Shown here: positions 1-64,000 of the stretch, one piece after another
How positions within the stretch are numbered: the stretch's first letter is position 1
How the letters are laid out: every line of letters starts with the position of its first letter
NCBI GenBank assembly: GCA_001784555.1
Contig: MFRM01000003.1
Span: 65,606-129,605, forward strand
DNA from: Candidatus Melainabacteria bacterium RIFCSPHIGHO2_02_FULL_34_12
Lineage (GTDB): Bacteria > Cyanobacteriota > Vampirovibrionia > 2-02-FULL-35-15
Reading direction: 5' to 3'
Length of the DNA stretch: 64,000 nucleotides
Notes under the pieces: model-generated
Database searches by the model: none
What the model was told of the DNA's origin: nothing
What the model saw: only the letters and a program-made list of their open reading frames with translations
Translations under genes and position numbers: made by a program

Positions 1-1
1 T

Positions 2-433
2 GGAACTACTACTGGACGTCCAAGAAGAGTTGGATGGCTTGATCTCGTTCTTCTTAGATATGCGGTGAGAGTAAATGGACTAGACTGTCTGGCACTTACA
101 AAAATAGATGTTCTGGATAATTTAGATGAAATAAATATTTGTGTGGCTTATGAAGATTCATTAACCGGCGCAAAATATTATGATCTTCCACTGGCTAGTG
201 GAATATTTAAAAGAGTAAAACCCATATATGAAACTTTAAAAGGTTGGAAAACATCTACAAATAAATGCAGAGCAAGTAATGAGCTTGCTCCAAATGCCCA
301 AAAATACATGGACAGAATACAGGAGATTTTAGAAATTCCAATTGCAATAGTAAGTGTCGGACATAAGAGGCACCATACTATAATTATTGAGGATCCTATT
401 CACGGACCAAAAAGAGTTCTGCAAAAGGGATAA
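2..433 (+). CDS. purA: adenylosuccinate synthetase, 3' part (gene starts before the window)
   Basis: Frame from nt 2 reads [14 protein letters not shown]...[10 protein letters not shown]...IVSVG, the conserved PurA C-terminal motifs. Confidence 0.97.
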
Positions 434-440
434 ATTAAGT

Positions 441-1757
441 ATGGACGACCCGGCGTATCGGCGTATCGGCGTATCGGCGAAAAAGAAATTTGCTGATTCG
501 ACTATCCAATATAAATCCCCTGATCACGCAGCTGTTCGAACACAGGAATATTTATATAATCAATTATTTCCGTATATTGGGAATAAACGAAAATTATTGC
601 CATTAATTTTTGAAGCAATATTAAAAACAGAAATAACAAAAGGACTTTTTGTAGATTTTTTTTCCGGAAGCGGTGTAGTCTCACGACTTACAAAAAAAAT
701 CGGCTTTCAGGTTATTGCAAATGACTGGGAGCCGTATTCTTATTTTTATAATCATGCATATATAGAACAAAACGAATATCCTGCCTTTGAAAAACTTGGC
801 GGAATAAAAAAAGTTTATGAATATTTAAATAACCTTGAAGGTATTCACGGATATATAAGTAAGTTTTATTGTCCGTGGAATGATAAAAAACCAGACATAA
901 AAAGAGAAAGAATGTTTTTTACTCATAAGAACGGAATGAAAATTGATGTGATTAGGGAAAAAATAGAAGAATGGGAAAGCAAAGGAAAAATAAACTTAAA
1001 AGAAAAATCCATACTTCTTTCTTCACTTATTTATAGTGCCAGCTATGTAAGCAATACCAGTGGTGTCTTTAAAGGTTTTCATAACGGCTGGGGTGGAAAA
1101 ACAGGGACAGCTTTGTATAGAATATTAAGCGATATTAAATTGGTTCCTCCAATTCTTTTTAATAATAACCAAAAGAACAAGGTTTATCAAAGTGATTCAC
1201 AGAACCTTGCAGAATCGTTTTGTAGAGACGAGGTTACCTCGCCTCTACAAAAAAACAAAATAAATATTGCATATCTTGATCCGCCTTATAATCAGCATCC
1301 TTACGGAAGTAATTACCATGTACTAAATACAATTGCTCTATGGGACAAGCCGAAAATAAACAAATCGATTTTAGTAAATGGTAAAAAAACAAATAAAAGT
1401 GCCATAAGAACTGACTGGAGAACTGAAAGAAGATCAGCATATAACTACAAAAACGAAGCTACAAATGCACTTGAAAAACTGATTACAACAATAGATTCTG
1501 ATCATATTTTAATGAGTTATAGTACAGACGGAATTATTGATCTTAAAGATGTATTAAATATTTTTGCAAGTAATGGAAAACTTTCCATGGTTACAAAAAA
1601 CTATAAACGTTACAGGGTAAGCACACCACGTATGTCTGAAAAACCTTATAACGTAGAGGTCGTTTTTATTCTGGATAAAAATAAAACAAGTTCAAGAGGT
1701 ATTATAAAAAAACTTTTAGGTGAAATTAAAGAACAGGATAAGTGGCTTAGTATGTAG
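441..1757 (+). CDS. D12-class N6-adenine DNA methyltransferase, no neighbouring endonuclease
   Basis: YIGNKRKL, DFFSGSG (SAM motif I) near the N-terminus and YLDPPY (motif IV) near the C-terminus. ATG 441 preferred over TTG 387, which overlaps purA. Confidence 0.88.
   Translation: MDDPAYRRIGVSAKKKFADSTIQYKSPDHAAVRTQEYLYNQLFPYIGNKRKLLPLIFEAILKTEITKGLFVDFFSGSGVVSRLTKKIGFQVIANDWEPYSYFYNHAYIEQNEYPAFEKLGGIKKVYEYLNNLEGIHGYISKFYCPWNDKKPDIKRERMFFTHKNGMKIDVIREKIEEWESKGKINLKEKSILLSSLIYSASYVSNTSGVFKGFHNGWGGKTGTALYRILSDIKLVPPILFNNNQKNKVYQSDSQNLAESFCRDEVTSPLQKNKINIAYLDPPYNQHPYGSNYHVLNTIALWDKPKINKSILVNGKKTNKSAIRTDWRTERRSAYNYKNEATNALEKLITTIDSDHILMSYSTDGIIDLKDVLNIFASNGKLSMVTKNYKRYRVSTPRMSEKPYNVEVVFILDKNKTSSRGIIKKLLGEIKEQDKWLSM
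451..480. repeat. octamer tandem repeat (CGGCGTAT)x3 + CGGCGA in the methyltransferase 5' end
   Basis: cggcgtat cggcgtat cggcgtat cggcga read directly. Confidence 0.9.
1221..1249. repeat. family A REP-like palindrome, in-frame in the methyltransferase (CRDEVTSPLQ)
   Basis: tgtagagacgaggttacctcgcctctaca; differs at two positions from the dapA copy at 33550. Confidence 0.92.
1734..1749. repeat. 16-bp direct repeat, left copy (CAGGATAAGTGGCTTA)
   Basis: Identical to 2341-2356; the pair brackets the ORF6N gene. Confidence 0.9.
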
Positions 1758-1832
1758 TTTTCGTTATGTTCTTGATACCCTAGGTTACATTCGATTTGAC
1801 AAGACTTTCTCTTATGTTTGAATATCTGACAT

Positions 1833-2336
1833 ATGTCAAAGCTAATCTTAATATCAGAAGGAATAGAAAACAAAATATATTTTATAAGGGGGGTGAAAGT
1901 CTTGCTGGATGAAGATTTGGCAAAGATGTATCAAGTCTCAACAAAAAGACTAAATGAACAAGTAAAAAGGAATAAAAAGAGATTTCCTAAAGATTTTATG
2001 TTTCAACTCACGTTTGAAGAAATTGAAAACTTGAGGTCGCAAATTGCGACCTCAAAAGGTGGTAGAAGATATTTGCCTTATGCTTTTACCGAACAAGGTG
2101 TAGCAATGCTTTCAGGAGTGTTAAATAGTAAAAGAGCTGTTCTAGTAAATATAGAAATCATGAGAGCTTTTGTAAGATTAAGAAAAGTGATTTCTCAGAA
2201 TAAAGAATTAGCAAAGAAAATTGAAGAGCTTGAAGGTAAGTATGAAAAACATGACATGGATATACAAGGCATTTTCAATGCAATACATAAAATACTAACT
2301 ATAGAGGAAAGACCAAAGAGAAAAGTAGGTTTTTAA
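1833..2336 (+). CDS. ORF6N/KilA-N-like DNA-binding domain protein
   Basis: IRGVKVLLDEDLAKMYQVSTKRLNEQVKRN..RFPKDFMFQLT..LRSQIATS..GGRRYLPYAFTEQGVAMLS is the typical ORF6N signature. Confidence 0.92.
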   Translation: MSKLILISEGIENKIYFIRGVKVLLDEDLAKMYQVSTKRLNEQVKRNKKRFPKDFMFQLTFEEIENLRSQIATSKGGRRYLPYAFTEQGVAMLSGVLNSKRAVLVNIEIMRAFVRLRKVISQNKELAKKIEELEGKYEKHDMDIQGIFNAIHKILTIEERPKRKVGF

Positions 2337-2340
2337 AAAG

Positions 2341-2356
2341 CAGGATAAGTGGCTTA
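2341..2356. repeat. 16-bp direct repeat, right copy
   Basis: caggataagtggctta identical to 1734-1749. Confidence 0.9.
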
Positions 2357-2357
2357 C

Positions 2358-2762
2358 TTAAAACGGCGTCTCAGAAACTGTTTGTGTCTGAGGAACAGCA
2401 CTTGAATTATTGTCTCGTTTGCTTCCGAGAAGTCTGATGTTATCAGCTACAACTACAGGTCTCACCATTTGTTCGCCTGTTTCTTTATGTGCCCAGCTGT
2501 CCCATCTGATTTTTCCTTCTATACCAACAAGTGAGCCTTTTTTTACGTACTCACCTGCAATTTCTGCTGACTTTCCCCATATCTCAATATCAAACCAGTC
2601 TGTCTGTGAGTCTTTCACAGGACGGTTTACTGCCATGGTAAAAGTAGTAACTACTTTACCGGATTCAAAATATCTCATTTCTGGATCTTTCCCTGCACGT
2701 CCGACTAAAACTATATGATTTATATCAACCTGTGGTCTTGCATTGTTAGTTTGCATATTCAT
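2358..2762 (-). CDS. ssb: single-stranded DNA-binding protein
   Basis: INHIVLVGRAGKDPEMRYFESG (cyanobacterial-type SSB), C-terminal PF. Start 2762 or 2756 after AAGGGG; the longer ORF start lies inside a palindrome. Confidence 0.95.
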   Translation of the reverse strand: MNMQTNNARPQVDINHIVLVGRAGKDPEMRYFESGKVVTTFTMAVNRPVKDSQTDWFDIEIWGKSAEIAGEYVKKGSLVGIEGKIRWDSWAHKETGEQMVRPVVVADNIRLLGSKRDNNSSAVPQTQTVSETPF

Positions 2763-2769
2763 CCCCTTT

Positions 2770-2797
2770 GTTGGGGCATGCCATGGCATGCCCTTAT
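2770..2797. repeat. family A palindrome, intergenic (ABC1 kinase/ssb)
   Basis: gttggggcatgccatggcatgcccttat. Confidence 0.85.
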
Positions 2798-2803
2798 ACT
2801 TTT

Positions 2804-4627
2804 TTATTCTACCACTTTACCTTTTAAATATGCCCAGCCAGCAAGGGAAAAAGAAGCAAATACTGAAAAAATTAAAATGGTAAAACCTGTAAGGCTTATA
2901 ATCGGGTCTGTCTTTTCTACCATTATTCTTCCTATAAAAACTAGACAAAAAACAAAAATAATTCCGTAAGATAATTTTGACTTCAGATAAAATTTCGTGG
3001 CCTCTGCTTTAAGAAACTTTTTTTCGCGAATTTCTTTTTTTATTTCTGTGTTATTTATGTTTTCTTTATTTGTTCCTGTTTCATTCAAGTGTTTTCCGTT
3101 CTTTTTTTCAATCTCATTTACATATCTGGGAAGCGATCTAATTACGGCAGAATATGCTTTTATTTTTCCAACAAACTTATTTTCCTCAGGAAAAAGATAC
3201 TTCAAATAAAACCATTTTGACTTAGGAAGCTTGTCTTTAAGCCAGTTCTGCAGATATGGTTTAGTAACTGAAATTAGACTAAAATCAGGATCCAGTGTTC
3301 TGCAAACTCCTTCCAGAGTACCTGTCATTCGTAATGTATAAGTAAATTTACTGGGTAATTTCATGGGCTTTTCGTCAATAAGAATTTTTAAATCATCCTC
3401 AATATCGCTTACATTTAGAGAATTTAACTTTGTACCTTCATAATATTTATAAGCTGCTTTTTCAATAACTCTTTTTAAAGGCTGAAGATCAGAGCCTGAT
3501 TTTAAAAGATCAAGTTCTTTTAAAGTATCTAACAAAGCATCAGTATCATTCCTTACTATATTTATAAGAACATTTGCCAGTTCTTCCCTTACATTTTCAC
3601 TAATCCTTCCAACCATTCCAAAGTCATAAAAAACAATAGTCCCATCATCCTTTACAACAATATTGCCAGGATGCGGATCAGCATGATAAAAACCATCTTT
3701 AAAAAACTGCTTAAAGTAAGCATTTACTAGAATCTTCGCTAGTTCTTTTGGATTATGATTTTTATTTTTAAGTGAAGCAATATCAGTGATTTTTATACCT
3801 GGTACATATTCAATCGTTAAAACTTTTTTAGTAGTATGATGCCAAAAAACTCTCGGTATATAAATTCTTTCTTCATGTTTTAAATTTCTTCTAAAGTGAT
3901 CTGCATTTTTCCCTTCCTGGATAAAATCTATTTCTTCAAAAAGCGTTCTCCCAATCTCATCTATAATCTGAACCCATTCTCTGCCTTTCCCGATTTTTGT
4001 ATATCTTTCAAGAAAAGTAGCAAGGCACCGTATAATAGCCAGATCACGGTAAAACAAAATATTTAAATCGGGTCTTTGTACTTTTACAACAATCTTTGCC
4101 CCGTTAATTAATTCTCCTTTATATACCTGACCAATACTTGCAGAAGCAATTGGCTCTTCATCAAAGGATTTAAAAATCATATTAAGTGGTTTTCTGAGTT
4201 CTTTTTCTAGAAATGGCTTTATCTCAGAAAATGGAATTGGCGGCAATGAATCCTGCAGTTCAGAAAGTACACCTATAAACTCTTCAGGAATAATATCCGG
4301 TCGGCTCGATAAAAATTGTCCGATTTTAATAAATGTAGGACCCAGCTCAAGAAAAGCTTCTTTTAAATGGACAGGACTTCCGGGATCTTTTTTTAATATT
4401 TTCCTAAAAAGTCTAAAAAATACTTTTGTTATTTTTCTAAATCTGGGATCTCTTAAACAATAATAACTAAGCAAAAATGACTCATGGGTAAATGTAAAAA
4501 TATTTCCATTAAAAACAATGTTTCTTTCCGGAAGTTTGTATCTTTCCTGTACCAATTTTTTGTCATACCAGAGGCGACTTTTAAAGCCATTGTTTATTGA
4601 TACTTTTTTTTCAAGTACACTTGTCAA
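2804..4627 (-). CDS. ABC1/AarF/UbiB family atypical kinase
   Basis: ELGPTFIKIGQFLSSRPD, IASASIGQVY, VKVQRP, GFYHADPHPGN, DFGMVG; two C-terminal TM segments. Confidence 0.93.
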   Translation of the reverse strand: MTSVLEKKVSINNGFKSRLWYDKKLVQERYKLPERNIVFNGNIFTFTHESFLLSYYCLRDPRFRKITKVFFRLFRKILKKDPGSPVHLKEAFLELGPTFIKIGQFLSSRPDIIPEEFIGVLSELQDSLPPIPFSEIKPFLEKELRKPLNMIFKSFDEEPIASASIGQVYKGELINGAKIVVKVQRPDLNILFYRDLAIIRCLATFLERYTKIGKGREWVQIIDEIGRTLFEEIDFIQEGKNADHFRRNLKHEERIYIPRVFWHHTTKKVLTIEYVPGIKITDIASLKNKNHNPKELAKILVNAYFKQFFKDGFYHADPHPGNIVVKDDGTIVFYDFGMVGRISENVREELANVLINIVRNDTDALLDTLKELDLLKSGSDLQPLKRVIEKAAYKYYEGTKLNSLNVSDIEDDLKILIDEKPMKLPSKFTYTLRMTGTLEGVCRTLDPDFSLISVTKPYLQNWLKDKLPKSKWFYLKYLFPEENKFVGKIKAYSAVIRSLPRYVNEIEKKNGKHLNETGTNKENINNTEIKKEIREKKFLKAEATKFYLKSKLSYGIIFVFCLVFIGRIMVEKTDPIISLTGFTILIFSVFASFSLAGWAYLKGKVVE

Positions 4628-4631
4628 TTTC

Positions 4632-5027
4632 TTACCGTTTTTGCAAATTAATTTGTGATTTTAAATCTGCAAGCTCTGCACGCAAGCTTGCAATTTCTGC
4701 CCTTATGTCATTTAATTCCATTGAATCAAGCAAAGCGTTATTTGTAAGTTCAGTTAATTTGTCTTTTATGAAACCCTTTACCTGAATTTCACTTATTTGA
4801 GCCCTGTGACTTATTTCACTAAGCACCTGAAATAATTCTTCTTTTGCTTTTTCTTTTATTTTTGCTTGCGGTTGATCTTTACTTTCATTAGCTTTAGGAG
4901 ACCCAGCATTATCTTTAAAGTTTTTTACCTGCAAAGCAAGATCACATGCCCTTGACTCAAGTTTTTCCTTAATTACATCAACAGCAGCTTTTGCAGTAAG
5001 TAACAGTTTTGTAAAATCTTTTAACAT
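4632..5027 (-). CDS. hypothetical coiled-coil protein directly upstream of the ABC1 kinase
   Basis: 131-aa ORF ending 4 bp before the kinase start; helical heptad C-terminus. Confidence 0.7.
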   Translation of the reverse strand: MLKDFTKLLLTAKAAVDVIKEKLESRACDLALQVKNFKDNAGSPKANESKDQPQAKIKEKAKEELFQVLSEISHRAQISEIQVKGFIKDKLTELTNNALLDSMELNDIRAEIASLRAELADLKSQINLQKR

Positions 5028-5093
5028 GGTTTAATTATCGCATAAATGAACTTCTTGACCTTTAAACCTCTTAACATCTAAACTTAAAAAGTC

Positions 5094-6026
5094 ATGACAG
5101 GGGAAAATTCAAAAAAAAGTTTAATCTGGGTTTATCCACCAAATAAATGGATTTCGAATTGCAATAAGACATTTGTTTACGGGTGGACAAAACCAGGATG
5201 TAGGTTATATGCAGTCTGTAAAGGCAAAATTAAAAAGATAAAAGTATTTCCAAATGGAAACTTTGCACAAAAAATAAAACTACCACAGAAAAAAAATATT
5301 GTTCAGTTAGTTCAGGTGTTAAACGGAAAAGAAAAAACAATAACAAGATGTGTCATTGCGAGGGAGCAAAGCGACCGAAGCAATCCCGATCGATTTTCGC
5401 GAGGTAGATCGGGATTGCTTCGTCGGCACTTTGTGCCTCCTCGCAATGACATGGTCATCGTCATCGATCCCGGTCATGGTGGCAAAGAACATGGTACACA
5501 CTCACCAAAGGGTGTTCCTGAAAAAGTTTATAATTTACAAATTGCAAAAAACCTCGTACAGGCATTGCACACAACACCCCAACAATGGAAAATTTACCTC
5601 ACTCGTTCTACGGATAAATTTGTCTCTTTAAAAGATCGTGTCCGTTTTGCAAAAAATAAAAAATGTAATTTATTAATCTCAATTCACCACAATGCACTTC
5701 CAGACAATGAAGATCCACTTAAGCATAGAGGAGTCGGGATTTATTACACACATGATTTTGTAAAACCACTTGGAAAATCACTACTAGAAAGTATTTCAAA
5801 ATCTGTAAGGGCACGCCATGGCACGCCCTTACAAAAATACGGTTTGTATAAAAGAGATTTCGCACTTACAAAACCTGACTTTTGTCATGCAGTGTTAATT
5901 GAATGTGGATTTTTAATTCATCCGGTAGAAGGAGAAATTATTACACAAAAAAATACACAGAAAAAAATTGTAACCGGTGTAAAAAAAGCCTTATTTACTT
6001 TTTACCGTCGACAACCACTTAAGTGA
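5094..6026 (+). CDS. N-acetylmuramoyl-L-alanine amidase (Amidase_3) carrying three repeat-derived segments
   Basis: IDPGHGG, EK, SIHHNA and LIECGF zinc/catalytic motifs. Confidence 0.9.
   Translation: MTGENSKKSLIWVYPPNKWISNCNKTFVYGWTKPGCRLYAVCKGKIKKIKVFPNGNFAQKIKLPQKKNIVQLVQVLNGKEKTITRCVIAREQSDRSNPDRFSRGRSGLLRRHFVPPRNDMVIVIDPGHGGKEHGTHSPKGVPEKVYNLQIAKNLVQALHTTPQQWKIYLTRSTDKFVSLKDRVRFAKNKKCNLLISIHHNALPDNEDPLKHRGVGIYYTHDFVKPLGKSLLESISKSVRARHGTPLQKYGLYKRDFALTKPDFCHAVLIECGFLIHPVEGEIITQKNTQKKIVTGVKKALFTFYRRQPLK
5351..5451. mobile_element. family B 101-bp MITE-like element, in-frame in the amidase
   Basis: Terminal inverted repeats TGTCATTGCGAG / CTCGCAATGACA and inner pair GAAGCAATCCCGATC / GATCGGGATTGCTTC. 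Confidence 0.9.
5556..5584. repeat. degenerate family A copy in the amidase (VQALHTTPQQ)
   Basis: gtacaggcattgcacacaacaccccaaca aligns with gtagaggcgttgcgcgcaacgcctctac (32301), mostly by G>A changes. Confidence 0.6.
5804..5833. repeat. family A palindrome in the amidase (VRARHGTPLQ)
   Basis: tgtaagggcacgccatggcacgcccttaca. Confidence 0.88.
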
Positions 6027-6638
6027 ATAATGAATTAAAGTTTCAGAATCATCATGGTTTCCATTAGTTTTTGCAGTTTCAAAAGCTTGGCTTATTTCAT
6101 GTCCTGAATATCCAAGAGCTTGTAAAACAGAGCGAGCTTCATTGTGGAATTCACCGGTTCGTCCATTCGCCGTTTCACCATTCCGTTTATTTCCGGAATA
6201 TGCAATGGGTAAATGTTTCCAGTTTTTAATTTTTTCTTTTAGTTCTAGAATTAATCTGCTTGCGGTTTTTGTCCCTATTCCTTGTGCTTTGCTTAAAGCT
6301 GCAATATCTTCATTTAATATTGAATAAGTAATTTCACTTACAGTAAAACTGTTTAAAATATTTAAAGCTGTTTTTGGACCAACTCCAGATACACTAAAAA
6401 GTAAATTAAACAATTCTCTTTCAAGCAATGTAGGAAAACCAATCAAAGTCATCTGATCTTCTTTATGAATTAATGTTGTATAGACTGTTGTAGTGCTTCC
6501 GACCTTACCTAATAACTCAAGGGCAGAAAGACTGGTTTGTACTTCATAACCAATTCCATTAACATCCAGAATCACTTTTTCAGAGCCCTGAGGTTCTGTT
6601 ATTTTTTCTGTAATTATTCCTCTTAAGAACTGGTACAT
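5991..6638 (-). CDS. ruvA: Holliday junction branch migration protein RuvA
   Basis: LDVNGIGYEV, LIGF..LERELFNLLFSVSGVGPKTAL, GIGTKTASRLILELKEK. Confidence 0.97.
   Translation of the reverse strand: MYQFLRGIITEKITEPQGSEKVILDVNGIGYEVQTSLSALELLGKVGSTTTVYTTLIHKEDQMTLIGFPTLLERELFNLLFSVSGVGPKTALNILNSFTVSEITYSILNEDIAALSKAQGIGTKTASRLILELKEKIKNWKHLPIAYSGNKRNGETANGRTGEFHNEARSVLQALGYSGHEISQAFETAKTNGNHDDSETLIHYSLKWLSTVKSK
6151..6186. repeat. degenerate 8-bp periodic repeat in the RuvA linker (RNGETANGRTGE)
   Basis: tcaccggt tcgtccat tcgccgtt tcaccatt; its reverse complement resembles the CGGCGWAW octamer. Confidence 0.55.
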
Positions 6639-6751
6639 TTTTCACTCACTGGTATAATTAAAATTATAATTAGGAAGTTTAACATTCTTAGGCCAAATGA
6701 AGAACGGCCATAACGAAATAAAAAGTAAAATGAAAGGAAAATGATCATCAA

Positions 6752-7075
6752 ATGGCAAACGTAGGTGAAGTAACAGACGCAACTTTTGAAGCAGAAGTTC
6801 TTAAGGCAAAGTTGCCGGTATTGGTGGATTTCTGGGCACCTTGGTGCGGGCCCTGTAGAGCAGTTGCACCGGTAGTTGAAGAAATAGCTAATGAATACGA
6901 CGGAAAACTTAAAGTTTTAAAGTTAAATACCGATGAAAACCCCAGAACAGCCCAATCTTACAGAATTAGTGGCATTCCAAGCTTAATGGTTTTTAAAAAC
7001 GGTCAACCTGTGGAACAAGTAGTAGGCGCAGTTCCAAAATCTACCCTTTCCTCAGCCGTTGAAAAGCATATCTAA
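6752..7075 (+). CDS. trxA: thioredoxin
   Basis: [10 protein letters not shown] active site. Confidence 0.97.
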
Positions 7076-7153
7076 AAGTAATTCATTAAAATGAACAAAA
7101 ATATCGTAGTTACTTCTTTAATAAAAGAAACTCATTCGGTTAGGCAGAAATAG

Positions 7154-8167
7154 ATGTCAAAAACTCACCATACTTCTGAAGATCATAAAGCAAAAAATAA
7201 ACAAAGACTTAAAAACATATTAAGATTTTTAATTAGCATCATAGCCATATTTTGTCTGATAAAGTTTGGAAAAGTTGATATAAGAGTTGCTTTTAAATAT
7301 CTGCTAAAAGTTAATCCTGTTTATTTTACTCTTGCATATACAATGTATTTTATAACCATGTTAATAGCAGGTTTTAGATTTTATTTTTCTTCAAAAGCAC
7401 TCCATTTCCAAAAAAGTTATTTTCAATTGGTTCAGTTAAATTTTGTAGGAACATTTTTTAATAATTTTTTGCCTACGACTTTCGGCGGCGATGCACTAAG
7501 AAGCTATTACCTTAAGCGGGGCTCACACATAAGTATTTCAAAGGCCGTTGCATGCATAATTTATGAACGATATACAGGAGTAGTAATTTTATTCTGGCTG
7601 GCATCAGTTGCATTTCTGCTTCAGGATTTTGGAATTATTAGTAAATCAGAATGGGAATTGCCCCGTCAATTAGTTTTGTTTTCACATGCAAGTTCTTTAG
7701 TAACTATTTTTTTAATACCTTTTCTGCCTCAGATTACAAATACACTTCTCGGCAAAACAAACTGGATTTATAAAAAAGCGGTTGAACCGTTTCTTGTATA
7801 TTGGCACGATGTAAAATTAACTGTAAGAATACTTATCTTATCTGTTTGTTTACAAATTACTGTTATGCTTGCTCATTTACTTATTGCACTTTCACTAGGT
7901 ATTAAAATACCGCTTAGCTATTATCTGGTTTTTTATCCGCTTACTACCATTGCAGGCTTTTTAATACCTAGCTTAAACGGGCTTGGCATAAGAGAAGGTT
8001 CATATATATTTTTTCTGAAACATGTAAAAGTCCCCACAGAGCAGGGACTTGCATTTAGTATTTGCTGGCTTATTGTTTTGTTAATTACAAGCTTAATAGG
8101 AAGCATTATATATATGGTCGGTGATTTTAGAAAGGATAAACCTGTTGATATAGAACAAATAAATTGA
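7154..8167 (+). CDS. lysylphosphatidylglycerol synthase TM / UPF0104 flippase-like membrane protein
   Basis: FFNNFLPTTFGGDALR and PSLNGLGIREG motifs; multiple TM helices. Confidence 0.85.
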   Translation: MSKTHHTSEDHKAKNKQRLKNILRFLISIIAIFCLIKFGKVDIRVAFKYLLKVNPVYFTLAYTMYFITMLIAGFRFYFSSKALHFQKSYFQLVQLNFVGTFFNNFLPTTFGGDALRSYYLKRGSHISISKAVACIIYERYTGVVILFWLASVAFLLQDFGIISKSEWELPRQLVLFSHASSLVTIFLIPFLPQITNTLLGKTNWIYKKAVEPFLVYWHDVKLTVRILILSVCLQITVMLAHLLIALSLGIKIPLSYYLVFYPLTTIAGFLIPSLNGLGIREGSYIFFLKHVKVPTEQGLAFSICWLIVLLITSLIGSIIYMVGDFRKDKPVDIEQIN

Positions 8168-8169
8168 AC

Positions 8170-9924
8170 TTACTTGCTCTTTAATAATTCTTTTTTGTTA
8201 AGTACGCTTACAATCATGCCTTTATCAAGAGTAATCACTTTGTCAACATTATCAATAGTTGATTGTTTGTGAGCAATAATAATTACTGTTCTGTTTTTTA
8301 CAAGTTCATCAATAGCTTCTTGAATAAATTTTTCAGATTCACTGTCGAGGTGACTCGTAGGTTCATCCAGTATTAAAATGGGTGCATCTTTCAAAAAAGC
8401 TCTGGCAAGTGCTACTCTTTGTCTTTGTCCACCTGAAAGCCTTGCACCACTTTCTCCAACAATGGTTTCAAATCCTTCATAAAACTTTTCCGCAAATTCA
8501 ATTACATGTGCTTTTTTAGCAGCATTTAACATGTCTTCTTCTTTTGCATTTGGCTTTCCAAACATAATATTTTCTTTAATTGAACAGTTAAATAAAACCT
8601 GTTCCTGAGTTACAAGCGATATTTGTGAACGTAATGAATGGATATCTACAGACTTTATATCAATTCCATCCATCTCAATATTTCCTTCTGTAACATCATA
8701 AAATCGCGGAATTAAGCTGACCAAGGTAGTCTTTCCAACTCCAGAAGGTCCTATTAAAGCAACCTTTTCAGAAGGATTAATTTCAAGATTTATATTATTT
8801 AAGATTTCTCTTCCATCAGAATATTTAAATGCAACATTGTTAAATTTAATCTGACCTTTAATAGACTTAAGATGAGTAGCTGGTTTAAGTTCAGTTAGTG
8901 ATGATTTTTGATCTAATATTTCAAATACTCGCTCGCTCGCACCAAGTGCCTGCTGCAAGGTAGACCATACACGGCTTATTCTTTTTATAGGCTCATAAAG
9001 AAGTATTGTGGTTAAAAAATATGAGGAGAAATCACCCAGTGTTATCTGGAAAATTGCCACACTCTTCATGCCATACCAAAACACAAAAGCAACTCCACAT
9101 GCACCTACCAAACCTGTAATTGGAGAAATCATTGCTTCTATAGTTACTGTTTTAATCAAGGTAGAAAAAAGCCTGGAGTTTAAATTCTGAAATTTTTTAT
9201 CTCTGAAGTTTTCAAGATTATATGCCTGAGCTAGTTTTAGATTTTGCAGACTTTCCTGGACATATCCGGAAAGATCTCCAATGCTTTCCTGTCCTTTTCT
9301 GCTTAATCTTCTAAGCCTTTTAGCAAGATTCACTACAGGAATTACAAATAACGGAATAACAACTACTGCAACAAGTGTAAGTGACCAGTTAACAGATAAA
9401 AGCCATGCAAAAAGAAAAACAGCTTTGCTTGAATCATTAAAAATCGTAGTTATTGTTTCTGCTACCCACGACTGAACAGCTATAAGATCATTTGTAACTC
9501 TGGATACATATGCCCCACTCATTTCTTTTGTTATTTGAGAAAGAGAAAGTTTTTGAAGATGCTCATGTAACTTATTTCGAATATCTCTTACAGTTGCAAC
9601 ACCTACATATCTGATACAAAACTGATGAAGAAACCTTAAAATTCCATCCAGAAAATATGCAGATATTATCAAAATCGGTATTAAGCCAAGCAATTCATTT
9701 ACATGGATGCTCATACTTGGAGATCCAACCAGAGCTTTTAATTGTTTAGGTAAAAGAAAAAGTCTTCCTTTCTGGTTTGGCATATTTAAGCCATCTACAG
9801 CAATTTTTACAAGCCAGGGAGGAAGCAGAGAAATAAATCCTGCAAGAACCATTGAAAAAAAAGCAATTGAAAACAAGAGCCAGTATTTTTTTCCAAATGA
9901 CAATAATCTGCTCAATGTGTTCAT
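8170..9924 (-). CDS. MsbA-like ABC exporter (fused TMD and NBD)
   Basis: N-terminal TM domain, GPSGVGKT, LSGGQRQR, ILDEPTS. Confidence 0.92.
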   Translation of the reverse strand: MNTLSRLLSFGKKYWLLFSIAFFSMVLAGFISLLPPWLVKIAVDGLNMPNQKGRLFLLPKQLKALVGSPSMSIHVNELLGLIPILIISAYFLDGILRFLHQFCIRYVGVATVRDIRNKLHEHLQKLSLSQITKEMSGAYVSRVTNDLIAVQSWVAETITTIFNDSSKAVFLFAWLLSVNWSLTLVAVVVIPLFVIPVVNLAKRLRRLSRKGQESIGDLSGYVQESLQNLKLAQAYNLENFRDKKFQNLNSRLFSTLIKTVTIEAMISPITGLVGACGVAFVFWYGMKSVAIFQITLGDFSSYFLTTILLYEPIKRISRVWSTLQQALGASERVFEILDQKSSLTELKPATHLKSIKGQIKFNNVAFKYSDGREILNNINLEINPSEKVALIGPSGVGKTTLVSLIPRFYDVTEGNIEMDGIDIKSVDIHSLRSQISLVTQEQVLFNCSIKENIMFGKPNAKEEDMLNAAKKAHVIEFAEKFYEGFETIVGESGARLSGGQRQRVALARAFLKDAPILILDEPTSHLDSESEKFIQEAIDELVKNRTVIIIAHKQSTIDNVDKVITLDKGMIVSVLNKKELLKSK

Positions 9925-9949
9925 AGAATGAAAATTATATCGTTTTATA

Positions 9950-10062
9950 TGTCATTGCGAGGAGATCCCTCGCTTCACTCGGGACAGGCTCCGCAATCCC
10001 GAGCTATATACGCAAATTCGATCGAGATTGCTTCACCCTCCTTCGGAGGGCTAGCAATGACA
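9950..10062. mobile_element. family B element, intergenic, with a different hairpin nested in the left arm
   Basis: tgtcattgcgagg...gcaatcccgagc...atcgagattgcttc...ctagcaatgaca. Confidence 0.85.
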
Positions 10063-10121
10063 CATTTTTTTATCAATACTTATCATAATGTTCTAAAATG
10101 GTTAAGATTTAATAGATCCTC

Positions 10122-10736
10122 ATGCAAGAAACTAACTTACCACCAACACCAAAGTCTGCCAAAGCACAACGAACAAGACAAAAAATACTTGAAGCAGCAA
10201 GATCTGTTTTTGCAGAACGCGGGTTTGCTAAAGCCACGGCAGAAGAAATTTCTACTAAGGCCGGAGTAGGTTATGGTACTTTTTATCTTTACTTTGCAGA
10301 TAAGAGACAAGCCCTGCATACAATCCTGGCTGAAGTAGATGATCAGCTTTACCAGTTACAAAACTCTGAAGATAAGTCCAGTACAGGACTTGGTGCGCTT
10401 GCACCAATAAAAACTACCATTAGTGGTTTTTTTGAAAGTTTTAAAGCAAATGCAGACATCCTGAAAATCTGTCATGAACTTGCTGCAACAGATCCTGATT
10501 TCAGGGAATCACATAATAAAGTCCGGTCAAGACTTGTAAACAGAATGAAAGAACATCTTATAAAAGGTCTTGAACTAGGAAATGCCAGGGTAGTGGATCC
10601 TGAAATTGCATCAATAGCACTTGCCGGTCTTATTGAAACCATTGCAGTTGAATGGTTTTTTAACAATCGTCCATGGGATAAAGATAAAGTTATTCAGACA
10701 GTGGCAAAATTATATTACAGCGCAGTTATTAAATGA
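10122..10736 (+). CDS. TetR/AcrR family transcriptional regulator
   Basis: ILEAARSVFAERGF..AGVGYGTFYLYFADK helix-turn-helix. Confidence 0.95.
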   Translation: MQETNLPPTPKSAKAQRTRQKILEAARSVFAERGFAKATAEEISTKAGVGYGTFYLYFADKRQALHTILAEVDDQLYQLQNSEDKSSTGLGALAPIKTTISGFFESFKANADILKICHELAATDPDFRESHNKVRSRLVNRMKEHLIKGLELGNARVVDPEIASIALAGLIETIAVEWFFNNRPWDKDKVIQTVAKLYYSAVIK

Positions 10737-10751
10737 TCCGCTGGAGAGGAT

Positions 10752-11576
10752 TTACATAGCCAGCATATTATATCCGCAGTCTACATAAATAAGCTCACCT
10801 GTAATTGCACGGGATAAATCACTAAATAAAAATACACAGGTATCTGCCACTTCTTCAGCTGAAACATTTTTCTTTAAAGGAACAACGGTTCTAAAATGTT
10901 CAAGCATTTTTCCAAAGTCATCAATACCGCTTGCAGAGAGTGTCTTAATAGGTCCGGGAGAAACTACATTTACTCTGATATTTTTTGGACCCAGATCATA
11001 TGCCAGATATCTGGCTGAGCTTTCAAGAGCTGCTTTTGCTACGCCCATAACATTGTAATTTTTTACAACTCTTTCACTTCCTAGGTAACTTAGCGCTACT
11101 ACACTTCCGCCTTTTTCTTCCATAAGCGGTTTAAATGCTTTTGAAAGTGCTATTAATGAATAGCTGCTTACATCCTGAGCGAGGTGATATCCGTCCCGTG
11201 AGGTGTTTACAAATTCTCCGCCCAGTTCTTCACGTTTTGCAAATGCAACTGCATGCAGAAAAAAATCAATTTGTCCAAATTGTTTTTTAATGGTTTCAGA
11301 AGCCAAAGCAAGTTCGTCATCTTTAGTAACATCCAGATTTACTGAAAAAGGATCTTTTAAATCAGCTTCTTTAAAGAGTTTTTCAAGGTTTCTTAAAACT
11401 CTTTCTCCCTGATAAGTAAAACCAATCTGGGCACCTTCTCTCATGCATGCCTGAGCTACTGCCCATGCAATACTCCATTTATTTGCAACGCCAACAATAA
11501 TTCCTTTTTTACCTTTTAAAAGCATATTTGAAACTTCTTTCTTTAGTGGTTTTTCCAATGTTTCTGTTGTTGTCAT
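10752..11576 (-). CDS. fabI: enoyl-ACP reductase FabI
   Basis: GVANKWSIAW, YNVMGVAKAALE, RVNVVSPGPIKTL. Confidence 0.96.
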   Translation of the reverse strand: MTTTETLEKPLKKEVSNMLLKGKKGIIVGVANKWSIAWAVAQACMREGAQIGFTYQGERVLRNLEKLFKEADLKDPFSVNLDVTKDDELALASETIKKQFGQIDFFLHAVAFAKREELGGEFVNTSRDGYHLAQDVSSYSLIALSKAFKPLMEEKGGSVVALSYLGSERVVKNYNVMGVAKAALESSARYLAYDLGPKNIRVNVVSPGPIKTLSASGIDDFGKMLEHFRTVVPLKKNVSAEEVADTCVFLFSDLSRAITGELIYVDCGYNMLAM

Positions 11577-11704
11577 TTATCTTTAATGCTCCCGTTTTAA
11601 CCAGAAACATATGATAGCAAATTTAAAGAAGGAAAATCCTGTAAAGATGTACAGAGTATCAGTGTTGTTTATGCTAAATTCTTAAGGAATAAATTAATAT
11701 TTTT

Positions 11705-12430
11705 ATGTCACTAAAAGCCCGAAATCTAGTTAAAACATACAGCGGAAGAACTGTTGTAAATAATATCTCTTTTGAAGTAAAGCCTGGAGAAATTGTCGGC
11801 TTGCTTGGTCCAAACGGTGCAGGAAAAACCACATCTTTTGACATGATAGTCGGATTAATTAAGCCTGATGCAGGGGGAGTAAGTTTATTTGAAAAAGATT
11901 TAACAAAAATTCCTATTCACGAAAGATCCCAATCAGGTATAGGATATCTAACTCAGGAACCGTCTGTTTTCAGGAGGCTATCAGTAGCAGATAATTTAAG
12001 ACTTATCTGGGATGTACTTGAAAATATTGATAAAAAAGAACAGGAAGAACAGCTTGCAAAATTATTAAATGAATTTGATCTCACTGATTTAAAAGATCAT
12101 ATTGCCATAAGTTTAAGCGGCGGAGAAAGACGGCGTGTTGAAATAGCCAGAGTTCTTACAGCAGATCCGAAATTTATTCTTCTTGATGAACCATTTACAG
12201 GAGTAGATCCTATTGCCATTCAGGAAATTCAAAAATTAATTGAAGATTTAAAACATAAACGTAATATGGGTATTTTGCTAACTGATCATAATCCACGTGC
12301 AACCCTTTCCATTACTGATAGAGCATACATAATTCAGGATGGAAAAATATTGCTTTCTGGTACTGCTAAAGAAATTGCAAAAGATCCGATTGCCCTTAAA
12401 TATTATCTGGGAGAGGATTTCACATTATGA
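11705..12430 (+). CDS. lptB: LPS export ABC transporter ATP-binding protein
   Basis: GLLGPNGAGKTT, GIGYLTQEPSVFR, LSGGERRRVEIAR, DEPFTGVDPI, TDHN. Confidence 0.95.
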   Translation: MSLKARNLVKTYSGRTVVNNISFEVKPGEIVGLLGPNGAGKTTSFDMIVGLIKPDAGGVSLFEKDLTKIPIHERSQSGIGYLTQEPSVFRRLSVADNLRLIWDVLENIDKKEQEEQLAKLLNEFDLTDLKDHIAISLSGGERRRVEIARVLTADPKFILLDEPFTGVDPIAIQEIQKLIEDLKHKRNMGILLTDHNPRATLSITDRAYIIQDGKILLSGTAKEIAKDPIALKYYLGEDFTL

Positions 12431-13575
12431 TTAAGCTTTTTAGACAAATTCTATTTTCAAGAATCAATATCCTCGACAGATACATTATTAACGAATTCTG
12501 GATTCCTTTCATTTCAGGCTCTGCAATTATTACAGGTATATGGCTTAGCGCAGATCAACTCAGGCAGGTTTTTAAACTTATTACCATTGCAGATGCTCCA
12601 ATCAGGCTTGCCATAACTATTTTAGGTCTGCATATGCCTGCAATTATTGTGATCACTATTCCAATAGGAATTTTATGGTCTTCATTTCTAGTATTCAGTC
12701 GCTTAAATCATGACTCTGAGATCATTGCCATGAGAACAAGTGGAATAAGCCTAACTAAAATAATGAGACCTGTGATTTTATTTGGATGTATTGCTGCTCT
12801 TTTTTCTTTTTCAATAAATGAAATTGTAGTCCCATTTACAAATCCCCTTGCAAGAAAACTTGAGATTTATTCTATTTACAAAAATCCACTTCCAAACAGC
12901 CAGAAAAACTTTACATATCTTGAAAAGGGATCAAATAAAAAACTAAGAAGAATTTTTTATGCTGCTTATTATAATGCAGACAAAGATCTTCTGAAGAACA
13001 TAGTAATTCTTGATTTTACAAGAGCGGGACTAACACAAATCTATACTGCAAAACATGCCAGATGGAAACCTGAAAAGGGAGGTTGGCAGCTCTACAAAGG
13101 AACGAATCACTTTATTTCAAACAACGATGCATTAAGCAGGGTTTCAAGTTTTCATTCTTTTTTCATTCCAAGCAGCTCAACCCCTGCAAAATTAATTAGA
13201 GAACTTAGCAAACCAAAAGAAATGAATATTGTTAAACTTTGGAATTTCCTGGAACTTCAAAAAGATAAAACCATTAACACTGATGATTATAATGAGGCCA
13301 GGGTTAATTTCCACAACAAATTTGCCCAGCCCATTGCATGTCTTTTAATTGCACTTATTGGAGCACCTCTGGGAATACTTCCAAGACGTTCAAGCTCCAG
13401 CTGGAATTACATATTTCTTGCAGTAATAATTTTCCAGTTTTATGTTACACAGTCTATATGTCTCTCTATGGCAGAAGCAAACAGGCTTTTACCATTCATT
13501 GCAGCATGGCTTCCAAATATTGTTTTGCTTTTAATTTCTTTAATTATTATCAGACAAAAGACACGTTTGGCGTAA
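12427..13575 (+). CDS. LptF/LptG (YjgP/Q) family permease
   Basis: ILDRYI, SRLNHDSEIIAMRTSGIS, AAWLPN; coupled to lptB by an ATGA overlap. Confidence 0.92.
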   Translation: MIKLFRQILFSRINILDRYIINEFWIPFISGSAIITGIWLSADQLRQVFKLITIADAPIRLAITILGLHMPAIIVITIPIGILWSSFLVFSRLNHDSEIIAMRTSGISLTKIMRPVILFGCIAALFSFSINEIVVPFTNPLARKLEIYSIYKNPLPNSQKNFTYLEKGSNKKLRRIFYAAYYNADKDLLKNIVILDFTRAGLTQIYTAKHARWKPEKGGWQLYKGTNHFISNNDALSRVSSFHSFFIPSSSTPAKLIRELSKPKEMNIVKLWNFLELQKDKTINTDDYNEARVNFHNKFAQPIACLLIALIGAPLGILPRRSSSSWNYIFLAVIIFQFYVTQSICLSMAEANRLLPFIAAWLPNIVLLLISLIIIRQKTRLA

Positions 13576-13653
13576 ATATTTAGGTTCAAAATCACAAAAT
13601 GATACCCATGGTTACATGCATTTTAACCCTTGCAGAATATAATCACATGGCAA

Positions 13654-14226
13654 ATGGAATCAAATTATAATCCTGCGATTCACCATAGGCGATCAATTCG
13701 ATTAAAAGAATTTAATTATTCACAAAATGGTTATTATTTTATTACAATTTGCACAAAAAACAGAGAATGTTATTTGGGCAAAATTATAAATAAAAAAATG
13801 ACATTATCCAATGAAGGAAAAATTGTTTTGCAATATTGGAATGAATTACCAAATCACTTTTCAAATGTTGGTTTGGATGAATATGTAATAATGCCAAATC
13901 ATTTGCACGGAATTATTGTTATTGAAAACGATTTGAATAATGACAATCGTAATGCGCAATGTAGGGGCGGGGTTACCCCGCCCCTACAACATTACACATT
14001 GGGTCAAATCATTGCATATTTGAAATATCAAACAACAAAAACAATAAATCAATTTTATAAAACCCCCGGCAAACCATTCTGGCAACGCAATTATTATGAA
14101 CACATAATCCGTAATGAATCAGAATTAACCCGTATTCATGAATACATTAGAAATAATCCTATACAATGGGAATTTGACAGGAATAACCGAAAAAACATTG
14201 CTAGAATAAATAATCACAATATATGA
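13654..14226 (+). CDS. REP-associated HUH/Y1 tyrosine transposase (RAYT, IS200/TnpA superfamily)
   Basis: HHRRSIRL..YS..GYYFITIC, MPNHLHGII (HUH), WQRNYYEHIIR..YIRNNP..W (catalytic Tyr); stop overlaps the mnmA ATG. Confidence 0.93.
   Translation: MESNYNPAIHHRRSIRLKEFNYSQNGYYFITICTKNRECYLGKIINKKMTLSNEGKIVLQYWNELPNHFSNVGLDEYVIMPNHLHGIIVIENDLNNDNRNAQCRGGVTPPLQHYTLGQIIAYLKYQTTKTINQFYKTPGKPFWQRNYYEHIIRNESELTRIHEYIRNNPIQWEFDRNNRKNIARINNHNI
13960..13988. repeat. family A palindrome inside the RAYT gene (CRGGVTPPLQ)
   Basis: tgtaggggcggggttaccccgcccctaca, perfect stem. Confidence 0.95.
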
Positions 14227-15413
14227 CCCCGCAAATCCTAGAAAAACAAAAACTATACGAAAACTATTGGCCGTCACTAGACAGCAAAATTGCTATCTGC
14301 ATGAGCGGTGGAGTAGACAGCAGCGTCAGTGCTTATTTACTTGCTAAAAAAGGTTATAAAACTGTCGGACTTACCGGCTGGCTTTTTAAAGGATCCAATC
14401 GCTGCTGTGACGGCGGAATGATTGATGCAGCAAAGATCTCTGAGTTTATAGGCATAGAACATCTATCTAAAGATTTAAGAGAACTTTTTAAAAATCAAAT
14501 CGTAGATCATTTTATTTCTTCCTACGGTAGCGGATCCACACCGATTCCATGCATTACCTGTAACAATGTCATTAAATGGGGATCACTTATGGAATATGCA
14601 TTTAATGAATTAAATTGTACACATATTGCTACGGGTCATTATGCAAAACTGGTAAATGATAACGGATATTTTAAAATCGTCCGTCCAAAAGATTCTAAAA
14701 AAGATCAAACATTTATGCTCTGGGGATTAACACAGGATGTGCTTTCCAGAACAGTTTTTCCATTAGGAGATTTAACAAAAGATGAAGTCAGAGATGCTGC
14801 CAGAGACGGAAATTTGTTTTTAGCCGAAAAAGAAGAAAGTCAGGATATTTGTTTTGTCTCAGAAAAAGAAGGAACTCAGGGGTTCCTTGGAAAATTTCTT
14901 GAACAAAAAGAAGGATTTATTATTGAAAATAAAACCGGAAATGTTTTAGGAACACATAGCGGTACTCATAATTACACTATCGGTCAAAGAAAAGGCATGG
15001 GAATTGCTTATAGCGAACCTCTTTATGTAATAGATGTAGATGTAGAAAAAAATATTGTTTATGCAGGTACTAAAGAAGAATTAGAAGGATGTGAATTAAT
15101 TGCAAAGGATGTGAATTGGATTTATCCTATAATTGCGAGGAGGCACGAAGTACCGACGAAGCAATCTCGATCGAATTCAAAAGATACGCTCGGGACTGCT
15201 TCGGGGTTTTCAACCCCTCGCAGTGACACTATCCGTGTCATGGCAAAAATCAGATATAATTCAAAAACTTCACCTGCAACAATCTCACTCTTGGAAGATA
15301 ATAAAATAAAAATGGTCTTTGATGAACCACAGTCAGCAATTACTCCCGGACAGGCATGTGTGTTTTATGATGAGACGGATCAAATTCTTCTTGGCGGTGG
15401 GTGGATAACTTAG
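14223..15413 (+). CDS. mnmA: tRNA 2-thiouridine(34) synthase
   Basis: MSGGVDSS, PIPCITCN, ATGHYA, KDQT, ESQDICF, TIGQRKG, ITPGQ. Confidence 0.97.
   Translation: MTPQILEKQKLYENYWPSLDSKIAICMSGGVDSSVSAYLLAKKGYKTVGLTGWLFKGSNRCCDGGMIDAAKISEFIGIEHLSKDLRELFKNQIVDHFISSYGSGSTPIPCITCNNVIKWGSLMEYAFNELNCTHIATGHYAKLVNDNGYFKIVRPKDSKKDQTFMLWGLTQDVLSRTVFPLGDLTKDEVRDAARDGNLFLAEKEESQDICFVSEKEGTQGFLGKFLEQKEGFIIENKTGNVLGTHSGTHNYTIGQRKGMGIAYSEPLYVIDVDVEKNIVYAGTKEELEGCELIAKDVNWIYPIIARRHEVPTKQSRSNSKDTLGTASGFSTPRSDTIRVMAKIRYNSKTSPATISLLEDNKIKMVFDEPQSAITPGQACVFYDETDQILLGGGWIT
15128..15228. mobile_element. family B element in-frame in mnmA, opposite orientation to the amidase copy
   Basis: tataattgcgaggaggcacgaagtaccgacgaagcaatctcgatcg...cccctcgcagtgaca; encodes IIARRHEVPTKQSRSNSKDTLGTASGFSTPRSDT. 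Confidence 0.9.
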
Positions 15414-15415
15414 TA

Positions 15416-15454
15416 TGTCATTGCGAGCCGAACAAAGTGAGGCGTGGCAATCTC
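15416..15454. repeat. family B half-element between convergent mnmA and the Sua5-family gene
   Basis: tgtcattgcgagccgaacaaagtgaggcgtggcaatctc. Confidence 0.85.
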
Positions 15455-15475
15455 CAAACTTTTTTGATGTGTTTC

Positions 15476-16009
15476 TTATCGTAATACTTTAATACCATCT
15501 TTTGTAATTTCTATAATCTTAGATGGTCTATATGACATCTCACCTTTTTTTGCTTTAACAAACAATTTCACCTTTTTTGCAATTTGATTTACATCCTTTT
15601 TCCCTGAAACATTTGCACTAGTGCTGGCAAGAACATGGTTAGGACATTGTTTTAATAATTTCAAAAGAAATTTATTTTTTGGTACACGAATACCAATGGT
15701 TTTAAAACCTTTGTTTAAAAATTTGGGCACATGTTTTGATACAGGGAGAACAATGGTTAACGGTCCAGGCCATTGTTTTAGTAAGGGCATGCCATGGCGC
15801 ACGCCTACAACAAATCTCTTTAACGATTTCCAATCATGCCCCAATAAAATCAATGGTTTGTTTCTGCTTCTTTTTTTTAATTTATATATTTTTTCAACTG
15901 CAGATTTTGAATTATAACGACAAACCAGACCATAAACCGTATCGGTAGGAATAATAATCGGTTCACTATCTAAAATTAATTTAAGGCATTTCTTTAAATT
16001 TTGTTCCAC
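15476..16009 (-). CDS. tsaC: L-threonylcarbamoyladenylate synthase (TsaC/Sua5/YrdC)
   Basis: PTDTVYGL, KKR..KPL, WPGPLT, IGIRVP, STSANVSG. Confidence 0.9.
   Translation of the reverse strand: MEQNLKKCLKLILDSEPIIIPTDTVYGLVCRYNSKSAVEKIYKLKKRSRNKPLILLGHDWKSLKRFVVGVRHGMPLLKQWPGPLTIVLPVSKHVPKFLNKGFKTIGIRVPKNKFLLKLLKQCPNHVLASTSANVSGKKDVNQIAKKVKLFVKAKKGEMSYRPSKIIEITKDGIKVLR
15781..15808. repeat. family A palindrome in tsaC (VGVRHGMPL)
   Basis: gtaagggcatgccatggcgcacgcctac. Confidence 0.85.
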
Positions 16010-16032
16010 GTAATAATTATAGTTTACTGCTG

Positions 16033-17226
16033 TTAATTTTCTGGAGCAACAGGAAGTCTTATTATAATTGTCGCGCCGGAATCAGGTATACCAAATTTTG
16101 ACTCAACTCGTATCGTTCCACCTGCTTCTTCAACAATTTGTTTAATTATATCCATGCCAAGTCCTCTATTATTCTTGCCTGTTTTTGTAGAAAAACCTCT
16201 TTCTAAAATCATATTAGGATTAGCTGCAACACCGGGATCAATACCAGGTCCTTTATCTTCTGCTCTGACTTCAATATAATTACCATCTTGCCTAGCGGAA
16301 ATTTTAAAAGATACTCCAGTAAGTCGAAATTTTTCACACTCTTCACAAGCATTTGTAGCAAGATTAAGCCATACTTTAAATAAAATATCAGGATCGATTA
16401 AAACCTTCGGCAAATTTTGTCTATTAGAATCAAATTGTTCAACTGTATCAATAGCAAGATAATGTACTACTTTATCAGTAGGGAAATAACCCAAAGCATC
16501 TCTGATTGAATCATTTATATCGACTAACGTAGGATCGCCTTTATAACCTAAATCAAATTTTCTTATCATATTCATAAATCTCAAAATAATTTCTGCATTA
16601 TCGTCAAGTCTGCTGCAAGTCGCAATAGAATTTACTATACGCTCAGATGGTTTAACCACGCTAGCTAATTCATCATTAAGTTTTCTCAAATTGTCTCTAA
16701 ATCTCAAAAAGCTCCCCGCCATTGCAAGATAAATCGCAGAAGTGAATACATCATTAAACTCTTCTTGTAGATCAGTTCTTTCATCTTTAATTCTGCCAGC
16801 AATGAGGTCAACCCATCTACAAAATGCCTCAGATCTGCGTGCATAAGAAGTAATAGCACCATCAAGACTTTCAAAAGCATTAGATTCAAATCCTGCTGTT
16901 TCTAATTCCTCCTGAAGATCTATTAATAAAAGCTGAATTGAGGGTACTACCTTCATAGCATCATGATGTTCAGCACCAACCCGATCACAAAAAGCAGAAA
17001 AATCAATAGAAACATTATTGCTATTTGCTAAAGATGCAGGTGGAACTGTTAAGGTTGGAGGAAAAGTGGATGGCCGAAGAGTTCCTGCATCACTGGTCAA
17101 AGTTGTTCTGTCGGGAGAATTAACACTCGTATCATCATTAATATCAGAAACATTTTGGCCACCATTAGCTTCATCTCTGGGTAATAATTTTGAGCCTGTT
17201 TTGCCAACTCCCAAAAGAGGGTTCAT
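16033..17226 (-). CDS. histidine kinase-like protein with HATPase_c domain and no clear H-box
   Basis: NLATNACE (N), DKGPGI (G1), GFSTK (F), GLGMDIIKQIVE..GG.I.VES (G2). Confidence 0.75.
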   Translation of the reverse strand: MNPLLGVGKTGSKLLPRDEANGGQNVSDINDDTSVNSPDRTTLTSDAGTLRPSTFPPTLTVPPASLANSNNVSIDFSAFCDRVGAEHHDAMKVVPSIQLLLIDLQEELETAGFESNAFESLDGAITSYARRSEAFCRWVDLIAGRIKDERTDLQEEFNDVFTSAIYLAMAGSFLRFRDNLRKLNDELASVVKPSERIVNSIATCSRLDDNAEIILRFMNMIRKFDLGYKGDPTLVDINDSIRDALGYFPTDKVVHYLAIDTVEQFDSNRQNLPKVLIDPDILFKVWLNLATNACEECEKFRLTGVSFKISARQDGNYIEVRAEDKGPGIDPGVAANPNMILERGFSTKTGKNNRGLGMDIIKQIVEEAGGTIRVESKFGIPDSGATIIIRLPVAPEN

Positions 17227-17388
17227 TAATAAATCCTTTTGTTTAAAACATTCATTCTAAAATTGTTCATTATGTTAGCGTTTCATTTTGTTTTAAAATA
17301 CAATTTTAAGTAAGACTTAATACTAACCAAAAATTAAGAAGCTTAAGAGAAATCATCTTAACCTGATTAATACAATTATAATATCAAA

Positions 17389-17853
17389 ATGATTACTTTA
17401 ATCCAAAGAGTAACATCTGCAAAAGTAACCATCGAAAATAAGGTTACAGGCAATATAAAAAATGGGCTGCTTCTATATATAGGCTTTGAAGATGGAGACA
17501 ACTTAGAAAAAATAAAATGGTCCATTAATAAAATAATTAACCTTAGAATATTTGCAGATAAAGAAGACAAGATGAACCTTTCTCTTCTGGATATAAAAGG
17601 AGTAGGGGCGTATCGCGATACGCCCTTACTATTGGTGATTTCAAATTTCACTCTCCCGGCTGATTTAAATGAATCAGGCAGAAGACCTTCATTTACAAAA
17701 TCAGCCAGCCCGGAAATAGCAGAAAATCTCTATAATCAGTTTATAGATGAGTGTAAAAATCAAAATATAAATGTAGCTCAAGGAAAATTCGGCGCCATGA
17801 TGGATATTGAATCTGTAAATGATGGACCGGTTAATTTCATATTAAAAAGATGA
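17389..17853 (+). CDS. dtd: D-aminoacyl-tRNA deacylase
   Basis: IQRV..A.V, NLRIF.D...KMNLS, SNFTL, GRRPSF, GKFGAMM, NDGPV. Confidence 0.96.
   Translation: MITLIQRVTSAKVTIENKVTGNIKNGLLLYIGFEDGDNLEKIKWSINKIINLRIFADKEDKMNLSLLDIKGVGAYRDTPLLLVISNFTLPADLNESGRRPSFTKSASPEIAENLYNQFIDECKNQNINVAQGKFGAMMDIESVNDGPVNFILKR
17601..17630. repeat. family A palindrome in dtd (VGAYRDTPL)
   Basis: agtaggggcgtatcgcgatacgcccttact. Confidence 0.92.
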
Positions 17854-17856
17854 GCT

Positions 17857-17870
17857 GTCATTGCAATGAC
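17857..17870. repeat. collapsed family B remnant (fused termini)
   Basis: gtcattgcaatgac equals left end GTCATTGC plus right end GCAATGAC sharing GC. Confidence 0.65.
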
Positions 17871-17888
17871 GTATAATAACTTATAACT

Positions 17889-18929
17889 ATGAAACGAATT
17901 AAAATTGGCTCACTCGAAATAAACTCATACGTCTACATCCCTCCCATGGCAGGAGTAACAGATCTGGCTTTTAGAAAAATGGTAAGAATGTTTGATAAAG
18001 AGACTTTAATTGCTACTGAAATGGTCAGCTCAAAAGCTCTTATGTTTAATCCAAATCAAAGTCTCATGAAACTGAGTCCTGATGAACATCCTGTAGGCAT
18101 ACAACTTTTTGGACATGAACCAGAAGTTATGGCAAAAGCAGCAGTACTTGCAGAAGAACAAGGAGCTGATTTTTTAGATATAAATATGGGTTGTCCTGCT
18201 CCGAAAATTACAAAAGGAAAAGATGGAGCAGCTCTTATGAGGGAACCAGAGCTGGCTGTAGAAATTATTAAAGCGGTAATTAATGCGGTTAAAATTCCAG
18301 TTACTGTAAAGATGAGACTTGGCTGGGATGAATGTCAGAAAAATTCTCCAGATCTAGCTAAGAGACTTGAAGATATTGGTGTCTGTGCTTTTACTATACA
18401 CGGAAGAACCCGTGAACAAGGCTATACAGGAAATGCTGACTGGGAAGCAATTTCTGTAGTAAAAAAATCAACTTCAGTTCCGATATTTGGGAATGGTGAT
18501 GTAAGAACTCCACAAGACGCAAAAAAATTAATCGAGATAACAGAATGTGATGGTGTAGCAATTGCTAGAGCAACCATGGGCTCACCCTGGCTTTCAATGC
18601 AGATAAACCAGTTTTTAAATACCGGAAGTTTTAGTCCCGAACCAAGTCTTTCAGAAAAGTTAGACATTGCTTTAGCTCATCTTGATGAACTTATAAAAAT
18701 AAAAGGTGAATATGTAGGTATACGCGAAGGCAGGCGTCATTTGATTAATTACACAAAAGGAATGCCAAACTCTGCACAGATACGGGCTCAGATAGGACAA
18801 ATAAATACAAGAGAAGAAGCTTATAATTTATTATCTAGGTTAAAAGAAGAGCTTACAAATTTGGTAAAAAGAATTAACTTAGTTAAGAACACTGAAATGT
18901 CTGAATTTGACTTAATTTCAACAAATTAG
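17889..18929 (+). CDS. dusB: tRNA dihydrouridine synthase
   Basis: PMAGVTD, TEMVS, DINMGCP, TIHGRT, GNGDV. Confidence 0.94.
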   Translation: MKRIKIGSLEINSYVYIPPMAGVTDLAFRKMVRMFDKETLIATEMVSSKALMFNPNQSLMKLSPDEHPVGIQLFGHEPEVMAKAAVLAEEQGADFLDINMGCPAPKITKGKDGAALMREPELAVEIIKAVINAVKIPVTVKMRLGWDECQKNSPDLAKRLEDIGVCAFTIHGRTREQGYTGNADWEAISVVKKSTSVPIFGNGDVRTPQDAKKLIEITECDGVAIARATMGSPWLSMQINQFLNTGSFSPEPSLSEKLDIALAHLDELIKIKGEYVGIREGRRHLINYTKGMPNSAQIRAQIGQINTREEAYNLLSRLKEELTNLVKRINLVKNTEMSEFDLISTN

Positions 18930-19002
18930 CATAATAATCAAAATCTATATTGATTTTCACATCTACAATCAGTAGAATAAAAAGAAATCTCAAAGGAAAT
19001 TT

Positions 19003-19560
19003 ATGGCAGGTCAAAAAAATTATTTTGCAGTTTTTGTACTAGGAACAGACAGTATCGGAATAGTCTCTGATATTACTAAGGCCCTGTTTGAGTTAGGCGC
19101 AAACATAAATGATTCTTCCCACACCATAATAGGAAATGAATTTGCAATGCTTCTTCTTATTTCTACATCTCCAAGCGGTACAGTTGAAAATATAAAAAGT
19201 GCATTTAAAGAAATCAGCGAAAAAAGAAATTTAACTGTTCATGCTCATCAGCTTAAAGAAGAAGACATTTACAGAAAGACAACTGACCCGGGACAGCTTT
19301 GTGTGATTCATTTATACGGCGCAGATAAACCAGGAATTGTTTATCAAGTGACCGATCTCCTGGCAAAAAATAAAGTAAATATTACAGATCTAAGCACAAG
19401 AAGATTTGGAAATGATACAAACCCAATTTATATAATGTATCTGGAAGCTGAAGTACCATATGATGTCGACACCAGAAAACTCGGAAGCGAATTAAATAAA
19501 ATAGCATCTAAATTAAACGTAGAAATTAAGTATGAGTTAGAAGAAGTCGCTAGTTTATAA
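19003..19560 (+). CDS. tandem ACT-domain protein (GcvR-like)
   Basis: GTDSIGIVS..LFELGANI.DS and GADKPGIVY..LA...VNITDL. Confidence 0.88.
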   Translation: MAGQKNYFAVFVLGTDSIGIVSDITKALFELGANINDSSHTIIGNEFAMLLLISTSPSGTVENIKSAFKEISEKRNLTVHAHQLKEEDIYRKTTDPGQLCVIHLYGADKPGIVYQVTDLLAKNKVNITDLSTRRFGNDTNPIYIMYLEAEVPYDVDTRKLGSELNKIASKLNVEIKYELEEVASL

Positions 19561-19661
19561 TGTCATTGCGAGCCCGCCTTTGGCGGGCGAAGCAATCTCG
19601 ATCGATTTTGCATAGATAGTTCGGGGTTGCTTCGTCGGGTAAAACCCTCCTCGCAATGACA
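19561..19661. mobile_element. family B 101-bp element, intergenic
   Basis: tgtcattgcgagcccgcctttggcgggcgaagcaatctcgatcg...ttgcttcgtcgggtaaaaccctcctcgcaatgaca. Confidence 0.92.
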
Positions 19662-19678
19662 TGATAAATTTAATCTTT

Positions 19679-20197
19679 ATGGCAATACTACAGGTTCATC
19701 AATTTCCCGATCCAATCTTAAAAAAAATCTGTGCTCCTGTTACAGATTTCGATTCAAAATTAAACTCATTTGTAAATGACTTCACAGAAACCCTGCAAAG
19801 TCATAATTTTTGCGTGGGGCTGGCTGCTCCACAGGTAGGAAATCTTCAAAGAATAATTGCAATAGATGTTTCAAGAGCCAGAAAACCACAGCTGGGAAAC
19901 GGACTTTTAATTTTAATAAATCCAGTGATTCTTGAATCTTCAAATTTTAAATTTGTAAGGGAAGGATGTCTTAGCATTCCGGATTTCACAGCAAACGTAA
20001 AACGCGCCATGAAGATTACAGTGCAATATCAAGAATATTGTAGAGACGCGCCGCGGCGCGTCTCTGATAAGGTATTGGAAACAACCAATTTTGAAGCACA
20101 TGCCATTCAGCATGAAATGGATCATCTGGATGGAATTCTTTTTCTGGACAGAATTACAAATCCAGCCAGTGATTTGTTTAGAAGAAAGAGAGCTTAG
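19679..20197 (+). CDS. def: peptide deformylase
   Basis: GLAAPQVG, EGCLS, QHEMDHLDG. The ORF-track start at 19661 comes from the repeat end. Confidence 0.96.
   Translation: MAILQVHQFPDPILKKICAPVTDFDSKLNSFVNDFTETLQSHNFCVGLAAPQVGNLQRIIAIDVSRARKPQLGNGLLILINPVILESSNFKFVREGCLSIPDFTANVKRAMKITVQYQEYCRDAPRRVSDKVLETTNFEAHAIQHEMDHLDGILFLDRITNPASDLFRRKRA
20039..20066. repeat. family A palindrome in def (CRDAPRRVS)
   Basis: tgtagagacgcgccgcggcgcgtctctg. Confidence 0.92.
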
Positions 20198-21825
20198 GGT
20201 GTTTGCGGCATAAATAACATTTTTTTATTTCTGCCAATTACTGTGGGTAAGTCATCTACCGTTATTGCACCTGCATTTACAAGAAGAGCAAGTAGCCTTC
20301 CATCCATAACTTGTTTATCAATTTCATCTTCCCAATGAGGTCCTCTATGTTCCAGTACACTTCCATCTTCTGGTCTTAAAACACCGAAAAATCTATTTGC
20401 TGATTCCACTCTGCCAGTATAGGCAGGCGTACGATCAAATGGTCCAAAGAAACAATCAGTAGAAAGAGCCATTGCAGGAGCCATTAATTTCCAGTAATTA
20501 TCCAAGTGTTGATTTGCTCTTGCATGATCACATATGACTCCACGAGATTCTTCTTCAAACCATTTACTTAATTCAATGATGGCTTTAATGGTTTGTCTTG
20601 GATTTAAACCTATATAACCAAGAAGAGCAGAAATGTTTTTCCCTGAAATAAATTTAAAATCGTTTCTGCCACTGGTTACATCGTCAGATTCTTTTAGCTG
20701 TTCACGTGCGCCAACTTCCCATATAAATGGAAAACCTCTGTCGTCACCTGTGTACATAACTACATTTTTATTTCCTACTACTACAGCAGCTCTTATGGAA
20801 TTGTAATCCCTGATTTGTTGTTCATAATGAGGATCAGAGGTTTTAACTGCATAAGCAAGATGTGCCACTGCCTGAAGAACTGCCAGGTTTAAATAATCTG
20901 TTTTTGAATTAAATGGAGAGCCAAGCTTATGTAAAACAATTTCATTTGGATGCTGACTTAACATCCTGGTAATCAATGCAATATTTTGTTCATCGCCATA
21001 ACCGTTCTGCATCTGATCAGGAAACATAATAGGAGTATGTCCCAGACTTAAAATATATTCAATTTGTTCTAATCGATATTTTACATAGTCATCTTCAGTG
21101 ATTTTCCCAGTAGTCAATGCAGCTTCAATCCTTTGTTCTTTAGGTACATTTTCAGTACCTGCACCTATCCAGAAGGTAGCCTCCCCAAAGTTTTCTCCAT
21201 ACCATTTCGTGACAGCCTGAATAAGTTCAGCAGACATCATATCAGGTGTTCTGCATGCAGTATCCATTGCAGCAGCAATACCCAGTAAATTTTTTAATTC
21301 AGGAATTCCTGGAATATTTAAATTATCAGCACATCCACTCCCGCCTGAAAGCAATGATTTGATTATTCTCTCGTTAGCATCATAATCAAAAGCATTTTCA
21401 CCTATCATTTGACCAGGTTTTATTTTTTCTCTTTTATAAACAGCTAAAGCTGCAGCAATTGGATCAACAATTAGAGAATTATTTTTAAGCCATTGTATAT
21501 CTGCGCCTGTAATTTCTGCTCTTGGTGTTAAAAATACTTCTTCTTGTTTACCATGACCTAAAGGTGTTACTAAAGCTCTCCCTGTTTCACCATCTCTTAA
21601 AAAATCCCATTTGTAAAGCGCATGCTTAGATGGTGGTTTTTCCGGCACATGCCATACACCACTATCTTGAGAAAATCCTAGATCTAATTCAGAAGAAGAA
21701 ACATTCGGATCTCTATCTAAAGGAGAACCATTAGAGTGCTTATCTCTAAAATTTGCAGGAGTAAAACGTTGCACATAAGCTGCCGGAAGATTTGTAATAA
21801 AACTGCCTCGGGTTCTTGGAATCAT
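20194..21825 (-). CDS. divergent DUF993 / DHDPS-like TIM-barrel protein with a long N-terminal extension
   Basis: GIAAAMDT, IGAGTE, VLHKLG..F, AVKTS (candidate Schiff-base Lys), MYTGDD and ALLG recall DUF993-family motifs. Confidence 0.55.
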   Translation of the reverse strand: MIPRTRGSFITNLPAAYVQRFTPANFRDKHSNGSPLDRDPNVSSSELDLGFSQDSGVWHVPEKPPSKHALYKWDFLRDGETGRALVTPLGHGKQEEVFLTPRAEITGADIQWLKNNSLIVDPIAAALAVYKREKIKPGQMIGENAFDYDANERIIKSLLSGGSGCADNLNIPGIPELKNLLGIAAAMDTACRTPDMMSAELIQAVTKWYGENFGEATFWIGAGTENVPKEQRIEAALTTGKITEDDYVKYRLEQIEYILSLGHTPIMFPDQMQNGYGDEQNIALITRMLSQHPNEIVLHKLGSPFNSKTDYLNLAVLQAVAHLAYAVKTSDPHYEQQIRDYNSIRAAVVVGNKNVVMYTGDDRGFPFIWEVGAREQLKESDDVTSGRNDFKFISGKNISALLGYIGLNPRQTIKAIIELSKWFEEESRGVICDHARANQHLDNYWKLMAPAMALSTDCFFGPFDRTPAYTGRVESANRFFGVLRPEDGSVLEHRGPHWEDEIDKQVMDGRLLALLVNAGAITVDDLPTVIGRNKKMLFMPQTP

Positions 21826-21852
21826 TTATATTTCTCCTAAAATGTTTTTATT

Positions 21853-22590
21853 TTAAATAGGCAGACTGGGGCAGAGCTCCTTAGCTCTTAGACTGGCTTT
21901 TTCATATGAAATTGCTTCATCTCTAAATTTTGGTTCACTTTTTGGTGCAAGACCTGGGAAAAATGTCAAAAGTACTTTTACAGGTTTTCCATTTTTACTT
22001 ACCAATCCATGTTCTATTCCCGGTACTAAAGTTATTACATCACCTGGTTTTACCTCAAACACTTTCTCCCCAAGCACCATATATCCTTCACCTTCTAATA
22101 TTTGGTATGTTTCAGTCGTCATTGCATGCCAATGTACAGGAGAATCAGTAATATCCAGTGCAGCTATAAAAGCACAATTAATTATTTTCGATTCACCGCT
22201 TGGTAATGTAAATTTTATGACTGAATCAATCATAAAATCCTTAAGTCCACAAACACTAACTTCTCCAGTCAAAATACCTGGTATGTTTGCTAAAACTGCA
22301 CCATCAACAATTTCATCACCATTGCGAAGTTTATAACCTAAAACTTCTCTGGTAGTCCCTTCCGGCAAAACACCCAGACTCTCTCTTAATCTGTGCCTTT
22401 CTCCATCACCAAGCTGTGTTGCCACTACTAGTGATGCTGGATCTACTACTGGCAATGCTGCTGGATCTACTACTGGCAATGCTGCTGGTTCAACCAATGC
22501 AGAAGCTAAAGGTGAAATAGCCACTGGTGCTCTCACACTTGCAATTGCTAATTTTGCTTGTAAATCTGCTCGCATAAACTTGAAAGACAT
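21853..22590 (-). CDS. cupin domain protein with a low-complexity N-terminus
   Basis: HWH..TTETYQILEGEG..GDVITLVPGIEH. Confidence 0.82.
   Translation of the reverse strand: MSFKFMRADLQAKLAIASVRAPVAISPLASALVEPAALPVVDPAALPVVDPASLVVATQLGDGERHRLRESLGVLPEGTTREVLGYKLRNGDEIVDGAVLANIPGILTGEVSVCGLKDFMIDSVIKFTLPSGESKIINCAFIAALDITDSPVHWHAMTTETYQILEGEGYMVLGEKVFEVKPGDVITLVPGIEHGLVSKNGKPVKVLLTFFPGLAPKSEPKFRDEAISYEKASLRAKELCPSLPI
22435..22488. repeat. 24-bp tandem repeat, 2.25 copies (PAALPVVD)
   Basis: tgctggatctactactggcaatgc twice, then tgctgg. Confidence 0.9.
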
Positions 22591-22720
22591 CGTAACATAC
22601 AGGAATACAAATGATTCTTGTAAATCGTAATTAGTTTATAAACAAAAGTCATTACACAGTGAAAATTAAATTTATTTAATGAAGATTGATATAAAAAAAT
22701 ATCTGATAGGATTGTGAATT

Positions 22721-24238
22721 ATGAGTACAGATAGAATAGCAGCAGCAAATTTAGCACTAACAGTAATCCAGCCATCTGAAGGCCCCTTTAGAAAATTAGG
22801 TCGTAAAGGCATAGATGAATTTAGGCAGCGGCTAGAATCATTAGATATAAGTTTTCTTCCTGTTGATGATGAAATATTAAAAGCTCCTGAATCACCTCTG
22901 GCACAGCCATTTTTTATTGGAGATTTTAAAGTCGGAAACAGATGGACTATACATCCAATGGAAGGATGGGATGGATTTATAAATGGGATTTTAAGTGAAA
23001 ACTGCATTAGAAGATGGCAAAGATTTGGTAGTAGCGGTGCAAAATTAATCTGGGGAGGAGAAGCTGTAGCAATACAAGAAGACGCAAGAGCAAATCCAAA
23101 TCAACTTTTTTATCACCATGATAATGAAACTGCATTCAGAACACTTTTTAATACATTGACTGAAGCACATAGAAACCGTTTTGGAACTGTTGATGATTTA
23201 TTGGTAGGTTTACAGTTAACTCACTCTGGAAGATTCTGTAAGCCAAATGATATAAAAAGATTTGAGCCTAAAATAGCATTCCATCATCCTTTGCTGGATA
23301 AAAAATTTGGAATAGATACAAGTAATGATTCAATAGTCCTTACAGACGATGATCTACAGAGAATTAGAGACAGATATATTGAACTTGCAAAAATGGCAGA
23401 GAGAGTGGGTTTTAAGTTTGTTGATGTGAAACAATGCCATGGATATCTACTTCATGAACTTTTAAGTGCTTATGACAGACCCGGTAGATACGGTGGAGAT
23501 TTTGAAGGACGTACTCGTCTTTTAACTGAAATAATAGAAGGAATAAAAGCAGAAACAAATTTAATTGTTACCTCACGTCTTAGTGCATTTGATACTTATC
23601 CCTATAATCCAGATGCATCACGCACAGATGGAAAAACATTTGGTCCTGGAATTCCTATGCAATGGGATGGAGGCATGCCTTATCCTGGTTTTGGTTTAAA
23701 TCGGGATAATCCATCTGAAATCAATTTAGGTGATCCAATAGAATTAATTTCTTACATGAAAACTTTGGGTGTCAAAGCAGTAAATATTTCTGCAGGAAGT
23801 CCTTATTATAATCCTCACATCCAAAGACCTGCATTTTTTTTACCATGCGATGCATATCAATTACCTGAGGACCCTCTGCTAGGAGTAGCCAGACAAATTA
23901 ATGTAGTCAAGCTTTTGAAGGAAGCAATTCCTGACATGCCAATGATTGGGACAGGATACACATACCTTCAAGAACATCTGCCAAATGTTGCACAAGCAGT
24001 CGTAAGAAAAGGCTGGGTAGATTCAGTAGGAATTGGACGAATGGTTTTATCTTATCCTGAATTACCTGCAGATTGTCTTGAATATGGTGAGCTACGTACA
24101 CCGCAATTAATCTGCAGAACTTTCAGTGACTGTACAACAGGTGCAAGAAATGGATTAGTTTCAGGATGTTTTCCACTTGATCCGCACTATCGCAACAGTG
24201 CAGATTTTGCAGCATTACAGGCATTAAAGAGAAAATAG
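22721..24238 (+). CDS. NADH:flavin oxidoreductase (old yellow enzyme family)
   Basis: HPMEGWD, GLQLTHSGR, GFKFVDVKQCHGYLLHELLS, YGGDFEGRTR, C-terminal CRTFSDC..GC cluster. Confidence 0.88.
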   Translation: MSTDRIAAANLALTVIQPSEGPFRKLGRKGIDEFRQRLESLDISFLPVDDEILKAPESPLAQPFFIGDFKVGNRWTIHPMEGWDGFINGILSENCIRRWQRFGSSGAKLIWGGEAVAIQEDARANPNQLFYHHDNETAFRTLFNTLTEAHRNRFGTVDDLLVGLQLTHSGRFCKPNDIKRFEPKIAFHHPLLDKKFGIDTSNDSIVLTDDDLQRIRDRYIELAKMAERVGFKFVDVKQCHGYLLHELLSAYDRPGRYGGDFEGRTRLLTEIIEGIKAETNLIVTSRLSAFDTYPYNPDASRTDGKTFGPGIPMQWDGGMPYPGFGLNRDNPSEINLGDPIELISYMKTLGVKAVNISAGSPYYNPHIQRPAFFLPCDAYQLPEDPLLGVARQINVVKLLKEAIPDMPMIGTGYTYLQEHLPNVAQAVVRKGWVDSVGIGRMVLSYPELPADCLEYGELRTPQLICRTFSDCTTGARNGLVSGCFPLDPHYRNSADFAALQALKRK

Positions 24239-24299
24239 AAATAATAATTTATTTAAGTCCATATTTACAAGCTATAATTTAAACTGTTATTTCATTCTT

Positions 24300-25718
24300 A
24301 TGAAACAAGTCTACATAGAAACCTTTGGATGTCAGATGAATAAAGCAGATACAGAGCATATGCTTGGACTTCTGGATGAAATTGATTATAAACATACAGA
24401 AAATATTGAAGAAGCTAATCTTGTTTTGTTTAATACTTGTACAATTCGTGAAACAGCAAATCATAAATTTTACAGTCAGCTTGGCATTGTTGGAAAAATG
24501 AAAAAGCAAAGATGTAGAGACGGGGTGACCCCGTCTTTACTGCTTGGAGTAGGGGGTTGTGCAGCCCAGGATAAAAAAGAATGGCTGATTAAAAACTTTC
24601 CTTATGTAGATATTGTATTTGGCACAAATAATATTCAAAATTTACCTGAGCTTGTAAAAAAAGCTGAGAGCGGTAAAAAAGTCTGTGAGATAGAAGAAGA
24701 GCTTCCGTATGAGTTGCCTGAACTGCCTGTAATCCGTCAGACTAAGGTTAGCGCATGGGTAAATGTAATTCTTGGATGTAATTTTAATTGTACTTATTGC
24801 ATAGTTCCCAGTGTTCGCGGAAGAGAAAAAAGCAGAAAGCCTGAAGATATTTTAAAAGAAGTTGAAAGGCTTGCAGAAGAAGGATTTAAGGAAGTCACGT
24901 TACTTGGGCAGAATGTAACTGCTTATGGTTATGATCTTTCATCAAACTACTCAAAAGAAAAAGCCACATTCGGTCACATACCAGATGATCCTGAATATTC
25001 ACTTGCAAAGCTTATTAGATATGTTCATGACGTAGATGGAATTGAAAGAATAAGATTTTTAACAGGGCATCCATTTCATGTAACTGACGAGCTCATAGAT
25101 ACAGTAGCAGAGCTTCCTAAAGCATGCGAATACTTTCACATTCCCATGCAATCTGGAGATAACACAGTTTTAAAGCGAATGGCTAGAGTTTATACTGTAG
25201 AAAAATATAAAGAGATGGTAGAGAAAATTAGAAATAAAATGCCAAGTAGAGGCGTATTGCAATACGCCCATGCTGCAATCACAAGCGATTTTATAGTAGG
25301 TTTTCCTGGTGAGACAGAGGAGCAGTTTTTAAATACAGTAAAAATTGTTAAAGAAATTGGATTTGATGGGTGCAATACAGCAGCATATTCACCCAGACCC
25401 GATACCCCAAGCGCTACATGGGATAAACAAATTCCTGAGGAAGAAAAAAATGCAAGACTTAGATATTTAAACTCTGTTGTAAATGAAGTAGTAGGGATTA
25501 AAAATAAAGATCTTTTGGATACAATTCAGGAAGTTTTAGTAGAAGGTACAAGTAAGCGAAATGAAAACAATTTGAGCGGCAGAACGCGGGGAAATACAAT
25601 TGTTAATTTTGATCCTACAATGGCGGGTTTTAAACCCGCCATTGTAGGCACATTGGTAAATATAAAAATAACAAAGGTAAAACGATGGGCTCTTGATGGT
25701 GAGGTGGTAGGCAATTAA
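24300..25718 (+). CDS. miaB: tRNA-i6A37 methylthiotransferase
   Basis: TFGCQMN, NTCTIRE, GCNFNCTYCIVP (radical SAM), DFIVGFPGET, C-terminal TRAM domain. Confidence 0.96.
   Translation: MKQVYIETFGCQMNKADTEHMLGLLDEIDYKHTENIEEANLVLFNTCTIRETANHKFYSQLGIVGKMKKQRCRDGVTPSLLLGVGGCAAQDKKEWLIKNFPYVDIVFGTNNIQNLPELVKKAESGKKVCEIEEELPYELPELPVIRQTKVSAWVNVILGCNFNCTYCIVPSVRGREKSRKPEDILKEVERLAEEGFKEVTLLGQNVTAYGYDLSSNYSKEKATFGHIPDDPEYSLAKLIRYVHDVDGIERIRFLTGHPFHVTDELIDTVAELPKACEYFHIPMQSGDNTVLKRMARVYTVEKYKEMVEKIRNKMPSRGVLQYAHAAITSDFIVGFPGETEEQFLNTVKIVKEIGFDGCNTAAYSPRPDTPSATWDKQIPEEEKNARLRYLNSVVNEVVGIKNKDLLDTIQEVLVEGTSKRNENNLSGRTRGNTIVNFDPTMAGFKPAIVGTLVNIKITKVKRWALDGEVVGN
24513..24540. repeat. family A palindrome in miaB, first copy (CRDGVTPSL)
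   Basis: tgtagagacggggtgaccccgtctttac. Confidence 0.9.
25246..25273. repeat. family A palindrome in miaB, second copy (SRGVLQYAHA)
   Basis: gtagaggcgtattgcaatacgcccatgc; same core as 38356. Confidence 0.88.
25614..25648. repeat. 35-bp perfect palindrome in the miaB TRAM domain, with reversed CTAC...GTAG ends
   Basis: cctacaatggcgggttt-t-aaacccgccattgtagg (17-bp arms). Confidence 0.9.
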
Positions 25719-26989
25719 TGCAAAATAATACTAATGAATCTACGCTGGTAAAGACGCCCCAACGGGGCGTTTCCATAATTGGGGAAGGTGAAAAATATCT
25801 TGAAAAATACTTCAAATCCATTGATAACATTGAACAACATAACTTCAATAAAGTCCTAACAGCATTAACAGAAAATAAACTTGGAGAACAACATTTTAGC
25901 TGGGTTACAGGATATGGGCATGATGATATTGGCAGGCAAAAAATCGATCAGATTTTTGCTCAGGTTTTTAATGCAGAAAGTGCTGTAGTACGTCCACAGT
26001 TTGTGTCTGGTACTCATACGATTTCATGTGTTTTATTTGGTTGTTTAAGACCAGGTGATGAATTGGTTTCAGTTGCAGGAGAGCCTTACGATACTCTGCA
26101 TAAAGTAATCGGGATACATGGTGAACATAAAGGTTCTTTAAAAGATTTTGGTGTTTCATATAAAGAAATTCCTTTAAAAGATAATTTAAATGTTGATTTA
26201 GATGCAATCCCTAACTATGTTTCAGCTAATACCAAAATGGTCTTTATTCAAAGATCTAAAGGTTATCACTGGAGAAAATCCCTGACCATAAAAGAAATTG
26301 AAAAAATAATTTTAAAAGTAAAAGAAATAAATAAAAATATAATTTGTTTTGTAGACAATTGTTTTGGTGAATTTACTGAAGAGTTTGAACCTACCGATGT
26401 AGGAGCAGATATTACATGCGGTTCACTTATTAAAAATATAGGCGGCGGCATTGTACCTGCAGGCGGTTATATTGCCGGTAAAAAAGAGCTTGTGCATCTA
26501 TCCGCAGAAAGACTTACAGCACCTGGAATAGGAGAAAAAGGTGGATGCATGTTTGATTTAAGCAGAGTAATTTTACAGGGATTGTTTTTTGCACCACATG
26601 TAGTAGCTCAAATTTTGAAAGGGATTTCTCTTGTAAGTTATTTTTTCAAAGAAAAAGGTTATGAAGTAAATCCTTTGCCTGATGAAATAAAAACCGATAT
26701 AGTTGTTGCTATAAAACTAAAAGACAAAAAACTCCTTGAAAGCATCTGTAAAACTGTTCAGGCTAATAGTCCTGTGAACAGTCATCTTACGCCTGTTCCT
26801 TGCAAGCTTCCCGGCTATGAGGATGAAGTAATAATGGCAGGTGGAACTTTTATAGAAGGCTCTACAATTGAACTTTCATGTGATGCTCCAATGCGTGAAC
26901 CTTATATTCTATACTGGCAGGGTGGATTAAATTATTTGCATACAAAGCATGTACTAACCAAAATTGTCATTGCGAGCCGAACGCAGTGA
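25718..26989 (+). CDS. PLP-dependent methionine gamma-lyase family protein (YnbB / aluminium-resistance type)
   Basis: TGYGHDDIGR, VRPQFVSGTH, IQRSKGY, GSLIKNIGGG, MAGGTFIEGSTIELS.D.P. Confidence 0.9.
   Translation: MQNNTNESTLVKTPQRGVSIIGEGEKYLEKYFKSIDNIEQHNFNKVLTALTENKLGEQHFSWVTGYGHDDIGRQKIDQIFAQVFNAESAVVRPQFVSGTHTISCVLFGCLRPGDELVSVAGEPYDTLHKVIGIHGEHKGSLKDFGVSYKEIPLKDNLNVDLDAIPNYVSANTKMVFIQRSKGYHWRKSLTIKEIEKIILKVKEINKNIICFVDNCFGEFTEEFEPTDVGADITCGSLIKNIGGGIVPAGGYIAGKKELVHLSAERLTAPGIGEKGGCMFDLSRVILQGLFFAPHVVAQILKGISLVSYFFKEKGYEVNPLPDEIKTDIVVAIKLKDKKLLESICKTVQANSPVNSHLTPVPCKLPGYEDEVIMAGGTFIEGSTIELSCDAPMREPYILYWQGGLNYLHTKHVLTKIVIASRTQ
25748..25776. repeat. family A palindrome near the N-terminus of the YnbB-like gene (VKTPQRGVS)
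   Basis: gtaaagacgccccaacggggcgtttccat. Confidence 0.8.
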
Positions 26990-27092
26990 GGTGTGGCAAT
27001 CTCACACTGTGATTACGTTTCATGAGATTTATTGTTACCGTTATTTACATCGTAAGATTGCTTCGTCAGGTAAAACCTTCCTCGCAATGACA
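26965..27092. mobile_element. family B element (128 bp) supplying the C-terminus and stop of the YnbB-like gene
   Basis: tgtcattgcgagccgaacgcagtgaggtgtggcaatctc...gattgcttcgtcaggtaaaaccttcctcgcaatgaca. Confidence 0.9.
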
Positions 27093-27132
27093 ATGTCTAT
27101 CAGGTTCAGTCTTCTAGATTTTTGTACCTTAA

Positions 27133-28149
27133 TCATTTTTTATTTTTCTTTTTTCCTCGTGATTGTTGCATCTGAGCAATTTCTAGTTCAGTTAAGTGTG
27201 CTTTTATTCGATTAATTCTGGCTTCAGTAGTCGGATCTATATTTCCATAACTTTCAGTAATATCTACGATCTGATCCTTTAATCCAAATCTGTAAATAAG
27301 CGGTTCAAGAATTCTGGCTACATAATTTTCACATATCAAATAAACAAGCTGAGAAGCATCTTCAATTCCACTGGTAATAACTGCTGTCGGAGCAAGATCA
27401 TGCTGATCAGTTATCGCACCGATAGCAGATATATCAGCATCTTCAGCTGCTTTAATTACACCAACTCCACCTGAATCAGCTAAGTGAGTAATAACATCCA
27501 CTCCAGTGTTTATCTGTTCAATAGCAGCTTCTCGTCCTTTTGAAATGTCGTCCCAGACATTAATGTATGAAACTACAAGATCTGCTTTTGGATTTACTGA
27601 TTTCAGCCCTTTTCTTAAACCTATTATTGTTTTTTCAATAATAGGAGTTTTTTTCCCAACTACTATACCAACTTTATTTGTAGCCGTATTTAATCCAGCT
27701 ACTGCACCTATTAAATATCCATACTGCTCATCCTTAAAGCTAAAAGAACATAGGTTAGGCTCCTGTTTAACTTCCCCGCCTATTACTCCAAAAAATATAT
27801 CCGGATAGCTGGGTACAACTTTTTCAAGAATTGCACCGTAGTCATAGCTATGTGCAATGATTAAATTATATTTTTTGTCTGCCAGAGTGCAAAAAACTGT
27901 TTTTGCACTCTCAAGATTTACTTTTTCAACAACTGCGATTTCCACCTTATAATCAGTTTGAAATCTTTTTAATCCGTTATATGCTGCAGCATTCCAGGAA
28001 GAATCATTTACAGGTCCTGCCAGAACTAAAGCAATACGCAGTTTATCCTTATCTACAAAATTAAAAGCTTTTTTGTGACTTGCACAAGAATGTAAAAAGA
28101 TAACCAATACAGAGAGAAAAAAATAAGTGACAATTTTCTTCAGTAACAT
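27133..28149 (-). CDS. BMP family ABC substrate-binding lipoprotein
   Basis: Lipobox-like LHSC, GPVNDSSWNAAAYNGL, GYLIGAVAG, GVDVI..A...GVGVIKAA. Confidence 0.88.
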   Translation of the reverse strand: MLLKKIVTYFFLSVLVIFLHSCASHKKAFNFVDKDKLRIALVLAGPVNDSSWNAAAYNGLKRFQTDYKVEIAVVEKVNLESAKTVFCTLADKKYNLIIAHSYDYGAILEKVVPSYPDIFFGVIGGEVKQEPNLCSFSFKDEQYGYLIGAVAGLNTATNKVGIVVGKKTPIIEKTIIGLRKGLKSVNPKADLVVSYINVWDDISKGREAAIEQINTGVDVITHLADSGGVGVIKAAEDADISAIGAITDQHDLAPTAVITSGIEDASQLVYLICENYVARILEPLIYRFGLKDQIVDITESYGNIDPTTEARINRIKAHLTELEIAQMQQSRGKKKNKK

Positions 28150-28231
28150 TAGTGTCTAGTTGCCTTCAGATAATTTATAACCTATATCTCTGACGGATTG
28201 ATTTAAGGTTGGTTCATTGAGTGTTATATGA

Positions 28232-29023
28232 CTAGCTGACTTTAGGAAGCTTATATCCAATGCCTCTCACAGTTTGAATTAAAGTAGGTTCATCTGGATT
28301 ATCTTCTAACTTGCTTCTTAACCTACTGACATGTGTTCTTACTATATAGACATCTGACTGAGTCCTGACTGGAAAACCCCATGCTTCTTCGAGTAATTGT
28401 TCATGAGTCATAGGCTCACCGGAATATTTCACAAGTGTTTCAAGAAGAGCAAATTCTTTTTCAGTCAGATGTACTCTTTGTCCTTTGCGGAAAACCTGGC
28501 GTTTTGCAATGTCAATTTTTACATCTTCAAAAACAAGAACCTGACCTACATGAGTGCTTTGGTTTTGGGTTTGTTCTTCTATAGAATGAACTCTACCAAT
28601 GCGTTTCAAGAGCCCACTTATTCTTATTTCGAGTTCCATGGGACTAAAAGGTTTTTTTATAAAATCATCAGCTCCATGTTCAAGTCCTTTAACAATACTT
28701 GGTTCATCATTTGCAGCTGAGAGAATTATTATTGGCACAAATGATTTTTTTCTTATTTGTTCAGTTAATTCAAAACCACCCATTTCAGGCAACATAAGAT
28801 CAACAATCACAAGATCAGGAAGATTTTGATTAAATACTTCAAGTGCTTCTACTCCGTTTGATGCAGTGATTACTTGATAACCTTTTTGCTGTAATCTGAA
28901 TGCAACTATTCTTCTAATTGCAGCTTCATCATCAACTACTAAAACCTTCCATGGAATTTCATTGGTTTGGTTTGATGTGTTACTTGTGATATTACATACA
29001 GTTGGTTCTGTAGCTGTTATCAT
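28232..29023 (-). CDS. OmpR-family response regulator
   Basis: VVDDE, DLMLPEMGG, GADDFIKKPF, LTEKEFALL, IQTVRGIGY. Confidence 0.95.
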   Translation of the reverse strand: MITATEPTVCNITSNTSNQTNEIPWKVLVVDDEAAIRRIVAFRLQQKGYQVITASNGVEALEVFNQNLPDLVIVDLMLPEMGGFELTEQIRKKSFVPIIILSAANDEPSIVKGLEHGADDFIKKPFSPMELEIRISGLLKRIGRVHSIEEQTQNQSTHVGQVLVFEDVKIDIAKRQVFRKGQRVHLTEKEFALLETLVKYSGEPMTHEQLLEEAWGFPVRTQSDVYIVRTHVSRLRSKLEDNPDEPTLIQTVRGIGYKLPKVS

Positions 29024-29037
29024 GATTTCTCCTTCGT

Positions 29038-30495
29038 TCAGTACGCTTTTGCAAAAATTACTTTTTCTTTTGCTTTTTTATTACAAGAGATACAATAACC
29101 TTCTTCTTGGATTTGGTCAACTGGCAATTTAAATGGTATGCATCTAATAGTAGCCTTGGTTTTTTGTTTTAAAATTTCTTCACAATTTTCATTTCCACAC
29201 CAAAAACAAATTAAATAACCGCCAGATTTCATTTTTTCAGTAAATTCTTTTTGATCAGTAACTGTAAATGTATTTTTATTTAAATATTCGCTTGCCTGTC
29301 TGAACAAATTTTCCTGTATCTCGGTTGACAATTTTAATAAATACTCATTTAATCCTTTTTGCTGAACATTTTTTAATTTCTCACCTGTATCTCTCCTTAC
29401 AATTTCAACAACATTGTTACTAATGTCTTTTGGACCCAAATTAATGCGTATTGGGACTCCTTTCATTTCCCAGAAATTAAATTTCCAGCCAGGACTTAAT
29501 TGCTCCCTGTCATCAATCTTCACACGAAAATCTTTACTTAAATTATTTAAAATTTCTTTACATTTATCCAACACCATTTCTTTATCTGGTTGTTCTTTAT
29601 ATATAGGTACTATAACAATCTGAACCGGTGCAATTTTAGGAGGAAGCTTTAGTCCTTTTTCATCATGATGTGTCATGATTACAGCACCAATTAGCCTGGT
29701 GGAAACTCCCCAGCTTGTCTGATGAACATGTTGAAGCTGTCCGTTTTGATCCTGAAATTTTGTATCAAATGCTTTTGCAAAGTTTTGCCCTAAATAATGA
29801 GATGTGCCCATTTGAAGTGATTTACCATCTTTCATAAGACCTTCAATACAATAAGTAGTAACTGCTCCGGCAAATCTTTGATTTTCAGTTTTTATTCCAT
29901 CCATTACTGGAATTGCCAGAATTGTTTCGCTTAAAGTTTTGTAAACATTAAGCATTTTCAATGTCTCTTCTTCTGCTTCTTCTTTTGTAACATGTGCTGT
30001 ATGGCCTTCCTGCCAGAGGAACTCGGTAGTTCTTAGAAAAAGCCTGGTTCTCATTTCCCATCTGACAATATTTGCCCACTGATTAATAAGCATGGGCAAA
30101 TCACGGTAAGACTGAATCCACTTACTGAACATATGATTAATTATGGTTTCTGATGTAGGTCTTATTACAAGTTTTTCTTCAAGTTCTTTTCCACCGCCAT
30201 AAGTTACTACTGCACATTCAGGAGCAAAACCTTCTACATGTTCTTTTTCTTTCTGTAAAAAACTTTCAGGAATAAATAAAGGAAAGTATGCATTCTGGTG
30301 CCCGGTATCTTTTATCATTTTGTCCAGAGTAGATTGAATTAATTCCCATATGGCATAGCCATAAGGTCTTATTACCATGCAGCCTTTTACCGGTGAATAA
30401 TCTGCAAGTTCAGCCTCAAGAGCAAGTTTGGCTAGTAAACTTTCGCCTTGATCGAGATCTTTTTCAGCTATCTCAGTGTTTTCTGTTTTTGGCAT
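29038..30495 (-). CDS. proS: proline--tRNA ligase (archaeal/eukaryotic type)
   Basis: YFPLFIP, IRPTSET, QWANIVRWEMRTRLFLRTTEFLWQEGH, QTSWGVSTR, C-terminal FAKAY. Confidence 0.97.
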   Translation of the reverse strand: MPKTENTEIAEKDLDQGESLLAKLALEAELADYSPVKGCMVIRPYGYAIWELIQSTLDKMIKDTGHQNAYFPLFIPESFLQKEKEHVEGFAPECAVVTYGGGKELEEKLVIRPTSETIINHMFSKWIQSYRDLPMLINQWANIVRWEMRTRLFLRTTEFLWQEGHTAHVTKEEAEEETLKMLNVYKTLSETILAIPVMDGIKTENQRFAGAVTTYCIEGLMKDGKSLQMGTSHYLGQNFAKAFDTKFQDQNGQLQHVHQTSWGVSTRLIGAVIMTHHDEKGLKLPPKIAPVQIVIVPIYKEQPDKEMVLDKCKEILNNLSKDFRVKIDDREQLSPGWKFNFWEMKGVPIRINLGPKDISNNVVEIVRRDTGEKLKNVQQKGLNEYLLKLSTEIQENLFRQASEYLNKNTFTVTDQKEFTEKMKSGGYLICFWCGNENCEEILKQKTKATIRCIPFKLPVDQIQEEGYCISCNKKAKEKVIFAKAY

Positions 30496-30623
30496 TAATG
30501 CTTATGAGATTTTTTTTTCTCTTCGTCTCGTTTTGGTTTAATAGAAAATTCATAGTTAATATAATATGTGCCTAGCAAAAAACCAAGTAGCACAATTAAT
30601 CCTCCCACAAAACTTAACGTCAT
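30495..30623 (-). CDS. 42-aa single-TM peptide with a charged tail, missing from the ORF track
   Basis: MTLSFVGGLIVLLGFLLGTYYINYEFSIKPKRDEEKKKSHKH*; ATGA overlap upstream and TAATG overlap with the proS start. Confidence 0.65.
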   Translation of the reverse strand: MTLSFVGGLIVLLGFLLGTYYINYEFSIKPKRDEEKKKSHKH

Positions 30624-30844
30624 TTTTCATCTCCTTTATGTAATATATCATATCCTTCTTTAATCAGACTAAAACCAATTACAGACAGTAAAAGAGAAAT
30701 AGTTGTAAGCATAGCAAGTGTAAGTATGTCATAGTATTTCCCCAGATATACAACATCAAAAAAGAATCTTCCACTTGGCGCAAAAAAAGCTAAGCCTAAA
30801 ATTCTTTTTGTATCTGATTTATATTTTATTGAATCTAAAGCCAT
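30620..30844 (-). CDS. small two-TM membrane protein, paralog of 36923-37153
   Basis: KY.S...R.LG.AF.AP.G...F..V motif shared with the 36923 ORF. Confidence 0.7.
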   Translation of the reverse strand: MALDSIKYKSDTKRILGLAFFAPSGRFFFDVVYLGKYYDILTLAMLTTISLLLSVIGFSLIKEGYDILHKGDEK

Positions 30845-30940
30845 ATGCCGATTATACAAAACAAAATCCTTAATTTTCTACAAGGTAATTACTGTATTGA
30901 TGATACTTTGGGTTACATTAGAAATTCTTTATGAAAAATC

Positions 30941-32008
30941 TTAAATAGCAATCACTGGCTGCTTGGCATTTATCGTAGTTACAGAAGCACTGGCTGCAAT
31001 TTTACCTGCTACTTCTTTAAATGTTTTTGAAATTTCATGCTCAGGATTTACTGCACAAATAGGCTTACCTGAATCTCCACCTTCTCTTACCTTAAGTTCA
31101 ATTGGTATTCTTCCTAAAAACGGCACATTTAAATTCTTTGCTGCTTTTTCTCCGCCGCCATAACTGAATATTTCTGTTCTTTCATCACACTTCGGGCAGA
31201 TAAAGTAACTCATGTTTTCAACTACGCCTAGAATAGGTACTTTCATCTGCTTAAACATGTTTACTGATTTTCTGGAATCAAGAAGTGCAACATCCTGAGG
31301 TGTGGTAACTATTACTCCACCAGCCAAAGGCACTGCCTGACAAATAGTAAGCTGGGCATCACCAGTTCCAGGAGGAAGATCTACAAGTAAATAATCCAGC
31401 TCTCCCCAAATAACATCTCTTAAAAATTGTTTTATTACTCCATCCAGCATAGGTCCGCGCCAGACAACTGGCTGGTCAGGAGGAACAAGTACCCCCATTG
31501 AAATATATTTAATTCCATAGTTTTCCTTAGGAATAATTTTTGCGTTTTCTACTTTCGGTGGTTCTTGTGATCCCATCATAATAGGAACATTGGGACCTGT
31601 TATATCTGCATCCAGAAGCCCGACTTTTGCTCCCATCTGTGAAAGAGCAATTGCCACATTTACTGAAACAGTGGTTTTCCCGACTCCACCTTTACCTGAG
31701 CTAATTGCAATAATCTGATTTATTCCTTTTAGTGCTTCTTTTCCCTGAGCACCATGTTTACGTACTTCGCCTGTCATATTAATTTTTATATTTTCAGGCT
31801 TAAACCCAACAGCACTAACGGCTTTTTTACAATCTTCTTCTATAATTGTCTTTAACGGACATGCAGGTGTGGTAAGCACAACGGTAAAAGATACTTTGTC
31901 GCCTTCAATTTTTATGTCACGCACCATATTTAAAGAAACAAGATCTTGATTTAATTCCGGATCATTTACTTTTCCAAGCGCCTGTTTTACTTTCTCAATG
32001 TTCATCAA
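30941..32008 (-). CDS. apbC: Mrp/ApbC Fe-S cluster carrier ATPase
   Basis: V.DPEL..DLVSL, LTTPACP, SSGKGGVGKT, WRGPM, DLPPGTGD, ENMSYFICPKC. Confidence 0.95.
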   Translation of the reverse strand: MMNIEKVKQALGKVNDPELNQDLVSLNMVRDIKIEGDKVSFTVVLTTPACPLKTIIEEDCKKAVSAVGFKPENIKINMTGEVRKHGAQGKEALKGINQIIAISSGKGGVGKTTVSVNVAIALSQMGAKVGLLDADITGPNVPIMMGSQEPPKVENAKIIPKENYGIKYISMGVLVPPDQPVVWRGPMLDGVIKQFLRDVIWGELDYLLVDLPPGTGDAQLTICQAVPLAGGVIVTTPQDVALLDSRKSVNMFKQMKVPILGVVENMSYFICPKCDERTEIFSYGGGEKAAKNLNVPFLGRIPIELKVREGGDSGKPICAVNPEHEISKTFKEVAGKIAASASVTTINAKQPVIAI

Positions 32009-32026
32009 TATTCAATAATAACATTT

Positions 32027-32053
32027 ATAGAGACTTAGTAACTATGTCTCTAC
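32027..32053. repeat. family A palindrome upstream of apbC
   Basis: Minus strand reads GTAGAGACATAGTTACTAAGTCTCTAT. Confidence 0.7.
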
Positions 32054-32096
32054 TACAAGCGTTGATTCATGGTGATATTACTAAAACAAAAATTTA

Positions 32097-32183
32097 TTAG
32101 CTAATTGATCTAAATACACCAATTACAATTGCCATTATTACTATGAATCCGTGAAGTCCAAATTTTTCAATTACGTTTTGCAT
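32097..32183 (-). CDS. possible 28-aa hydrophobic peptide
   Basis: MQNVIEKFGLHGFIVIMAIVIGVFRSIS* preceded by AGTAGGA. Confidence 0.4.
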   Translation of the reverse strand: MQNVIEKFGLHGFIVIMAIVIGVFRSIS

Positions 32184-32299
32184 AAAATTTTCCTACTACT
32201 ATATTTATAAAGATATTTCTTTAAGAACTTGATAAGTAACCTGAAAATCTTATACCCGCTGTTACAGTGGTTTTAACTGATTCTTAACCTTAACCAAAT

Positions 32300-32329
32300 A
32301 GTAGAGGCGTTGCGCGCAACGCCTCTACT
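32300..32329. repeat. family A perfect palindrome just after the asd stop
   Basis: agtagaggcgttgcgcgcaacgcctctact. Confidence 0.95.
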
Positions 32330-32336
32330 GCAAACA

Positions 32337-33380
32337 TTAATTTTTCTTGCTAAGCAAAAGAGATTCTTTTAGCAATACCTCTGCAATTCTTACTGCATTC
32401 AGCGCTGCACCTATTCGTAAATTATCAGCTACTATCCAGAGATTAAAAGTGTTTGGATTAGATTTATCTTCCCTTATACGTCCGACATAAACAGGATCTG
32501 TTCCTGCAATATCAATTGCCATGGGATATTTCTCAGAGGATGGATCATCAATAATTTCAATTAGAGGCATTGCACGCAATGCCCTTACAATGTCATCGCG
32601 AGATATTTGTTTTTCAAACTCTACATTCACGCTTTCGCTATGACCGATATAAACCGGCACACGTACTGCCGTACAGGTAATTTTTAAATTTGGTAAGCCT
32701 AAGATTTTTCTTGATTCATTAATTACTTTTATTTCTTCTTTCGTATACCCATCATCAGAAAAAACATCTATATGAGGGATGACATTAAATGCAAATTTTC
32801 TGTTTGTTGAGACGTTGCACGCAACGTCTTTACCTTGCAAGATATTTTTTGATTGCTCTGTAAGTTCATCCATGGCTGCTTTTCCAGCACCTGAAACGCT
32901 TTGATAAGTGCTAACTATTACTCTTTTTAATCCTGCAAGATCTTGAAGAACTTTTAAAGGTGGCATAAGCTGTGCTGTCGTACAGTTTGGATTTGCAATT
33001 ATGCCTTTGTGTTTTTTTAGATCATGGTTATTTACACCTGCAACTACAAGTGGCACATCAGGATCCATGCGATATGCAGAGCTATTATCCACTACCACTG
33101 CACCAGATTTCACTGCATGCGGGACAAGTTCTTTACTTATCGTTCCACCTGCTGATGCTAAAACCAGATCAATACCATTAAAGCTGTCTTTAGTAGCAAG
33201 CTCAACAGTGTATTCTTTTTCTTTAAATTTTACTTTCGTTCCGGCAGATTTTTTACTGGCAAGAAGTTTTAGATTTTTAATCGGAAAATTTTTCTCTTCA
33301 AGAACTTCAAGAAATTTACGACCTACATTGCCTGTGGCTCCCAAGATAGCAAGATTTACGCCTGATTCATTATTCACCAT
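32337..33380 (-). CDS. asd: aspartate-semialdehyde dehydrogenase
   Basis: GATGNVG, VDNSSAYRM, IANPNCTT, TYQSVSGAG, RVPV..GHS, DNLRIGAA. Confidence 0.97.
   Translation of the reverse strand: MVNNESGVNLAILGATGNVGRKFLEVLEEKNFPIKNLKLLASKKSAGTKVKFKEKEYTVELATKDSFNGIDLVLASAGGTISKELVPHAVKSGAVVVDNSSAYRMDPDVPLVVAGVNNHDLKKHKGIIANPNCTTAQLMPPLKVLQDLAGLKRVIVSTYQSVSGAGKAAMDELTEQSKNILQGKDVACNVSTNRKFAFNVIPHIDVFSDDGYTKEEIKVINESRKILGLPNLKITCTAVRVPVYIGHSESVNVEFEKQISRDDIVRALRAMPLIEIIDDPSSEKYPMAIDIAGTDPVYVGRIREDKSNPNTFNLWIVADNLRIGAALNAVRIAEVLLKESLLLSKKN
32561..32589. repeat. family A palindrome in asd (VRALRAMPL)
   Basis: ttagaggcattgcacgcaatgcccttaca. Confidence 0.85.
32806..32833. repeat. family A palindrome in asd (GKDVACNVST)
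   Basis: gttgagacgttgcacgcaacgtctttac. Confidence 0.85.
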
Positions 33381-33501
33381 ATAGGTATATTACAATAAAA
33401 TAACCCTGTAGCAACCTACATTTTGAAGAATATGATTTTAATTCTAAACAAAACATAAAATTCATTGACGATTGTTTCAAATCAATATATATTAATTTCA
33501 T

Positions 33502-34416
33502 ATGCAAAACCCATTTGGTCAAGTTTTAACAGCAATGATCACACCTTTTTGTAGAGGCGAGGTAACCTCGCCTCTACAAATAGATTATGAAGGCACTGAA
33601 AAATTAATTGACCATTTAATTAAGACTGGAACAGACACAATCATAGTTGCTGGCACTACAGGTGAAAGTCCTACCTTATCTCATGAAGAAGAAAGAGAAC
33701 TTTGCAAATTTGTACAAAAAACTACGGGCAAAAAAATTAAAATAATTCTAGGTGCAGGTTCTAATTCCACAGCAACTGCAATTGAATCCACAAAAGAAGC
33801 AGAAAAATTAGGCGTAGATGGAGTACTTTCTGTAGTTCCTTATTACAACAAACCAAATCAAAGAGGACTTATTGAACATTTTAGTCAGATTGCAAAGTCT
33901 ACAAGTCTGCCAATTATTTTGTATAACATTCCAGGTCGTACTGGAATAAATATGGAGCCTCAAACAGCAGCAGAACTTGTCAGTAAATTTAAAAATATAA
34001 TTGGATATAAAGATGCTACAGGTAATCTGGAAAATACCAGCCAAGTAATACAATTAGCACCAAAAGGATTCCTTATATATAGCGGGGATGACAGCTTAAC
34101 CCTTCCAATGTTATCTATAGGAGCTGTTGGTGTTATAAGCGTAGCCAGTCATATTGTTGGAAATGAAATTAAGGATATGATAAATTCTTTCTTTACGGGT
34201 AAAATAGATAAAGCAAAAGAGATTCATAACAAACTTTTTCCTTTATTTAAAGCATTATTTAAGGCACCAAATCCTACATGTATAAAAGCAGCACTGGAAA
34301 TAAAAGGAATATGCAAATCAGATTTAAGATTGCCACTTGTAAAATTAACTGAAAAAGAATTAGCTGAATTAAAAATGGTGATTGAAAAAATAGAAAATCA
34401 ATTAATCAAGGCATAA
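33502..34416 (+). CDS. dapA: 4-hydroxy-tetrahydrodipicolinate synthase
   Basis: TAMITPF, GTTGESPTL, PYYNKP, LYNIPGRTG, GYKDA, YSGDD. Confidence 0.97.
   Translation: MQNPFGQVLTAMITPFCRGEVTSPLQIDYEGTEKLIDHLIKTGTDTIIVAGTTGESPTLSHEEERELCKFVQKTTGKKIKIILGAGSNSTATAIESTKEAEKLGVDGVLSVVPYYNKPNQRGLIEHFSQIAKSTSLPIILYNIPGRTGINMEPQTAAELVSKFKNIIGYKDATGNLENTSQVIQLAPKGFLIYSGDDSLTLPMLSIGAVGVISVASHIVGNEIKDMINSFFTGKIDKAKEIHNKLFPLFKALFKAPNPTCIKAALEIKGICKSDLRLPLVKLTEKELAELKMVIEKIENQLIKA
33550..33578. repeat. family A perfect palindrome in dapA (CRGEVTSPLQ)
   Basis: tgtagaggcgaggtaacctcgcctctaca. Confidence 0.95.
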
Positions 34417-34424
34417 ACAGATTT

Positions 34425-34453
34425 CCCGCCACAGGCGGGTCCGCCTAGGGCGG
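34425..34453. repeat. tandem GC mini-hairpins after dapA (possible terminator or repeat)
   Basis: cccgcc-aca-ggcggg then tccgcc-tag-ggcgga; a similar cccgcctttggcggg sits in the 19561 element. Confidence 0.7.
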
Positions 34454-34502
34454 AAAAAACCGGAAAATTCCATCAACATCTGTGTTGATATCGGTAATTA
34501 AA

Positions 34503-34529
34503 TGTAGGGGCATACCAATGTGTTTGCCC
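34503..34529. repeat. family A subtype GTAGGGGCAAAC..ATGTGTTTGCCC, intergenic
   Basis: tgtaggggcataccaatgtgtttgccc; same subtype at 43839 and 63185. Confidence 0.8.
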
Positions 34530-34544
34530 AGTGAAACAAAAAAG

Positions 34545-34570
34545 TTTGGGCTTGCTACAGCAAGCCCAAA
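34545..34570. repeat. 12-bp-stem hairpin just upstream of the rnj ribosome-binding site
   Basis: tttgggcttgct-ac-agcaagcccaaa. Confidence 0.75.
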
Positions 34571-34589
34571 AAGAGGGAAACAATAAACA

Positions 34590-36377
34590 ATGACTAAGAA
34601 TCCAGCAAATACCGAAGAAAAAAAAATCCGCAAAGTAATAAAGCGTGGTGATGACACAGTAGTAGTTACCAAAGGTGAAACCAGCTTAAACGGACATGTA
34701 CCAATAGTCCCCGGATCAAAAGTAAAAGTTATTCCTCTGGGCGGAATGTGTGAAATTGGAAAGAATACCTGGATTATTGAATATGAAGATGAAATGGTTC
34801 TTATAGATGGCGGACTTGCATTCCCTTCAGATGCCATGCCTGGCGTCGAAATAGTTCTGCCTGACATAAGTTATCTGGTTCAAAACAAAAATAAAATTAA
34901 AGGACAAGTTATTACTCACGGACATGAAGATCATATTGGCGGGATTGTGCCTATGCTGAAACAATTTGACATTCCAATAATTTATGGTCCGTCACTGGCA
35001 ATAGGACTTCTGGAAGAAAAACTAAAAGATGCACAGCTTTCTGACAGAACATCTCTTCATAAAGGAAGACCAAGACAAACTTTTAAAATTGGTTCTCTTG
35101 CATTTACTTATACAAGGAATACCCACTCCATAGCTGATAGTTTTTGTCTTATAATTCATACTCCATGCGGAAAAATTGTTCATTCAGGAGATTTTAAATT
35201 TGATTTTACTCCTGTAGATGGAGAGTTTTTTGATGTTTATACCCTAGCAAAAGCTAGTGAAGAAGGAGTTTTACTTTTAATTAGTGACAGTACAAATGTG
35301 GAGAGAGAAGGATATACTCCGTCTGAAAGATCTGTATATGGAAGACTTGAAGAAGAATTTAACAAAGCTCCAGGGCGAATAATAATTACTACATTTGCAT
35401 CACAAGTTCATAGAATAAGACAAATACTTGATATCTGCATTAAAGCAAATAAAAAAGTTGCAATTTTCGGGCGTTCAATGCTTCTACTTGCAACTATTTC
35501 AAGAGAGCTTGGACACATGAAATTTCCAGATGGACTTTTGGTAAACCTGGAAGATTTAAATAAATTGCCCGATGAAAGGACTGTGATTCTTACTACAGGT
35601 TCACAGGGTGAACCGCTTTCAGCACTTACAAGAATGGCATTTGATGAACACAGACAGGTAACCATTCAGCCTAAAGACACTGTAATTATTTCCGCTACAC
35701 CGATTCCTGGGAATGAAAGAGCAGTAGCAAATGTTGTAAATGCCTTAAGCGCTAAAGGTGCCCATGTAGTTTATGGCAGAGAATCAGGTGTACACGTTTC
35801 AGGTCATGCCTGCCGCGAAGAACAAAGAATGCTTTTAAATATTGTAAAACCAAAATATTTCCTTCCTGCTCACGGTGAATACCGAATGCTTGTGCTGCAT
35901 GGAAATGTAGGCGTGGAATGCGGTGTAGATCCAAAAAATGTTTTTCTAATGGAAAACGGTGATGTGCTTGAACTTACAAGCGAATCAGCAAAATTAAACG
36001 GTCAGGTTCCGGCAGGAATAATTATGGTAGATAGTACACGCGTGGGCGATGTAGATGAACATATTATTGAACAAAGGCATAAGCTGGCATCTGAAGGATT
36101 GCTTAGTATTTTACTTACTATAAAAGATAAAAAATCTCTGGCAGAGCCTATTATTGAAGCTAAGGGACTGGTCTTAGCACAAGAAGACAATACTCATGGA
36201 CAGTTTATAAATGATGCAAAGAAAATGGTGATTAAAACTATAAGTGATTTCTTTGAAAAAAACGAAAAAGATATAGAAAAATTAAAAGAAAAGGTTAAAG
36301 CTGAATTAATAAAACTAGTTCATGCAGAGCTTAAAAGGGAACCTTTACTTCAGGTTATTATACTAGAATCTAAATAA
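34590..36377 (+). CDS. rnj: ribonuclease J
   Basis: PLGG..EIGKN, THGHEDHIGG, HSGDFKFD, TGSQGEP, HVSGH, PAHGEYRML. Confidence 0.97.
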   Translation: MTKNPANTEEKKIRKVIKRGDDTVVVTKGETSLNGHVPIVPGSKVKVIPLGGMCEIGKNTWIIEYEDEMVLIDGGLAFPSDAMPGVEIVLPDISYLVQNKNKIKGQVITHGHEDHIGGIVPMLKQFDIPIIYGPSLAIGLLEEKLKDAQLSDRTSLHKGRPRQTFKIGSLAFTYTRNTHSIADSFCLIIHTPCGKIVHSGDFKFDFTPVDGEFFDVYTLAKASEEGVLLLISDSTNVEREGYTPSERSVYGRLEEEFNKAPGRIIITTFASQVHRIRQILDICIKANKKVAIFGRSMLLLATISRELGHMKFPDGLLVNLEDLNKLPDERTVILTTGSQGEPLSALTRMAFDEHRQVTIQPKDTVIISATPIPGNERAVANVVNALSAKGAHVVYGRESGVHVSGHACREEQRMLLNIVKPKYFLPAHGEYRMLVLHGNVGVECGVDPKNVFLMENGDVLELTSESAKLNGQVPAGIIMVDSTRVGDVDEHIIEQRHKLASEGLLSILLTIKDKKSLAEPIIEAKGLVLAQEDNTHGQFINDAKKMVIKTISDFFEKNEKDIEKLKEKVKAELIKLVHAELKREPLLQVIILESK

Positions 36378-36430
36378 GGAATTAATAATTCCCTGATAAA
36401 AGAACAACCAAAAGGGTATTAAATAATTAA

Positions 36431-36673
36431 GTGAACATTGCAGAATTAAAACGCGCCAATATACATGAAATTGATGTCAGTGAACTTCCTGACTATAAAA
36501 TTATCGGGAAATTGCTTCTAGAACAAACCATAAAATCTCCTGGCGACATAATTATTATAGATGAGAAAAGCTATATTACCGTAGAAAAGGTTCATCATTA
36601 CTATTATGACGGTGTAAAATACCAATTCGCTAAAATGACATTCATAGTAAGATCTTTAGAAAGATTTTGCTGA
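36431..36673 (+). CDS. hypothetical protein
   Basis: 80-aa ORF with GTG start filling the gap after rnj. Confidence 0.55.
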   Translation: MNIAELKRANIHEIDVSELPDYKIIGKLLLEQTIKSPGDIIIIDEKSYITVEKVHHYYYDGVKYQFAKMTFIVRSLERFC

Positions 36674-36718
36674 TATCTTCAATGTATAGAACTTACTTAA
36701 AGATCATATTAATCCAAA

Positions 36719-36787
36719 TGTCACCCTGAGAGTTAGCGAAGGGCCTCATTACGTTCAAAGGTCCTTCGCCTTTGGCTCAGGACGACA
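36719..36787. mobile_element. family C MITE-like element (TGTCACCCTGAG...CTCAGGACGACA)
   Basis: Imperfect terminal inverted repeats plus inner pair CGAAGGGCC / GGTCCTTCG, same architecture as family B. Confidence 0.7.
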
Positions 36788-36802
36788 CTTCGTGTCGTTT
36801 TT
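36783..36802 (+). terminator. possible intrinsic terminator
   Basis: cgacac-ttc-gtgtcg followed by ttttt. Confidence 0.45.
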
Positions 36803-36803
36803 G

Positions 36804-36923
36804 TTAGCTTTTTTTTTCTTTTTTATTTCGCTTGTTCATATCATAAGCTATTGCACCAAGTGTAATAAACAATGGGATGAAAAATCCTGCCATTAGCATA
36901 ATTAATTGTTGTTCTTGATTCAT
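36804..36923 (-). CDS. 39-aa single-TM peptide with a basic tail, missing from the ORF track
   Basis: MNQEQQLIMLMAGFFIPLFITLGAIAYDMNKRNKKEKKS*; TAATG coupling to the upstream ORF. Confidence 0.65.
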   Translation of the reverse strand: MNQEQQLIMLMAGFFIPLFITLGAIAYDMNKRNKKEKKS

Positions 36924-37153
36924 TATTTTTTCTCTTTAATCGGAATATACCCTAAATAGAAGAATAAGCAACCTAGTAATAATATTAACACAGCCCAGAA
37001 AACATAGCCATCCAAAGGACTTTTCTTAAAAACAATAGTCTGAAACATTATTGATCCTATGGGTGCTAAAAATGCAAAGCCAAGATTTCTTAATATTCCA
37101 GAAAAATATTTTTGCTCTTCAGTAATCACATTGCCATTTAAGCATAAGAACAA
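36923..37153 (-). CDS. small two-TM membrane protein, paralog of 30620-30844 (start uncertain)
   Basis: QKYFSGILRNLGFAFLAPIGSIMFQTIV...LGYIPIKEKK. Confidence 0.68.
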   Translation of the reverse strand: MFLCLNGNVITEEQKYFSGILRNLGFAFLAPIGSIMFQTIVFKKSPLDGYVFWAVLILLLGCLFFYLGYIPIKEKK

Positions 37154-37211
37154 ATTATGTTTAATTTCATGTAACCCAGAGTATCAAAAACATAACAGAT
37201 GATACTGTCGG

Positions 37212-38174
37212 TTACATAATCAATCCATTCAAATACTCGTCAAAATCAAATTCTACGATGTCGTCTATTTGTTCACCTGTTCCTATAAATTTTACAGGTA
37301 GAGAAAGTTTGTTCATAATATTTAAAATCACACCGCCCTTTGCAGAACTGTCGAGCTTAGAAAGAATAATGCCGGTAAGTCCAATGGCTTTTGAAAATAA
37401 TTCTGCCTGAACAATTGCATTTTGACCAATCGTGGCATCCAGTACGATTAGCTTCTCAAGATTTGGAGCCATGCCAAGGCATGGCTTTACAAATTTTTCG
37501 ATTATAGAATTTATTTTCCGCAATTCATCCATGAGATTAATCTGTGAATGTAATCTCCCTGCAGTATCAATGAGGACAACATTAAAATTTTCATTTTTTG
37601 CTTTCTTAAGCGCAGCATAAACTACAGCATCTGGTTTTTTAACCTCAGGAGGTGAAAATATTTCTGCTTCTGCTCGCTTTGCCCATACATCAAGCTGTTC
37701 TCCTGCAGCTGCACGAAAGGTATCTCCTGCCACGATTAAAACTTTTTGTTTGCCATCTTTAAATCTCCTTGCAAGTTTGCCTATAGATGTGGTTTTACCG
37801 GAGCCGTTTACACCGACGATTAAATAAATTCCGTTTTGAAGGTGGGGTCCCGGGACTTCACCTTCGGGTAATTGTGATTTTATTGTTTCCTTTATTTTTT
37901 CTTGTAATTTATTTTTTTCAATCTGTAAGGGCGTGCCATGGACTGCCCCTACTTTTATATTCTTCTTTAATTCATTAATAATTTTTTCAGACAGCTCAAG
38001 ACCTACATCAGCTTTAATGAATTTTTCTAAAAGACTGTCATAGAATTCTTCATCAACATTTATGTTTATATTCTCTGTCGTAGGGACGTAGCGAGCTACG
38101 TCCCTACGGGTTTTTGATAATGCTTCTTTTATCTTGAATATATTATTTTCCAACCACTTCTTCATCTTAAGCAT
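37212..38174 (-). CDS. ftsY: signal recognition particle receptor FtsY
   Basis: ADVG, VGVNGSGKTTSIGKLA, GDTFRAAA, DTAGRLH, DATIGQN, SKLDSSAKGG, GTGE. Confidence 0.96.
   Translation of the reverse strand: MLKMKKWLENNIFKIKEALSKTRRDVARYVPTTENININVDEEFYDSLLEKFIKADVGLELSEKIINELKKNIKVGAVHGTPLQIEKNKLQEKIKETIKSQLPEGEVPGPHLQNGIYLIVGVNGSGKTTSIGKLARRFKDGKQKVLIVAGDTFRAAAGEQLDVWAKRAEAEIFSPPEVKKPDAVVYAALKKAKNENFNVVLIDTAGRLHSQINLMDELRKINSIIEKFVKPCLGMAPNLEKLIVLDATIGQNAIVQAELFSKAIGLTGIILSKLDSSAKGGVILNIMNKLSLPVKFIGTGEQIDDIVEFDFDEYLNGLIM
37463..37491. repeat. family A palindrome in ftsY (VKPCLGMAP)
   Basis: Minus strand tgtaaagccatgccttggcatggctccaa. Confidence 0.82.
37837..37866. repeat. GTCCCGGGAC-core palindrome in ftsY (EGEVPGPHLQ)
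   Basis: gaaggtggggtcccgggacttcaccttc; related copy at 38488. Confidence 0.8.
37924..37953. repeat. family A palindrome in ftsY (VGAVHGTPLQ)
   Basis: tgtaagggcgtgccatggactgcccctact. Confidence 0.87.
38079..38108. repeat. family A perfect palindrome in ftsY (RRDVARYVPT)
   Basis: cgtagggacgtagcgagctacgtccctacg. Confidence 0.95.
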
Positions 38175-38187
38175 CTATAATAACATT

Positions 38188-39657
38188 ATGGTTAACAAGG
38201 ACTCCATTGCATTACTCCCTCTAGACGACCGTCCAGTTTCTTATCTACTTCCAAAACAAATTGCTGATTTTTCAGGAGTAAATTTAATTTTACCTGAGAG
38301 AAAATATCTTGGTGATTTAAATCATGGATCTGATTTGAAATATATTGATAATTGGTGTAGGGGCGTATTGCAATACGCCCCTACATTTGTTGTTTCATTG
38401 GACAGCTGGGTTTACGGTGGATTGGTTCAATCAAGAAAACACGATTTCACATTAGACGAATTAAAGAAACGTGTTAGTGCACTCGCGGGAGGCGAGGTCC
38501 CGGGATCTCGCCTGCAGAATGTTTATGGATTTTCATCCATAATGCGAATCCCAAATTATAATTCCAGCGAAGAAGAAAAAGATTACTGGAAAGACTATGG
38601 AGAAAGTATTTTTAAGTGGTCTGAGCTTATGCATAAAGTAGGAAGAGGGATTACTGAAAAAGGAACATCTCATGAAGAGCTGCTGGAAAAATGGTATGAG
38701 AGTTCAAAATCAATTCCAGTGAACGTTCTGGCTGATTATAAAAGACACAGAGATAAAAACCTTACGGTTAATTTGCTTTGGATCGAACTGTCACATGATA
38801 AATGTTTTGAATGTTTAATTTTTTCATGTGACGATTCTTCTAGATATGGAATGAATGTAATTGAAGCTGAATATATTAAACGAGAAATTAAAAAGCACAG
38901 ATTTTCAGATCTAGCTAAAGTAATTTCAGGCACTGATGAAATATCTCTTGTTCTTATGACTAAAGCAAATCTTAAATCACAAGACAAAAAACCTTCTCTA
39001 TGTCTTTTCTTTAACAGCATTGAGGGTAAAACCCAGATCCCAAGATATGAATCAAATACAATACATGAATCTATTAAAGATCAAATAGATACTTTAGGGC
39101 TTGAAATAAAAGATTTAAATGAATCTGATATTTTAGTTTGTATTCATCTTTCAGATTCAGTCCAGGGAGATCATATTTTTAAAATTAAACCCTGCGACAC
39201 TTCAAAAAATATTGAAGAGCTAAAGAATATGCTTGAAAAAATTAATAAGCCTTTTATTCTGATAGATCTTGCATATGCAAACGGATCAGATCCACAGCTC
39301 ATAGAAGCACTGATAAATTCAAAAATCAACTGGGACCATTGTTACGGTTATGCAGGCTGGAATACCTGCTCAAACAGCACTGGTTCAGCTCTAGCAATAG
39401 GAATAAACAGGTGGATTGCTGAAAAAAATAGTTCCTTTAATAAGATTGCATTTAAAAAATGTCTTCTTACAAGATTTTTAGATGATTATGCATATCAGGC
39501 TCAGATAAGACATGTTGGTATTACAGAAAAAGAGATAAACAAAAAAATAATGCCACATGTTCAGGCATTTTCAAAACTTTTAGGAATAAATGATATAAAG
39601 GTAAAATGTTCACTGCCATGGAAAAGAACATTTGAAGCAGAGATCGATGTCATATAA
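38188..39657 (+). CDS. DUF4127-like protein
   Basis: LPLDDRP, SLD..VYGGLVQSR, FSSIMR, GTDE, DLAYANGSD, YAGWNTCSNSTG, RFLDDYAYQA. Confidence 0.8.
   Translation: MVNKDSIALLPLDDRPVSYLLPKQIADFSGVNLILPERKYLGDLNHGSDLKYIDNWCRGVLQYAPTFVVSLDSWVYGGLVQSRKHDFTLDELKKRVSALAGGEVPGSRLQNVYGFSSIMRIPNYNSSEEEKDYWKDYGESIFKWSELMHKVGRGITEKGTSHEELLEKWYESSKSIPVNVLADYKRHRDKNLTVNLLWIELSHDKCFECLIFSCDDSSRYGMNVIEAEYIKREIKKHRFSDLAKVISGTDEISLVLMTKANLKSQDKKPSLCLFFNSIEGKTQIPRYESNTIHESIKDQIDTLGLEIKDLNESDILVCIHLSDSVQGDHIFKIKPCDTSKNIEELKNMLEKINKPFILIDLAYANGSDPQLIEALINSKINWDHCYGYAGWNTCSNSTGSALAIGINRWIAEKNSSFNKIAFKKCLLTRFLDDYAYQAQIRHVGITEKEINKKIMPHVQAFSKLLGINDIKVKCSLPWKRTFEAEIDVI
38356..38385. repeat. family A perfect palindrome in the DUF4127 gene (CRGVLQYAPT)
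   Basis: tgtaggggcgtattgcaatacgcccctaca. Confidence 0.95.
38488..38516. repeat. GTCCCGGGA-core palindrome in the DUF4127 gene (GGEVPGSRLQ)
   Basis: ggaggcgaggtcccgggatctcgcctgca. Confidence 0.8.
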
Positions 39658-41308
39658 ACAAAAAATTCATAAAGAAATCAAAAAAGCCTTAAACGGTGAA
39701 TCTGATTTGGTTTATTTAGAACGTACAAAACTAAAAGAACATGGTGATGTTTCAACAAATATTGCAATGGTACTGGCAAAAAAGCAAAAAAGAAATCCAC
39801 TTGATATTGCAAATGAGCTAAAAGAAAAAATAAAAGCAGATGGCAGTTTAATCTCACATATAGAAGTAGCAAAACCTGGTTTTGTAAATTTTGTAGTCGG
39901 AGATTATGCACTTAGTGAGTCTTTAGTTGAGGTTATTAATATTGGAGATAAATTTGGCTTTGCGCCTGAAAAATCAAAAGAAGAAACATTAGTGGAATAT
40001 GTTTCTGCAAATCCAACCGGAGATTTACACATCGGTCATGGAAGACAGGCAGTGATTGGAAGTTGTTTAGTAAATCTTTTAAGCGCAGCAGGATATGACG
40101 TAAAAAGTGAGTTTTACATAAATGATTTTGGCGAACAAATACAAAACCTCTCAGACACTGCATGGGCAATACATTGTAAATTAAACGGAGAAAATGTCCA
40201 GTGGAAAGAAGATTTTTATCCTGAAGATTTATTATTGCCGTACGTGAAGAAAATTGTAGGGGCTTACTGCAGTAAGCCCCAGCAGCAATTGACGAAAGAA
40301 ATCCTTGGACAAGAAATAAAAGATTTAATTTTAAAATCACAGGAAGAGCTGCTTTCTTCTCTAAAGATAAGTTTTGATAAATGGCATAGTGAAACAGATC
40401 TGCATACTCGTGGAGAAGTTAAAAATACACTTAAAAAACTAAAAGAGTCTGGCATTACATACGAGCATGAAGGAGCCATATGGCTTAAGGCACAAGAACT
40501 TGGAGATGTAAGAGACAGAGTGCTAGTAAGATCTGACGGGCGAAGTACTTATTTGCTGGCAGACGTTGCATATCATATTAATAAATTTAAACGCAGTACA
40601 AAACTAATTACCCTATGGGGTGCAGATCACCATGGACAGGAAGTTGGACTAAAAGGTGCTTTAAAGGTTCTTAAATATGATGAAAACAAGCTTGAAATAA
40701 TTTTTGTGCAGATGGTTAGCTTAAAAAAAGAAGGACAGGAAATAAAAATGTCCAAGCGCGCCGGGACAGTAGTTACTGTAGATGAAGTATTAAATGAAGT
40801 AGGCCCCGATGCTTTTAGATATTTTCTGGTTGAAAGTCATCCTAACCATAGAATGATTTTTGATATTGATTTAGCTAAAAAACAAGATAAAGATAATCCT
40901 GTTTATTACATCCAGTATGCCCATGCAAGATGTTGCAGTATTTTTAGACAAATTACAGATGACATTAAAAAAGAGGAGGTGCTAAAAAAGTGCACGATAA
41001 GCCCTGATGTTTTTATGTATTTATTTAAAGCTAATAATCAGGAGTACTCAGCCACTAAATCTCTTATTTTACGGATTCTTGATTTTCCTGAAGAAGTTCT
41101 AAATTCGGCTGAGAGCAGATCGCCTAGCAGAATTGCTAATTATTTAAAAGAACTGGCTACAGATTTCCATCAATTTTATACAGTTTGTCGTGTAATATCA
41201 AAAGATATAAATTTAACCGAAGCCAGATTAGGTCTGGTCGAAACAGTAAAAATAACAATTGCAAACGGTTTAAAAATACTAGGTATCAATGCACCTGAAT
41301 CAATGTAA
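39647..41308 (+). CDS. argS: arginine--tRNA ligase
   Basis: HGD.STNIAM, PGFVNF, VEYVSANPTGDLHIGH, WGADHHG, KMSKRAG, NPVYYIQYAHAR, APESM. Confidence 0.97.
   Translation: MSYKQKIHKEIKKALNGESDLVYLERTKLKEHGDVSTNIAMVLAKKQKRNPLDIANELKEKIKADGSLISHIEVAKPGFVNFVVGDYALSESLVEVINIGDKFGFAPEKSKEETLVEYVSANPTGDLHIGHGRQAVIGSCLVNLLSAAGYDVKSEFYINDFGEQIQNLSDTAWAIHCKLNGENVQWKEDFYPEDLLLPYVKKIVGAYCSKPQQQLTKEILGQEIKDLILKSQEELLSSLKISFDKWHSETDLHTRGEVKNTLKKLKESGITYEHEGAIWLKAQELGDVRDRVLVRSDGRSTYLLADVAYHINKFKRSTKLITLWGADHHGQEVGLKGALKVLKYDENKLEIIFVQMVSLKKEGQEIKMSKRAGTVVTVDEVLNEVGPDAFRYFLVESHPNHRMIFDIDLAKKQDKDNPVYYIQYAHARCCSIFRQITDDIKKEEVLKKCTISPDVFMYLFKANNQEYSATKSLILRILDFPEEVLNSAESRSPSRIANYLKELATDFHQFYTVCRVISKDINLTEARLGLVETVKITIANGLKILGINAPESM
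40255..40284. repeat. family A palindrome in argS (VGAYCSKPQQ)
   Basis: tgtaggggcttactgcagtaagccccagca. Confidence 0.9.
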
Positions 41309-41313
41309 AACAA

Positions 41314-41343
41314 TGTAGAGGCGTAGTGCATTATGCCTCTACA
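41314..41343. repeat. family A palindrome, intergenic after argS
   Basis: tgtagaggcgtagtgcattatgcctctaca. Confidence 0.88.
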
Positions 41344-41364
41344 AACAAATGCTAGAATTAACAT

Positions 41365-41661
41365 ATGCCTGAAACACCATACTGTCCGCTCTTAAGCATT
41401 AACAAAGAAGTTCCTGTTTTATGTCAGGAAGAACTTTGTATGTGGTATGTTAAGCAACTTAAACTTTGTTCCATTACAGTACAGGCATATGCAAACGCTT
41501 TAAATCTGCAAATGCCACAAAGACCCACAGGTTCTCAGGGAGAAACTAAACCTACACAGCAAGCCACACCTCAACAACAAGTTAAACAAAATTTAACCAA
41601 GCCTCAGTCTAAAGATCAGCCAAAAGCTGCAAATCCTTTTGCACTTGACGATTTAGACTAA
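41365..41661 (+). CDS. hypothetical protein with an N-terminal four-Cys motif and Gln/Pro-rich tail
   Basis: YCPLLS..LC..ELCMWY...LCSI. Confidence 0.7.
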   Translation: MPETPYCPLLSINKEVPVLCQEELCMWYVKQLKLCSITVQAYANALNLQMPQRPTGSQGETKPTQQATPQQQVKQNLTKPQSKDQPKAANPFALDDLD

Positions 41662-41784
41662 AGAACATAAAAATACGTCATTTGTAGGGCAAATAGTTTA
41701 TTAAATATTTGAATTCTAAGGATCTAATATAAGATAAGATCGTCATAAAATAAAGATCCTTAAAAAATTGATAAAGGGAACAAA

Positions 41785-42267
41785 ATGGGTTTTGCTGCAA
41801 GAAAAGAGAATACAAGTCTTGAAGGTTTTGAAGAACTTTGGGAAAGTCCAGATCAATCTCAATCAGTTGATTCTATTTCAAAACAAATTCATTCAATTTT
41901 AAAAGTTTTAGTTGATGAAAGAATTGCATTAAAGCAGGAAAACCAACTGGTTAATGAATTAAAACAACATATGCATTCTCTTGAATCGCAGATTCAAAAA
42001 TTAAATTGGCAATTAGGACAAAGAGAAAAAGAACTTTCAAGCTTATATACTGAATTCCACCAGGTAAAAAGCCAAAAAGAATCCATGGAGAAACAAACAG
42101 AAACATATAAAGAACTACAAAAAGAAAACCGTGAAATAAGACAACTAGCTGAACAACTTTCAAATCAAATTCTTCATGAAAAAGCAAAGAACGAGCAGTT
42201 AATTGAGCTTTTAAAAGAATTGCAAAATCCGGAATTAGTAAAAATTACTAAAAAACTTGGGTTATAA
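41785..42267 (+). CDS. hypothetical coiled-coil protein
   Basis: Q/E/K/L heptads; AAGGGA upstream. Confidence 0.75.
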   Translation: MGFAARKENTSLEGFEELWESPDQSQSVDSISKQIHSILKVLVDERIALKQENQLVNELKQHMHSLESQIQKLNWQLGQREKELSSLYTEFHQVKSQKESMEKQTETYKELQKENREIRQLAEQLSNQILHEKAKNEQLIELLKELQNPELVKITKKLGL

Positions 42268-42290
42268 AGCGCCTCCAAGGAAGGCGCTTT
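42266..42290. terminator. probable bidirectional hairpin terminator
   Basis: aaagcgcct-ccaagga-aggcgcttt between convergent genes. Confidence 0.6.
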
Positions 42291-42301
42291 GATTTCGCTC
42301 G

Positions 42302-43159
42302 TTAATATCCCGGAAGCAAGCTTCCGGATTTTACACTTCGCTCAAATATAAACAAACATCTATCTAATTTAGAATAATCTTTTACAATTTCAAAACTGTT
42401 TAATCCTTTTGATTTCAGCAGTTTTATTAAATCATTCACAAGAGATGGATCTATTTCTAATGCAATCAAACGTTTATTGTCATTGCGAGGAGCAGTTATC
42501 AATTCAAATATCCTCTCATAATATATTAATCCTGAATTATTTTCTTTTGAGCCGACAAGTGCAATCTTAGGTTCATGAAGCACAACCTCGGGTCTTAATT
42601 TCTTCATTTCGCTTGATTTCACGTAAGGTGGATTTGAGATTATTAGATCAAAATTATTTCTATTTAATATTTCTTCCATGCCATTAGAAAATACATCACA
42701 TACCTCAAATTTTATTTTCTCCGAAACATTGTTTTTCTCAGCATTTTCTCTGGCTAAATTTATAATGTCTTCATTTACATCTATTGCAATGATTTTTATA
42801 TCCGGAATTAATCTGGCAAGTGCAATTGCAATGATGCCAGAGCCAGTGCCTATATCCAATGCCGTAGGGACATGCCGCGGCATGTCCCTACTATTGATTA
42901 ACCTTCTCACCGTTTCTTCAACTAGAATTTCAGTCTCAGGTCTAGGTATCAAAACATTTTTATCGACTTTTACTTCAAAATCCATAAAATAAGCTTTTCC
43001 AAGAATATACTGAATAGGGATTCTTGTTTTTATTCTTTCTGAAATAATTTTTTTTATTTGTTCAGAATCTTTTAATTCCATAAGTAATATGGAAATTTCT
43101 TTTTTTGCTTCCTGAGGCTCTATTCCTGCAGAAATTAGTTTTTCAATTAATTCTTCCAT
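42302..43159 (-). CDS. prmC: release factor glutamine methyltransferase
   Basis: PIQYILG, VLIPRPETE, LDIGTGSG, ISNPPY, HEPKIAL. Confidence 0.95.
   Translation of the reverse strand: MEELIEKLISAGIEPQEAKKEISILLMELKDSEQIKKIISERIKTRIPIQYILGKAYFMDFEVKVDKNVLIPRPETEILVEETVRRLINSRDMPRHVPTALDIGTGSGIIAIALARLIPDIKIIAIDVNEDIINLARENAEKNNVSEKIKFEVCDVFSNGMEEILNRNNFDLIISNPPYVKSSEMKKLRPEVVLHEPKIALVGSKENNSGLIYYERIFELITAPRNDNKRLIALEIDPSLVNDLIKLLKSKGLNSFEIVKDYSKLDRCLFIFERSVKSGSLLPGY
42479..42493. repeat. family B terminal remnant in prmC (APRND)
   Basis: gtcattgcgaggagc. Confidence 0.7.
42864..42891. repeat. family A perfect palindrome in prmC (SRDMPRHVPT)
   Basis: gtagggacatgccgcggcatgtccctac. Confidence 0.95.
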
Positions 43160-43833
43160 TATTTTCTTACTAAAATGACAAAATGATCATCATAAGGATC
43201 GTCAATATTATTTCTTATTGCTTTTATTTCACTATGTGAAAGCTCTATTTTAGTATTTGTATGAAGTTTTTTAAATAAAGAGATTGAGCATAATTTATAT
43301 CCTGCTTTTTTTAAAAGTTTTTTTATATAGAAATCTCTGTAACCCCATGTTTTAATGCCTGCTGTACTTATATACATTTGCTTCGGGCTCTTCCCATCAT
43401 AATCACATGAACTTAAATTATCAAAAACAGTAAAAGCAAAATATCCGCCTGGCTTTAGTATATTTTTTACGTTTTTAATTACTTTATCAGGATTTTTAGA
43501 ATAATCCATGACGCCGGAACTTATAACAAAATTAAATTGTTCTTTTCCGAATTTTTTAACCAGATTAATATCCTGACTTGTTTTTATAAGTTTTAGAGTT
43601 CCTCTACACTTTGATTTAAAATATTCTTTTGCTTTTTTAAGTGATGTTTCATTAATATCAAAACCTACAATGTTCAAAGCAGGTTGTTTTTTAAGCAGAT
43701 ATTTTGTTACCCCGCCTTTTCCAATGCCTATTTCAAGGATTCTATTGTTTTTTCTTATTTTATTTAAAATCAGCCTGGCAACTGGTTTTTGTCCGCGCCA
43801 GTATGTTTCATCAGGTATTTTATTTTTTTTCAT
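43159..43833 (-). CDS. class I SAM-dependent methyltransferase
   Basis: ILEIGIGKG, GFDIN, ILKPGG. The ORF-track start at 43851 lies in a palindrome. Confidence 0.85.
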   Translation of the reverse strand: MKKNKIPDETYWRGQKPVARLILNKIRKNNRILEIGIGKGGVTKYLLKKQPALNIVGFDINETSLKKAKEYFKSKCRGTLKLIKTSQDINLVKKFGKEQFNFVISSGVMDYSKNPDKVIKNVKNILKPGGYFAFTVFDNLSSCDYDGKSPKQMYISTAGIKTWGYRDFYIKKLLKKAGYKLCSISLFKKLHTNTKIELSHSEIKAIRNNIDDPYDDHFVILVRK

Positions 43834-43838
43834 TTTTA

Positions 43839-43867
43839 TTGGGGCAAACACATTGGTTTGCCCTTAC
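43839..43867. repeat. family A subtype overlapping the stop codon of the cupin gene
   Basis: Minus strand gtaagggcaaaccaatgtgtttgccccaa; its TAA is the stop. Confidence 0.85.
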
Positions 43868-44229
43868 GTAACACGCCCAAAGTCATCTTCTATCCTTGTT
43901 ATGTCATCTTCACCAAAATATGTACCTGTTTGTACTTCTATTATCTCTGCAGTCTCATCCCCAATATTTTCTATTCTGTGTATAGTTCCCACAGGTACTG
44001 ATATGGTCTGTCCATAAGTATAAATTCCTTTTTTATCTCCAACCGTGATTTGTAATTTTCCTTTAACAATAGTCCATGTTTCTGTACGTTTATTATGATA
44101 TTGAAGACTAAATCGTTTTTTTGAATTTATAATTAACTTTTTTACCTTATAGTTTTCATTATCAATTAATATGACATAGCCTCCCCATGGGCGGCTTTCC
44201 AGTTTATGAAGTTCATTGCTTGTAGACAT
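43864..44229 (-). CDS. mannose-6-phosphate isomerase type II C-terminal cupin protein
   Basis: RPWG.Y, SLQYH.KR.E.W, HRIEN, IIEVQTGTYFGEDDI.RIEDDFGR. Confidence 0.9.
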   Translation of the reverse strand: MSTSNELHKLESRPWGGYVILIDNENYKVKKLIINSKKRFSLQYHNKRTETWTIVKGKLQITVGDKKGIYTYGQTISVPVGTIHRIENIGDETAEIIEVQTGTYFGEDDITRIEDDFGRVT

Positions 44230-44290
44230 AAGAATATCTGATATTCTACCGCATGATAGAATTGCCGTGTATTTATTAATCACAAATAAA

Positions 44291-45262
44291 ATGAAAACAA
44301 TAACTGACACAATGAAAGCAATGGTTATAACCAGCTATGGAGACACCAGTGTTTTTAAAGAACAAGAAATGCCTGTGCCAAAACCAAAAGGGAAAGAATT
44401 ACTTGTAAAAGTAATGGCTACCAGCATTAATCCTGTTGACCTTAAAGTTAGAAAAGGTTTAATCCAAACCGGCATAAACCCACCGCAAATCCTGGGTTTT
44501 GATGTATCAGGAGTAGTTATAGAAATAGGAGATAAGGTTACTGATTTTAAAGTAGGAGATGAAGTTTATTATCTCCCTAAAATCATGGGACTACAAGGAT
44601 CATATGCCGAATATCATCTCGTGGAAGAACAAATAGTATCTCTTAAACCTAAAAATCTGTCTCATACTGAAGCTGCATGTATCCCTTTGGTTGGAAGCAC
44701 TGCATGGGATGCTTTGATTGAAAGAGCAAAAATAAAAATTGGAGAAACTGTTTTAATACATGCAGGTGCTGGTGGAGTCGGGTCATTTGCAATTCAACTT
44801 GCTAAATTAAGCGGTGCTTATGTTTTTACCACATGCAGCAGCTATAATCACGATCTTGTAAAAAGCTTGGGTGCAGACAGACTAATTGATTATAAAAAAG
44901 AGGATTTTGTAGATGTAATTTTAAAAGAAACTGGTAATATCGGAGTAGACGCAGTATTTGATACAGTGGGTCCTGAGATTTTAACTAAAAGCATTGACGC
45001 CACAAAGCCATTCGGAAGAATAGCCAGTATAGTTAGAGTTCCGGCAAATCTTGAAAAAACTTTTATTAAAAATATTGATTTTCATCCAGTTTTTGTACAA
45101 AGCGGAAGAAATAAGCTGGATAAAATAAGAGATTTAATTGAGCGAAGGAAGATAAAACCTGTGATTGATTCTGTAATTTCTCTAAATCAAATTCCTGAAG
45201 CACATAAGAAAATTGAAAAGGGCGGTGTTAAAGGCAAAATTGTTGTAGATTTAGCTATATAA
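44291..45262 (+). CDS. MDR-family NADPH:quinone oxidoreductase / zinc-type ADH-like protein
   Basis: SINPVD.K, LGFDVSGVV, GSYAEY, LIHAGAGGVGSFAIQLAK, GKIVV. Confidence 0.9.
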   Translation: MKTITDTMKAMVITSYGDTSVFKEQEMPVPKPKGKELLVKVMATSINPVDLKVRKGLIQTGINPPQILGFDVSGVVIEIGDKVTDFKVGDEVYYLPKIMGLQGSYAEYHLVEEQIVSLKPKNLSHTEAACIPLVGSTAWDALIERAKIKIGETVLIHAGAGGVGSFAIQLAKLSGAYVFTTCSSYNHDLVKSLGADRLIDYKKEDFVDVILKETGNIGVDAVFDTVGPEILTKSIDATKPFGRIASIVRVPANLEKTFIKNIDFHPVFVQSGRNKLDKIRDLIERRKIKPVIDSVISLNQIPEAHKKIEKGGVKGKIVVDLAI

Positions 45263-45264
45263 AG

Positions 45265-46596
45265 CTACCAATAGAATCCACCTTTTATAGTAAGAAGAGT
45301 ATAAATATTAAATATTACTCCAGCAATATATACACCATAAATTATTTCCTTATATTTATCTTTCGTAATCGTTATAGAATTTAACTGAAGTAAAGCCCAG
45401 CAGACCCATAACCAAGCATAATATCTAAAATCATACAGTCCCTTTTGGGGTAAATCAGCAGCAAAAGGTAATAATGTACCTAGCTGAATTACCATTGCAG
45501 TTAATATTATTAACATTGCTGGTATATTAATTTTTGATTTAAATGCCATAAGTAAGCTATAAACATATACAAATAAATGAAGAATAAATAGAATCCATAT
45601 GATTCGGACTGATGGTGAGGTTAGAACAAATTCACCAATTACTGATGTAACAAACATAAGACCTAAATAATCATACCTTTTGGTTTCTCTGGGCGGAATC
45701 AGGTCCCATTGAATTAAAGCCCAAGGTTTATCCCATTCATGAGAAAAATCAAACTTGTGGTCAAGAAGATTGTTATCCCTGAGTATAATTCCCAAAAGAT
45801 TTTTAAAATTAGTTTTACTTAAAGGCTTAGCAATATCTCTTTCAAGAGATGTGGGAAAAAATCTTTGACAATTTTTATAATTTCTGTAATACAACCAAGG
45901 AGAAAAAGCAATAATTGAACATAAAAATGGGAGGAGGAAATATTTATTTTCTAACCTGAAATTGTTTCCGGGGGGAATTCTCTTCACAGCAATCAGCAAA
46001 TATGTCACTATAAAAGGAATGATGAATAATATCGAAGTCCCTTTTGTGTATAAAGCAGCTGTAATAAACATAAATAAAATAATTGCCTTGCGAACAGAAA
46101 AATTTATATAGAGAAAATAACTTAAGGTTGTAACTGTGATCCAAAGAAAAGTATTTAATGAATCATTATTATAAGTAGAAAATACAAAAGCAAATTTAGG
46201 AGTGGTTTCAATAAAAAGAAGAGAGACTAGTTTTGCATACTGGTTTTTTGATACAGCATTTAAAAATATTCCAATTACAAGAAGAGAAAGGGCACCAAAG
46301 AAAATCGAAAGATATCTAACTGCATTTATATGATCTTCCGATTTATTATGAATAAGAGCAGGCTTAACAAAACTGCAAATAAGATAATATAAAGGTGGCT
46401 GAATGGTTTGTCCACCTAGTACAGGTTGTTCATAAGGTTTGGGTAATTTTTTATTTCCAACTATATATTGTGTATAAAATACATGTCCCCACATGTCATG
46501 GGTTCTGTGATCAAATGGAGTTCGCAAAATATAAAAATACGCTATAAACAGCCAAACAGAAACACAAATTACTAATATTTCCTTGTTTGTAATCAT
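45265..46596 (-). CDS. polytopic membrane protein, GT-C (ArnT/PMT-like) glycosyltransferase candidate
   Basis: HD.WGH..Y, QPPLYY, NNDSL; many TM segments. Confidence 0.65.
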   Translation of the reverse strand: MITNKEILVICVSVWLFIAYFYILRTPFDHRTHDMWGHVFYTQYIVGNKKLPKPYEQPVLGGQTIQPPLYYLICSFVKPALIHNKSEDHINAVRYLSIFFGALSLLVIGIFLNAVSKNQYAKLVSLLFIETTPKFAFVFSTYNNDSLNTFLWITVTTLSYFLYINFSVRKAIILFMFITAALYTKGTSILFIIPFIVTYLLIAVKRIPPGNNFRLENKYFLLPFLCSIIAFSPWLYYRNYKNCQRFFPTSLERDIAKPLSKTNFKNLLGIILRDNNLLDHKFDFSHEWDKPWALIQWDLIPPRETKRYDYLGLMFVTSVIGEFVLTSPSVRIIWILFILHLFVYVYSLLMAFKSKINIPAMLIILTAMVIQLGTLLPFAADLPQKGLYDFRYYAWLWVCWALLQLNSITITKDKYKEIIYGVYIAGVIFNIYTLLTIKGGFYW

Positions 46597-46736
46597 AAAT
46601 GTTACGAAGATTTCTTTTAATAATACAGCACCTATTTATCTCAAGAGATATTCAATAAAGAACTGTTTAGCTGACTAATTGCAACTGTAATTTATACACT
46701 GGCCTTATAAACAATATCCATTTATAATAATTCTCA

Positions 46737-48695
46737 ATGATAAAGCCTTTATTCAAAGCAGAAAATTTAAAAAAAATTGACTGGCAAGTCTTCTGGATTT
46801 TATTACTTGCTGTTTTTTTCCGTTTTTTTCTTATTGATTTAAGACCTCCTCATCATGATGAAGGAGTATTTGGTTTTTTTGTAGATCAAATCACTGCAAA
46901 TGGATTTTATCGTTATGATCCGACAAACTACCACGGTCCTTTTCATTATTATGTTTTGTTTCTTTTTGAGTCACTTTTTGGAAAAAATAATTTTGGTCAA
47001 AGACTTCCAGATGCAATTATTGGTTTGATAACAGTTTATTGGATAATAAAGTTTTCCAGATTTATTGATAGAAGAACTTGTTTAATTGCTGCCTTAGCAA
47101 TGGCAGTATCACCTGGAATTGTTTACTATGGAAATTACGCATTTCAGGAATCATTTCTTGTGTTTTACTGCATTCTAATTCTTTGGGGAATTATAGGTCT
47201 GTGGCATGAAGGAACTAAAAAATACCTATGGTCTCTTGGACTTGGCATAATATTTATGATTCTTACGAAAGAAACATATTTTATTAATGTAGGGTGTTTT
47301 ATTATTGCATGGTTTGTTTTAAAGTATTGGGAAAAAATTTACCCTTCCGAACAAACATCACCTGCTATACAAAGCTGGACAGAAAAAGATTTAATTTATA
47401 TTGTTGCATGCGGAGTTGGCTTAATAATTTTCTTTTATAGCGGCACTTTTCATAATATGAGCGGCTTGCATGGGTTAATTGAAACATATCAAGCATATTT
47501 CAAATCCGGGGTTAAAGGAAGCGGACATGATAAACCTTTTCAATATTGGGTAATTCTTTTTACAAGATATGAATACATAGCTTCACTTGGAGTAATTTCT
47601 TGCCTGAAATATCTTAAACCTTCAAACAAATGGATTAGATATATAAGCATTTATGGGGTTGGTGTATTTTTAGCATATAGCATAATTCCATACAAAACTC
47701 CCTGGTGTATTGTTAATTTACTATGGCCATTTTTCTTTGTCTTTGGTGATATTAGTAATCAATTCTTAAAATCAAAATGGAAATTAGAAACTAAAATTGT
47801 TATTTCAATTCTATTGCTCATTACAGCATTTATTACATCGAGGTTGAGATTTTTTAATCATTCAAACCCAAAAGAATCCTATGTTTATGTACAAACTCTT
47901 GAAGAAATAAAAAAAATTACTGATCCTGTATTAAAGATTGCTCAAAAAAATTCTGCTAATTATGAAATAACTGGAAACGTTTTAAGAAGCGATGAATGGC
48001 CCTTGCCATGGATTTGGGGAGAATTTACAATGGTCGGCTATTATGGTTCTAAAAGTTCTCCTTCAATGTATGATACTGATTTTCTAGTCGTAGAAACAGG
48101 GCGAATAAATGAAGTAGAAAGTAATTTACAAAATAAATATTTTACTAATACAGCTTCTATCAGAAATGCACAGGATCCCTCAAAGCTTTATTTAAGCTAT
48201 GAAAAATTTAAAGATCTTTATCCAAATCGTTCTCCGGAATTTGTTCCAAAACCACCGAAGCCAAAAATTCCCGGACAAGGAATAGCTGTTCTGATTTATC
48301 CAAATACCCACTGGCATGGAAACCCTTCTTTCAAAAAGAGATTTGATAATATTAACCTGAACTTCACTGAACAAAATGCTCCTTCAAAACCACCTTTTAG
48401 TCTGGAATTTGTAGGGGAAATTAATATCCCGCGTAACATTACTACTCTGATATTAGCAAGTGATGACGGGGGCTTTATAGAGTTGGATGGAAAAAGAATA
48501 ATTGAAGACTTTGGTTCACATGGTGAACAATATAAATCAGCTACTATAACTGGGTTATATGGTTGGAGAAAAATAAAAGTTGCCACTTATAATATCTGGG
48601 GAAGTTCTGTTTCAAGATTACTTTGGGGAAGTAAAGATGGAAATAATATTGTTCCTGAAGAAGCATTAAAATTCGATGAAAGGTTATTAAAATAA
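46737..48695 (+). CDS. GT-C (PMT_2-like) membrane protein with a C-terminal PA14-like domain
   Basis: RPPHHDEG, YDPTNYHGP, TKET, PYKTPW; C-terminal ASDDGG.IELDG. Confidence 0.72.
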   Translation: MIKPLFKAENLKKIDWQVFWILLLAVFFRFFLIDLRPPHHDEGVFGFFVDQITANGFYRYDPTNYHGPFHYYVLFLFESLFGKNNFGQRLPDAIIGLITVYWIIKFSRFIDRRTCLIAALAMAVSPGIVYYGNYAFQESFLVFYCILILWGIIGLWHEGTKKYLWSLGLGIIFMILTKETYFINVGCFIIAWFVLKYWEKIYPSEQTSPAIQSWTEKDLIYIVACGVGLIIFFYSGTFHNMSGLHGLIETYQAYFKSGVKGSGHDKPFQYWVILFTRYEYIASLGVISCLKYLKPSNKWIRYISIYGVGVFLAYSIIPYKTPWCIVNLLWPFFFVFGDISNQFLKSKWKLETKIVISILLLITAFITSRLRFFNHSNPKESYVYVQTLEEIKKITDPVLKIAQKNSANYEITGNVLRSDEWPLPWIWGEFTMVGYYGSKSSPSMYDTDFLVVETGRINEVESNLQNKYFTNTASIRNAQDPSKLYLSYEKFKDLYPNRSPEFVPKPPKPKIPGQGIAVLIYPNTHWHGNPSFKKRFDNINLNFTEQNAPSKPPFSLEFVGEINIPRNITTLILASDDGGFIELDGKRIIEDFGSHGEQYKSATITGLYGWRKIKVATYNIWGSSVSRLLWGSKDGNNIVPEEALKFDERLLK

Positions 48696-50446
48696 TGAAT
48701 TGGATTGTAGCTTATACATCAGGTATTGCAGTGTCTGTTATTTCAGCGATTATTATGGCTTTTTTATTTGGTGGATTAAATAAAGTAATAGCTTCTATAA
48801 GTCTTTTAGCTGGGTTTTCTATAGGGATTTTTATTATTATAAGTTGCTCAAAACTCTCTTCAGGCATAGAAAAAAAAGAGCTGGGTTTCTGGTCATGGGT
48901 ATTAATTATAATTTTTATGATTTTTTCTTTGAGATCTTTCTTTTGGCTTATTTATAAAAAAGGCAACAGTTTAATGGCTTTAAATCCGAGTAATCTGGGT
49001 GACATACCAATGCATATTCTTTACATAAAATATCTTGCAAATGGTACACCGTTTTGGCCTGATAATCCTATATTAACCGGTGAAACGATTGGGTATCATT
49101 TTGGCATTGATTTATTTAACAGTCTTCTAATCCTTTTAAATATGGATTTGGTTACTAGTTTTATTTGGGTTGGTATTTTAGGCTCATTAGCAAGCGGATT
49201 TATGTTACTTGTTTGGGGAAGAGCATTTGCTCTGGCTGGTGTTTTATTTAGTGGCGGTTTAGCAGGGTTTCAATTTTTTCAAACATTTACTTTAGCTGAC
49301 TATCAGATACAACTCGACTGGAAAAATATAATGCTAACAATGTTTTTAACCCAACGGCATTTATTATATGTAATTCCAGCAGGATTGCTGCTTCTGTGCA
49401 GTTGGAGGCAAAGATTCTTTAATGACAATAATAACCAAAGAACCTCAAAAACATTACTGCCGCTATGGATTGAAGTTTTACTTTATTCATCAATGCCCAT
49501 CTTTCAAATTCACACATTTATTTTCCTGTCTTTCCTTTTGCTAATTTGGTTTTTCTTTGTTCCTAATTTGAAACGAATTCAGATTATCAAGCTAGGGATA
49601 TTTTCATTTGTGCCGGCTAGTCTGCTTGTGCTTCTTTTAACTGGTTTTTTAAAAAAAGCATCGATGTTTCATTTTGATTTTGAATATTATATAAGTTTAA
49701 ATGGCTTTTTAAAATTTTGGATTTTTAATTTTGGTATATTTTGGCCTCTGGTTGCTTTTCTTTGTTTTAAACTGGTTACAGAAAATACAGACAAGGGAAT
49801 ACGTTACAATTTTAAACTGAATCATGCTATGGCTTTTGTTTATCCGGCTGTTGTTATTTTTATTATTTTTTCGTTTGTTATACTCTCAGGCTGGAAATAT
49901 GATAATGCAAAGCTTTTGATATGGCCATACATTATTTTGCTCTCTTATCTCTGGGAAATTGTTCTGTTGTCTTTATCTAAAATAAAGCGGTATATTATTT
50001 GTTTTCTTTTATTTTTTTCCGGGTTTATATCTATTATGAGCAGTTTAGATATAAGTAAGAGTGTTGAAATTGCTAAATTTCCTGATATTCATGGAGTTTG
50101 CGGAGCAGTAAAAGATATTCCATTAAAACATAGATTTGCAATCTATCCTACATATAATAATCCTTTATTCTTTTGCGGTCGAAAAGTTGTCTTAGGTTAT
50201 GGTGGTTGGCTTTGGCCACATGGTTTTTACACAGGTGAAAAAGAAGAAAAGTTAAAAAAAGTAATGCTTGGAGATAAAGATTGGCAGAAACTGGCTAAAG
50301 AACTTGGTATTCGTTATATATTTTGGGGAGAATATGAACATAAGGAATATTCACAATCTTTAAGACCTTGGGAAACTAATGCTAACAAAATTGCTTCTGG
50401 CAGTTGGGGAGAGATTTGGGATATAGGGACATTTTTTAATGATTAA
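48695..50446 (+). CDS. polytopic membrane protein, possible GT-C glycosyltransferase
   Basis: LGDIPMH, PDNPI, YHFG.D, many TMs, C-terminal GY.GWLW.HG..IRYIFWG..E. Confidence 0.6.
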   Translation: MNWIVAYTSGIAVSVISAIIMAFLFGGLNKVIASISLLAGFSIGIFIIISCSKLSSGIEKKELGFWSWVLIIIFMIFSLRSFFWLIYKKGNSLMALNPSNLGDIPMHILYIKYLANGTPFWPDNPILTGETIGYHFGIDLFNSLLILLNMDLVTSFIWVGILGSLASGFMLLVWGRAFALAGVLFSGGLAGFQFFQTFTLADYQIQLDWKNIMLTMFLTQRHLLYVIPAGLLLLCSWRQRFFNDNNNQRTSKTLLPLWIEVLLYSSMPIFQIHTFIFLSFLLLIWFFFVPNLKRIQIIKLGIFSFVPASLLVLLLTGFLKKASMFHFDFEYYISLNGFLKFWIFNFGIFWPLVAFLCFKLVTENTDKGIRYNFKLNHAMAFVYPAVVIFIIFSFVILSGWKYDNAKLLIWPYIILLSYLWEIVLLSLSKIKRYIICFLLFFSGFISIMSSLDISKSVEIAKFPDIHGVCGAVKDIPLKHRFAIYPTYNNPLFFCGRKVVLGYGGWLWPHGFYTGEKEEKLKKVMLGDKDWQKLAKELGIRYIFWGEYEHKEYSQSLRPWETNANKIASGSWGEIWDIGTFFND

Positions 50447-51371
50447 ATATTCTATAGTTATTCCGGTTTTTAATGAAGAGCCTGTAATTCAGGAATTCTA
50501 TTCACGACTAAAAAAAGTTATGGATAGTACAAATGAAAATTATGAGCTTATTTTTATAAATGACGGCAGTTACGATTCTACCGGGGAATTAGTGAAAAAC
50601 TTTGCAAAAAAAGACAGCAAAGTAAAGCTATTAAACTTCTCGCGGAATTTTGGACATCAGATTGCTATAAGTGCAGGACTAGATTATGCAAGCGGTGATG
50701 CCACAGTAATAATAGATGCAGATCTTCAGGATCCACCAGAAATAATTATAGAAATGATTAAAAAATGGAAAGAAGGATATGAAGTTGTATATGGAAAGAG
50801 AATAAAAAGAAAAGGAGAAACATTTTTTAAGAAATTTACAGCATTTGTTTTTTACAGACTTTTAAAAAATTTGACTAGTTTTGATATTCCGGTCGATACC
50901 GGTGATTTTAGATTGATTGACAAGAAAATTTGTAACATTATAAAGGGGCTTAGTGAAAAAAGTAGATATTTAAGAGGACTAATTAGCTGGATGGGCTTTA
51001 AGCAAACAAGCGTCGAATATATTAGAGATGAAAGACATGCTGGATACACTAAATATTATCTAAGAAATCTATTAAAATTAGCTCTGGATGGTATTACTTC
51101 ATTTTCATACAAACCACTAAAACTAGCTTATTACTTTGGTTTTGGCTTATCCGGATTTAGTTTTTTATATCTGCTGATTTTAATTTATCAAAAACTTTTT
51201 ATCAAAACTACAATTCCTGGTTGGTCATCTGTAATAGCTGTAATTCTTTTTTTTAACGGTATAATTTTGATCATACTTGGCATCATTGGTGAATATATAG
51301 GCAGGATTTATGAAGAAACAAAAGGAAGACCTCTTTATATTCTGAGAGATAAAGTAGGGTTTGGATCATAA
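50439..51371 (+). CDS. GT2 polyprenol-phosphate glycosyltransferase (GtrB/ArnC-like)
   Basis: IPVFNEE, DGSYD, SRNFGHQ.A, DADLQDPP, TGDFRL, two TMs, GEYIGRIYEE.K.RPLY. Confidence 0.93.
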   Translation: MIKYSIVIPVFNEEPVIQEFYSRLKKVMDSTNENYELIFINDGSYDSTGELVKNFAKKDSKVKLLNFSRNFGHQIAISAGLDYASGDATVIIDADLQDPPEIIIEMIKKWKEGYEVVYGKRIKRKGETFFKKFTAFVFYRLLKNLTSFDIPVDTGDFRLIDKKICNIIKGLSEKSRYLRGLISWMGFKQTSVEYIRDERHAGYTKYYLRNLLKLALDGITSFSYKPLKLAYYFGFGLSGFSFLYLLILIYQKLFIKTTIPGWSSVIAVILFFNGIILIILGIIGEYIGRIYEETKGRPLYILRDKVGFGS

Positions 51372-52775
51372 ATGTCAGAACAAAGCTCTAGTTTAAAATT
51401 TTATTTGATTCTTTTTATTTTTTTCCTTGGTTGTCTTACGCTCTTTATAAATTCAAATAATAAAACAGCTTATGGATTACAACCTTATGGCATAGCAGCT
51501 TTAGCAGAACATGGGAAATTCTATATTGATACTCCAGCTTTTCCAAATGTAAAAGATTATCAGTCATATACATGGGATGCATTCCCTTATAAAGATCATG
51601 TCTATCTGGCTAAACCGCCTGCACAATTTATATTTGCTGCTATTCCTTATCTTTTACTTAACAAACTAGGAATTAATTACAGAAATAACAATGATATTAT
51701 TTACGGACTTGTATCATTGCTGACATCAGGTTTAATGACTTCGTTAATGACTGTATTAATTTTCAAGATTACATTTAAAATTACACGTAAAATAAAATAT
51801 TCATTGTTAATTTCATTTTTATCTACATTTGGAACCCTGCTTCTTCCTTATTCGGGCATTGTTCATCATGATATTTTCGGAACTTTCTTCCTTATAGCTG
51901 CTTTCTATTTTCTGTTTTTTAAGGCTCAGGTAAATAAAAAATTAAATGGTTTTGCAGTACCTCTTAGTGGTTTTTCTGCCGGATTTTCAGCTTTTTGTTC
52001 TTACAATACTCCTCCTATAGTTTTGGTTTTAGTCTTATATATAATTTTAAAAAAGAACCTAAAAGATATTATTATTTTTGCAATATCCCTATGTATGGGT
52101 TTCTCTGTTACACTCTTATTTAATTACTTTATATTTGATGATTTCTTTAATTTTCCTTATGCAATTTTCCTGAAACATGCCAACATATTGAATCAGCTCA
52201 GTCTGGAAAGCTATCTTCCCACCATTCCTGAAAGGATTAAAGCATATATATTTTCTCCTATAACAGGAATCTTGTATTATTCCCCGATTTATATTCTCAG
52301 TTATATCGGTATTTTTTTATTGCCCCAAAAATATAGCATAGAAAAATTAATTCTTTCACTGCCTTTGCCTATCCTGTTTATAACACCGATCGCACTGACA
52401 CCAGGCTCTGCATATGGCTGGTGTCAGTATGGGTCAAGATATTTAATAGAAACGATTCCCTTTACTATGATTGGCTTATCATCATTTTATATAAATAAAA
52501 AAAATCATGTTATAGAAAATTTAAAAAAGAATTGGTTTCTATATGAAGTAATTATTGTAACTGGAATAATTTCTATAGTAGTTTGCTCCGTAGGTTCATT
52601 GGGAACTATTTATTGTGGTTTTACTCAAAATGCATTTCTTAGTTATCTTCCAAGGATTATCTCAGGTGATTTACCTAAATACTTTTTTATTCCCTCTGGA
52701 ATTATTCTGATTCTCCTGTCAATATTGCTTTTTAAGTATGAATATCCTCTAAAGTTCAAAAAAATATTCCCCTAA
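51372..52775 (+). CDS. polytopic membrane protein, GT-C-like
   Basis: Many TM segments; KPP, GILYYSP, GWCQYGSRYL. Confidence 0.55.
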   Translation: MSEQSSSLKFYLILFIFFLGCLTLFINSNNKTAYGLQPYGIAALAEHGKFYIDTPAFPNVKDYQSYTWDAFPYKDHVYLAKPPAQFIFAAIPYLLLNKLGINYRNNNDIIYGLVSLLTSGLMTSLMTVLIFKITFKITRKIKYSLLISFLSTFGTLLLPYSGIVHHDIFGTFFLIAAFYFLFFKAQVNKKLNGFAVPLSGFSAGFSAFCSYNTPPIVLVLVLYIILKKNLKDIIIFAISLCMGFSVTLLFNYFIFDDFFNFPYAIFLKHANILNQLSLESYLPTIPERIKAYIFSPITGILYYSPIYILSYIGIFLLPQKYSIEKLILSLPLPILFITPIALTPGSAYGWCQYGSRYLIETIPFTMIGLSSFYINKKNHVIENLKKNWFLYEVIIVTGIISIVVCSVGSLGTIYCGFTQNAFLSYLPRIISGDLPKYFFIPSGIILILLSILLFKYEYPLKFKKIFP

Positions 52776-52793
52776 GAGATAAAGTAGGATTTA

Positions 52794-54068
52794 ATGATCA
52801 TGTTTCCACAAATAATTAAAGAAATATCAGTACTAGCTTTTGCAATTGCATGCATAAAACTATTGTTTTTAATAAAAGAGGAGCTTTTACAGAATAAAAA
52901 TGATAATGATAATCACCCGGCTAATAAAGATAAAAAAACAGATGAAATATTTTGGACGATAGCATGCTGGACAATAATCTCAAGACTAGTCATATATATG
53001 ATTGCATATTTTGGTATGATGTTTTTTAAACAAAAGACAGGTGGATTTTTTGCAACATTTCCAGAATTATGGGTCAAATGGGATTCTCCACATTTTCTAA
53101 ATATAGCCAGTCACTGGTATCAAAGTACAGGAGAAGAAAGACTTTTGATAGGTTTCTTTCCTGTTTATCCATTAAGTATAAAAATACTTACATTGTTTAC
53201 ACAAAATCATCTGCTGTCCAGTATTTTAATCTCTAATATATCTTTGATTATTGCAGCATTTTATCTTTACAAGCTTGTAAGAATTGATTTTGATGAAGAT
53301 TTAGCATTTAGATCAGTGAAATATTTTTTAATTTATCCCTTTTCATTTTTTCTTGCAGCAACTTTCACTGATAGTTTATTTCTTGCATTAACTATTGCTG
53401 CTTTTTATTATTTGAGAAAGAAAAAATGGCTGTTATGTGGCATTTTAGGAGGATTTGCTTCAGGCACACGTAATTATGGTCTTATATTCTTAATTCCTGC
53501 ATTTCTTGAGTATCTTCGTGAAAGTAATATTATTATATCGATCAAAAATAAGAATGTTTTACAATTAATACAGAATATAAAAGGGGGAGGGTTTTTACTT
53601 ATTATACCTTTAGGACTTATCTCTTTACTTTATATAAATAAGGTTGTAGCAGGAGACTGGTTTAAATTCATGGAATACGCACGAACTAACTGGAATTGTA
53701 GTGTTGGATTTTTTGGAGACACAATTAAAATGCTTGCCAATAATTCTTCCACATGGAAACCAAACGAATCAATAGCACTTTGGATACCTCAACTTGTTTC
53801 AGTAATATTTATGCTAGTTTTAATTTTTTATTCTTTTAACAAAATAAAGACTTTATATATTGCATATATGATTGGGTACTTTTTATTGACTACTTCACCT
53901 ACTTGGTTACTAAGTGCATCCCGTTACACCATGGATTTATGCCCTATTTATATACTGCTTGGATTAATTTCTAGAAATAAATCATTGGATTTCTTGCTTA
54001 CTTTCATTTCAATTATGTTACTATCCTTTTACACACTTGTATTCACTTATGGTGCTTTTCTTATGTAA
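52794..54068 (+). CDS. mannosyltransferase family (PIG-V-like GT-C) membrane protein
   Basis: KWDSPHFL.IA..WY, FFPVYP, YPFSFF....TDSLFL, TRNYG, SRY. Confidence 0.75.
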   Translation: MIMFPQIIKEISVLAFAIACIKLLFLIKEELLQNKNDNDNHPANKDKKTDEIFWTIACWTIISRLVIYMIAYFGMMFFKQKTGGFFATFPELWVKWDSPHFLNIASHWYQSTGEERLLIGFFPVYPLSIKILTLFTQNHLLSSILISNISLIIAAFYLYKLVRIDFDEDLAFRSVKYFLIYPFSFFLAATFTDSLFLALTIAAFYYLRKKKWLLCGILGGFASGTRNYGLIFLIPAFLEYLRESNIIISIKNKNVLQLIQNIKGGGFLLIIPLGLISLLYINKVVAGDWFKFMEYARTNWNCSVGFFGDTIKMLANNSSTWKPNESIALWIPQLVSVIFMLVLIFYSFNKIKTLYIAYMIGYFLLTTSPTWLLSASRYTMDLCPIYILLGLISRNKSLDFLLTFISIMLLSFYTLVFTYGAFLM

Positions 54069-54092
54069 CTTATTTATTACGAATGAAAAGAA

Positions 54093-54794
54093 ATGCTTAA
54101 AAAAAAAGAGGATCTAACAGATAAAGAAATAAGAGAAGAAATACAAAAGTATTTGTACAAGAATCCTCTTACCTCTTTCTTTTCAAATTGGGGACATAAA
54201 AAGATTAAAGATATAAAGAAAGAATACTTACAGAAAACTCACAAAACCTTTATTGAAACATTAGACATATGTTGTGGATTGGGTTATAACTCTAATTATG
54301 TTCATAGCTTTGAAAGATATACAGGATTAGATCATAATGAAACTTTTATAATGGAGGCTAGAAAGTCATTCCCGAATCATGAGTTCATAAAAAAAGATAT
54401 TCTTGAAAAAGATTGGGAATTAAATAAAAAGTTTGACATAATTACTGCTGTTCAAGCTCTTGAACATTTCTCAAACAGTGATCTGGAGATTATATTTGAT
54501 AATCTTACAAAGATACTGAGAAGTGATGGGCTTTTTATTTATGTAATCCCGCTTGATTCTTCTTTTTTAATAAATCTTGGCAGAAAACTTACTACAAAGA
54601 GATACATGGACACCAAGTTTAAAAACATGAATTATATGAAATGGCTTAAAAATAATGAGCATATTAATGAGTATTCAAGCATTAAAAAAGAAGTTAAGAA
54701 AAAATTCCATGTCGTGAAGGAAATATTTTTGCCTTTTAATTTAAAAATTATTGATATAAATATATACTACATTGGTGTTTGCAAATTAAAGTGA
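54093..54794 (+). CDS. class I SAM-dependent methyltransferase
   Basis: LDICCGLG, FDII....LEHF, L..DG. Confidence 0.8.
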   Translation: MLKKKEDLTDKEIREEIQKYLYKNPLTSFFSNWGHKKIKDIKKEYLQKTHKTFIETLDICCGLGYNSNYVHSFERYTGLDHNETFIMEARKSFPNHEFIKKDILEKDWELNKKFDIITAVQALEHFSNSDLEIIFDNLTKILRSDGLFIYVIPLDSSFLINLGRKLTTKRYMDTKFKNMNYMKWLKNNEHINEYSSIKKEVKKKFHVVKEIFLPFNLKIIDINIYYIGVCKLK

Positions 54795-55513
54795 AAGAAT
54801 TAATATCATTTGTTATACCAACATTTAATGAGGCATCTCATATAATTACCTCATTAGAAAAATTGCTTGTATACATATCAAAATATAATTATGAAATAAT
54901 TTTTGTTGATGACAGCAAAGACAATACTTTTGAATTGATTGCTAAGTATATAAACGAAAAATCTTTAAAAAGTAGAATTAAAACAATCAGAGGGAAAGGA
55001 ATAGGAAAAGGTGCCGCGGTTAAAGCAGGAATACAAGAAGCTAGTGGAGAAATAATATTTTACTTAGATTCTGATTTAACAATTCCACTTAATAACATTG
55101 ATATCTTTATTGAAGAAATTAAAAGAACTAATTCTGATGGTGTAATCGGGAGAAGGATACTTTCTAAAAAAGGCAAATCTCTAATTAGGTATATATTTTC
55201 ATTGGCATTGTTGATTCTTGGCAGATCTTTCATCTTTCATTCAAATTATTTTTATGATACACAATGTGGGTTTAAAGTTTTTAAAAAGGAGTCAATAAAA
55301 AAACTGACTTCCAAGCAATGCGTAAATGATGGAATGTTTGACTTAGAGCTTCTGTATATTGCAAAATTATATAATATGCAAATCTCCCAAATTACAGTCA
55401 CACCTTTGCCTGAGATCAGAAAAAGTGTTTTACAATTAGGGAAATGTGTATGGAAAGATCCTTTGGATCTCCTGGCTATTAAAGTAAATAGACTGCTGGG
55501 CAAATACAATTGA
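54779..55513 (+). CDS. GT2 dolichyl/polyprenyl-phosphate glycosyltransferase-like protein
   Basis: IPTFNE, VDDS.D, GKGAAVKAG, DSDL, DTQCGFK, FDLELL; start may be GTG 54791. Confidence 0.88.
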   Translation: MQIKVKELISFVIPTFNEASHIITSLEKLLVYISKYNYEIIFVDDSKDNTFELIAKYINEKSLKSRIKTIRGKGIGKGAAVKAGIQEASGEIIFYLDSDLTIPLNNIDIFIEEIKRTNSDGVIGRRILSKKGKSLIRYIFSLALLILGRSFIFHSNYFYDTQCGFKVFKKESIKKLTSKQCVNDGMFDLELLYIAKLYNMQISQITVTPLPEIRKSVLQLGKCVWKDPLDLLAIKVNRLLGKYN

Positions 55514-55517
55514 TTCC

Positions 55518-56330
55518 TCAATGCTTAATAACTATACATTGACCTGTCGAAAGCCATATCGGAATTTCAATTTTACCTGAGAAAAACTTGTCAACTGCAT
55601 CCTTTGCACCTGGTGTACAAAGTAGACCATAATCATCAAAGAGCATTATTCCTCCTTTTACCATTCTGGAATAGAAGAAACTACAGCACTCAAATATTGA
55701 TGAATATAAATCAGCATCAATATGAACAAAACAAAAAAAGCTATTTTCTATTTTAGGAAGTGTTTCTGAAAATAAACCCTTGTAAATAAGAACATTAGAG
55801 CAATCTTTCAGGTATCTGCCTACTCCTTCAAAACTCGTATCAGAAATACCGCCTTGCTGAAAAATATCCTCATTCTTGTCTGATACTGGAAGTCCTTGAA
55901 AAGTATCAAATAATAAAACTCTTTTTGAGGAACCGTATTGTTCAAATAGCTTTGCCAACATTCTGGCTGATCCCCCTCTAAATACTCCTAATTCAGCAAC
56001 ATTTCCTTCCAAATTACATACACTCTTAGCAAACTGATATAACTCAAACAATTTGTTTGGATTTAATACCGTTTGATCTTTAACTTTATGGTATAGCTTG
56101 AGAAAAAATTCATCCTTATTCCAGCGATCGATTCGCCTCACGCCCATATGTGCATATTTAATTTCAAACAAAATATTTGTTAAAACTGCACTTAAAAGAC
56201 TACATGTATATTTCGGGTTAAGTGCAATGGGAGACATCCTAATAATGTCAAATGGTGATAGAGATTTAAAATTCATAAAAATCCTCGTTAACATTTTACC
56301 AAAAATGTTAATCAAACTATTGATGACCAT
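55518..56330 (-). CDS. TylF/MycF/NovP-family O-methyltransferase
   Basis: GNVAELGVFRGGS, FDTFQGLP, KGLFSETL, VHIDADLYSS, GGIMLFDDYG. Confidence 0.9.
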   Translation of the reverse strand: MVINSLINIFGKMLTRIFMNFKSLSPFDIIRMSPIALNPKYTCSLLSAVLTNILFEIKYAHMGVRRIDRWNKDEFFLKLYHKVKDQTVLNPNKLFELYQFAKSVCNLEGNVAELGVFRGGSARMLAKLFEQYGSSKRVLLFDTFQGLPVSDKNEDIFQQGGISDTSFEGVGRYLKDCSNVLIYKGLFSETLPKIENSFFCFVHIDADLYSSIFECCSFFYSRMVKGGIMLFDDYGLLCTPGAKDAVDKFFSGKIEIPIWLSTGQCIVIKH

Positions 56331-56420
56331 GAAGTTGAAAACCTATTTAAAAAATTATTCTTGAAATCGAAGCAGTCTTTTCATTTCATTCAAAAAGATA
56401 TGTTAGCATGTTGAAGAAGT

Positions 56421-57071
56421 ATGAATGCTCCGATTATAGAATCAAACAAAACAACAAAACAAAGGAAATTTCGCCTTCGCTCTCTACTTTCATTTCCTCA
56501 AATTTTCAATTTTTATTTGCTTTTGATTGGTTTTAATACTCTCAGACGGAAGTTTGTAAATGAATTCATAAAACCATTTCCTGGAGCAACAATATTAGAC
56601 ATAGGCTGTGGAACAGCTTCAATACTTGACTTCCTCCCCGATAATGTCTCATATACAGGCTTTGATATGAATCAAAGATACATTAGTTATGCATCAAAAA
56701 AATACCTTAAAGCGGTTTTCTCCTGTGAAGAAATAAAAGAATCATTAAATACTATTCCGAATCACTTTGACATAGTGCTTGCAAGCGGAGTACTCCACCA
56801 TCTGAATGACCATGAGGTTGAAAATCTATTTGAAAAATCAAGATCAAGCTTGAAGGATGGTGGTTACTTAATGACGCATGATCCTACGTATGTAGAGAAT
56901 CAATCTCCAATTACAAGATTCATAATTTCAATGGATCGAGGAGTCCATATTCGCACACCAGAAGAATATTTATCCTTAGCAAAAAAATATTTTAAAAAGG
57001 TTGAAACCACTGTATTCCATGATATATTACGGATTCCAAACACTATATTGTTTATGAAATGTTACAAGTAA
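56421..57071 (+). CDS. class I SAM-dependent methyltransferase
   Basis: ILDIGCGT, YTGFD, GVLHHL.D, LKDGG, DRG. Confidence 0.87.
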   Translation: MNAPIIESNKTTKQRKFRLRSLLSFPQIFNFYLLLIGFNTLRRKFVNEFIKPFPGATILDIGCGTASILDFLPDNVSYTGFDMNQRYISYASKKYLKAVFSCEEIKESLNTIPNHFDIVLASGVLHHLNDHEVENLFEKSRSSLKDGGYLMTHDPTYVENQSPITRFIISMDRGVHIRTPEEYLSLAKKYFKKVETTVFHDILRIPNTILFMKCYK

Positions 57072-57234
57072 ACTTTTTATCTTGATTATTTATTAATTGT
57101 ATTACTTCACTATTAATAGCAAAATATCCACGGTTTATTTAGATATATGCGGGGGATTAAAAACATTTAATTAATTAAGAGAAAAGATTCCAATGGGATT
57201 AGTTAAACTGATTGAATAACCCAGGTGATTTGTA

Positions 57235-58161
57235 ATGGATAAAGTCTTCAAGAAAAAAGAAAAAAGATTTTGGACTAATTTTATGAATGGTCTTATGTCT
57301 CAAATTTTTTTTATGAGCGCATTTATTGCGGTGGTTTCATTGTTTTTAATTACAATTTATATTTTTTATAACGGACTAAAAATATTTAAGGTAGTTTCAG
57401 TTACTGATTTTTTGTTTGGATATGACTGGGAGCCAGTAACATTAAAATTATTTGGCATATTTCCAATGATTATTACTTCTTTTTATGTAACCTTTGGTTC
57501 GATAATAATTAGTGCACCTCTTGGCATTGCATGTGCAGTGTTTCTTGCAGAAATTGCCCCGGCTTCTGCACAGCAGATTATTAGACCAGCTGTTCAGCTT
57601 TTAGCTGGTATTCCTTCTGTAATTTTTGGTCTTTTTGGACTTGCTTTTGTAGTTCCTATGATTCAGTCCATTGCCGATGTAGCAGGCTTATCAATACTTG
57701 CAGCTATTATTATTCTTTCAATAATGATTCTCCCTACTATTATAAGTATTTCTGAAGATGCAATAAGATCAGTTCCAAAAGAATTAAAAGACAGCAGCAC
57801 AGCACTTGGTACGACAAAATGGCAGACCATATACGGCACGATTTTACCTGCATGTTCTTCAGGACTTATTACTGCAGTAATACTTGCTTTAGGCAGAGCA
57901 TTTGGTGAGGCTATGGCAGTAAAAATGGTTATTGGAAATACTCAGACTATGCCTGATTTTTCAGCTGATAGTGGATTTGGACTGTTTAGCCTGGCAAGAA
58001 CATTAACTACTAACATAATTGGTGACATTGAATATGCAGAACCTGGTCTGCATTTAAATTCTCTCTTTGCAACCGGTGCAATATTATTTATTTTTATAAT
58101 TATTACAAATGCTGTTTCTCATATGCTCCTAAAAAGAGCTTATGGAGCAAGCAAAACATAA
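57235..58161 (+). CDS. pstC: phosphate ABC transporter permease PstC
   Basis: FGIFPMI, LLAGIPSVIFG, MILPTI.SISEDA...VP, GRAFGEAMAV.MVIGN. Confidence 0.95.
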   Translation: MDKVFKKKEKRFWTNFMNGLMSQIFFMSAFIAVVSLFLITIYIFYNGLKIFKVVSVTDFLFGYDWEPVTLKLFGIFPMIITSFYVTFGSIIISAPLGIACAVFLAEIAPASAQQIIRPAVQLLAGIPSVIFGLFGLAFVVPMIQSIADVAGLSILAAIIILSIMILPTIISISEDAIRSVPKELKDSSTALGTTKWQTIYGTILPACSSGLITAVILALGRAFGEAMAVKMVIGNTQTMPDFSADSGFGLFSLARTLTTNIIGDIEYAEPGLHLNSLFATGAILFIFIIITNAVSHMLLKRAYGASKT

Positions 58162-58170
58162 AAGAAAAAA

Positions 58171-59085
58171 ATGAAAACCATAATAAAAAAAGAATTATCC
58201 AGAGAAAAAGAATTCATAAAGAAACATCTTTTTGAAGAAAAGATTGCATTAAACAGCCTCTGGCTTTCAGGATGGGTGATTGTCGGTATATTAGTTTTTA
58301 TAATTGGATATATTTTTTATTACGGCTTTCCTACTTGTCTTTCATTCCATTACTTATTCAGTCCACCTGAAGGCGGAAGATATGATAATGGCGGGATTTT
58401 ATATCAGATAGTTGCTACGCTTTATCTTATTATCGGAGCAATTATTGTAGCAGCACCTATTGGAATCTCAGCTGCAATTTATCTGACTGAATATTCACCT
58501 CAAAATTTTATTACCAGGATGATCCGTTTTGCTATTGAAAATTTAGCAGGTATACCGTCAATTATTTATGGACTTTTTGGGCTGGCCTTTTTTGTAATAT
58601 TTTTAAAATTTGAATATTCGATTCTTGCAGGAGCACTAACTGTAGCAATTATGGTTCTGCCAGTAATAATAAGAACTTCCGAAGAAGCACTTAAGGCTGT
58701 TCCTCAAACTTTTAGGCAAAGCAGTCTGGCTTTGGGTGTAAATAAATGGCAGACTATTTCAAATGTAGTTTTACCCTCTGCATTTCCTGGAATACTTACC
58801 GGGATTTTGCTAAGCGTAGGAAGAATTGTCGGAGAATCTGCTGTTTTAATTCTGGCTGCCGGCGGAAGTATAACTGTTCTGCCTGCATTAATTTCAAATG
58901 AATATCCTTATTTTTTACCAGACTCAGCTAGGCCCCTGGCAGTTCATCTTTACTATCAGGCAACCAGTTATGACACCAGGGGGAAAGCATTTGCTACAGG
59001 CGTAGTATTGATTTTTATAGTTCTGGCACTAAATTATTGTATTAATCAAATTTCAAAAAGCTACAGCAAAAGATTTGTTAGATAA
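58171..59085 (+). CDS. pstA: phosphate ABC transporter permease PstA
   Basis: GGI...IV.TL, AIYLTEY, LAGIPSIIYGLFG, IIRTSEEAL.AVP, GRIVGESA. Confidence 0.95.
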   Translation: MKTIIKKELSREKEFIKKHLFEEKIALNSLWLSGWVIVGILVFIIGYIFYYGFPTCLSFHYLFSPPEGGRYDNGGILYQIVATLYLIIGAIIVAAPIGISAAIYLTEYSPQNFITRMIRFAIENLAGIPSIIYGLFGLAFFVIFLKFEYSILAGALTVAIMVLPVIIRTSEEALKAVPQTFRQSSLALGVNKWQTISNVVLPSAFPGILTGILLSVGRIVGESAVLILAAGGSITVLPALISNEYPYFLPDSARPLAVHLYYQATSYDTRGKAFATGVVLIFIVLALNYCINQISKSYSKRFVR

Positions 59086-59090
59086 TTAAT

Positions 59091-59966
59091 TTACTTTAAT
59101 GCTTCCACACCACCTACTATTTCAGTAAGCTCCTGAGTAATGGCTGCCTGTCTAGCTTTATTATAGACAATGGTCAGGCGGTCAATTAGTTCTTTTGCAT
59201 TTTTAGTAGCACTAGACATTGCATTCATTCGGCTGGCTAGCTCACTGGTACTAGCTTCAAGCAATGCATGGAAAATAATATTACTTAAATATAACGGAAG
59301 AAGACTTCCTAGAACATCATTTAATGAAGGTTCAAATAAAACTTCAGACTGTAATTTATTTGATTCTTCTTTTTCTTCAGGAATTATAGGCAAGAAAGTT
59401 TTTATATAAACCTGATTTCTAAGCATGGATATAAAATCAGTTCCTACGATTTCAATTTTATCTACAGACTTATTAATAAAGACTTTTTCAGCACTGTTGG
59501 CAATTAAATTAGCCATTTCAATAGAAGGCACTGCGGAAAGTTGTGTAAAAGTTTCAATGATTTCAGTTTTTGTTCTTTTAAAAAAATTATTTGCTTTATT
59601 TCCGACTGCAATAAGTTTTGGTTCAAAACCATCTTTTTTTAGTTCGAGTATTCTTTTTGTGGCTGTTTTTAAAATGTTTGTATTGTAGCTGCCACATAAC
59701 CCTCTGTCTGAGCTTATTACAATAATGCCTACAGACTTTACTTCTCTTTGAACCATTAGGGGAATCTCCTGTCTTTCAAGGAGGGACATTGCTCCTACGG
59801 TTCTTTTAATAAAGGCACTTATCTTATCCGTGTATGGTCTGGCACTTAATACCCTGGCCTGTGCTCTTCTTACTTTACTTGCAGCAACCAATTTCATTGC
59901 CTGGGTGATTTTTTGAGTGCTTTTTACAGACTTAATGCGGACTTTGATACTTTTTAAGTTTGGCAT
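59091..59966 (-). CDS. atpG: F1 ATP synthase gamma subunit
   Basis: RIKSVKSTQKITQAMKLVAASK, SDRGLCGSYN, SELASRM.AM..AT.NA, YNKARQAAITQELTEIVGG. Confidence 0.97.
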   Translation of the reverse strand: MPNLKSIKVRIKSVKSTQKITQAMKLVAASKVRRAQARVLSARPYTDKISAFIKRTVGAMSLLERQEIPLMVQREVKSVGIIVISSDRGLCGSYNTNILKTATKRILELKKDGFEPKLIAVGNKANNFFKRTKTEIIETFTQLSAVPSIEMANLIANSAEKVFINKSVDKIEIVGTDFISMLRNQVYIKTFLPIIPEEKEESNKLQSEVLFEPSLNDVLGSLLPLYLSNIIFHALLEASTSELASRMNAMSSATKNAKELIDRLTIVYNKARQAAITQELTEIVGGVEALK

Positions 59967-60074
59967 AACTTTGTAATATTAGCATGAAGATTTGTGCGTA
60001 TGTGCTGGTATTTTTCTATACAGCAGTACAGAGGCACAATTTTTTAATTTGTTATAAAATAACTTTGTAACTAT

Positions 60075-61136
60075 ATGAAACTGAGCTTTTTAAAATCACT
60101 CTTATTATTTTTAATTTTGAATTATATTCTTTTAAATTCTATTCCTTCTATATGTCAAACAGAAATGCCGGAAACTGTACCAGATCCTACAAAAAAATAT
60201 GATGAGCTTTTTAATAAACCACCTGAAACACAGGAAAGCACTCCTGAGCCAGTACAGGAAGATGAGCTGGTTTCATTCTTACCAAAACTTGATAATGAAT
60301 TATATAAGAACTGGTCAGTTGTTGAGAGTCCCAGGATCATAACTACTACAGATGATGATGTATTAAAAGAAGCAGGTTTTGAAAAAGTACTTAAGCAATC
60401 ATATAAAAAAGAAAATCATATTGTTGATATTTATATTTATAAATTTAAAGATTTCGCAGGTGCATATAGTGCATTTACTGTACTGCACAGAGGTGCTGCC
60501 ACAAAATTAGAAGTCGGCAGAAATGCAAGCGAGAATGACAGTCTGGTAGATTTCTGGAAAGGAAATTATTTTGTTAACATTCAGACACTTGCTGAAAATG
60601 ATAAGGACGCTAAAGAATTTATAGTCTTATCAAGTCAGGATATTTCAAAAAATATAACTGATGATAAAATGCCACCGGTTATTGTAATTCAAATGCCTTC
60701 ATTAAATCGAGTTCAGGGCACAGAAAAATATTGCCTTGGTATAGTTTGCTGCCAAAAATATCTTGCAAGTAATCTCACTGAAATTGATTTTAATTCCCTG
60801 CATTTAAATGAATCTGGCGGAATTATTACAGCACAATATCAATTTCCTGAAAATAAAGATGAAAGGATTACATTATTACTTTTACGTTATATTGAAAAAC
60901 AAACAGCTGCACAAACATTTAATTATTTCAAGGAGTCTTTCGAGAAGAAAAAAGCAGACAACTATGATACTGAAGAAGGTATATTAAAAATAAAGAATGA
61001 AAAAAGTGATTACACATATATTAAACAAAGAGGAAATCTTCTTGGCATAGCATTTGCCATTACAAATAAAAAATCGGGTGAACAATTACTGAATTTTATT
61101 CCTTGGCCTATTGAGATTACAAAGCCCAAAGACTAA
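60075..61136 (+). CDS. exported hypothetical protein
   Basis: Hydrophobic signal-like N-terminus, P/E/T-rich linker, IY.F....GAYSAFT and FWKGNYFV.I motifs. Confidence 0.7.
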   Translation: MKLSFLKSLLLFLILNYILLNSIPSICQTEMPETVPDPTKKYDELFNKPPETQESTPEPVQEDELVSFLPKLDNELYKNWSVVESPRIITTTDDDVLKEAGFEKVLKQSYKKENHIVDIYIYKFKDFAGAYSAFTVLHRGAATKLEVGRNASENDSLVDFWKGNYFVNIQTLAENDKDAKEFIVLSSQDISKNITDDKMPPVIVIQMPSLNRVQGTEKYCLGIVCCQKYLASNLTEIDFNSLHLNESGGIITAQYQFPENKDERITLLLLRYIEKQTAAQTFNYFKESFEKKKADNYDTEEGILKIKNEKSDYTYIKQRGNLLGIAFAITNKKSGEQLLNFIPWPIEITKPKD

Positions 61137-61311
61137 CGAAATGGTGTATCGGCAAACCAGCGTTTCGGCGAGCTATAAAACGATTTTTCATGAGTGAGTA
61201 ATTACAGTATTTCAAATTCCATAACCTTATATTCTTAGTGGTAAATTTGAGCTTAATCGCTTTATAATTTAAACAGGCAAAAGCCATAAACGGTACAATC
61301 TTAAAGCGGAC

Positions 61312-61335
61312 AGAGTAAAAGAGTAGAAGAGTAGA
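61312..61335. repeat. octamer tandem repeat (AGAGTARA)x3 just before korA
   Basis: agagtaaa agagtaga agagtaga. Confidence 0.7.
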
Positions 61336-61344
61336 AAATTTAAA

Positions 61345-63189
61345 ATGGTCACACAGGAAGTAAATAAGAAAAAAGAAACACTGGAAGAAGCTACCATAAG
61401 ATTTGCAGGAGATTCCGGCGATGGGATGCAGCTTACAGGGGGACAGTTTACAAATGCAACTGCAATTGTAGGAAATGATTTAAGTACTCTTCCTGATTTT
61501 CCGGCAGAAATCAGAGCACCAGCCGGTTCACTGGCTGGAGTCAGCGGCTTTCAAATTCACTTTAGCAGCAAAGAAATCCATACTCCAGGCGATATTCTGG
61601 ATGTACTGGTAGCTATGAATCCGGCTGCATTAAAAGCTAATTTAAAAGATCTAAGGCCTGGCGGAATGCTTATTGTTAACACTAATGCTTTTACAGAAAC
61701 AAACTTAAAAAAAGCAGGTTACGATAAAAATCCTCTTGAAGATGGACTTGGGCAAAAATATCAGCTTTTTACAATTGAAATTTCCAGGCTTACACAGCTT
61801 GCTTTGCAGGACTTAAATTTACCCGGGAAATTAGTTGATCGTTCAAAAAATCTTTTTGCGCTTGGTCTTATGTATTGGCTCTACACTAGACCCATGGAAC
61901 AAACCATTGAATGGTTAAATAAAAAGTTCGCAAGTAAGCCCGACATACTCAAGGCAAATTTAAAAGTTTTAAAAGCAGGATATCACTACGGTGAAACCAC
62001 AGAAACATTTATTTCACAATATGAAATTAAGCAGGCAAAAATTCATCCCGGCAAATACAGAAACATTACAGGTAATGAAGCCACCGTGTTTGGCTTAATT
62101 GCTGCAGCACAGCTCTCAGGTCTTACAATTTTTCTTGGAAGTTACCCTATTACCCCGGCTAGTGACATTCTTCATGAACTATCTAAGTACAAGCATATTG
62201 GAATAAGAACTTTTCAGGCAGAAGATGAAATTGCTGCTATCGGAGCTGCTATTGGAGCAAGTTTTGCCGGGGGTCTTGGAGTTACTACCACGAGTGGCCC
62301 AGGTGTTTGTTTAAAATCAGAGTTTATCGGTCTTGCTATAAAAACAGAACTTCCTTTAATTGTATGTGATATTCAGAGAGGCGGACCAAGTACCGGTCTT
62401 CCTACTAAAACAGAACAAGCTGATCTTCTTCAAGTAATGTTTGGAAGAAATTCTGAAAGTCCTGTCCCTATAGTTGCAGCTGCTACACCAGGCGATTGTT
62501 TTGAAACTATGCTTGAAGCAGTAAGAATTGCCACTACCTATATGACTCCTGTTTTCTTTATGTCAGACGGATATCTCGCAAATGGATCTGAGCCATGGAA
62601 AATTCCTCAAGTATCAGAACTTAAAAAAATTAAGATTAATTACAGAACAGAAAAAGAAGGTTTCTTCCCTTACCTGCGTGATGAAAAAACACTAGCCAGA
62701 CCTTGGGCAATTCCTGGAACACCAGAGCTTGAGCATGTAATTGGCGGACTAGAAGGTGAACAAATTACCGGAAAAGTAAGTTACGATCCAATTAACCATG
62801 ATGCAATGGTTAAACTACGCGCTAGAAAAATTGCTCAAATTGCAAATTCTATTCCAGATATTAAAGTAGTTAACGGAGAAGAAAAGGGAGATCTTTTAAT
62901 TCTTGGGTGGGGAAGCACGCTTGGAGCAATAATTGCTGCTACTGAGTTGCTTATTGAAAAAGGATATAAAGTCTCAAATGCACATATTAGACATTTAAAT
63001 CCTTTCCCAAATAATCTTGGCAATTTATTAAAAAACTACAAAAAAGTTTTAATCCCTGAAGTAAATCTAGGTCAGCTTAGAATGCTTATAAGAGCAAAAT
63101 ATCTAATTGATGCACAGGGTTTAAATATTGTAGGTGGGCAACCACTTAAGATCCAGTCAATTGTAGAGGCAGCAGAAAAATTATTGTAG
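61345..63189 (+). CDS. korA: 2-oxoacid:ferredoxin oxidoreductase alpha subunit (fused gamma domain)
   Basis: IRFAGDSGDGMQLTG, PAEIRAP, SYPITPAS, QAEDEIAA, TSGPG, QRGGPSTGLPTK.EQ.D. Confidence 0.95.
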   Translation: MVTQEVNKKKETLEEATIRFAGDSGDGMQLTGGQFTNATAIVGNDLSTLPDFPAEIRAPAGSLAGVSGFQIHFSSKEIHTPGDILDVLVAMNPAALKANLKDLRPGGMLIVNTNAFTETNLKKAGYDKNPLEDGLGQKYQLFTIEISRLTQLALQDLNLPGKLVDRSKNLFALGLMYWLYTRPMEQTIEWLNKKFASKPDILKANLKVLKAGYHYGETTETFISQYEIKQAKIHPGKYRNITGNEATVFGLIAAAQLSGLTIFLGSYPITPASDILHELSKYKHIGIRTFQAEDEIAAIGAAIGASFAGGLGVTTTSGPGVCLKSEFIGLAIKTELPLIVCDIQRGGPSTGLPTKTEQADLLQVMFGRNSESPVPIVAAATPGDCFETMLEAVRIATTYMTPVFFMSDGYLANGSEPWKIPQVSELKKIKINYRTEKEGFFPYLRDEKTLARPWAIPGTPELEHVIGGLEGEQITGKVSYDPINHDAMVKLRARKIAQIANSIPDIKVVNGEEKGDLLILGWGSTLGAIIAATELLIEKGYKVSNAHIRHLNPFPNNLGNLLKNYKKVLIPEVNLGQLRMLIRAKYLIDAQGLNIVGGQPLKIQSIVEAAEKLL

Positions 63190-63212
63190 GGGCAAATCGA
63201 TGTGTTTGCCCA
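63185..63212. repeat. family A subtype whose TAG is the korA stop codon
   Basis: tgtaggggcaaatcgatgtgtttgccca. Confidence 0.85.
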
Positions 63213-63229
63213 ATGAAGGAAAATAAAAA

Positions 63230-64000
63230 ATGGCAGTAGAACAAAAACCACAATATACAAAAGCAGATTTTGAATCTGAAAATGATGTCAGATGGTGTCC
63301 TGGTTGTGGTGACTATGCAATTTTATCTGCTGTTCAAGCTGTAATGCCTACACTTGGTATACCAAAAGAAAAATTTGTTTTTGTTTCAGGCATTGGATGT
63401 TCAAGCAGATTTCCTTATTATATGAACTGCTATGGTTTTCATACCATCCACGGAAGAGCAATGACAGTTGCTACCGGTGTAAAGTCAATAAACCCGGATC
63501 TTTCTGTATGGGTTATTACCGGTGACGGAGATGGTTTAAGCATAGGTGGAAATCATTTCCTTCATGCCATACGAAGAAACCAGGATTTTAAAGTACTTTT
63601 ATTTGATAATAAAATCTACGGACTGACAAAAGGACAATATTCCCCGACTTCAGAGCTTGGCAAAAAAACCAAATCCACTCCTATGGGCTCCATTGATAAT
63701 CCTGTTAATCCAGTATCACTTGCAATTGCAGCCGGAGCAACTTTTGTAGCAAGAACAGTTGATAACAATGTAAAACACATGAAAGAGATGTTTACAAGAG
63801 CTGCAAATCATAAAGGAACTGCATTTATTGAAATCTATCAAAATTGTCTGGTATTCAATGATGCTGCTTTTGAAAATTACACTGAAAAAGATGTAAAAAA
63901 TGAAAACTCTATCTATCTTGAAAACGGAAAGCCTCTGATATTCGGAAAAAATTCTGATAAAGCTGTTAAGCTTTCAGGTTTTCACCCAGAAATAGTTAAT
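63230..64000 (+). CDS. korB: 2-oxoacid:ferredoxin oxidoreductase beta subunit (runs past the window end)
   Basis: Hand translation: MAVEQKPQYTKADF..VRWCPGCGDY..VSGIGCSSRFPYY..HTIHGRA..GDGDGLSIGGNH..YGLTKGQYSPT. Confidence 0.95.
   Translation, partial: MAVEQKPQYTKADFESENDVRWCPGCGDYAILSAVQAVMPTLGIPKEKFVFVSGIGCSSRFPYYMNCYGFHTIHGRAMTVATGVKSINPDLSVWVITGDGDGLSIGGNHFLHAIRRNQDFKVLLFDNKIYGLTKGQYSPTSELGKKTKSTPMGSIDNPVNPVSLAIAAGATFVARTVDNNVKHMKEMFTRAANHKGTAFIEIYQNCLVFNDAAFENYTEKDVKNENSIYLENGKPLIFGKNSDKAVKLSGFHPEIVN

Follow-up and report, generated by a model that had tools for sequence, protein, structure and literature searches.

The locus lies in a 64-kb window, the whole stretch of DNA that was analysed, from a groundwater bacterium, where an ORF6N gene bounded by a direct repeat separates the tail-to-tail ends of a DNA methyltransferase gene and of ssb. 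The features are the following:

441..1757, plus strand: D12-class N6-adenine DNA methyltransferase gene (PF02086, E 9.1e-28)
1726..1749, plus strand: direct repeat copy 1, 24 nt at 22/24, with a perfect 16-nt core at 1734-1749
1750..2340, plus strand: inserted unit of 591 nt, repeat-bounded, composed of a degenerate first operator, an operator-like palindrome, the ORF6N gene and 4 nt
1774..1788: operator-like palindrome GATACCCTAGGTTAC, family consensus GTAACC-N3-GGTTAC
1827..1838: 12-nt palindrome TGACATATGTCA spanning the ORF6N start codon (self reverse-complement match)
1833..2336, plus strand: ORF6N-domain protein of 167 aa, with an N-terminal DNA-binding domain and a long C-terminal helix (PF10543, E 3.7e-37)
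2031..2055: perfect 25-nt palindrome TTGAGGTCGCAAATTGCGACCTCAA in the ORF6N coding sequence, codons 67-75
2333..2356, plus strand: direct repeat copy 2, core at 2341-2356
2358..2789, minus strand: ssb, single-strand DNA-binding protein gene (PF00436, E 2.3e-30)

The 16-mer CAGGATAAGTGGCTTA is found at 1734-1749 and 2341-2356, both on the plus strand and with 0 mismatches; these are its only two sites in the 64-kb window, and no further one appears there at up to 2 mismatches. By chance 0.05 matches are expected, and two sites occurred in 0/100 shuffles. The direct repeat grows leftward to 24 nt (1726-1749 / 2333-2356), 22 of which are identical. Copy 1 forms the final codons of the methyltransferase gene (...KEQDKWL-SM-TAG, stop at 1755-1757); copy 2 begins 4 nt past the ORF6N stop, in the same frame as copy 1, and reads CAG GAT AAG TGG CTT ACT TAA (2341-2361), its TAA sharing 2 nt with the ssb stop (minus strand, 2358-2360). 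The last two codons and the stop of the methyltransferase gene (AGT ATG TAG, 1749-1757), in or beyond the repeat, are read as element-derived, and copy 2 together with positions 2356-2361 (ACT TAA) is read as the displaced native methyltransferase end. An earlier, sequence-only reading had claimed a perfect 16-bp repeat at these two places, enclosing the ORF6N gene only, whose merged copies would restore an ending ...QDKWLT* over the ssb stop; all of this holds, for both sites are free of mismatches, ORF6N is the sole Pfam match between the copies, and copy 2 is in frame with a 2-nt overlap. Methyltransferase tails throughout the family end in ...(E/Q)D(K/R/S)WL, followed by 1-4 variable residues. 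The repeat is too short here to tell a foreign from a native tail.

A pair of identical 16-mers is not rare genome-wide, as 59 isolated perfect pairs with a length of 16 nt or more and a spacing of 200-3000 nt occur in the 2.1-Mb genome; its evidential weight therefore resides in its placement, flush with both edges of one gene unit, at the last methyltransferase codons and at the ssb stop. Many of the 59 pairs consist of AT-rich sequence, and several bound cassettes like the ORF6N unit. The junctions are not an assembly artefact, because in 4/4 runs separate contigs span the methyltransferase-ORF6N and the ORF6N-ssb joints with 0 differences. No contig joint skipping the 607 nt (1750-2356) was found over positions 1-5000 in the same 4/4 runs, from 4 studies, all being of the occupied form; since contigs drop rare variants and cannot reveal them (one of the four runs may also be the source of the genome), this counts neither for nor against an empty site or excision.

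The inserted unit contains a single ORF, its only Pfam match is ORF6N, and it holds no integrase or transposase, in keeping with the earlier claim of a single-gene cassette; the accompanying claim that the insertion preserved the host gene is likewise confirmed by the intact end that the methyltransferase retains. No terminal inverted repeat was found in the unit. Its GC content is 31.3% vs 34.0% for the genome, and its gene is preceded by 83 nt of own regulatory sequence and followed by 4 nt, without gene fragments. A sigma-70 promoter scan of the unit returned matches no commoner than in shuffles.

The ORF6N protein matches PF10543 over the whole model length (residues 13-96, 126.9 bits vs a cut-off of 27.8), and also PHROG anti-repressor families; a search against NCBIfam gave no match. 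In its AlphaFold2 model (mean pLDDT 71.9), the closest folds are the Dachshund/SKI DNA-binding domains, at no better than E 0.086, and the PDB matches include no enzyme or nuclease fold; nor did Pfam or NCBIfam match any homing-endonuclease nuclease domain (LAGLIDADG, GIY-YIG, HNH etc.). The closest relatives (P0002-P0004) are 84-88% identical, and among the matches listed from a metagenome scan with P0003 the relatives reach at most 62% identity. The genome also holds a 5'-truncated ORF6N copy (on C24), and ORF6N fragments occur in relatives too.

The motif GTAACC-N3-GGTTAC stands in one or two copies 46-118 nt upstream of the ORF6N start at 12 of the 15 family loci listed, as well as in the window, and farther upstream, at -176, in a 13th family locus. 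It also precedes dprA in 11/12 family genomes, and is found before comM-like, recJ, pilC-like and mutL-like genes and three IS200-like genes. Its identification as a LexA box was rejected, for the lexA-like gene has GTAC-N4-GTAC upstream, without the GTAACC motif. At its left end the unit agrees with other ORF6N units of the family, in which the host stop likewise falls inside the first operator: ATG TAA CCC (L245), GTG TAA CTC (L235), GTG TAG TTG (L239) and ATG TAG TTT (window).

The palindrome TTGAGGTCGCAAATTGCGACCTCAA inside the ORF6N gene folds as DNA at -12.4 kcal/mol (z -7.3), and is conserved family-wide, with compensatory changes. Three roles considered for it found no support. As a recombination breakpoint it should lower the correlation of pairwise distances between adjacent 90-nt windows, computed over 178 genes, yet r is 0.40 there vs 0.15-0.45 elsewhere, with no dip. 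An antisense terminator was rejected as a general explanation, the flanking A-run being weak (mean 2.6 A in 8 nt); in the window itself, the minus strand at this point shows a hairpin plus T-run. As for an RNA element, G-U pairs are rare on both strands (30 and 37 of 1350 cells), and Rfam returned only a sub-threshold rivX (19.8 bits vs a gathering score of 100).

In the family, orthologues of the methyltransferase (74-81% identity) adjoin purA in 10/11 genomes, and none of 10 relatives has an intact ORF6N gene at the methyltransferase-ssb site; the ORF6N unit is lineage-specific at this site. The empty methyltransferase-ssb junction that the sequence-only reading had proposed to look for was not found among the family-level relatives examined: a saccharopine-dehydrogenase-like gene separates the two genes in six of the eight whose locus reaches ssb. 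A search of the whole present genome (G000), which is 94.7% complete, did not find this gene, so that its deletion must be assumed too. In one relative, G007, the methyltransferase and the saccharopine-dehydrogenase-like gene have a 9-nt overlap; such overlapping tail-to-tail ends are usual in the family, which makes an ancestral methyltransferase/ssb overlap plausible. In the loci of 10 relatives, searched as far as 12 kb downstream and allowing 1 mismatch per 16-mer, the methyltransferase end does not recur, and in 9 relatives the nearest ORF downstream of the methyltransferase has no integrase domain.

The ORF6N insertion is real, and it is one case of a recurring pattern in this genome and across phyla. 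Around ten other repeat-bounded mini-cassettes, mostly of 600-770 nt, sit at tRNA genes or tail-to-tail gene junctions of the genome; isolated perfect repeats 18 nt or longer form 11 pairs at a spacing of 600-800 nt, vs 0 at 400-600 and 0 at 800-1000. Their toxin-antitoxin-like cargo comprises HicB/HicA, RHH+PemK, PemK, an AbiEii-like protein and Fic; while these other cassettes carry toxin-antitoxin-type modules, the ORF6N unit is a single gene. Four cassettes adjoin the 3' half of a tRNA gene that is intact, part of the tRNA being repeated at their other edge. For two others, relatives show the empty, overlapping junction of tail-to-tail genes: dprA and its convergent neighbour overlap in 8/11, and lpxB and udg are at most 10 nt apart in 5/10. 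In the dprA cassette of G000 the repeat copies share an 86-nt perfect core and are 78% identical over 59 residues; the tail that was displaced resembles that of most relatives, and the one now used that of the relative G003. No sequence common to the cassettes of the genome was detected by blastn-short. ORF6N units of the family occupy many different gene ends; a case in point concerns two of them (L238 and L233), each located before a convergent gene, with 34-nt repeats matching at 29/34, of the final codons of the upstream gene, and at 26/34, respectively.

Beyond the family, direct repeats flank about 14% of the ORF6N genes in other phyla vs about 1% of shifted controls, with some 85% of the loci having no detectable flanking repeat. 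Perfect repeats of at least 19 nt are found at 9/73 ORF6N loci vs 1/347 controls, the nine including three tandem ORF6N arrays and two REP-like cases; local-alignment scores of at least 14 are reached at 11/78 loci vs 5/476 controls, and scores of at least 16 at 8/58 loci vs 1/208 controls in an independent set of metagenome loci, those listed from the scan with P0003. Tandem arrays hold 4 copies at L048, 3 at L109 and 2 at L052. Across phyla, many of these repeats consist of a gene 3' end or half a tRNA in duplicate, and the copies differ chiefly at synonymous sites: the L096 repeat extends over 130 nt including the stop, with 23 mismatches but only 3/43 residues changed, and that of L046 is a tRNA 3' half. 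Repeat lengths at other ORF6N units are 19, 19, 26 (130 imperfect), 34 and 34 nt, and the range over equivalent cassettes is 16 to about 180 nt. Between housekeeping genes of very distant phyla stand ORF6N genes that are 50-70% identical, e.g. between atpA and atpG, between two genes for NADH-dehydrogenase/antiporter-type membrane subunits, and between the two parts of a split metH.

The reading preferred here, held with moderate confidence, is that the unit was inserted by single-crossover, Campbell-type integration, the repeat representing attL/attR-like junctions and the recombination being supplied from outside. A self-contained unit (operator, promoter region and one gene) would have entered where the convergent methyltransferase and ssb genes overlap at their 3' ends. 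It would have arrived as a cassette, probably a circle, that already bore a short segment resembling the methyltransferase end between the ORF6N stop and the operator, and a single crossover would leave the 16-nt repeat (22/24 when extended) as an attL/attR-like pair. Following the crossover the methyltransferase would read into the element and end in ...WL-SM-stop, with its native end, ...WL-T-stop, displaced to the far side and still overlapping the ssb stop, so that neither host gene is damaged. As a DNA-binding protein is all that the cassette encodes, recombination would have to be the work of the host machinery or of a trans-acting recombinase. The sequences show the repeat and the unit with its boundaries; the circular intermediate, the single crossover and the enzyme responsible are inferred. 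No recombinase is linked to the cassette (C3:67339-67961): the genome has four Phage_integrase matches, none of them near (C7:33840, C3:183943, C7:67848 and C5:174580), and 0 resolvase matches. Sixteen identical bases are few for RecA-type recombination, which counts against this reading, as do the predicted junction missing from relatives and the large majority of ORF6N loci without a flanking repeat.

In favour of such an integration are the placement of the repeat, the left end shared by ORF6N units, the recurrence of the design in the family, the genome and other phyla, and the nature of the repeats elsewhere. Around a perfect core, the copies of L096, of L200 and of the dprA cassette differ mostly synonymously; the two repeat copies of these other cassettes are diverged homologues, a pattern that fits an element-borne homologue of the target end.

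A rather unlikely alternative is that the target was duplicated upon insertion, as the sequence-only reading had it, either by widely staggered cuts or by replicative template switching, in which a fork leaves the methyltransferase end, copies the ORF6N unit from a different molecule and returns 16 nt upstream via microhomology. The perfect core agrees with this, and the 8 nt to the left of copy 2 (TTAAAAAG, in the ORF6N stop region) are like the host TTAAAGAA at 6/8, resembling a return microhomology; the extended 22/24 match is equally readable as template-switch microhomology. Moreover, ORF6N units are located at many gene ends in the family, so that some mechanism must create new sites, and variable repeat lengths suit template switching. 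However, transposase and terminal inverted repeats are absent, repeats of 16 to about 180 nt match no single transposase, and copying from one template would not yield the synonymous differences seen in L096, L200 and the dprA cassette; a long target duplication is thus the weaker reading.

It is quite improbable that the unit is the last remnant of a larger integrated element, i.e. a prophage or island with an integrase targeting the methyltransferase 3' end, from which deletions spared an anti-repressor-like gene between attL and attR. The match of ORF6N to phage anti-repressor families points that way, as do the duplicated tRNA halves and gene ends, a classical integrase footprint, the toxin-antitoxin cargo, a type of gene resisting deletion, and the frequency of ORF6N fragments (the C24 copy and those of relatives). 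Along the same line, the tycheposon preprint describes islands holding partial tRNAs and degenerate element remnants, and treats partial tRNA flanks as a general principle of tRNA-targeting elements (10.1101/2020.12.28.424599). Yet the unit is clean, without gene fragments; this minimal layout is seen again at sites and in phyla unrelated to each other; cassette sizes bunch at 600-800 nt instead of spreading; and at least nine targets in a 2.1-Mb genome would imply nine decayed elements, each reduced to one gene.

The last alternative concerns G003, a relative of another genus, where CLLISQFAISSYIGRKTGF and a stop directly follow the methyltransferase stop. This stretch bears an ORF6N-type palindrome with 13-bp arms, 10 residues identical to the homologue P0003 and an ORF6N-like C-terminus, and that palindrome type turned up at a single place in the relatives' loci (about 117 kb) and at a single one in all of G000; the sequence is a probable ORF6N remnant, which makes ORF6N at the methyltransferase end old or recurrent. 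Besides, the ORF6N unit at the gltX end is common to G003 and G007, so that inheritance across genera can occur. On the other hand, hmmsearch with the peptide alone was not significant (E 4), G003 pairs with G007, which has no ORF6N at the methyltransferase, and not with G000 (ABC1 identities of 64% vs 53%), and neither hmmsearch, nor the palindrome, nor the operator motif revealed a remnant in the loci of the other relatives. The sequence-only reading had named an ancestral ORF6N at this locus as a finding that would refute it, and the probable G003 remnant goes part of the way towards that. That ORF6N is ancestral in the family, with the repeat a coincidence or the trace of an old local rearrangement whose copies gene conversion has kept similar, is very improbable; a non-coding copy would not stay 16/16 over family-level divergence.

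Returning to integration by a single crossover, a wider and speculative view, doubtful as a whole, would be that stand-alone ORF6N genes are very widespread minimal cassettes of one DNA-binding gene and its control region, devoid of a recombinase, which loop out between their repeats, travel as DNA and re-enter homologous gene ends by short-homology single crossover, being co-expressed in this lineage with dprA, comM, recJ and pilC, and with the internal palindrome serving as a cis-acting DNA site in the cycle. If true, a large share of the small accessory genes in compact genomes, among them ORF6N, toxin-antitoxin pairs and abortive-infection-like genes, would be single-gene cassettes that enter harmlessly between tail-to-tail or operon genes, their sole footprint being a duplicated gene end or tRNA half. 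It would provide a simple, searchable mark of recent gene gain in metagenome-assembled genomes without recognisable mobile-element genes, would explain the 50-70% identical ORF6N genes amid housekeeping genes of very distant phyla, and would tie such cassettes to natural transformation in a testable way, the handles being the palindrome within the gene and the operator that DNA-uptake genes also have. The literature searched, at the level of listings and passages, yielded no description of ORF6N as a cassette, of repeat-bounded ORF6N units or of the internal palindrome.

Among known systems, insertion sequences and transposons differ from the ORF6N unit, which has no transposase, terminal inverted repeats or target duplication of fixed length; at both ends it has an attL/attR-like direct target repeat, without a gene for a tyrosine or serine recombinase. 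Integron gene cassettes, thought to move as circles via a recombinase encoded elsewhere, are similarly units of one gene, about 0.5-1 kb in size, whose cargo is often of toxin-antitoxin or unknown type, and tandem ORF6N arrays exist. Unlike them, the ORF6N unit has no attC, with 4 nt from stop to repeat and no intI or attI nearby (none of the 25 longest of 62 inverted repeats pairs the cassette ends), has its own regulatory region and sits at ordinary gene ends. The CIMEs of streptococcal ICE/IME systems are, in the published model, mobilised only when a cognate element provides the recombinase and, like the ORF6N unit, are flanked by att-type repeats and lack recombination and transfer genes; they are, however, several kb long, derive from a recognisable ICE/IME and share its att site, whereas here there is one 504-nt gene, ORF6N cassettes have many targets, the repeat copies can be diverged homologues, and no cognate helper was found in the ORFs next downstream of the methyltransferase in 9 relatives. 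Element-borne replacement of the 3' end of a target gene is known from phage 21 and e14 in icd, where, likewise, the host gene is saved by the element-borne end, the native end lies at the other junction, and the copies differ largely synonymously; yet elements of this type span tens of kb and have their own tyrosine recombinase, while the ORF6N unit encodes no enzyme. To our knowledge, no natural population of cassettes living by Campbell-type integration has been described. In the laboratory version of this process, a non-replicating circle with a gene-end fragment gives an insertion-duplication, and with a 3'-terminal fragment its outcome is the arrangement seen here, namely the gene left whole, the insert and, beyond it, a displaced part of the gene in second copy.

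In the source genome, a single ORF6N-domain gene stands between the end of an adenine methyltransferase gene and ssb, as follows.

2-433: end of purA, at the window start
441-1757: D12-class adenine methyltransferase gene, upstream of the ORF6N gene
1833-2336: ORF6N-domain gene, 167 residues
2358-2789, strand opposite to ORF6N: ssb
Strand opposite to ORF6N, as ssb: ABC1-kinase gene

The 16-mer CAGGATAAGTGGCTTA was found at 1734-1749 and 2341-2356 in a window search (0.05 matches expected), with no third site in the 64 kb even allowing two mismatches; extended, the pair is identical at 22 of 24 nt. Copy 1 codes for QDKWL, with which the conserved part of the methyltransferase ends, and then comes Ser-Met-stop; copy 2 starts 4 nt past the ORF6N stop, and the same frame runs on to a Thr-stop sharing 2 nt with the ssb stop. 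Since independently assembled contigs of four sequencing runs bridge both junctions with 0 differences, an assembly artefact is excluded. In the same contigs, each of the four runs has a depth of 100-160 over 2005-2171 and of 3-12 on either side; many other organisms of the sampled communities have ORF6N core stretches that are near-identical. Other repeats of the locus are the octamer CGGCGTAT, present three times in tandem at 455-480, close to where the methyltransferase reading frame begins, to which GGCGTATCGGCG strings elsewhere in the genome are similar, and a GC-rich palindromic repeat of the GGGGCATGCCATGGCATGCCC type, upstream of ssb (2767-2804) and within an amidase-like gene (5798-5835), which belongs to a genome-wide hairpin repeat family.

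A methyltransferase orthologue (74-81% identity) is present in 10 of 11 same-family genomes, with purA just upstream in most of the fetched family loci. All tails read (E/Q)D(K/R/S)WL plus one to four variable residues, and the DNA downstream of them is different in each genus. Among the eight relatives with a locus extending as far as ssb, six share the order methyltransferase, 0-3 kb of variable DNA, a convergent saccharopine-dehydrogenase-like gene, ssb and ABC1; the dehydrogenase-like gene is absent from the locus in the source genome and in the relatives G003 and G008, and was not found anywhere in the source genome. At this locus none of the relatives carries an intact ORF6N gene, nor does any of them have the methyltransferase end twice, so that ORF6N lies outside the conserved arrangement. 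The repeat and the insertion bounded by it, as proposed in the sequence-only reading, hold up; the exact empty methyltransferase-ssb junction that this reading predicted was seen neither in relatives nor in the contigs of the four runs.

The window is not an isolated case. The 2.1-Mb assembly was searched for isolated perfect direct repeats, and pairs of at least 18 nt number 11 at 600-800 nt spacing, against 0 at 400-600 and 0 at 800-1000, a few of the 11 being paralogous genes or AT-rich chance pairs. Eleven further mini-cassettes with repeats of 16-109 nt are as follows.

Further mini-cassettes of the source genome (contig, positions)
C1, 6931-7736
C3, 13844-14622
C3, 195624-196262
C7, 132955-133735
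C12, 84021-84736
C19, 5749-6458
C19, 101846-102556
C20, 98149-98911
C3, 222909-223434
C3, 280653-281821
C3, 204221-205705

These carry toxin-antitoxin, abortive-infection-like or unknown cargo and are sited at tRNA genes or gene ends. The clear cassettes of the genome hold HicB/HicA, RHH+PemK, a second PemK pair, an AbiEii-like nucleotidyltransferase, DUF5674, Fic, a CsrA-like gene (in the cassette with the 109-nt repeat) and unknowns. In four, the site is the 3' half of an intact tRNA gene (Trp, Pro, Ile, Leu) and a partial tRNA copy is on the far side; in others, what is duplicated is a housekeeping gene's end, as for dprA, or DNA just beyond a stop, as at lpxB and at an aminotransferase junction, where a 38-nt repeat starts 11 nt past the stop. 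Compared with one another, the cassettes showed no common sequence. The empty dprA site is a tail-to-tail overlap with the convergent neighbour in 8 of 11 relatives, and at the empty lpxB site 5 of 10 relatives have at most 10 nt between lpxB and the uracil-DNA-glycosylase gene; in the source genome both hold about 680-700 extra nt and a displaced gene end. The dprA tail-to-tail junction seems to be used repeatedly. In G004, of another genus, it holds a different small gene of 118 aa (locus L147, 2203-2559). The source genome also has a second ORF6N copy, lacking its first ~35 codons (C24, 33399-33794; locus L002, 1540-1941), next to a divergent putative acetyltransferase-like gene and then a gene which, read from its N-terminus, is putatively AAA-ATPase-like.

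The stand-alone ORF6N protein of ~170 residues is widespread, forming at least 8000 clusters at 60-70% identity with names from many phyla; among the matches listed from species-representative genomes, 597 of 603 pattern-matching stretches encode an ORF6N relative. Most ORF6N genes are solitary amid housekeeping genes, some adjoin restriction-modification genes, and an integrase is a neighbour at only 1 of 70 loci. Single ORF6N genes sit between atpA and atpG (L072), two NADH-dehydrogenase/antiporter-type membrane-subunit genes (L042), gmd and an epimerase gene (L075) or the two parts of a split metH (L092), and after a split carB-N gene (L096). Where flanks sufficed, 9 of 73 loci were flanked by a perfect direct repeat of 19 nt or more, three of these being tandem ORF6N arrays and two REP-like repeats, versus 1 of 347 shifted controls; a local-alignment score of 14 was reached by 11/78 loci versus 5/476 controls, and in an independent metagenome-contig set a score of 16 by 8/58 versus 1/208. 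The duplicated part is the end of a 1274-residue gene in L051 (INKVGK-AR-stop versus INKVGK-STR-stop), a tRNA 3' half in L046 and 130 nt of the carB-N gene end, stop included, in L096; in L238 and L233, of the window's family, 34-nt repeats (29/34 and 26/34) copy the upstream gene's last codons, with a convergent gene ahead. The idea of a single-gene cassette is borne out. Tandem arrays of diverged ORF6N genes also occur, in L048 (2156-4516, four genes), L109 (948-2672, three) and L052 (1350-2621, two), neighbouring copies having 94, 47 and 38 nt, respectively, in perfectly identical blocks.

Where the repeats are long, their sequences show that the two copies are not fresh duplicates. A case in point is L096, in which 23 mismatches over 130 nt change only 3 of 43 residues, keep the stop in both copies and flank a 26-nt perfect core on both sides. 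The dprA cassette of the source genome has an 86-nt perfect core within a pair of 59-residue tails that are 78% identical, the displaced one resembling most relatives' and the one now in use that of G003, and locus L200 has the same third-position difference pattern as these two. Copies that differ mostly at synonymous or third positions around a core fit a single crossover rather than duplication from one template: the incoming molecule would bring its own foreign gene end, and the crossover would leave a hybrid at each junction and displace the native gene end. The main rival is a template switch through microhomology at the window repeat, which is itself too short to reveal the crossover pattern; an 8-nt near-match left of copy 2 could be that microhomology. 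If one template had been copied when the unit was inserted, the pattern of L096, dprA and L200 would not result. A target duplication made by insertion, as the sequence-only reading had it, fits less well than att-like junctions, for the long-case copies have diverged and repeat lengths of 16 to ~180 nt are not the product of a single transposase.

The family's ORF6N units have a common left end, namely one or two GTAACC-N3-GGTTAC palindromes 46-118 nt before the start codon. These are found in the window (1774-1788) and in 12 of the 15 family loci shown, a 13th having one at -176; among all ORF6N copies the motif lies upstream in 15 of 188, versus a background of 0.005 per 200 nt. The upstream host gene often has its stop within the first palindrome; in the window this palindrome is degenerate, and ATG TAG TTT directly follows the 16-nt core. 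The repeat is thus the true edge of the unit, which counts against random decay of a larger island. In 11 of 12 family genomes, one of them without any ORF6N found, the same motif precedes dprA by ~40 nt, and in the source genome it also precedes a comM-like gene, recJ, pilC-like and mutL-like genes, three IS200-like genes, a Bro-N gene and DUF4160. Its sites there include:

C20, 97139
C9, 2529
C23, 13448
C26, 55323

The motif-bearing genes look like one regulon of DNA uptake, recombination and mobile genes, and the ORF6N unit seems to be tied into this host regulon. The motif is distinct from the palindrome that precedes the lexA-like gene.

The ORF6N protein is predicted to comprise a small alpha/beta DNA-binding domain and a long helix (mean pLDDT 71.9), the closest solved folds being Dachshund/SKI DNA-binding domains at an E of only 0.086. 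Domain searches found no nuclease or recombinase signature in it; the four integrase-family hits of the source genome all lie away from the unit, and a resolvase hit is absent. Within the coding sequence, at codons 66-76 (window 2031-2055), lies a perfect palindrome of a type 25-33 nt long, with the consensus AACTTGAGGTnnCAAWTTGnnACCTCAAGTT in the window and loci L037-L116. Arms of at least 10 bp occur in 56 of 91 ORF6N copies versus 0 of 455 shuffles. In an alignment anchored on the DFMFQL motif, upstream of the palindrome, 89% of cells are paired, against 27-44% with the partner slid, and 223 show changes in both partners, versus 16-58; in 500 shuffles neither the covariation score nor the paired-cell share was ever attained. 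G-U pairs are rare on either strand, compensatory changes being strictly Watson-Crick, and three ORF6N genes keep the same nucleotides read in another frame. In the model the stretch is a helix end and a low-confidence loop (residues 71-76, pLDDT < 50). Selection on the palindrome is therefore at the level of DNA. Within the ORF6N family, neither a dip in tree congruence at the palindrome nor a general terminator context was found. Two decayed copies are broken at it, one upstream of locus L246 and the other in G003.

In G003, a 19-codon frame, CLLISQFAISSYIGRKTGF-stop, lies immediately 3' of the methyltransferase stop (L010, 2186-2245; equal to L032, 287-343). It combines an ORF6N-type palindrome, ten residues identical to the ORF6N homologue P0003 and an ORF6N-like C-terminus; its profile score by itself is non-significant (E 4), but this palindrome type is found just once in ~117 kb of relatives' loci and just once in the whole source genome. 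The frame is probably an ORF6N remnant, in a genus other than that of the source genome. As G003 clusters with G007, which has no ORF6N there, and not with the source genome, I tentatively favour two gains at the methyltransferase end over one ancient gain.

To sum up, the mechanism appears closer to duplication of the att-like junctions of a single-gene integrative cassette that lacks an integrase than to the target duplication of a transposon. Literature searches on ORF6N cassettes found no paper describing them. The nearest described things are cis-mobilizable elements, integrative elements that replace gene ends, and integron cassettes; the ORF6N unit lacks defining features of the latter two and probably of the first.

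Follow-up and report, generated by a model that had tools for sequence, protein, structure and literature searches.

An ATTGC-type tagged hairpin repeat in a Melainabacteria-group genome and a small GIY-YIG nuclease gene as its candidate partner

Rickettsia palindromic elements (RPEs) are ∼100-bp palindromic repeats that lie in frame in housekeeping genes, in either orientation, and REPINs are inverted pairs of tagged hairpins that lack a target duplication and have a small single-copy partner gene of largely vertical descent. CGTC-tagged REPs, as described in the portion of Di Nocera 2013 available to us (PMC3733652), carry an unpaired CGTC/TGTC tag, stems that start with A-T and a 3-nt tail of approximately CCA; head-to-head dimers predominate, intragenic copies occur and no transposase gene adjoins them. 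The published CGTC families have continuous 8–9 bp stems and 4–5 nt loops, and the same portion equates RPE-4 with CGTC-4 and RPE-6 with CGTC-1 (PMC3733652). The Ssn/SRM system, as presented in the available part of Chenal 2025 (PMC11893778), consists of HGTC-tagged oriented hairpin repeats on both sides of a ∼94-aa single-domain GIY-YIG gene; SRMs flank ssn genes, and their hosts span many phyla and include Rickettsia and Wolbachia. Ssn nucleases fall in CDD family cd10448; SsnA cuts only single-stranded DNA (ssDNA), beside NTS hairpins, NTS and SsnA affect transformation, and NTS in Neisseria have been proposed to control incoming or replicating DNA via ssDNA cleavage. In that part of the paper one hairpin type is connected with small GIY-YIG nucleases, and mobility is offered only as a hypothesis (PMC11893778). 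Which enzyme spreads RPEs and CGTC-tagged REPs has been an open question since 2000–2013.

The window, a 64,000-nucleotide stretch of a Melainabacteria-group genome (G000, 2.11 Mb), contains a repeat, the ATTGC repeat, each full copy of which consists of two head-to-head units in the order (T/C)GTC tag, ATTGC-GAG, variable hairpin, CGAA-GCAAT and C-rich tail. The base stem ATTGC...GCAAT leads into a purine-rich internal loop (GAG/CGAA) and a distal hairpin whose shape is kept and whose sequence is not. Within one unit only ATTGC/GCAAT pairs (5 bp), and beyond it lie GAG/CGAA and a hairpin whose stem measures 2–7 bp; the two units of a copy pair mostly with each other. The search word for the family in the window, TGTCATTGCGAG with at most one mismatch, gave 12 matches vs. 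0.11 expected, the largest of 100 shuffles giving 2. Solo 12-mer matches with two mismatches were dropped as mostly chance (∼79 expected per orientation by our own arithmetic), and genome-wide units were taken from matches with at most one mismatch plus the inner motif.

A covariance model of 51 cross-phylum copies found exactly five full loci in the window (E ≤ 7.5e-7; next best E = 0.019). These are the five that the initial annotation had listed, with sequences as described there, and one solo unit, one fused-end form and one remnant complete the inventory (Table 1). What had been called a half copy at 15416 does contain the repeat sequence but is one complete solo unit, not half of one; the fused ends placed near 17857 and the terminal remnant in the putative prmC are both present. 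The fused ends correspond to GTCATTGCAATGAC at 17858–17871, a 14-mer found exactly once more in the genome (∼0.008 expected by our own arithmetic), and a deletion between the internal ATTGC/GCAAT repeats would best account for the form. An Rfam scan of the window returned nothing at gathering score, and Rfam on the five loci gave a single chance miRNA match (E 0.95).

Table 1. Repeat features and the Y1/RAYT-like gene in the window (positions counted from its first nucleotide).
Feature	Position	Strand	Context
Full copy, 101 bp	5351..5451		In frame in amidase ORF 5094-6026 (+), in the linker before the Amidase_3 domain; covariance model E 2e-16
Full copy, 113 bp	9950..10062		Intergenic, between divergent ORFs
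Y1/RAYT-like gene	13630..14226	+	Just upstream of MnmA; outside the ATTGC family; GTAG palindrome 13960-13988; no TGTC units beside it
Full copy, 101 bp, decayed termini	15128..15228		In frame in MnmA ORF 14223-15413 (+), between PRC-barrel and C-terminal barrel domains
Solo unit (tag, ATTGCGAG, module, GCAATC, tail)	15416..15455	+	Begins 2 nt past the MnmA stop
Minimal fused-end form (TGTCATTGCAATGACG)	17856..17871		
Full copy, 101 bp	19561..19661		Fills the gap exactly, from the stop of ORF 19003-19560 to the ATG of ORF 19661-20197; fold is a four-way junction
Long-type full copy, 128 bp	26965..27092		AT-rich central module; gives ORF 25718-26989 its last 8 codons and stop
Sibling type, one copy (TGTC-ACCCTGAG ... 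CTCAGG-GACA)	36719..36787		Like architecture, other stem core; covariance model E 0.019
Terminal remnant (12-mer plus GAGC)	42478..42493	+	Inside ORF 42302-43159 (-) (putative prmC), read as APRND

Genome-wide, G000 holds 46 full copies by pattern, 45 loci by the covariance-model count that had been proposed at the outset, and 89–90 units, with 37 dimers vs. 17 solo units. Of 89 G000 units, 77 have T ahead of GTC, 10 have C and 2 have A; among 215 units from other phyla, T precedes GTC 172 times and C 31 times. The two tags of a dimer showed no covariation (columns 1/168 of the 51-copy cross-phylum alignment). GCAAT is followed in G000 by CCC (33 units), CTC (36) or CTT (16), and in other phyla by CCA in at least 44/215 units by our own recount. 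Across the same 51 copies, 85.4% of cells were paired vs. 80.1% after shuffling (0/500 shuffles reached 85.4%) and at most 42.8% when slid, the outer stem was 96.4% paired and near-invariant, and covariation was seen in the left hairpin and the inner-stem extension. Folded as single-stranded DNA, the five full window copies gave z-scores of −3.6 to −9.3. The small side hairpins said to differ between copies are real, since 20% of 89 modules have a perfect stem of 5 bp or more, vs. 3% of shuffled modules. The short copies are modular and have no ORF, in agreement with the modular, non-autonomous element first proposed. They are also open in both orientations, as had been claimed: among the 101-bp copies, two of three frames are open at 5351 (both strands), 15128 (+) and 19561 (−), and one at 19561 (+) and 15128 (−).

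The likeness to CGTC-tagged REPs extends to the unpaired CGTC/TGTC tag, the A-T stem start, the predominance of dimers, the intragenic copies and the lack of a transposase alongside and, less clearly, to the short C-rich tail. Stems start ATT...AAT as in those repeats, but are not continuous over 8–9 bp. Compared by description with the available portion of Di Nocera 2013, the ATTGC repeat fits the CGTC-tagged REP superfamily, perhaps as one of the four published families (PMC3733652). As in the Ssn/SRM system, its units flank a ∼95-aa single-domain GIY-YIG gene on both sides, and repeat-rich genomes tend to encode the nuclease (these are relatives and not independent). It differs from SRM/NTS in its 5-bp base stem, GAG/CGAA internal loop and variable distal hairpin, and from NTS in that housekeeping genes read in frame through 13/46 copies (28%), whereas the available part of Chenal 2025 places 2% of N. 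meningitidis NTS inside genes (PMC11893778). The published degenerate SRM search motif matched 0/90 ATTGC-type units; it had five matches in G000, four of them ATTCC-type, and G000 also has canonical units that agree with the NTS consensus at 27/28 positions. The ATTGC repeat fits the Ssn/SRM system as a structurally different hairpin type, a variant that may already be listed in the supplement to Chenal 2025, outside the part available here (PMC11893778).

RPEs provide the third likeness: the ATTGC repeat is ∼100 bp long, palindromic, in frame in protein genes and readable in both orientations, so that the RPE-like behavior inside genes noted in the initial annotation is borne out by the 13 read-through copies. 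RPEs have Rickettsia as hosts, whereas this repeat lies in a Melainabacteria-group genome, and the suggested comparison with RPE models yielded no match: for nine translated frames no family, neither the RPE1 domain model nor any other NCBIfam model, reached E ≤ 1, and TIGR01045 (RPE1) found nothing in G000. Nothing relevant came from Pfam and NCBIfam scans of the translated copies. The target-site duplication that, together with terminal inverted repeats, marks classical MITEs (DDE transposase) was not found among the 46 copies. A literature search for GIY-YIG with “Rickettsia palindromic” found nothing, and a search by terminal sequence returned, among the matches listed, unrelated studies that are apparently chance oligonucleotide matches.

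Copies inside genes keep the frame. The VIA[RS] frame is entered by 12 of the 13, length minus 2 is divisible by 3 in 11/13 in-gene copies vs. 11/33 others, and all 11 further ORFs with a read-through copy carry Pfam domains (11/11). G000 offers 13 natural insertions of 23–40 residues tolerated by housekeeping enzymes. The amidase and MnmA peptides quoted in the initial annotation are both correct, and its concern that MnmA orthologues might share the segment as ordinary sequence was not borne out, since 9/14 have no insert at the copy's loop (DNA was compared in 11/14 genomes for the MnmA loop and in 4/8 for the amidase linker).

Of the 32 intergenic copies, 20 are flanked by convergent genes and often occupy the entire gap, while 10 lie between tandem and 2 between divergent genes (genome-wide 239/804/282). 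This placement would suit a repeat that mainly serves the host, either as a bidirectional 3'-end hairpin (terminator or mRNA stabilizer) or as ssDNA cleavage sites controlling incoming or replicating DNA. The same reading can draw on a core that is invariant across phyla, on a nuclease gene present once, and in synteny, in both G000 and G005, and on the effect of NTS/SsnA on transformation given in the available part of Chenal 2025 (PMC11893778). Selection against promoter insertions would, however, explain the convergent placement equally well, no T-run was seen after the repeat in the window copies or the genome-wide pattern copies, and the 13 copies within coding sequence, the patchy presence even within genera (g14 5/26, g34 9/14) and the occurrence at unrelated loci of two copies with 99% identity all speak against a main role for the host, which we regard as unlikely.

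Boundaries of the copies are exact, and the 46 G000 copies showed no target duplication, flank consensus, palindromic flanks or stem extension into the flanks. Their median pairwise identity is 0.64 and, judged by this divergence, most of them are old. Such values would be expected of inert relics of an ancient burst in which decay, internal deletion and gene conversion are the sole sources of change, a reading with which the observed decay states and deletion forms and the occupation of the same protein loops in several genera also agree. Against it stand pairs at 99% and 95% identity with unrelated flanks (the former being the copy at 9950 and G000:C23:7147-7259, in opposite orientation), a range of 0 to 107 half hits among close relatives in family f1, and MnmA-loop copies in G000, G007 and G006 that differ in both modules and junctions; we consider inert relics very improbable.

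With its inverted pairs of tag-and-hairpin units, absent target duplication and small single-copy candidate partner gene of largely vertical descent, the ATTGC repeat also resembles REPIN-RAYT systems, and could be imagined as REPIN-like and moved by a RAYT/Y1 (HUH) transposase such as the Y1/RAYT-like product of the window. Y1-like genes do exist in G000, one of them 0.9 kb from the MnmA copy, but an ATTGC repeat lies beside the gene at 0/17 Y1 loci, and 15/15 Y1 genes bear GTAG palindromes matching the genome's GTAG repeat subfamilies. Neither G044, with about 180 copies, nor G045 or G005 yielded a PF01797 match, and in family f6 Y1 was present in 1/6 element-positive vs. 7/15 element-negative genomes. 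For the ATTGC repeat, the GTAG tag, a RAYT flanked by it and co-occurrence with a RAYT are all lacking: the tag in REPIN-RAYT is GTAG and the partner an HUH Y1 enzyme, whereas here the tag is GTC and the candidate partner a GIY-YIG hydrolase. CGTC repeats likewise have no adjoining transposase in the available portion of Di Nocera 2013 (PMC3733652). Y1/RAYT was rejected as mobilizer, its genes pairing with GTAG repeats instead, and we judge this reading very improbable. The window contains no partner gene, in line with the earlier statement that no mobilizer is visible there.

The ATTGC core is present in many phyla and is not limited to the Melainabacteria lineage; in the family of the Tisiphia genome, for example, the type occurs in 21/61 genomes. 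The repeat belongs to a hairpin-repeat family of many bacterial phyla and is not unique to this genome. A small nuclease gene consistently flanked by the repeat, of the kind that the initial annotation had envisaged, lies elsewhere in G000, on another contig, where a long (393-bp) copy (G000:C19:172461-172852) holds in its central loop a 95-aa GIY-YIG nuclease gene (PF01541, E 4.6e-16). Fifteen of the 16 close homologues examined lie between tagged units (12 ATTGC-type, 3 in sibling tagged dimers). In families f1 and f10, 9/9 close homologues lie between ATTGC-type units, and two Tisiphia genes and one Patescibacteria gene are embedded likewise; two Chloroflexus nuclease genes adjoin copies, and family f6 has further nuclease genes flanked by tagged units. 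From the Melainabacteria-group genome to Chloroflexus, Patescibacteria and the Rickettsiaceae symbiont the nuclease genes are 53–62% identical, and the ATTGC core is always present.

A nuclease homologue was found in 8/14 element-positive vs. 2/27 negative relatives, a comparison of related, non-independent genomes whose significance is overstated, and in 18/24 ATTGC-positive vs. 8/24 negative genomes of family f6, again related and not independent; the 8 negative genomes have sibling repeat types beside the gene. Homologues were also present in 4/5 genomes of other phyla, and no close homologue was found in the copy-rich G045 (45/47 half hits), G001, G003, G070 or G201. By sequence, the only solved structure related to the nuclease is 1zg2 (UPF0213; E 2e-4). 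On this sequence evidence the 95-aa GIY-YIG gene is likely the partner of the ATTGC repeat, although the G000 gene, single-copy and syntenic with that of G005, resembles a gene of vertical descent, possibly domesticated, more than it does an active transposon.

We consider it probable that the ATTGC repeat is a head-to-head dimer of (C/T)GTC-tagged hairpin units of the REP/SRM kind, with the longer GIY-YIG-bearing copies as its source. Longer copies with the same two units enclose the ∼95-aa single-domain gene in G000 and in other phyla, and the short copies would be internal-deletion (MITE-like) derivatives of this nuclease-bearing element. The nuclease would recognize the unit as a hairpin in ssDNA and nick beside the tag, as SsnA does on NTS in the available part of Chenal 2025 (PMC11893778). 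Host repair or recombination would then spread or remove copies, and selection would spare only harmless insertions, namely those in surface loops and linkers in a hydrophilic frame and those in gaps between convergent genes. We infer that the GIY-YIG nuclease mobilizes the repeat; GIY-YIG enzymes are hydrolases, and we know of no strand-transfer chemistry among them. A tentative and somewhat doubtful proposition is that the ∼100-bp copies arose by MITE-like deletion from a minimal autonomous element that consists of a 95-aa GIY-YIG single-strand nuclease gene between inverted hairpin units and moves within genomes and between phyla. If true, Ssn-type GIY-YIG proteins would be the long-sought mobilizer behind CGTC-tagged REPs and at least a subset of RPEs, and a class of bacterial transposable elements would be driven by a hydrolytic nuclease, not a transposase.

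To this question the locus adds a second hairpin type of different structure, which shares its partner with the first and is missed by the published SRM motif, and short and nuclease-bearing copies that share ends in the same genomes. It also adds a clear split between an invariant tag, stem base and tail and a distal hairpin conserved in shape only, which predicts what the nuclease reads and makes the mobility question directly testable.

Metagenome contigs end exactly at 5351/5352, 5385/5387, 5413 and 5450, i.e., at the repeat. A joint 15128>15242 in metagenome X2 was rejected as an empty MnmA allele (one side has only 29 letters, with unknown letters between), and a contig of metagenome X5 covers 14829–15446 with zero differences.

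The initial annotation placed five full copies of a ~100-bp hairpin element in the window, along with a solo unit, a fused-end form and a terminal remnant, and all of these were found on reading the sequence (see the table). The 12-mer TGTCATTGCGAG had 12 matches in the window at ≤1 mismatch, with 0.11 expected. A covariance model built from 51 copies from several phyla and applied at a cut-off of E ≤ 0.01 recovered precisely the five full copies from the window. The window corresponds to C3:65606-129605 of a 26-contig assembly of 2.11 Mb and 34% G+C. In this whole assembly, the model recovered at least 45 distinct loci, with 150 of 343 first-look candidates scored, thereby supplying the genome-wide count that had been called for; pattern counts gave 89–90 units and 46 full copies.

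Coordinates of the repeats and associated genes (bare numbers, window positions; C, contig of the genome under study unless a G number names another genome; L, locus)
Feature	Position	Remark
Full copy	5351-5451	in amidase gene
Full copy	9950-10062	
Full copy	15128-15228	in MnmA gene
Full copy	19561-19661	clean four-way junction fold
Full copy	26965-27092	
Solo unit	starts 15416	sequence reading
Fused-end form	17856-17871	sequence reading
Remnant	42478-42493	sequence reading
Sibling repeat	36719-36787	core ACCCTGAG/CTCAGG
Relative of the 9950 copy	C23:7147-7259	opposite orientation
Nuclease-bearing copy	C19:172461-172852	393 bp
Distant GIY-YIG paralogue	C5:182349-182576 (L203)	directly 3' of tRNA gene
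Patescibacteria GIY-YIG gene	G043:C15:9685-9960 (L224)	one in-frame TAA
Y1/RAYT-like ORF	13630-14226 (+)	upstream of MnmA
GTAG palindrome in that ORF	13960-13988	
GTAG palindromes, examples	C3:83210, 97909, 103965	window about 17605, 32304, 38360
NTS-like dimers	C3:240806, C7:53649, C19:164610, C20:53720, C21:14244, C15:27923	
Direct tandem unit arrays	L012, L098, L206, L211	L098, Chloroflexus sp.; L206, G007; L211, G040

Each full copy consists of two head-to-head units, in each of which a (T/C)GTC tag and ATTGC-GAG lead into a variable module, with CGAA-GCAAT and then a C-rich tail on its far side. The units pair with each other in two stems, the outer one being TGTCATTGCGAG/CTCGCAATGACA and the inner one CGAAGCAATC.../...GATTGCTTCG; the modules commonly form small hairpins of their own and the copy centre is variable. 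As single-stranded DNA, the five window copies folded with z-scores of −3.6 to −9.3. In the 51-copy alignment pairing was found in 85.4% of cells vs. 80.1% in shuffled controls (none of 500 as high), and in at most 42.8% when the partners were slid. The outer stem was 96.4% paired with nearly no variation, and double changes were present in the inner-stem extension and the left side hairpin. Among 89 modules, 72 were distinct. The modules contained 22 different stems of ≥4 bp, and 20% of them had a perfect stem of ≥5 bp vs. 3% of shuffled modules. Given this diversity of stems, and given that AT-rich Rickettsiaceae genomes carry AT-rich side stems on the same core, the distal hairpin is conserved in shape rather than in sequence. 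Because ATTGC and GCAAT are each present twice as direct repeats, the various decay states are explained by internal deletions; among these states are a minimal GTCATTGCAATGAC form, present in two exact copies, and two single-hairpin forms. In long-type copies there is an AT-rich module of ~70 bp, and the repeats that flank it are slightly longer. One sibling repeat of like architecture lies in the window.

Several observations are signs of copying. The copy at 9950 shares 99% identity with a copy on another contig whose flanks are unrelated, and a second pair of copies in this genome shares 95%; the median over 1035 pairs was 0.64. Around the copies of this genome we found no target duplication, no consensus in the flanks and no extension of the outer stem into flanking DNA. 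In four metagenome runs, many contigs matching the copy at 5351 ended exactly at 5351/5352, 5385/5387, 5413 and 5450, which are element and unit boundaries. Separately, in one run (X5) a contig from a divergent relative, with many substitutions nearby, had 212 other letters in place of the 244 bp around the fused ends (17836-18081).

Other observations are signs of selection. Thirteen of the 46 full copies lie within genes that read through them, with 40 or more open codons of the ORF to either side. Beyond the amidase and MnmA, for which the peptides quoted in the initial annotation were both correct, all 11 other read-through ORFs contained Pfam domains: an RlmD/TrmA-like methyltransferase, MetH, a radical-SAM protein, an AIRS-domain protein, QueA, a chorismate-binding enzyme, RsmG, a CoA transferase, an agmatine-deiminase-type enzyme, an IF-2B-family protein and a glutamine amidotransferase. 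Length minus two was a multiple of three in 11 of the 13 in-gene copies vs. 11 of 33 others, and 12 of the 13 were entered in the VIA[RS] frame. The element had been described as open in both orientations; in most 101-bp copies two of the three frames are indeed open, whichever strand is read. Among 32 classifiable intergenic copies, 20 were in convergent, 10 in tandem and 2 in divergent gaps, and crude ORF calls gave 239, 804 and 282 such gaps, respectively, genome-wide.

MnmA was found in all 15 genomes searched, and the loop after DVNW was insert-free in 9 of the 14 aligned. The genome under study and two relatives (G006 and G007) each carry an element copy in this loop, with differing modules and slightly different junctions; elsewhere the loop holds a tandem 16-nt repeat encoding HISTSAHQ repeats (G001, L133) or a different palindromic insert (G005, L134). 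The amidase linker contains element copies at the DNA level in the genome under study and G003, a sequence resembling one or two copies in G001 (translation only), a GTAG palindrome in G006 and another repeat in G004. The inserted segments are not ancestral protein sequence, and both places are permissive sites that are repeatedly hit or swap copies.

The CGTC-tagged REPs defined by Di Nocera et al. (2013, PMC3733652) have a tag that is frequently TGTC, a stem starting with A-T, a CCA-like tail and a mostly head-to-head dimeric arrangement; some copies lie within genes, and no transposase is associated with them. R. conorii RPE-6 and RPE-4 and the Neisseria dRS3 belong to this superfamily. According to Chenal et al. 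(2025, PMC11893778), SsnA, a 94-aa GIY-YIG protein, binds the ssDNA NTS form of dRS3 and cleaves upstream of it; ssn homologues in many phyla have "Ssn-related motifs" (SRMs) on their flanks, and the NTS-ssnA-NTS arrangement is likened to an insertion sequence. Beside the ATTGC type, the genome under study has about six canonical NTS/dRS3-like dimers (TGTC-ATTCCC...GGGAAT-CCAG). When the degenerate motif published for SRM searches was applied there, it had only five sites and matched none of 90 ATTGC-type units. Within genes the element acts like an RPE, in line with the behavior first proposed for it. Translated copies gave no match to protein models, RPE models included. There is no Rfam family for it. 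We therefore file it as a structurally distinct SRM/CGTC-REP variant, although the type may already be listed in the supplements of either paper, in Figure 2 of the 2013 paper or among the RPE consensus sequences.

The initial annotation saw no mobilizer in the window and suggested looking for genes consistently flanked by the element. Such genes were found elsewhere: one 393-bp copy, whose left and right units are normal, has in its central loop a 95-aa ORF at C19:172517-172801 that encodes a GIY-YIG domain (PF01541, E 4.6e-16). In two families of relatives (f1 and f10), all nine close homologues (52–66% identity) lie between ATTGC-type left and right units; one is a pseudogene, and that of G005 is syntenic with the gene described here. 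Three more homologues in relatives (56–60%) lie within sibling tagged dimers, of which two belong to the canonical ATTCC type. In other phyla, two genes of Tisiphia and one of Patescibacteria (53–57%) are likewise embedded, and two Chloroflexus genes (56–62%) adjoin element copies. In family f6 the flanks are ATTGC-type units or sibling stems such as ATTCTGAG, ATTCAGAG and ACCCTGAA. Close homologues occurred in 8 of 14 element-positive vs. 2 of 27 element-negative relatives and, in f6, in 18 of 24 vs. 8 of 24, although the genomes compared are related and not independent. The Bradyrhizobium genome had no close homologue, and distant GIY-YIG paralogues were not flanked in this way. The inner-stem extension CTCGAGCG ... 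CGATCGGG is identical in the nuclease-bearing copy and the short copies of the genome under study, as would be expected if the short ones arose from a nuclease-bearing element by internal deletion. From these sequence comparisons we infer that the nuclease is a candidate mobilizer. The Patescibacteria gene at L224 is either a pseudogene or subject to stop-codon reassignment. One distant paralogue, beside a tRNA gene, neighbors a different palindromic repeat.

The window does contain a Y1/RAYT-like gene, found at the same place in three other genera, but none of 17 such loci had the element alongside and we rejected it as a partner. It goes with the GTAG repeats: in eight genomes, each of the 15 RAYT-like Y1 genes inspected (L148-L167) has a GTAG-tagged perfect palindrome within the ORF, between the HUH and Tyr motifs, with gene-specific stems matching dispersed GTAG subfamilies of the same genome. 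Each Y1 paralogue may be tied to its own repeat. PF01797 had no match in the Tisiphia, Bradyrhizobium and G005 genomes, and in f6 Y1 occurred in 1 of 6 element-positive vs. 7 of 15 element-negative genomes. GTAG palindromes occur throughout the genome under study in several stem subfamilies of 5–15 perfect copies each, and are probably the annotation's "family A."

The half-unit pattern was present in 14 of 41 relatives, and 10 of the 11 others of the same family had it. Of 201 sampled genomes of the phylum, 36 had the pattern, with a patchy distribution even within genera (5 of 26 genomes in g14, 9 of 14 in g34). Named genomes held at least 122 element loci. The matches listed included Chloroflexota, Desulfobacterota, Patescibacteria, Cyanobacteria, Bacteroidota, Alphaproteobacteria (including Bradyrhizobium), Rickettsiales, Planctomycetota, Omnitrophota and others, and among them locus G+C ranged from 25 to 70% with constant architecture. 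Half hits were 180/180 in a Tisiphia genome, in whose family 21 of 61 genomes had the element, 45/47 in Bradyrhizobium and 12/12 in a 0.9-Mb Patescibacteria genome. A low-GC Candidatus Caenarcanales record has a module in common with copies of the genome under study, which points to the Melainabacteria group as the probable source of the window. Direct tandem arrays of single units (period ~46–57 bp) adjoin full copies and GIY-YIG genes.

Follow-up and report, generated by a model that had tools for sequence, protein, structure and literature searches.

The window analysed here, a stretch of 64,000 nucleotides from contig MFRM01000003.1 (C3) of Candidatus Melainabacteria bacterium RIFCSPHIGHO2_02_FULL_34_12, contains a RAYT (TnpA_REP) gene placed between an lptF/lptG-family permease gene and mnmA, and the features of the locus are listed in Table 1. 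A preliminary description of this DNA had read the genes as an lptB-lptF/G-RAYT-mnmA run. The lptF/G, RAYT and mnmA genes are supported by their ORFs and Pfam matches and an ABC ATPase gene is present as the first member, its name LptB being inferred from its position. The start of the RAYT gene had been put at 13576, which is merely the base after the lptF/G stop; the ORF extends from a TTG at 13630, a possible alternative start, to 14226, and its first ATG is at 13654. As described, the RAYT stop overlaps the ATG of mnmA and there is no tnpB nearby, the direct neighbours being LptF_LptG and MnmA. A promoter and terminator scan yielded 13 promoter-like and 4 terminator-like sites, where 16.6 and 2.4 were expected, and no site fell at a gene junction. 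RAYT is probably co-transcribed with its neighbours. The lptF/G and mnmA genes were adjacent in 11/11 family genomes, with a RAYT between the two in 2/11, and a third family genome holds a C-terminal RAYT relic at the same site (E 1.2e-6). Judged by these sequence comparisons, the RAYT between lptF/G and mnmA predates the diversification of its Melainabacteria family. The proposed coupling of RAYT to mnmA holds in this genome through the ATGA overlap, but not in two relatives with RAYT at the site, where the genes are non-overlapping.

Table 1. Coordinates of the genes, motifs and REPs in the window.
Position	C3 coordinates	Strand	Feature	Remarks
1222..1248	C3:66827-66853	.	Dispersed REP, 27-nt class of in-gene REP, one stem mismatch	Open in 457-codon ORF
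5805..5832	C3:71410-71437	.	Dispersed double-foot REP, nearest upstream of RAYT	
11705..12430		+	ABC ATPase gene, LptB-like by position	Pfam ABC_tran 2.3e-37; 4-nt overlap with permease start
12427..13575		+	lptF/lptG-family permease gene	Pfam LptF_LptG 1.1e-80
13654..14226		+	RAYT / TnpA_REP gene, subclass 2.4 type	190 aa; ORF, Pfam, fold match
13900..13908		+	HUH motif codons	H83-L84-H85 within MPNHLHG
13960..13988		.	In-gene double-foot REP, perfect 29-nt palindrome	Translated CRGGVTPPLQ, aa 103-112
13999..14079		+	alphaC helix and following turn, aa 116-142	Helix H116-135 in model; co-variation test
14080..14085		+	W143-Q144 motif codons	Context FWQRNYYEH
14143..14145		+	Catalytic tyrosine Y164 codon, in EYIRNNP	Invariant in alignment
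14223..14226		+	ATGA, RAYT stop (TGA) / mnmA ATG overlap	Sequence
14223..15413		+	mnmA (tRNA 2-thiouridylase)	Pfam tRNA_Me_trans 1.1e-60, plus M and C domains
17602..17629	C3:83207-83234	.	Dispersed double-foot REP, nearest downstream of RAYT	
24514..24540	C3:90119-90145	.	Dispersed REP, 27-nt class	Within 496-codon ORF
32301..32328	C3:97906-97933	.	Dispersed double-foot REP	
33551..33577		.	Dispersed REP, 27-nt class, in dapA	In-frame peptide CRGEVTSPLQ
38080..38107	C3:103685-103712	.	Dispersed double-foot REP	
38357..38384	C3:103962-103989	.	Dispersed double-foot REP	
41315..41342	C3:106920-106947	.	Dispersed double-foot REP, 11 of 13 pairs	
42864..42891	C3:108469-108496	.	Dispersed double-foot REP	

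The HUH (HLH) and Y1 motifs, earlier described as intact, were borne out as H83-L-H85, W143-Q144 and Y164 in YIRNNP, and H83, H85, W143 and Y164 were all invariant in a 38-sequence alignment. The protein matched Pfam Y1_Tnp (6.6e-7, 29.9 bits, cut-off 23) and the top Foldseek match of its AF2 model was 4er8_A, which is TnpA_REP with REP (E 1.1e-6, TM 0.55-0.62). The same structure was the sole match of the alignment profile against the PDB (4er8, 2.4e-6), and phmmer with the single RAYT protein gave no match to PDB sequences at E 0.01. With the NCBIfam model NF047646 REP_Tyr_transpos the protein scored 63.1 bits (E 2.6e-17), under the curated cut-off of 80, and is by this model classed as a relative, yet not an equivalog. 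The RAYT paralogues in the genome amount to 3 more or less intact copies and 2 remnants; they are 40-57% identical and two are broken or fragmentary. The second intact paralogue (C3:250685-250212) has a perfect double-foot REP in the corresponding loop and one paralogue is without the loop altogether. An IS200/IS605 element was rejected as an explanation of the gene on the YIRNNP and NHLH motifs, the lptF/G and mnmA neighbours and a paralogue identity of at most 57%. IS200/IS605 TnpA (subclass 1.1) resembles RAYT in its HUH/Y1 fold and in a single-strand hairpin substrate, predicted in the case of RAYT, but it differs according to Table 1 of PMC6006769 in its Y...Q and DH[VI]H motifs, many near-identical copies, subterminal hairpins and frequent tnpB.

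Quentin, Siguier, Chandler and Fichant (2018, BMC Genomics 19:475; PMC6006769) defined TnpA_REP subclass 2.4, equal to Bertels group 4, and its traits are NHuH, WQ and YIxNNP motifs, a length of about 194 aa and 'double-foot' REPs of the form GT[AG]G...C[TC]AC that can lie in frame in the stretch from HuH to Y. The RAYT has WQ and YIRNNP, is 190 aa long without a C-terminal extension domain and holds an in-frame REP in a variable beta3-alphaC insertion. Further points of likeness are the dispersed double-foot GT[AG]G REPs in its genome, the few and divergent copies per genome and a patchy spread over many phyla. Its HuH motif is NHLH (u = L), whereas NH[IFV]H is printed for subclass 2.4; L is listed among the class 2 u residues, and u = L was common among the RAYT homologues. 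A REP within 1 kb, described for the large majority of subclass 2.4 members, is lacking for this RAYT, in line with the earlier remark that its immediate flanks are free of REPs, and the closest family hairpins are 7.8 kb upstream and 3.4 kb downstream. Such a REP is a frequent trait of the subclass and not a defining one. Also unlike the subclass 2.4 description, the gene resides in a Melainabacteria-type genome with 34% GC, in which two thirds of the REPs are in ORFs. The internal rather than flanking REP had been presented as an oddity; since an internal REP is a published hallmark of subclass 2.4, the RAYT is a typical member of it and no new kind.

The hairpin reported in the loop after the HUH motif was confirmed as perfect and translated in frame. 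Its arms (13960-13973 and 13975-13988) are 14 nt each, 100% complementary and separated by a 1-nt spacer, the GTAG...CTAC feet being at 13961-13987. Folded as DNA the palindrome reached -17.3 kcal/mol (z = -5.6), which was equalled by 0/200 shuffles. In the AF2 model it falls in a coil of low confidence that follows strand 83-90 and precedes helix 116-135; residues 91-110 have pLDDT values of 64 and 59, and those surrounding them 86-98. A chance palindrome was rejected by the repeat excess in the window, the genome-wide family and the shuffled foldings, and an assembly artefact by finding the palindrome also in several sequencing runs. Reads of four DNA runs placed on RAYT gave short contigs only, ending at or near the hairpin, and reads of other organisms account for the high summed depth at the hairpin and in the WQRNYY region. 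A read joint linking 13771 with 14096, one side of which spans 25 letters at 85% likeness, is probably from another organism or a paralogue.

The in-gene REP belongs to a large family. Genome-wide 109 hairpins were found against 2 in the reversed and 2 in the shuffled genome, and 78 exact double-foot matches against 0 in the control, giving a family of about 100 palindromes of 27-29 nt. In the window the 12-mer arm with ≤2 mismatches occurred 6 times against 0.44 expected, a number reached by 0/100 shuffles. ORFs of at least 120 codons stay open through 65/99 REPs. As suggested earlier, translatability in the parent gene might underlie the tolerance of REPs in ORFs, but GC-richness alone would keep most REP reading frames open. 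The REP in DapA makes a loop insertion of 5-6 residues relative to the solved DapA structures 5ktl and 6t3t. The 27-nt class is centred on GGTWACC, and an additional complementary pair at -1/+1, present in 48/99 REPs, suggests that the unit may be 30 nt long. There were 70 distinct cores among the 99 REPs, which with 3 more or less intact RAYT copies and 2 remnants means that enzymes and cores do not match one to one.

Among 26 related genomes, REPs were found in 8/8 with RAYT and in 2/18 without; they were found in 0/14 genomes outside the family. The expectation that an internal palindrome matches the dispersed repeats of its own genome held in five further RAYT cases in four other genomes. 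The internal class had 10 copies in G001 (2 of them internal), 48 in G002 and 6 in G005, and both intact RAYTs of G004 matched abundant REP classes. It did not hold in Nitrosomonas halophila (G003), where the hairpin was present only inside its two RAYT copies, nor for the orphan classes of G001 (16 copies without matching RAYT) and G004 (43 copies of a class absent from its intact RAYTs).

The protein search returned more than 7,900 relatives of RAYT, and the homologue sample comprised 80 loci from many phyla, of which 72 were examinable. The position of the palindrome, which the preliminary description had left to be compared between homologues, proved to be shared, as a GC-rich hairpin was seen in the corresponding HUH-to-WQ loop at 60/72 loci and 12/72 were without a clear hairpin. 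A flanking REP was less common (26/72). GC-rich hairpins had a density of 5.68 per kb in the loop vs 0.46 per kb beyond the gene. Where residues were identical, their third positions agreed in 258/292 comparisons (88%) inside the hairpin vs 920/2539 (36%) elsewhere, in groups selected visually on the basis of the translated loops (34 of 81 sequences), which include non-independent kin pairs. One hairpin was read in two frames within a single subclade, as GRGTACRAPT in L010 and VGARHAVPLP in L012, and an identical 28-nt sequence occupied one site in RAYTs of different phyla with other synonymous sites saturated. The difference in synonymous identity together with the two-frame reading points to selection at the DNA level, and the in-gene REP appears to be kept as DNA, not as peptide. 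Recent re-insertion, instead of long-term selection, would equally yield identical hairpins.

The segment that follows the hairpin behaved differently from the rest of the protein. Over the 32 aa before WQ, same-core pairs were 0.58 identical vs 0.31 for different-core pairs, while the values were 0.57 vs 0.52 for the N part and 0.59 vs 0.56 for the C part, and the hairpin core thus co-varies with the adjacent alphaC segment and hardly with the remaining protein. A nearest-neighbour test with the N and C parts only scored 8/60, where permutations averaged 2.0 and reached at most 10. With this weak outcome the view that REP class equals RAYT clade was dropped and the reading was moved to co-variation of core and alphaC. 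Two genomes of one family illustrate this with their RAYTs at the lptF/G-mnmA site, which are 0.67 identical at both ends but only 0.17 identical in alphaC and whose REPs differ.

A structural counterpart exists in E. coli TnpA_REP (Messing et al. 2012, PDB 4ER8, PMC3479197), where alphaC lies in the REP minor groove and R78, K82 and R97 make base-specific contacts. Likeness to RAYT extends to the fold, with aligning HUH and Y regions, to a GTAG-footed hairpin as substrate and to alphaC as the hairpin-reading helix, the last two as predicted for RAYT. Sequence identity is 18%, and unlike RAYT the E. coli enzyme (subclass 2.2) has a C-terminal extension, bulged REPs and BIME flanks but no in-gene REP. 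Activity has been demonstrated for the E. coli enzyme. No report of subclass 2.4 enzyme activity was found in the parts of the RAYT literature available, where Corneloup et al. (2021, PMC8266576) describe tests of groups 2 and 3 only.

The RAYT, a TnpA_REP of subclass 2.4, is likely to carry a copy of its predicted cognate substrate. The protein is a single-domain HUH/Y1 nuclease that would act on single-stranded REP hairpins and, as is common in the subclass, has a double-foot REP in frame within the flexible loop from the HUH strand to alphaC, where ten additional residues would be tolerated. The in-gene REP is of the same family as the approximately 100 scattered palindromes of the genome, two thirds of which are read through in ORFs. 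Because it appears to be kept as DNA and stands directly 5' of the alphaC code, it is taken as a copy of the cognate substrate that moves together with the gene. The RAYT may bind or nick the in-gene hairpin on single-stranded DNA via Y164, with the GTAG foot serving as a guide as it does in E. coli. The internal copy may help to maintain or seed the REP population, or it may serve self-regulation. The cognate role of the in-gene REP, as first put forward, is partly supported by the loop position, DNA conservation, alphaC co-variation, REP-RAYT co-occurrence and the further RAYT cases in which the internal class is also dispersed, but the match of internal to dispersed repeats is unclean.

Alternatively, the loop after the HUH motif may simply tolerate REPs and receive them by repeated insertion, perhaps since the enzyme prefers acting near its own gene, with no role for the internal copy. 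Loop length is indeed very variable, some loops hold two to four tandem or partial REPs (e.g. P0027, P0063, L053, L054) and others degenerate or split REPs (L008, L028, L032, L062), and many unrelated ORFs also hold in-frame REPs. The identical hairpin in another frame in one subclade member and the complete loss of the loop in one paralogue of the genome fit this account as well. It is nevertheless considered unlikely, since the internal-only copies of N. halophila leave no dispersed source for re-insertion, the 28-nt sequence is identical at one site in different phyla despite saturation at other synonymous sites, the core tracks the adjacent alphaC segment and hairpins are 12 times as dense in the loop as in the flanks.

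Less probable still is a hairpin that acts in mRNA or transcribed DNA by slowing or limiting expression of RAYT and mnmA and is not a substrate copy. The stem is strong and lies 235 nt upstream of mnmA, a translationally overlapped gene of essential type, and REPs have been reported to influence mRNA stability and translation (PMC3733652; reference list of PMC6006769). Yet the stem is without a T-run and is not among the sites of the terminator scan, the two relatives with RAYT at the locus lack the mnmA overlap and most hairpin-bearing homologues are in unrelated gene contexts. Mismatches in imperfect REPs were G-T in 18, A-C in 13 and other in 8 cases, by which pairing at the DNA and RNA levels is not separated; G-T is not clearly favoured over A-C and there is thus no sign of RNA-level pairing. 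That the peptide CRGGVTPPL is itself functional in the enzyme, with the palindrome as a by-product of its codons, is disfavoured and very improbable. Although most of the closest homologues have (C)RGGVTPPL or GGETPPL ahead of TLGQIVAYFKYQ, one DNA hairpin is translated in two frames within one subclade, identity at synonymous sites is 88%, the peptides at this spot in other subclades are unrelated and yet all encoded by palindromes, and the region has low model confidence.

In-frame short palindromes were likewise described by Di Nocera, De Gregorio and Rocco (2013, PMC3733652) for GTAG/CGTC REPs and Rickettsia palindromic elements. ORFs with intragenic REPs probably remain functional according to that paper, and REPs are often near ORF ends. 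Most REPs described there are intergenic, whereas the majority in the present genome (65/99) are in ORFs, and these differ in that each is a lone perfect palindrome of 27-29 nt and that their cores are highly diverse. The REPIN-RAYT systems of Pseudomonas and enterobacteria (Bertels and Rainey 2011; Bertels et al. 2017) are similar in tying a domesticated transposase to a palindrome population. The transposase in these systems is single-copy and vertically inherited and REPs dwindle upon loss of RAYT, as among the relatives here. They differ in that RAYT groups 2 and 3 are concerned, that REPINs are extragenic REP pairs with a spacer and that an in-gene REP copy is not described in those accounts. 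Relative to PMC6006769 the present analysis adds nucleotide-level conservation, alphaC co-variation, an internal-only genome and relics at a conserved locus, some of which that paper with its supplement may already hold.

A subclass 2.4 RAYT accounts for short GC-rich palindromes translated within other ORFs of an AT-rich genome. A more tentative and rather doubtful proposal is that the in-gene REP and alphaC of subclass 2.4 form a linked 'substrate plus reader' cassette and that the REP is no accidental passenger. If so, the RAYT would bring its own master REP and could seed a repeat population after transfer, the internal-only N. halophila would represent the state after RAYT transfer, and specificity would be swappable as a module through recombination between paralogues. 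By itself the RAYT is a routine annotation, but the wider pattern of a hairpin conserved as DNA at one spot of a gene across phyla, adjoining and co-varying with its reader helix, could matter more. If this pattern holds, it would give a simple account of the inheritance and exchange of REP specificity and REP populations, and a starting point from which the biochemistry of this large RAYT group, with its more than 7,900 relatives, could be tested.

The gene for the REP-associated tyrosine transposase (RAYT) encodes a protein that scores 29.9 bits against Pfam Y1_Tnp (cut-off 23) and 63.1 bits against NCBIfam REP_Tyr_transpos, the latter being under that model's cut-off of 80. The motifs H83-L-H85, W143-Q144 and Y164 (in YIRNNP) are present, and H83, H85, W143 and Y164 are invariant in an alignment of 38 homologues, in agreement with the preliminary description, in which the HUH and Y1 motifs were held to be intact. 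The AlphaFold2 model made from this alignment has a mean pLDDT of 86.5, and its best solved match is 4er8, the E. coli TnpA_REP in complex with a REP hairpin (E 1.1e-6); next come the TnpA of IS608 and of ISDra2. The alignment profile searched against PDB sequences matched 4er8 alone (2.4e-6), and a protein search with the window RAYT gave 7,984 relatives out of 8,000 scored candidates.

The palindrome inside the gene (see table), a member of the 27-nt class of the genome's repeats, codes for CRGGVTPPLQ (aa 103-112), which in the model is part of a low-confidence coil linking the HUH strand (83-90) to helix 116-135 (alphaC); pLDDT values of 64 and 59 were obtained for residues 91-110. As single-stranded DNA it folds with -17.3 kcal/mol (z = -5.6). 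[quoted passage not shown] As judged from sequence and model, the gene encodes an intact REP-associated HUH/Y1 enzyme whose permissive loop contains a perfect, GTAG-footed hairpin.

Coordinates of the RAYT, its neighbours and related features (bare numbers are window positions; C3, C12 and C26 are contigs of the same genome)
Feature	Position	Strand	Remark
ABC ATPase gene	5' of the permease gene	+	
LptF/LptG permease gene	12427-13575	+	
RAYT open frame	13630-14226	+	first ATG at 13654, 190 aa
In-gene REP	13960-13988		perfect 29-nt palindrome, two 14-nt arms one base apart
mnmA	14223-15413	+	
REP in dapA (33502-34416)	33551-33577		in-frame CRGEVTSPLQ near the DapA N-terminus, directly after conserved ITPF
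RAYT paralogue	C3:250685-250212		perfect double-foot REP in the same loop, C3:250415-250442
RAYT paralogue	C12:4392-3913		different translated GC-rich stretch in the loop (from translation only)
RAYT paralogue, outside the window	C3:134006-134486		whole loop between HGIIII and LGQIVGYFKYQ gone; tblastn match C3:134027-134486
RAYT C-terminal fragment	C26:60575-60661		95 nt after a REP

Y1 HUH proteins were divided into subclasses by Quentin, Siguier, Chandler and Fichant in 2018 (PMC6006769), where the passages on subclass 2.4, corresponding to Bertels' RAYT group 4, give NH[IFV]H, WQ and YIxNNP as motifs, 194 aa as median length and, separating beta3 from alphaC, a variable insertion. Since the window RAYT has NHLH, WQ, YIRNNP, 190 aa and in that same loop a double-foot REP (a GTAG-type foot at one end and a CTAC-type at the other), it is placed in subclass 2.4 by its sequence, although its NHLH differs from the HUH motif as printed. 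The finding is real but typical of a described subclass. GTAG REPs within ORFs of several species were reported earlier in parts of Di Nocera et al. 2013 (PMC3733652), and a 2021 biochemical study (PMC8266576) is, in the sections consulted, limited to groups 2 and 3. Our literature search found no paper taking in-gene REPs further than that of 2018.

Conservation of the in-gene hairpin was investigated in 80 related loci from many phyla, the segment from HUH to WQ being located in 72 but not in the other 8. In 60 of the 72 loci this segment holds a GC-rich hairpin whose stem measures 8 or more, both feet being present in 30, so that the internal palindrome at the same position, which the preliminary description had proposed to look for, is common among homologues. 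Hairpin density was 5.68 per kb in the loop and 0.46 per kb outside the gene; a GTAG-footed hairpin outside the gene, within about 1 kb, occurred at 26/72 loci. In most of the 38 aligned homologues (C)RGGVTPPL or GGETPPL stands directly before TLGQIVAYFKYQ, and in many of them additional palindromes are translated, either within the loop or at the ends of the ORF. REP-like peptides (CRGGVTPPLRH, RRGGVSPPS, VGAGLALPK) were also observed in N- or C-terminal extensions of six predicted homologues (P0042, P0120, P0014, P0043, P0088 and P0006), which suggests that the ORF calls had taken in flanking REPs.

Third codon positions were compared wherever residues were identical and had at least four codons, in 34 of 81 sequences (the 80 loci and the window), grouped by eye on a common loop peptide into eight sets with an internal amino-acid identity of 51-61%. 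Of the pair comparisons, 258/292 agreed within the hairpin and 920/2,539 elsewhere, a contrast that is large even though the sets were picked by peptide and kin pairs are non-independent. Members of one set read an identical 28-nt hairpin in two frames, as GRGTACRAPT (L010) and as VGARHAVPLP (L012). From these two observations it is the DNA of the hairpin, and not its peptide, that is conserved.

The region coding for alphaC directly follows the in-gene hairpin. In E. coli TnpA_REP this helix sits in the hairpin's minor groove, where R78, K82 and R97 make base-specific contacts with the REP, as given in the pertinent part of PMC3479197. Nearest neighbours were determined for the window and 59 loci, all having a hairpin in the loop, and 49 of these 60 sequences have any partner with the same core. 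By the 32 aa before WQ (alphaC and turn), the nearest neighbour had the same core in 27; the corresponding numbers were 13 by the N part alone, 6 by the C part alone and 8 by both parts together (permuted mean 2.0, maximum 10). Mean identity in the alphaC segment was 0.58 for the 60 same-core pairs and 0.31 for the 1,710 different-core pairs, compared to 0.57 and 0.52 in the N part and 0.59 and 0.56 in the C part; up to about three REP-coded residues may be held in the alphaC segment, which inflates the 0.58 only slightly. As same-core pairs are alike in the helix that reads the REP in E. coli, the hairpin core evidently co-varies with the helix expected to read it, and this suggests that hairpin and alphaC may be inherited as one module.

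The genome (2.11 Mb in 26 contigs, 34% GC, 94.7% complete), in which the window occupies C3:65606-129605, contains a large family of such hairpins. The scan was for GTA[GA]...[CT]TAC stretches 25-32 nt long in which no fewer than 11 of the 13 outermost pairs are complementary; it gave 109 sites and only 2 each in the reversed and the shuffled genome. By length, the 99 REPs remaining after a GC filter divide into 72 28-mers, 19 27-mers and 8 29-mers. As they show 70 different inner cores, yet 69 are perfect at 13/13 pairs and the feet change together on both arms (five main symmetric types with 26, 17, 15, 9 and 6 copies), some process or selection appears to hold the two arms symmetric. The population is unusually diverse yet mostly perfect, as exemplified in the window at 1222-1248, 24514-24540, 38357-38384 and 42864-42891, unlike those of two other RAYT-bearing genomes, G002 and G004, in which a few cores have dozens of identical copies. 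Bases at -1/+1 are complementary in 48/99 copies, mostly T...A or A...T, against 20-31/99 at flank positions 2-6, and so many of the 28-mers may really be 30-nt units, equal to ten codons. Of the 99 REPs, 65 lie uninterrupted in ORFs that span 120 codons or more from stop to stop, the value for random 28-mers being 88%. Compared with the solved DapA structures 5ktl and 6t3t, the REP in dapA inserts 5-6 residues.

The internal hairpin was compared with dispersed repeats in five other genomes reached via the loci. The two RAYTs agreed with dispersed classes in G001, where their common core has 10 copies (2 internal) and none in the other four genomes, and so did one RAYT in G002 (48 copies) and both intact RAYTs in G004, which match abundant classes among those listed of its 304 double-foot REPs; in G005 the core of one RAYT has 6 copies of a related class. 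The G001 RAYTs are tandem and near-identical, with the same internal REP in each (C1:2835897-2837907, L088/L091). Inversely, Nitrosomonas halophila (G003) has an intact RAYT and an adjacent split copy with the same 28-nt double-foot REP each (C92:69834-70374 and 73233-73766; L010/L086/L093), and the genome search found zero dispersed copies of this hairpin, which counts against the earlier proposal that the in-gene REP is the cognate substrate. Also against it, G001 holds 16 copies of a REP class without a matching RAYT and G004 holds 43 copies of a class absent from its intact RAYTs. The proposal consequently stands in part, the co-variation with alphaC being its strongest support. Among the 26 genomes comprising the window's own and its relatives, the double-foot pattern was found in 8/8 with a RAYT match (4 to 78 copies) and in 2/18 without (4 and 5 copies), one of which has a RAYT relic; neither pattern nor RAYT was found in the 14 genomes outside the family. 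Since the genomes are kin, this co-occurrence represents one or few events and not 26 independent trials.

The RAYT stop is joined to the mnmA start as ATGA at 14223-14226, in the co-oriented run described before, and the ABC ATPase and lptF/G genes likewise overlap by 4 nt (12427-12430) in this tightly packed run of four. The preliminary observation was confirmed throughout. While lptF/G adjoins mnmA in 11/11 same-family genomes searched, it was absent from about 1.5 kb either side of mnmA in all 13 same-class loci examined, a fourteenth genome having yielded no locus. A RAYT sits between them in 2 of the 11 (L112 and L115), with 42-51% identity to the window RAYT and 67-82% for the flanking genes. 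In relatives without a RAYT at the site, the spacer holds remains of the RAYT C-terminus (YI.NNPIKWEFDRNN), as a relic with a stop (L116:1353-1448 in G009, E 1.2e-6) or as a weak trace (L111:2693-2728 in G012, E 0.58). From these divergent RAYTs and relics, the RAYT appears to be old at the site and repeatedly lost. The L112 RAYT carries a different REP and is 0.67 identical to the window RAYT in the N and C parts and 0.17 in the alphaC segment, which fits a swap of the middle module, but may also reflect a separate arrival of a different RAYT.

Odd copies were also found. The frame of C3:134006-134486 shifts exactly where the loop is gone, making it a pseudogene or else what a REP-associated deletion left behind. 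The further copies, located by tblastn, include the C26 fragment, which is in another frame than the three REPs before it (C26:59592, 59769 and 60454); the region C26:59592-60661 looks like a decayed RAYT with REPs persisting inside a neighbouring ORF. The RAYT match of a relative (G011:C10:43175-43729) has one TAG stop and an internal double-foot REP at 43431-43458, possibly in the frame that turns its GTAG foot into a stop.

If it works like E. coli TnpA_REP (PMC3479197, PMC8266576), the RAYT would bind its hairpin in single-stranded DNA, alphaC entering the stem and the GTAG foot serving as guide, and would cut at a nearby dinucleotide via Y164. Such activity could maintain or spread the REPs, and the in-gene REP may be retained because gene and substrate travelling together persist. 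That the hairpin instead acts in the expression of RAYT or mnmA is the weaker alternative to this role as substrate. Possibly new is the cross-genome pattern of nucleotide-level conservation and co-variation with the reading helix, as may be the genome with internal copies only (G003) and the mosaic RAYT pair at one locus (window and L112). This REP/RAYT pattern merits a proper phylogenomic and biochemical test.
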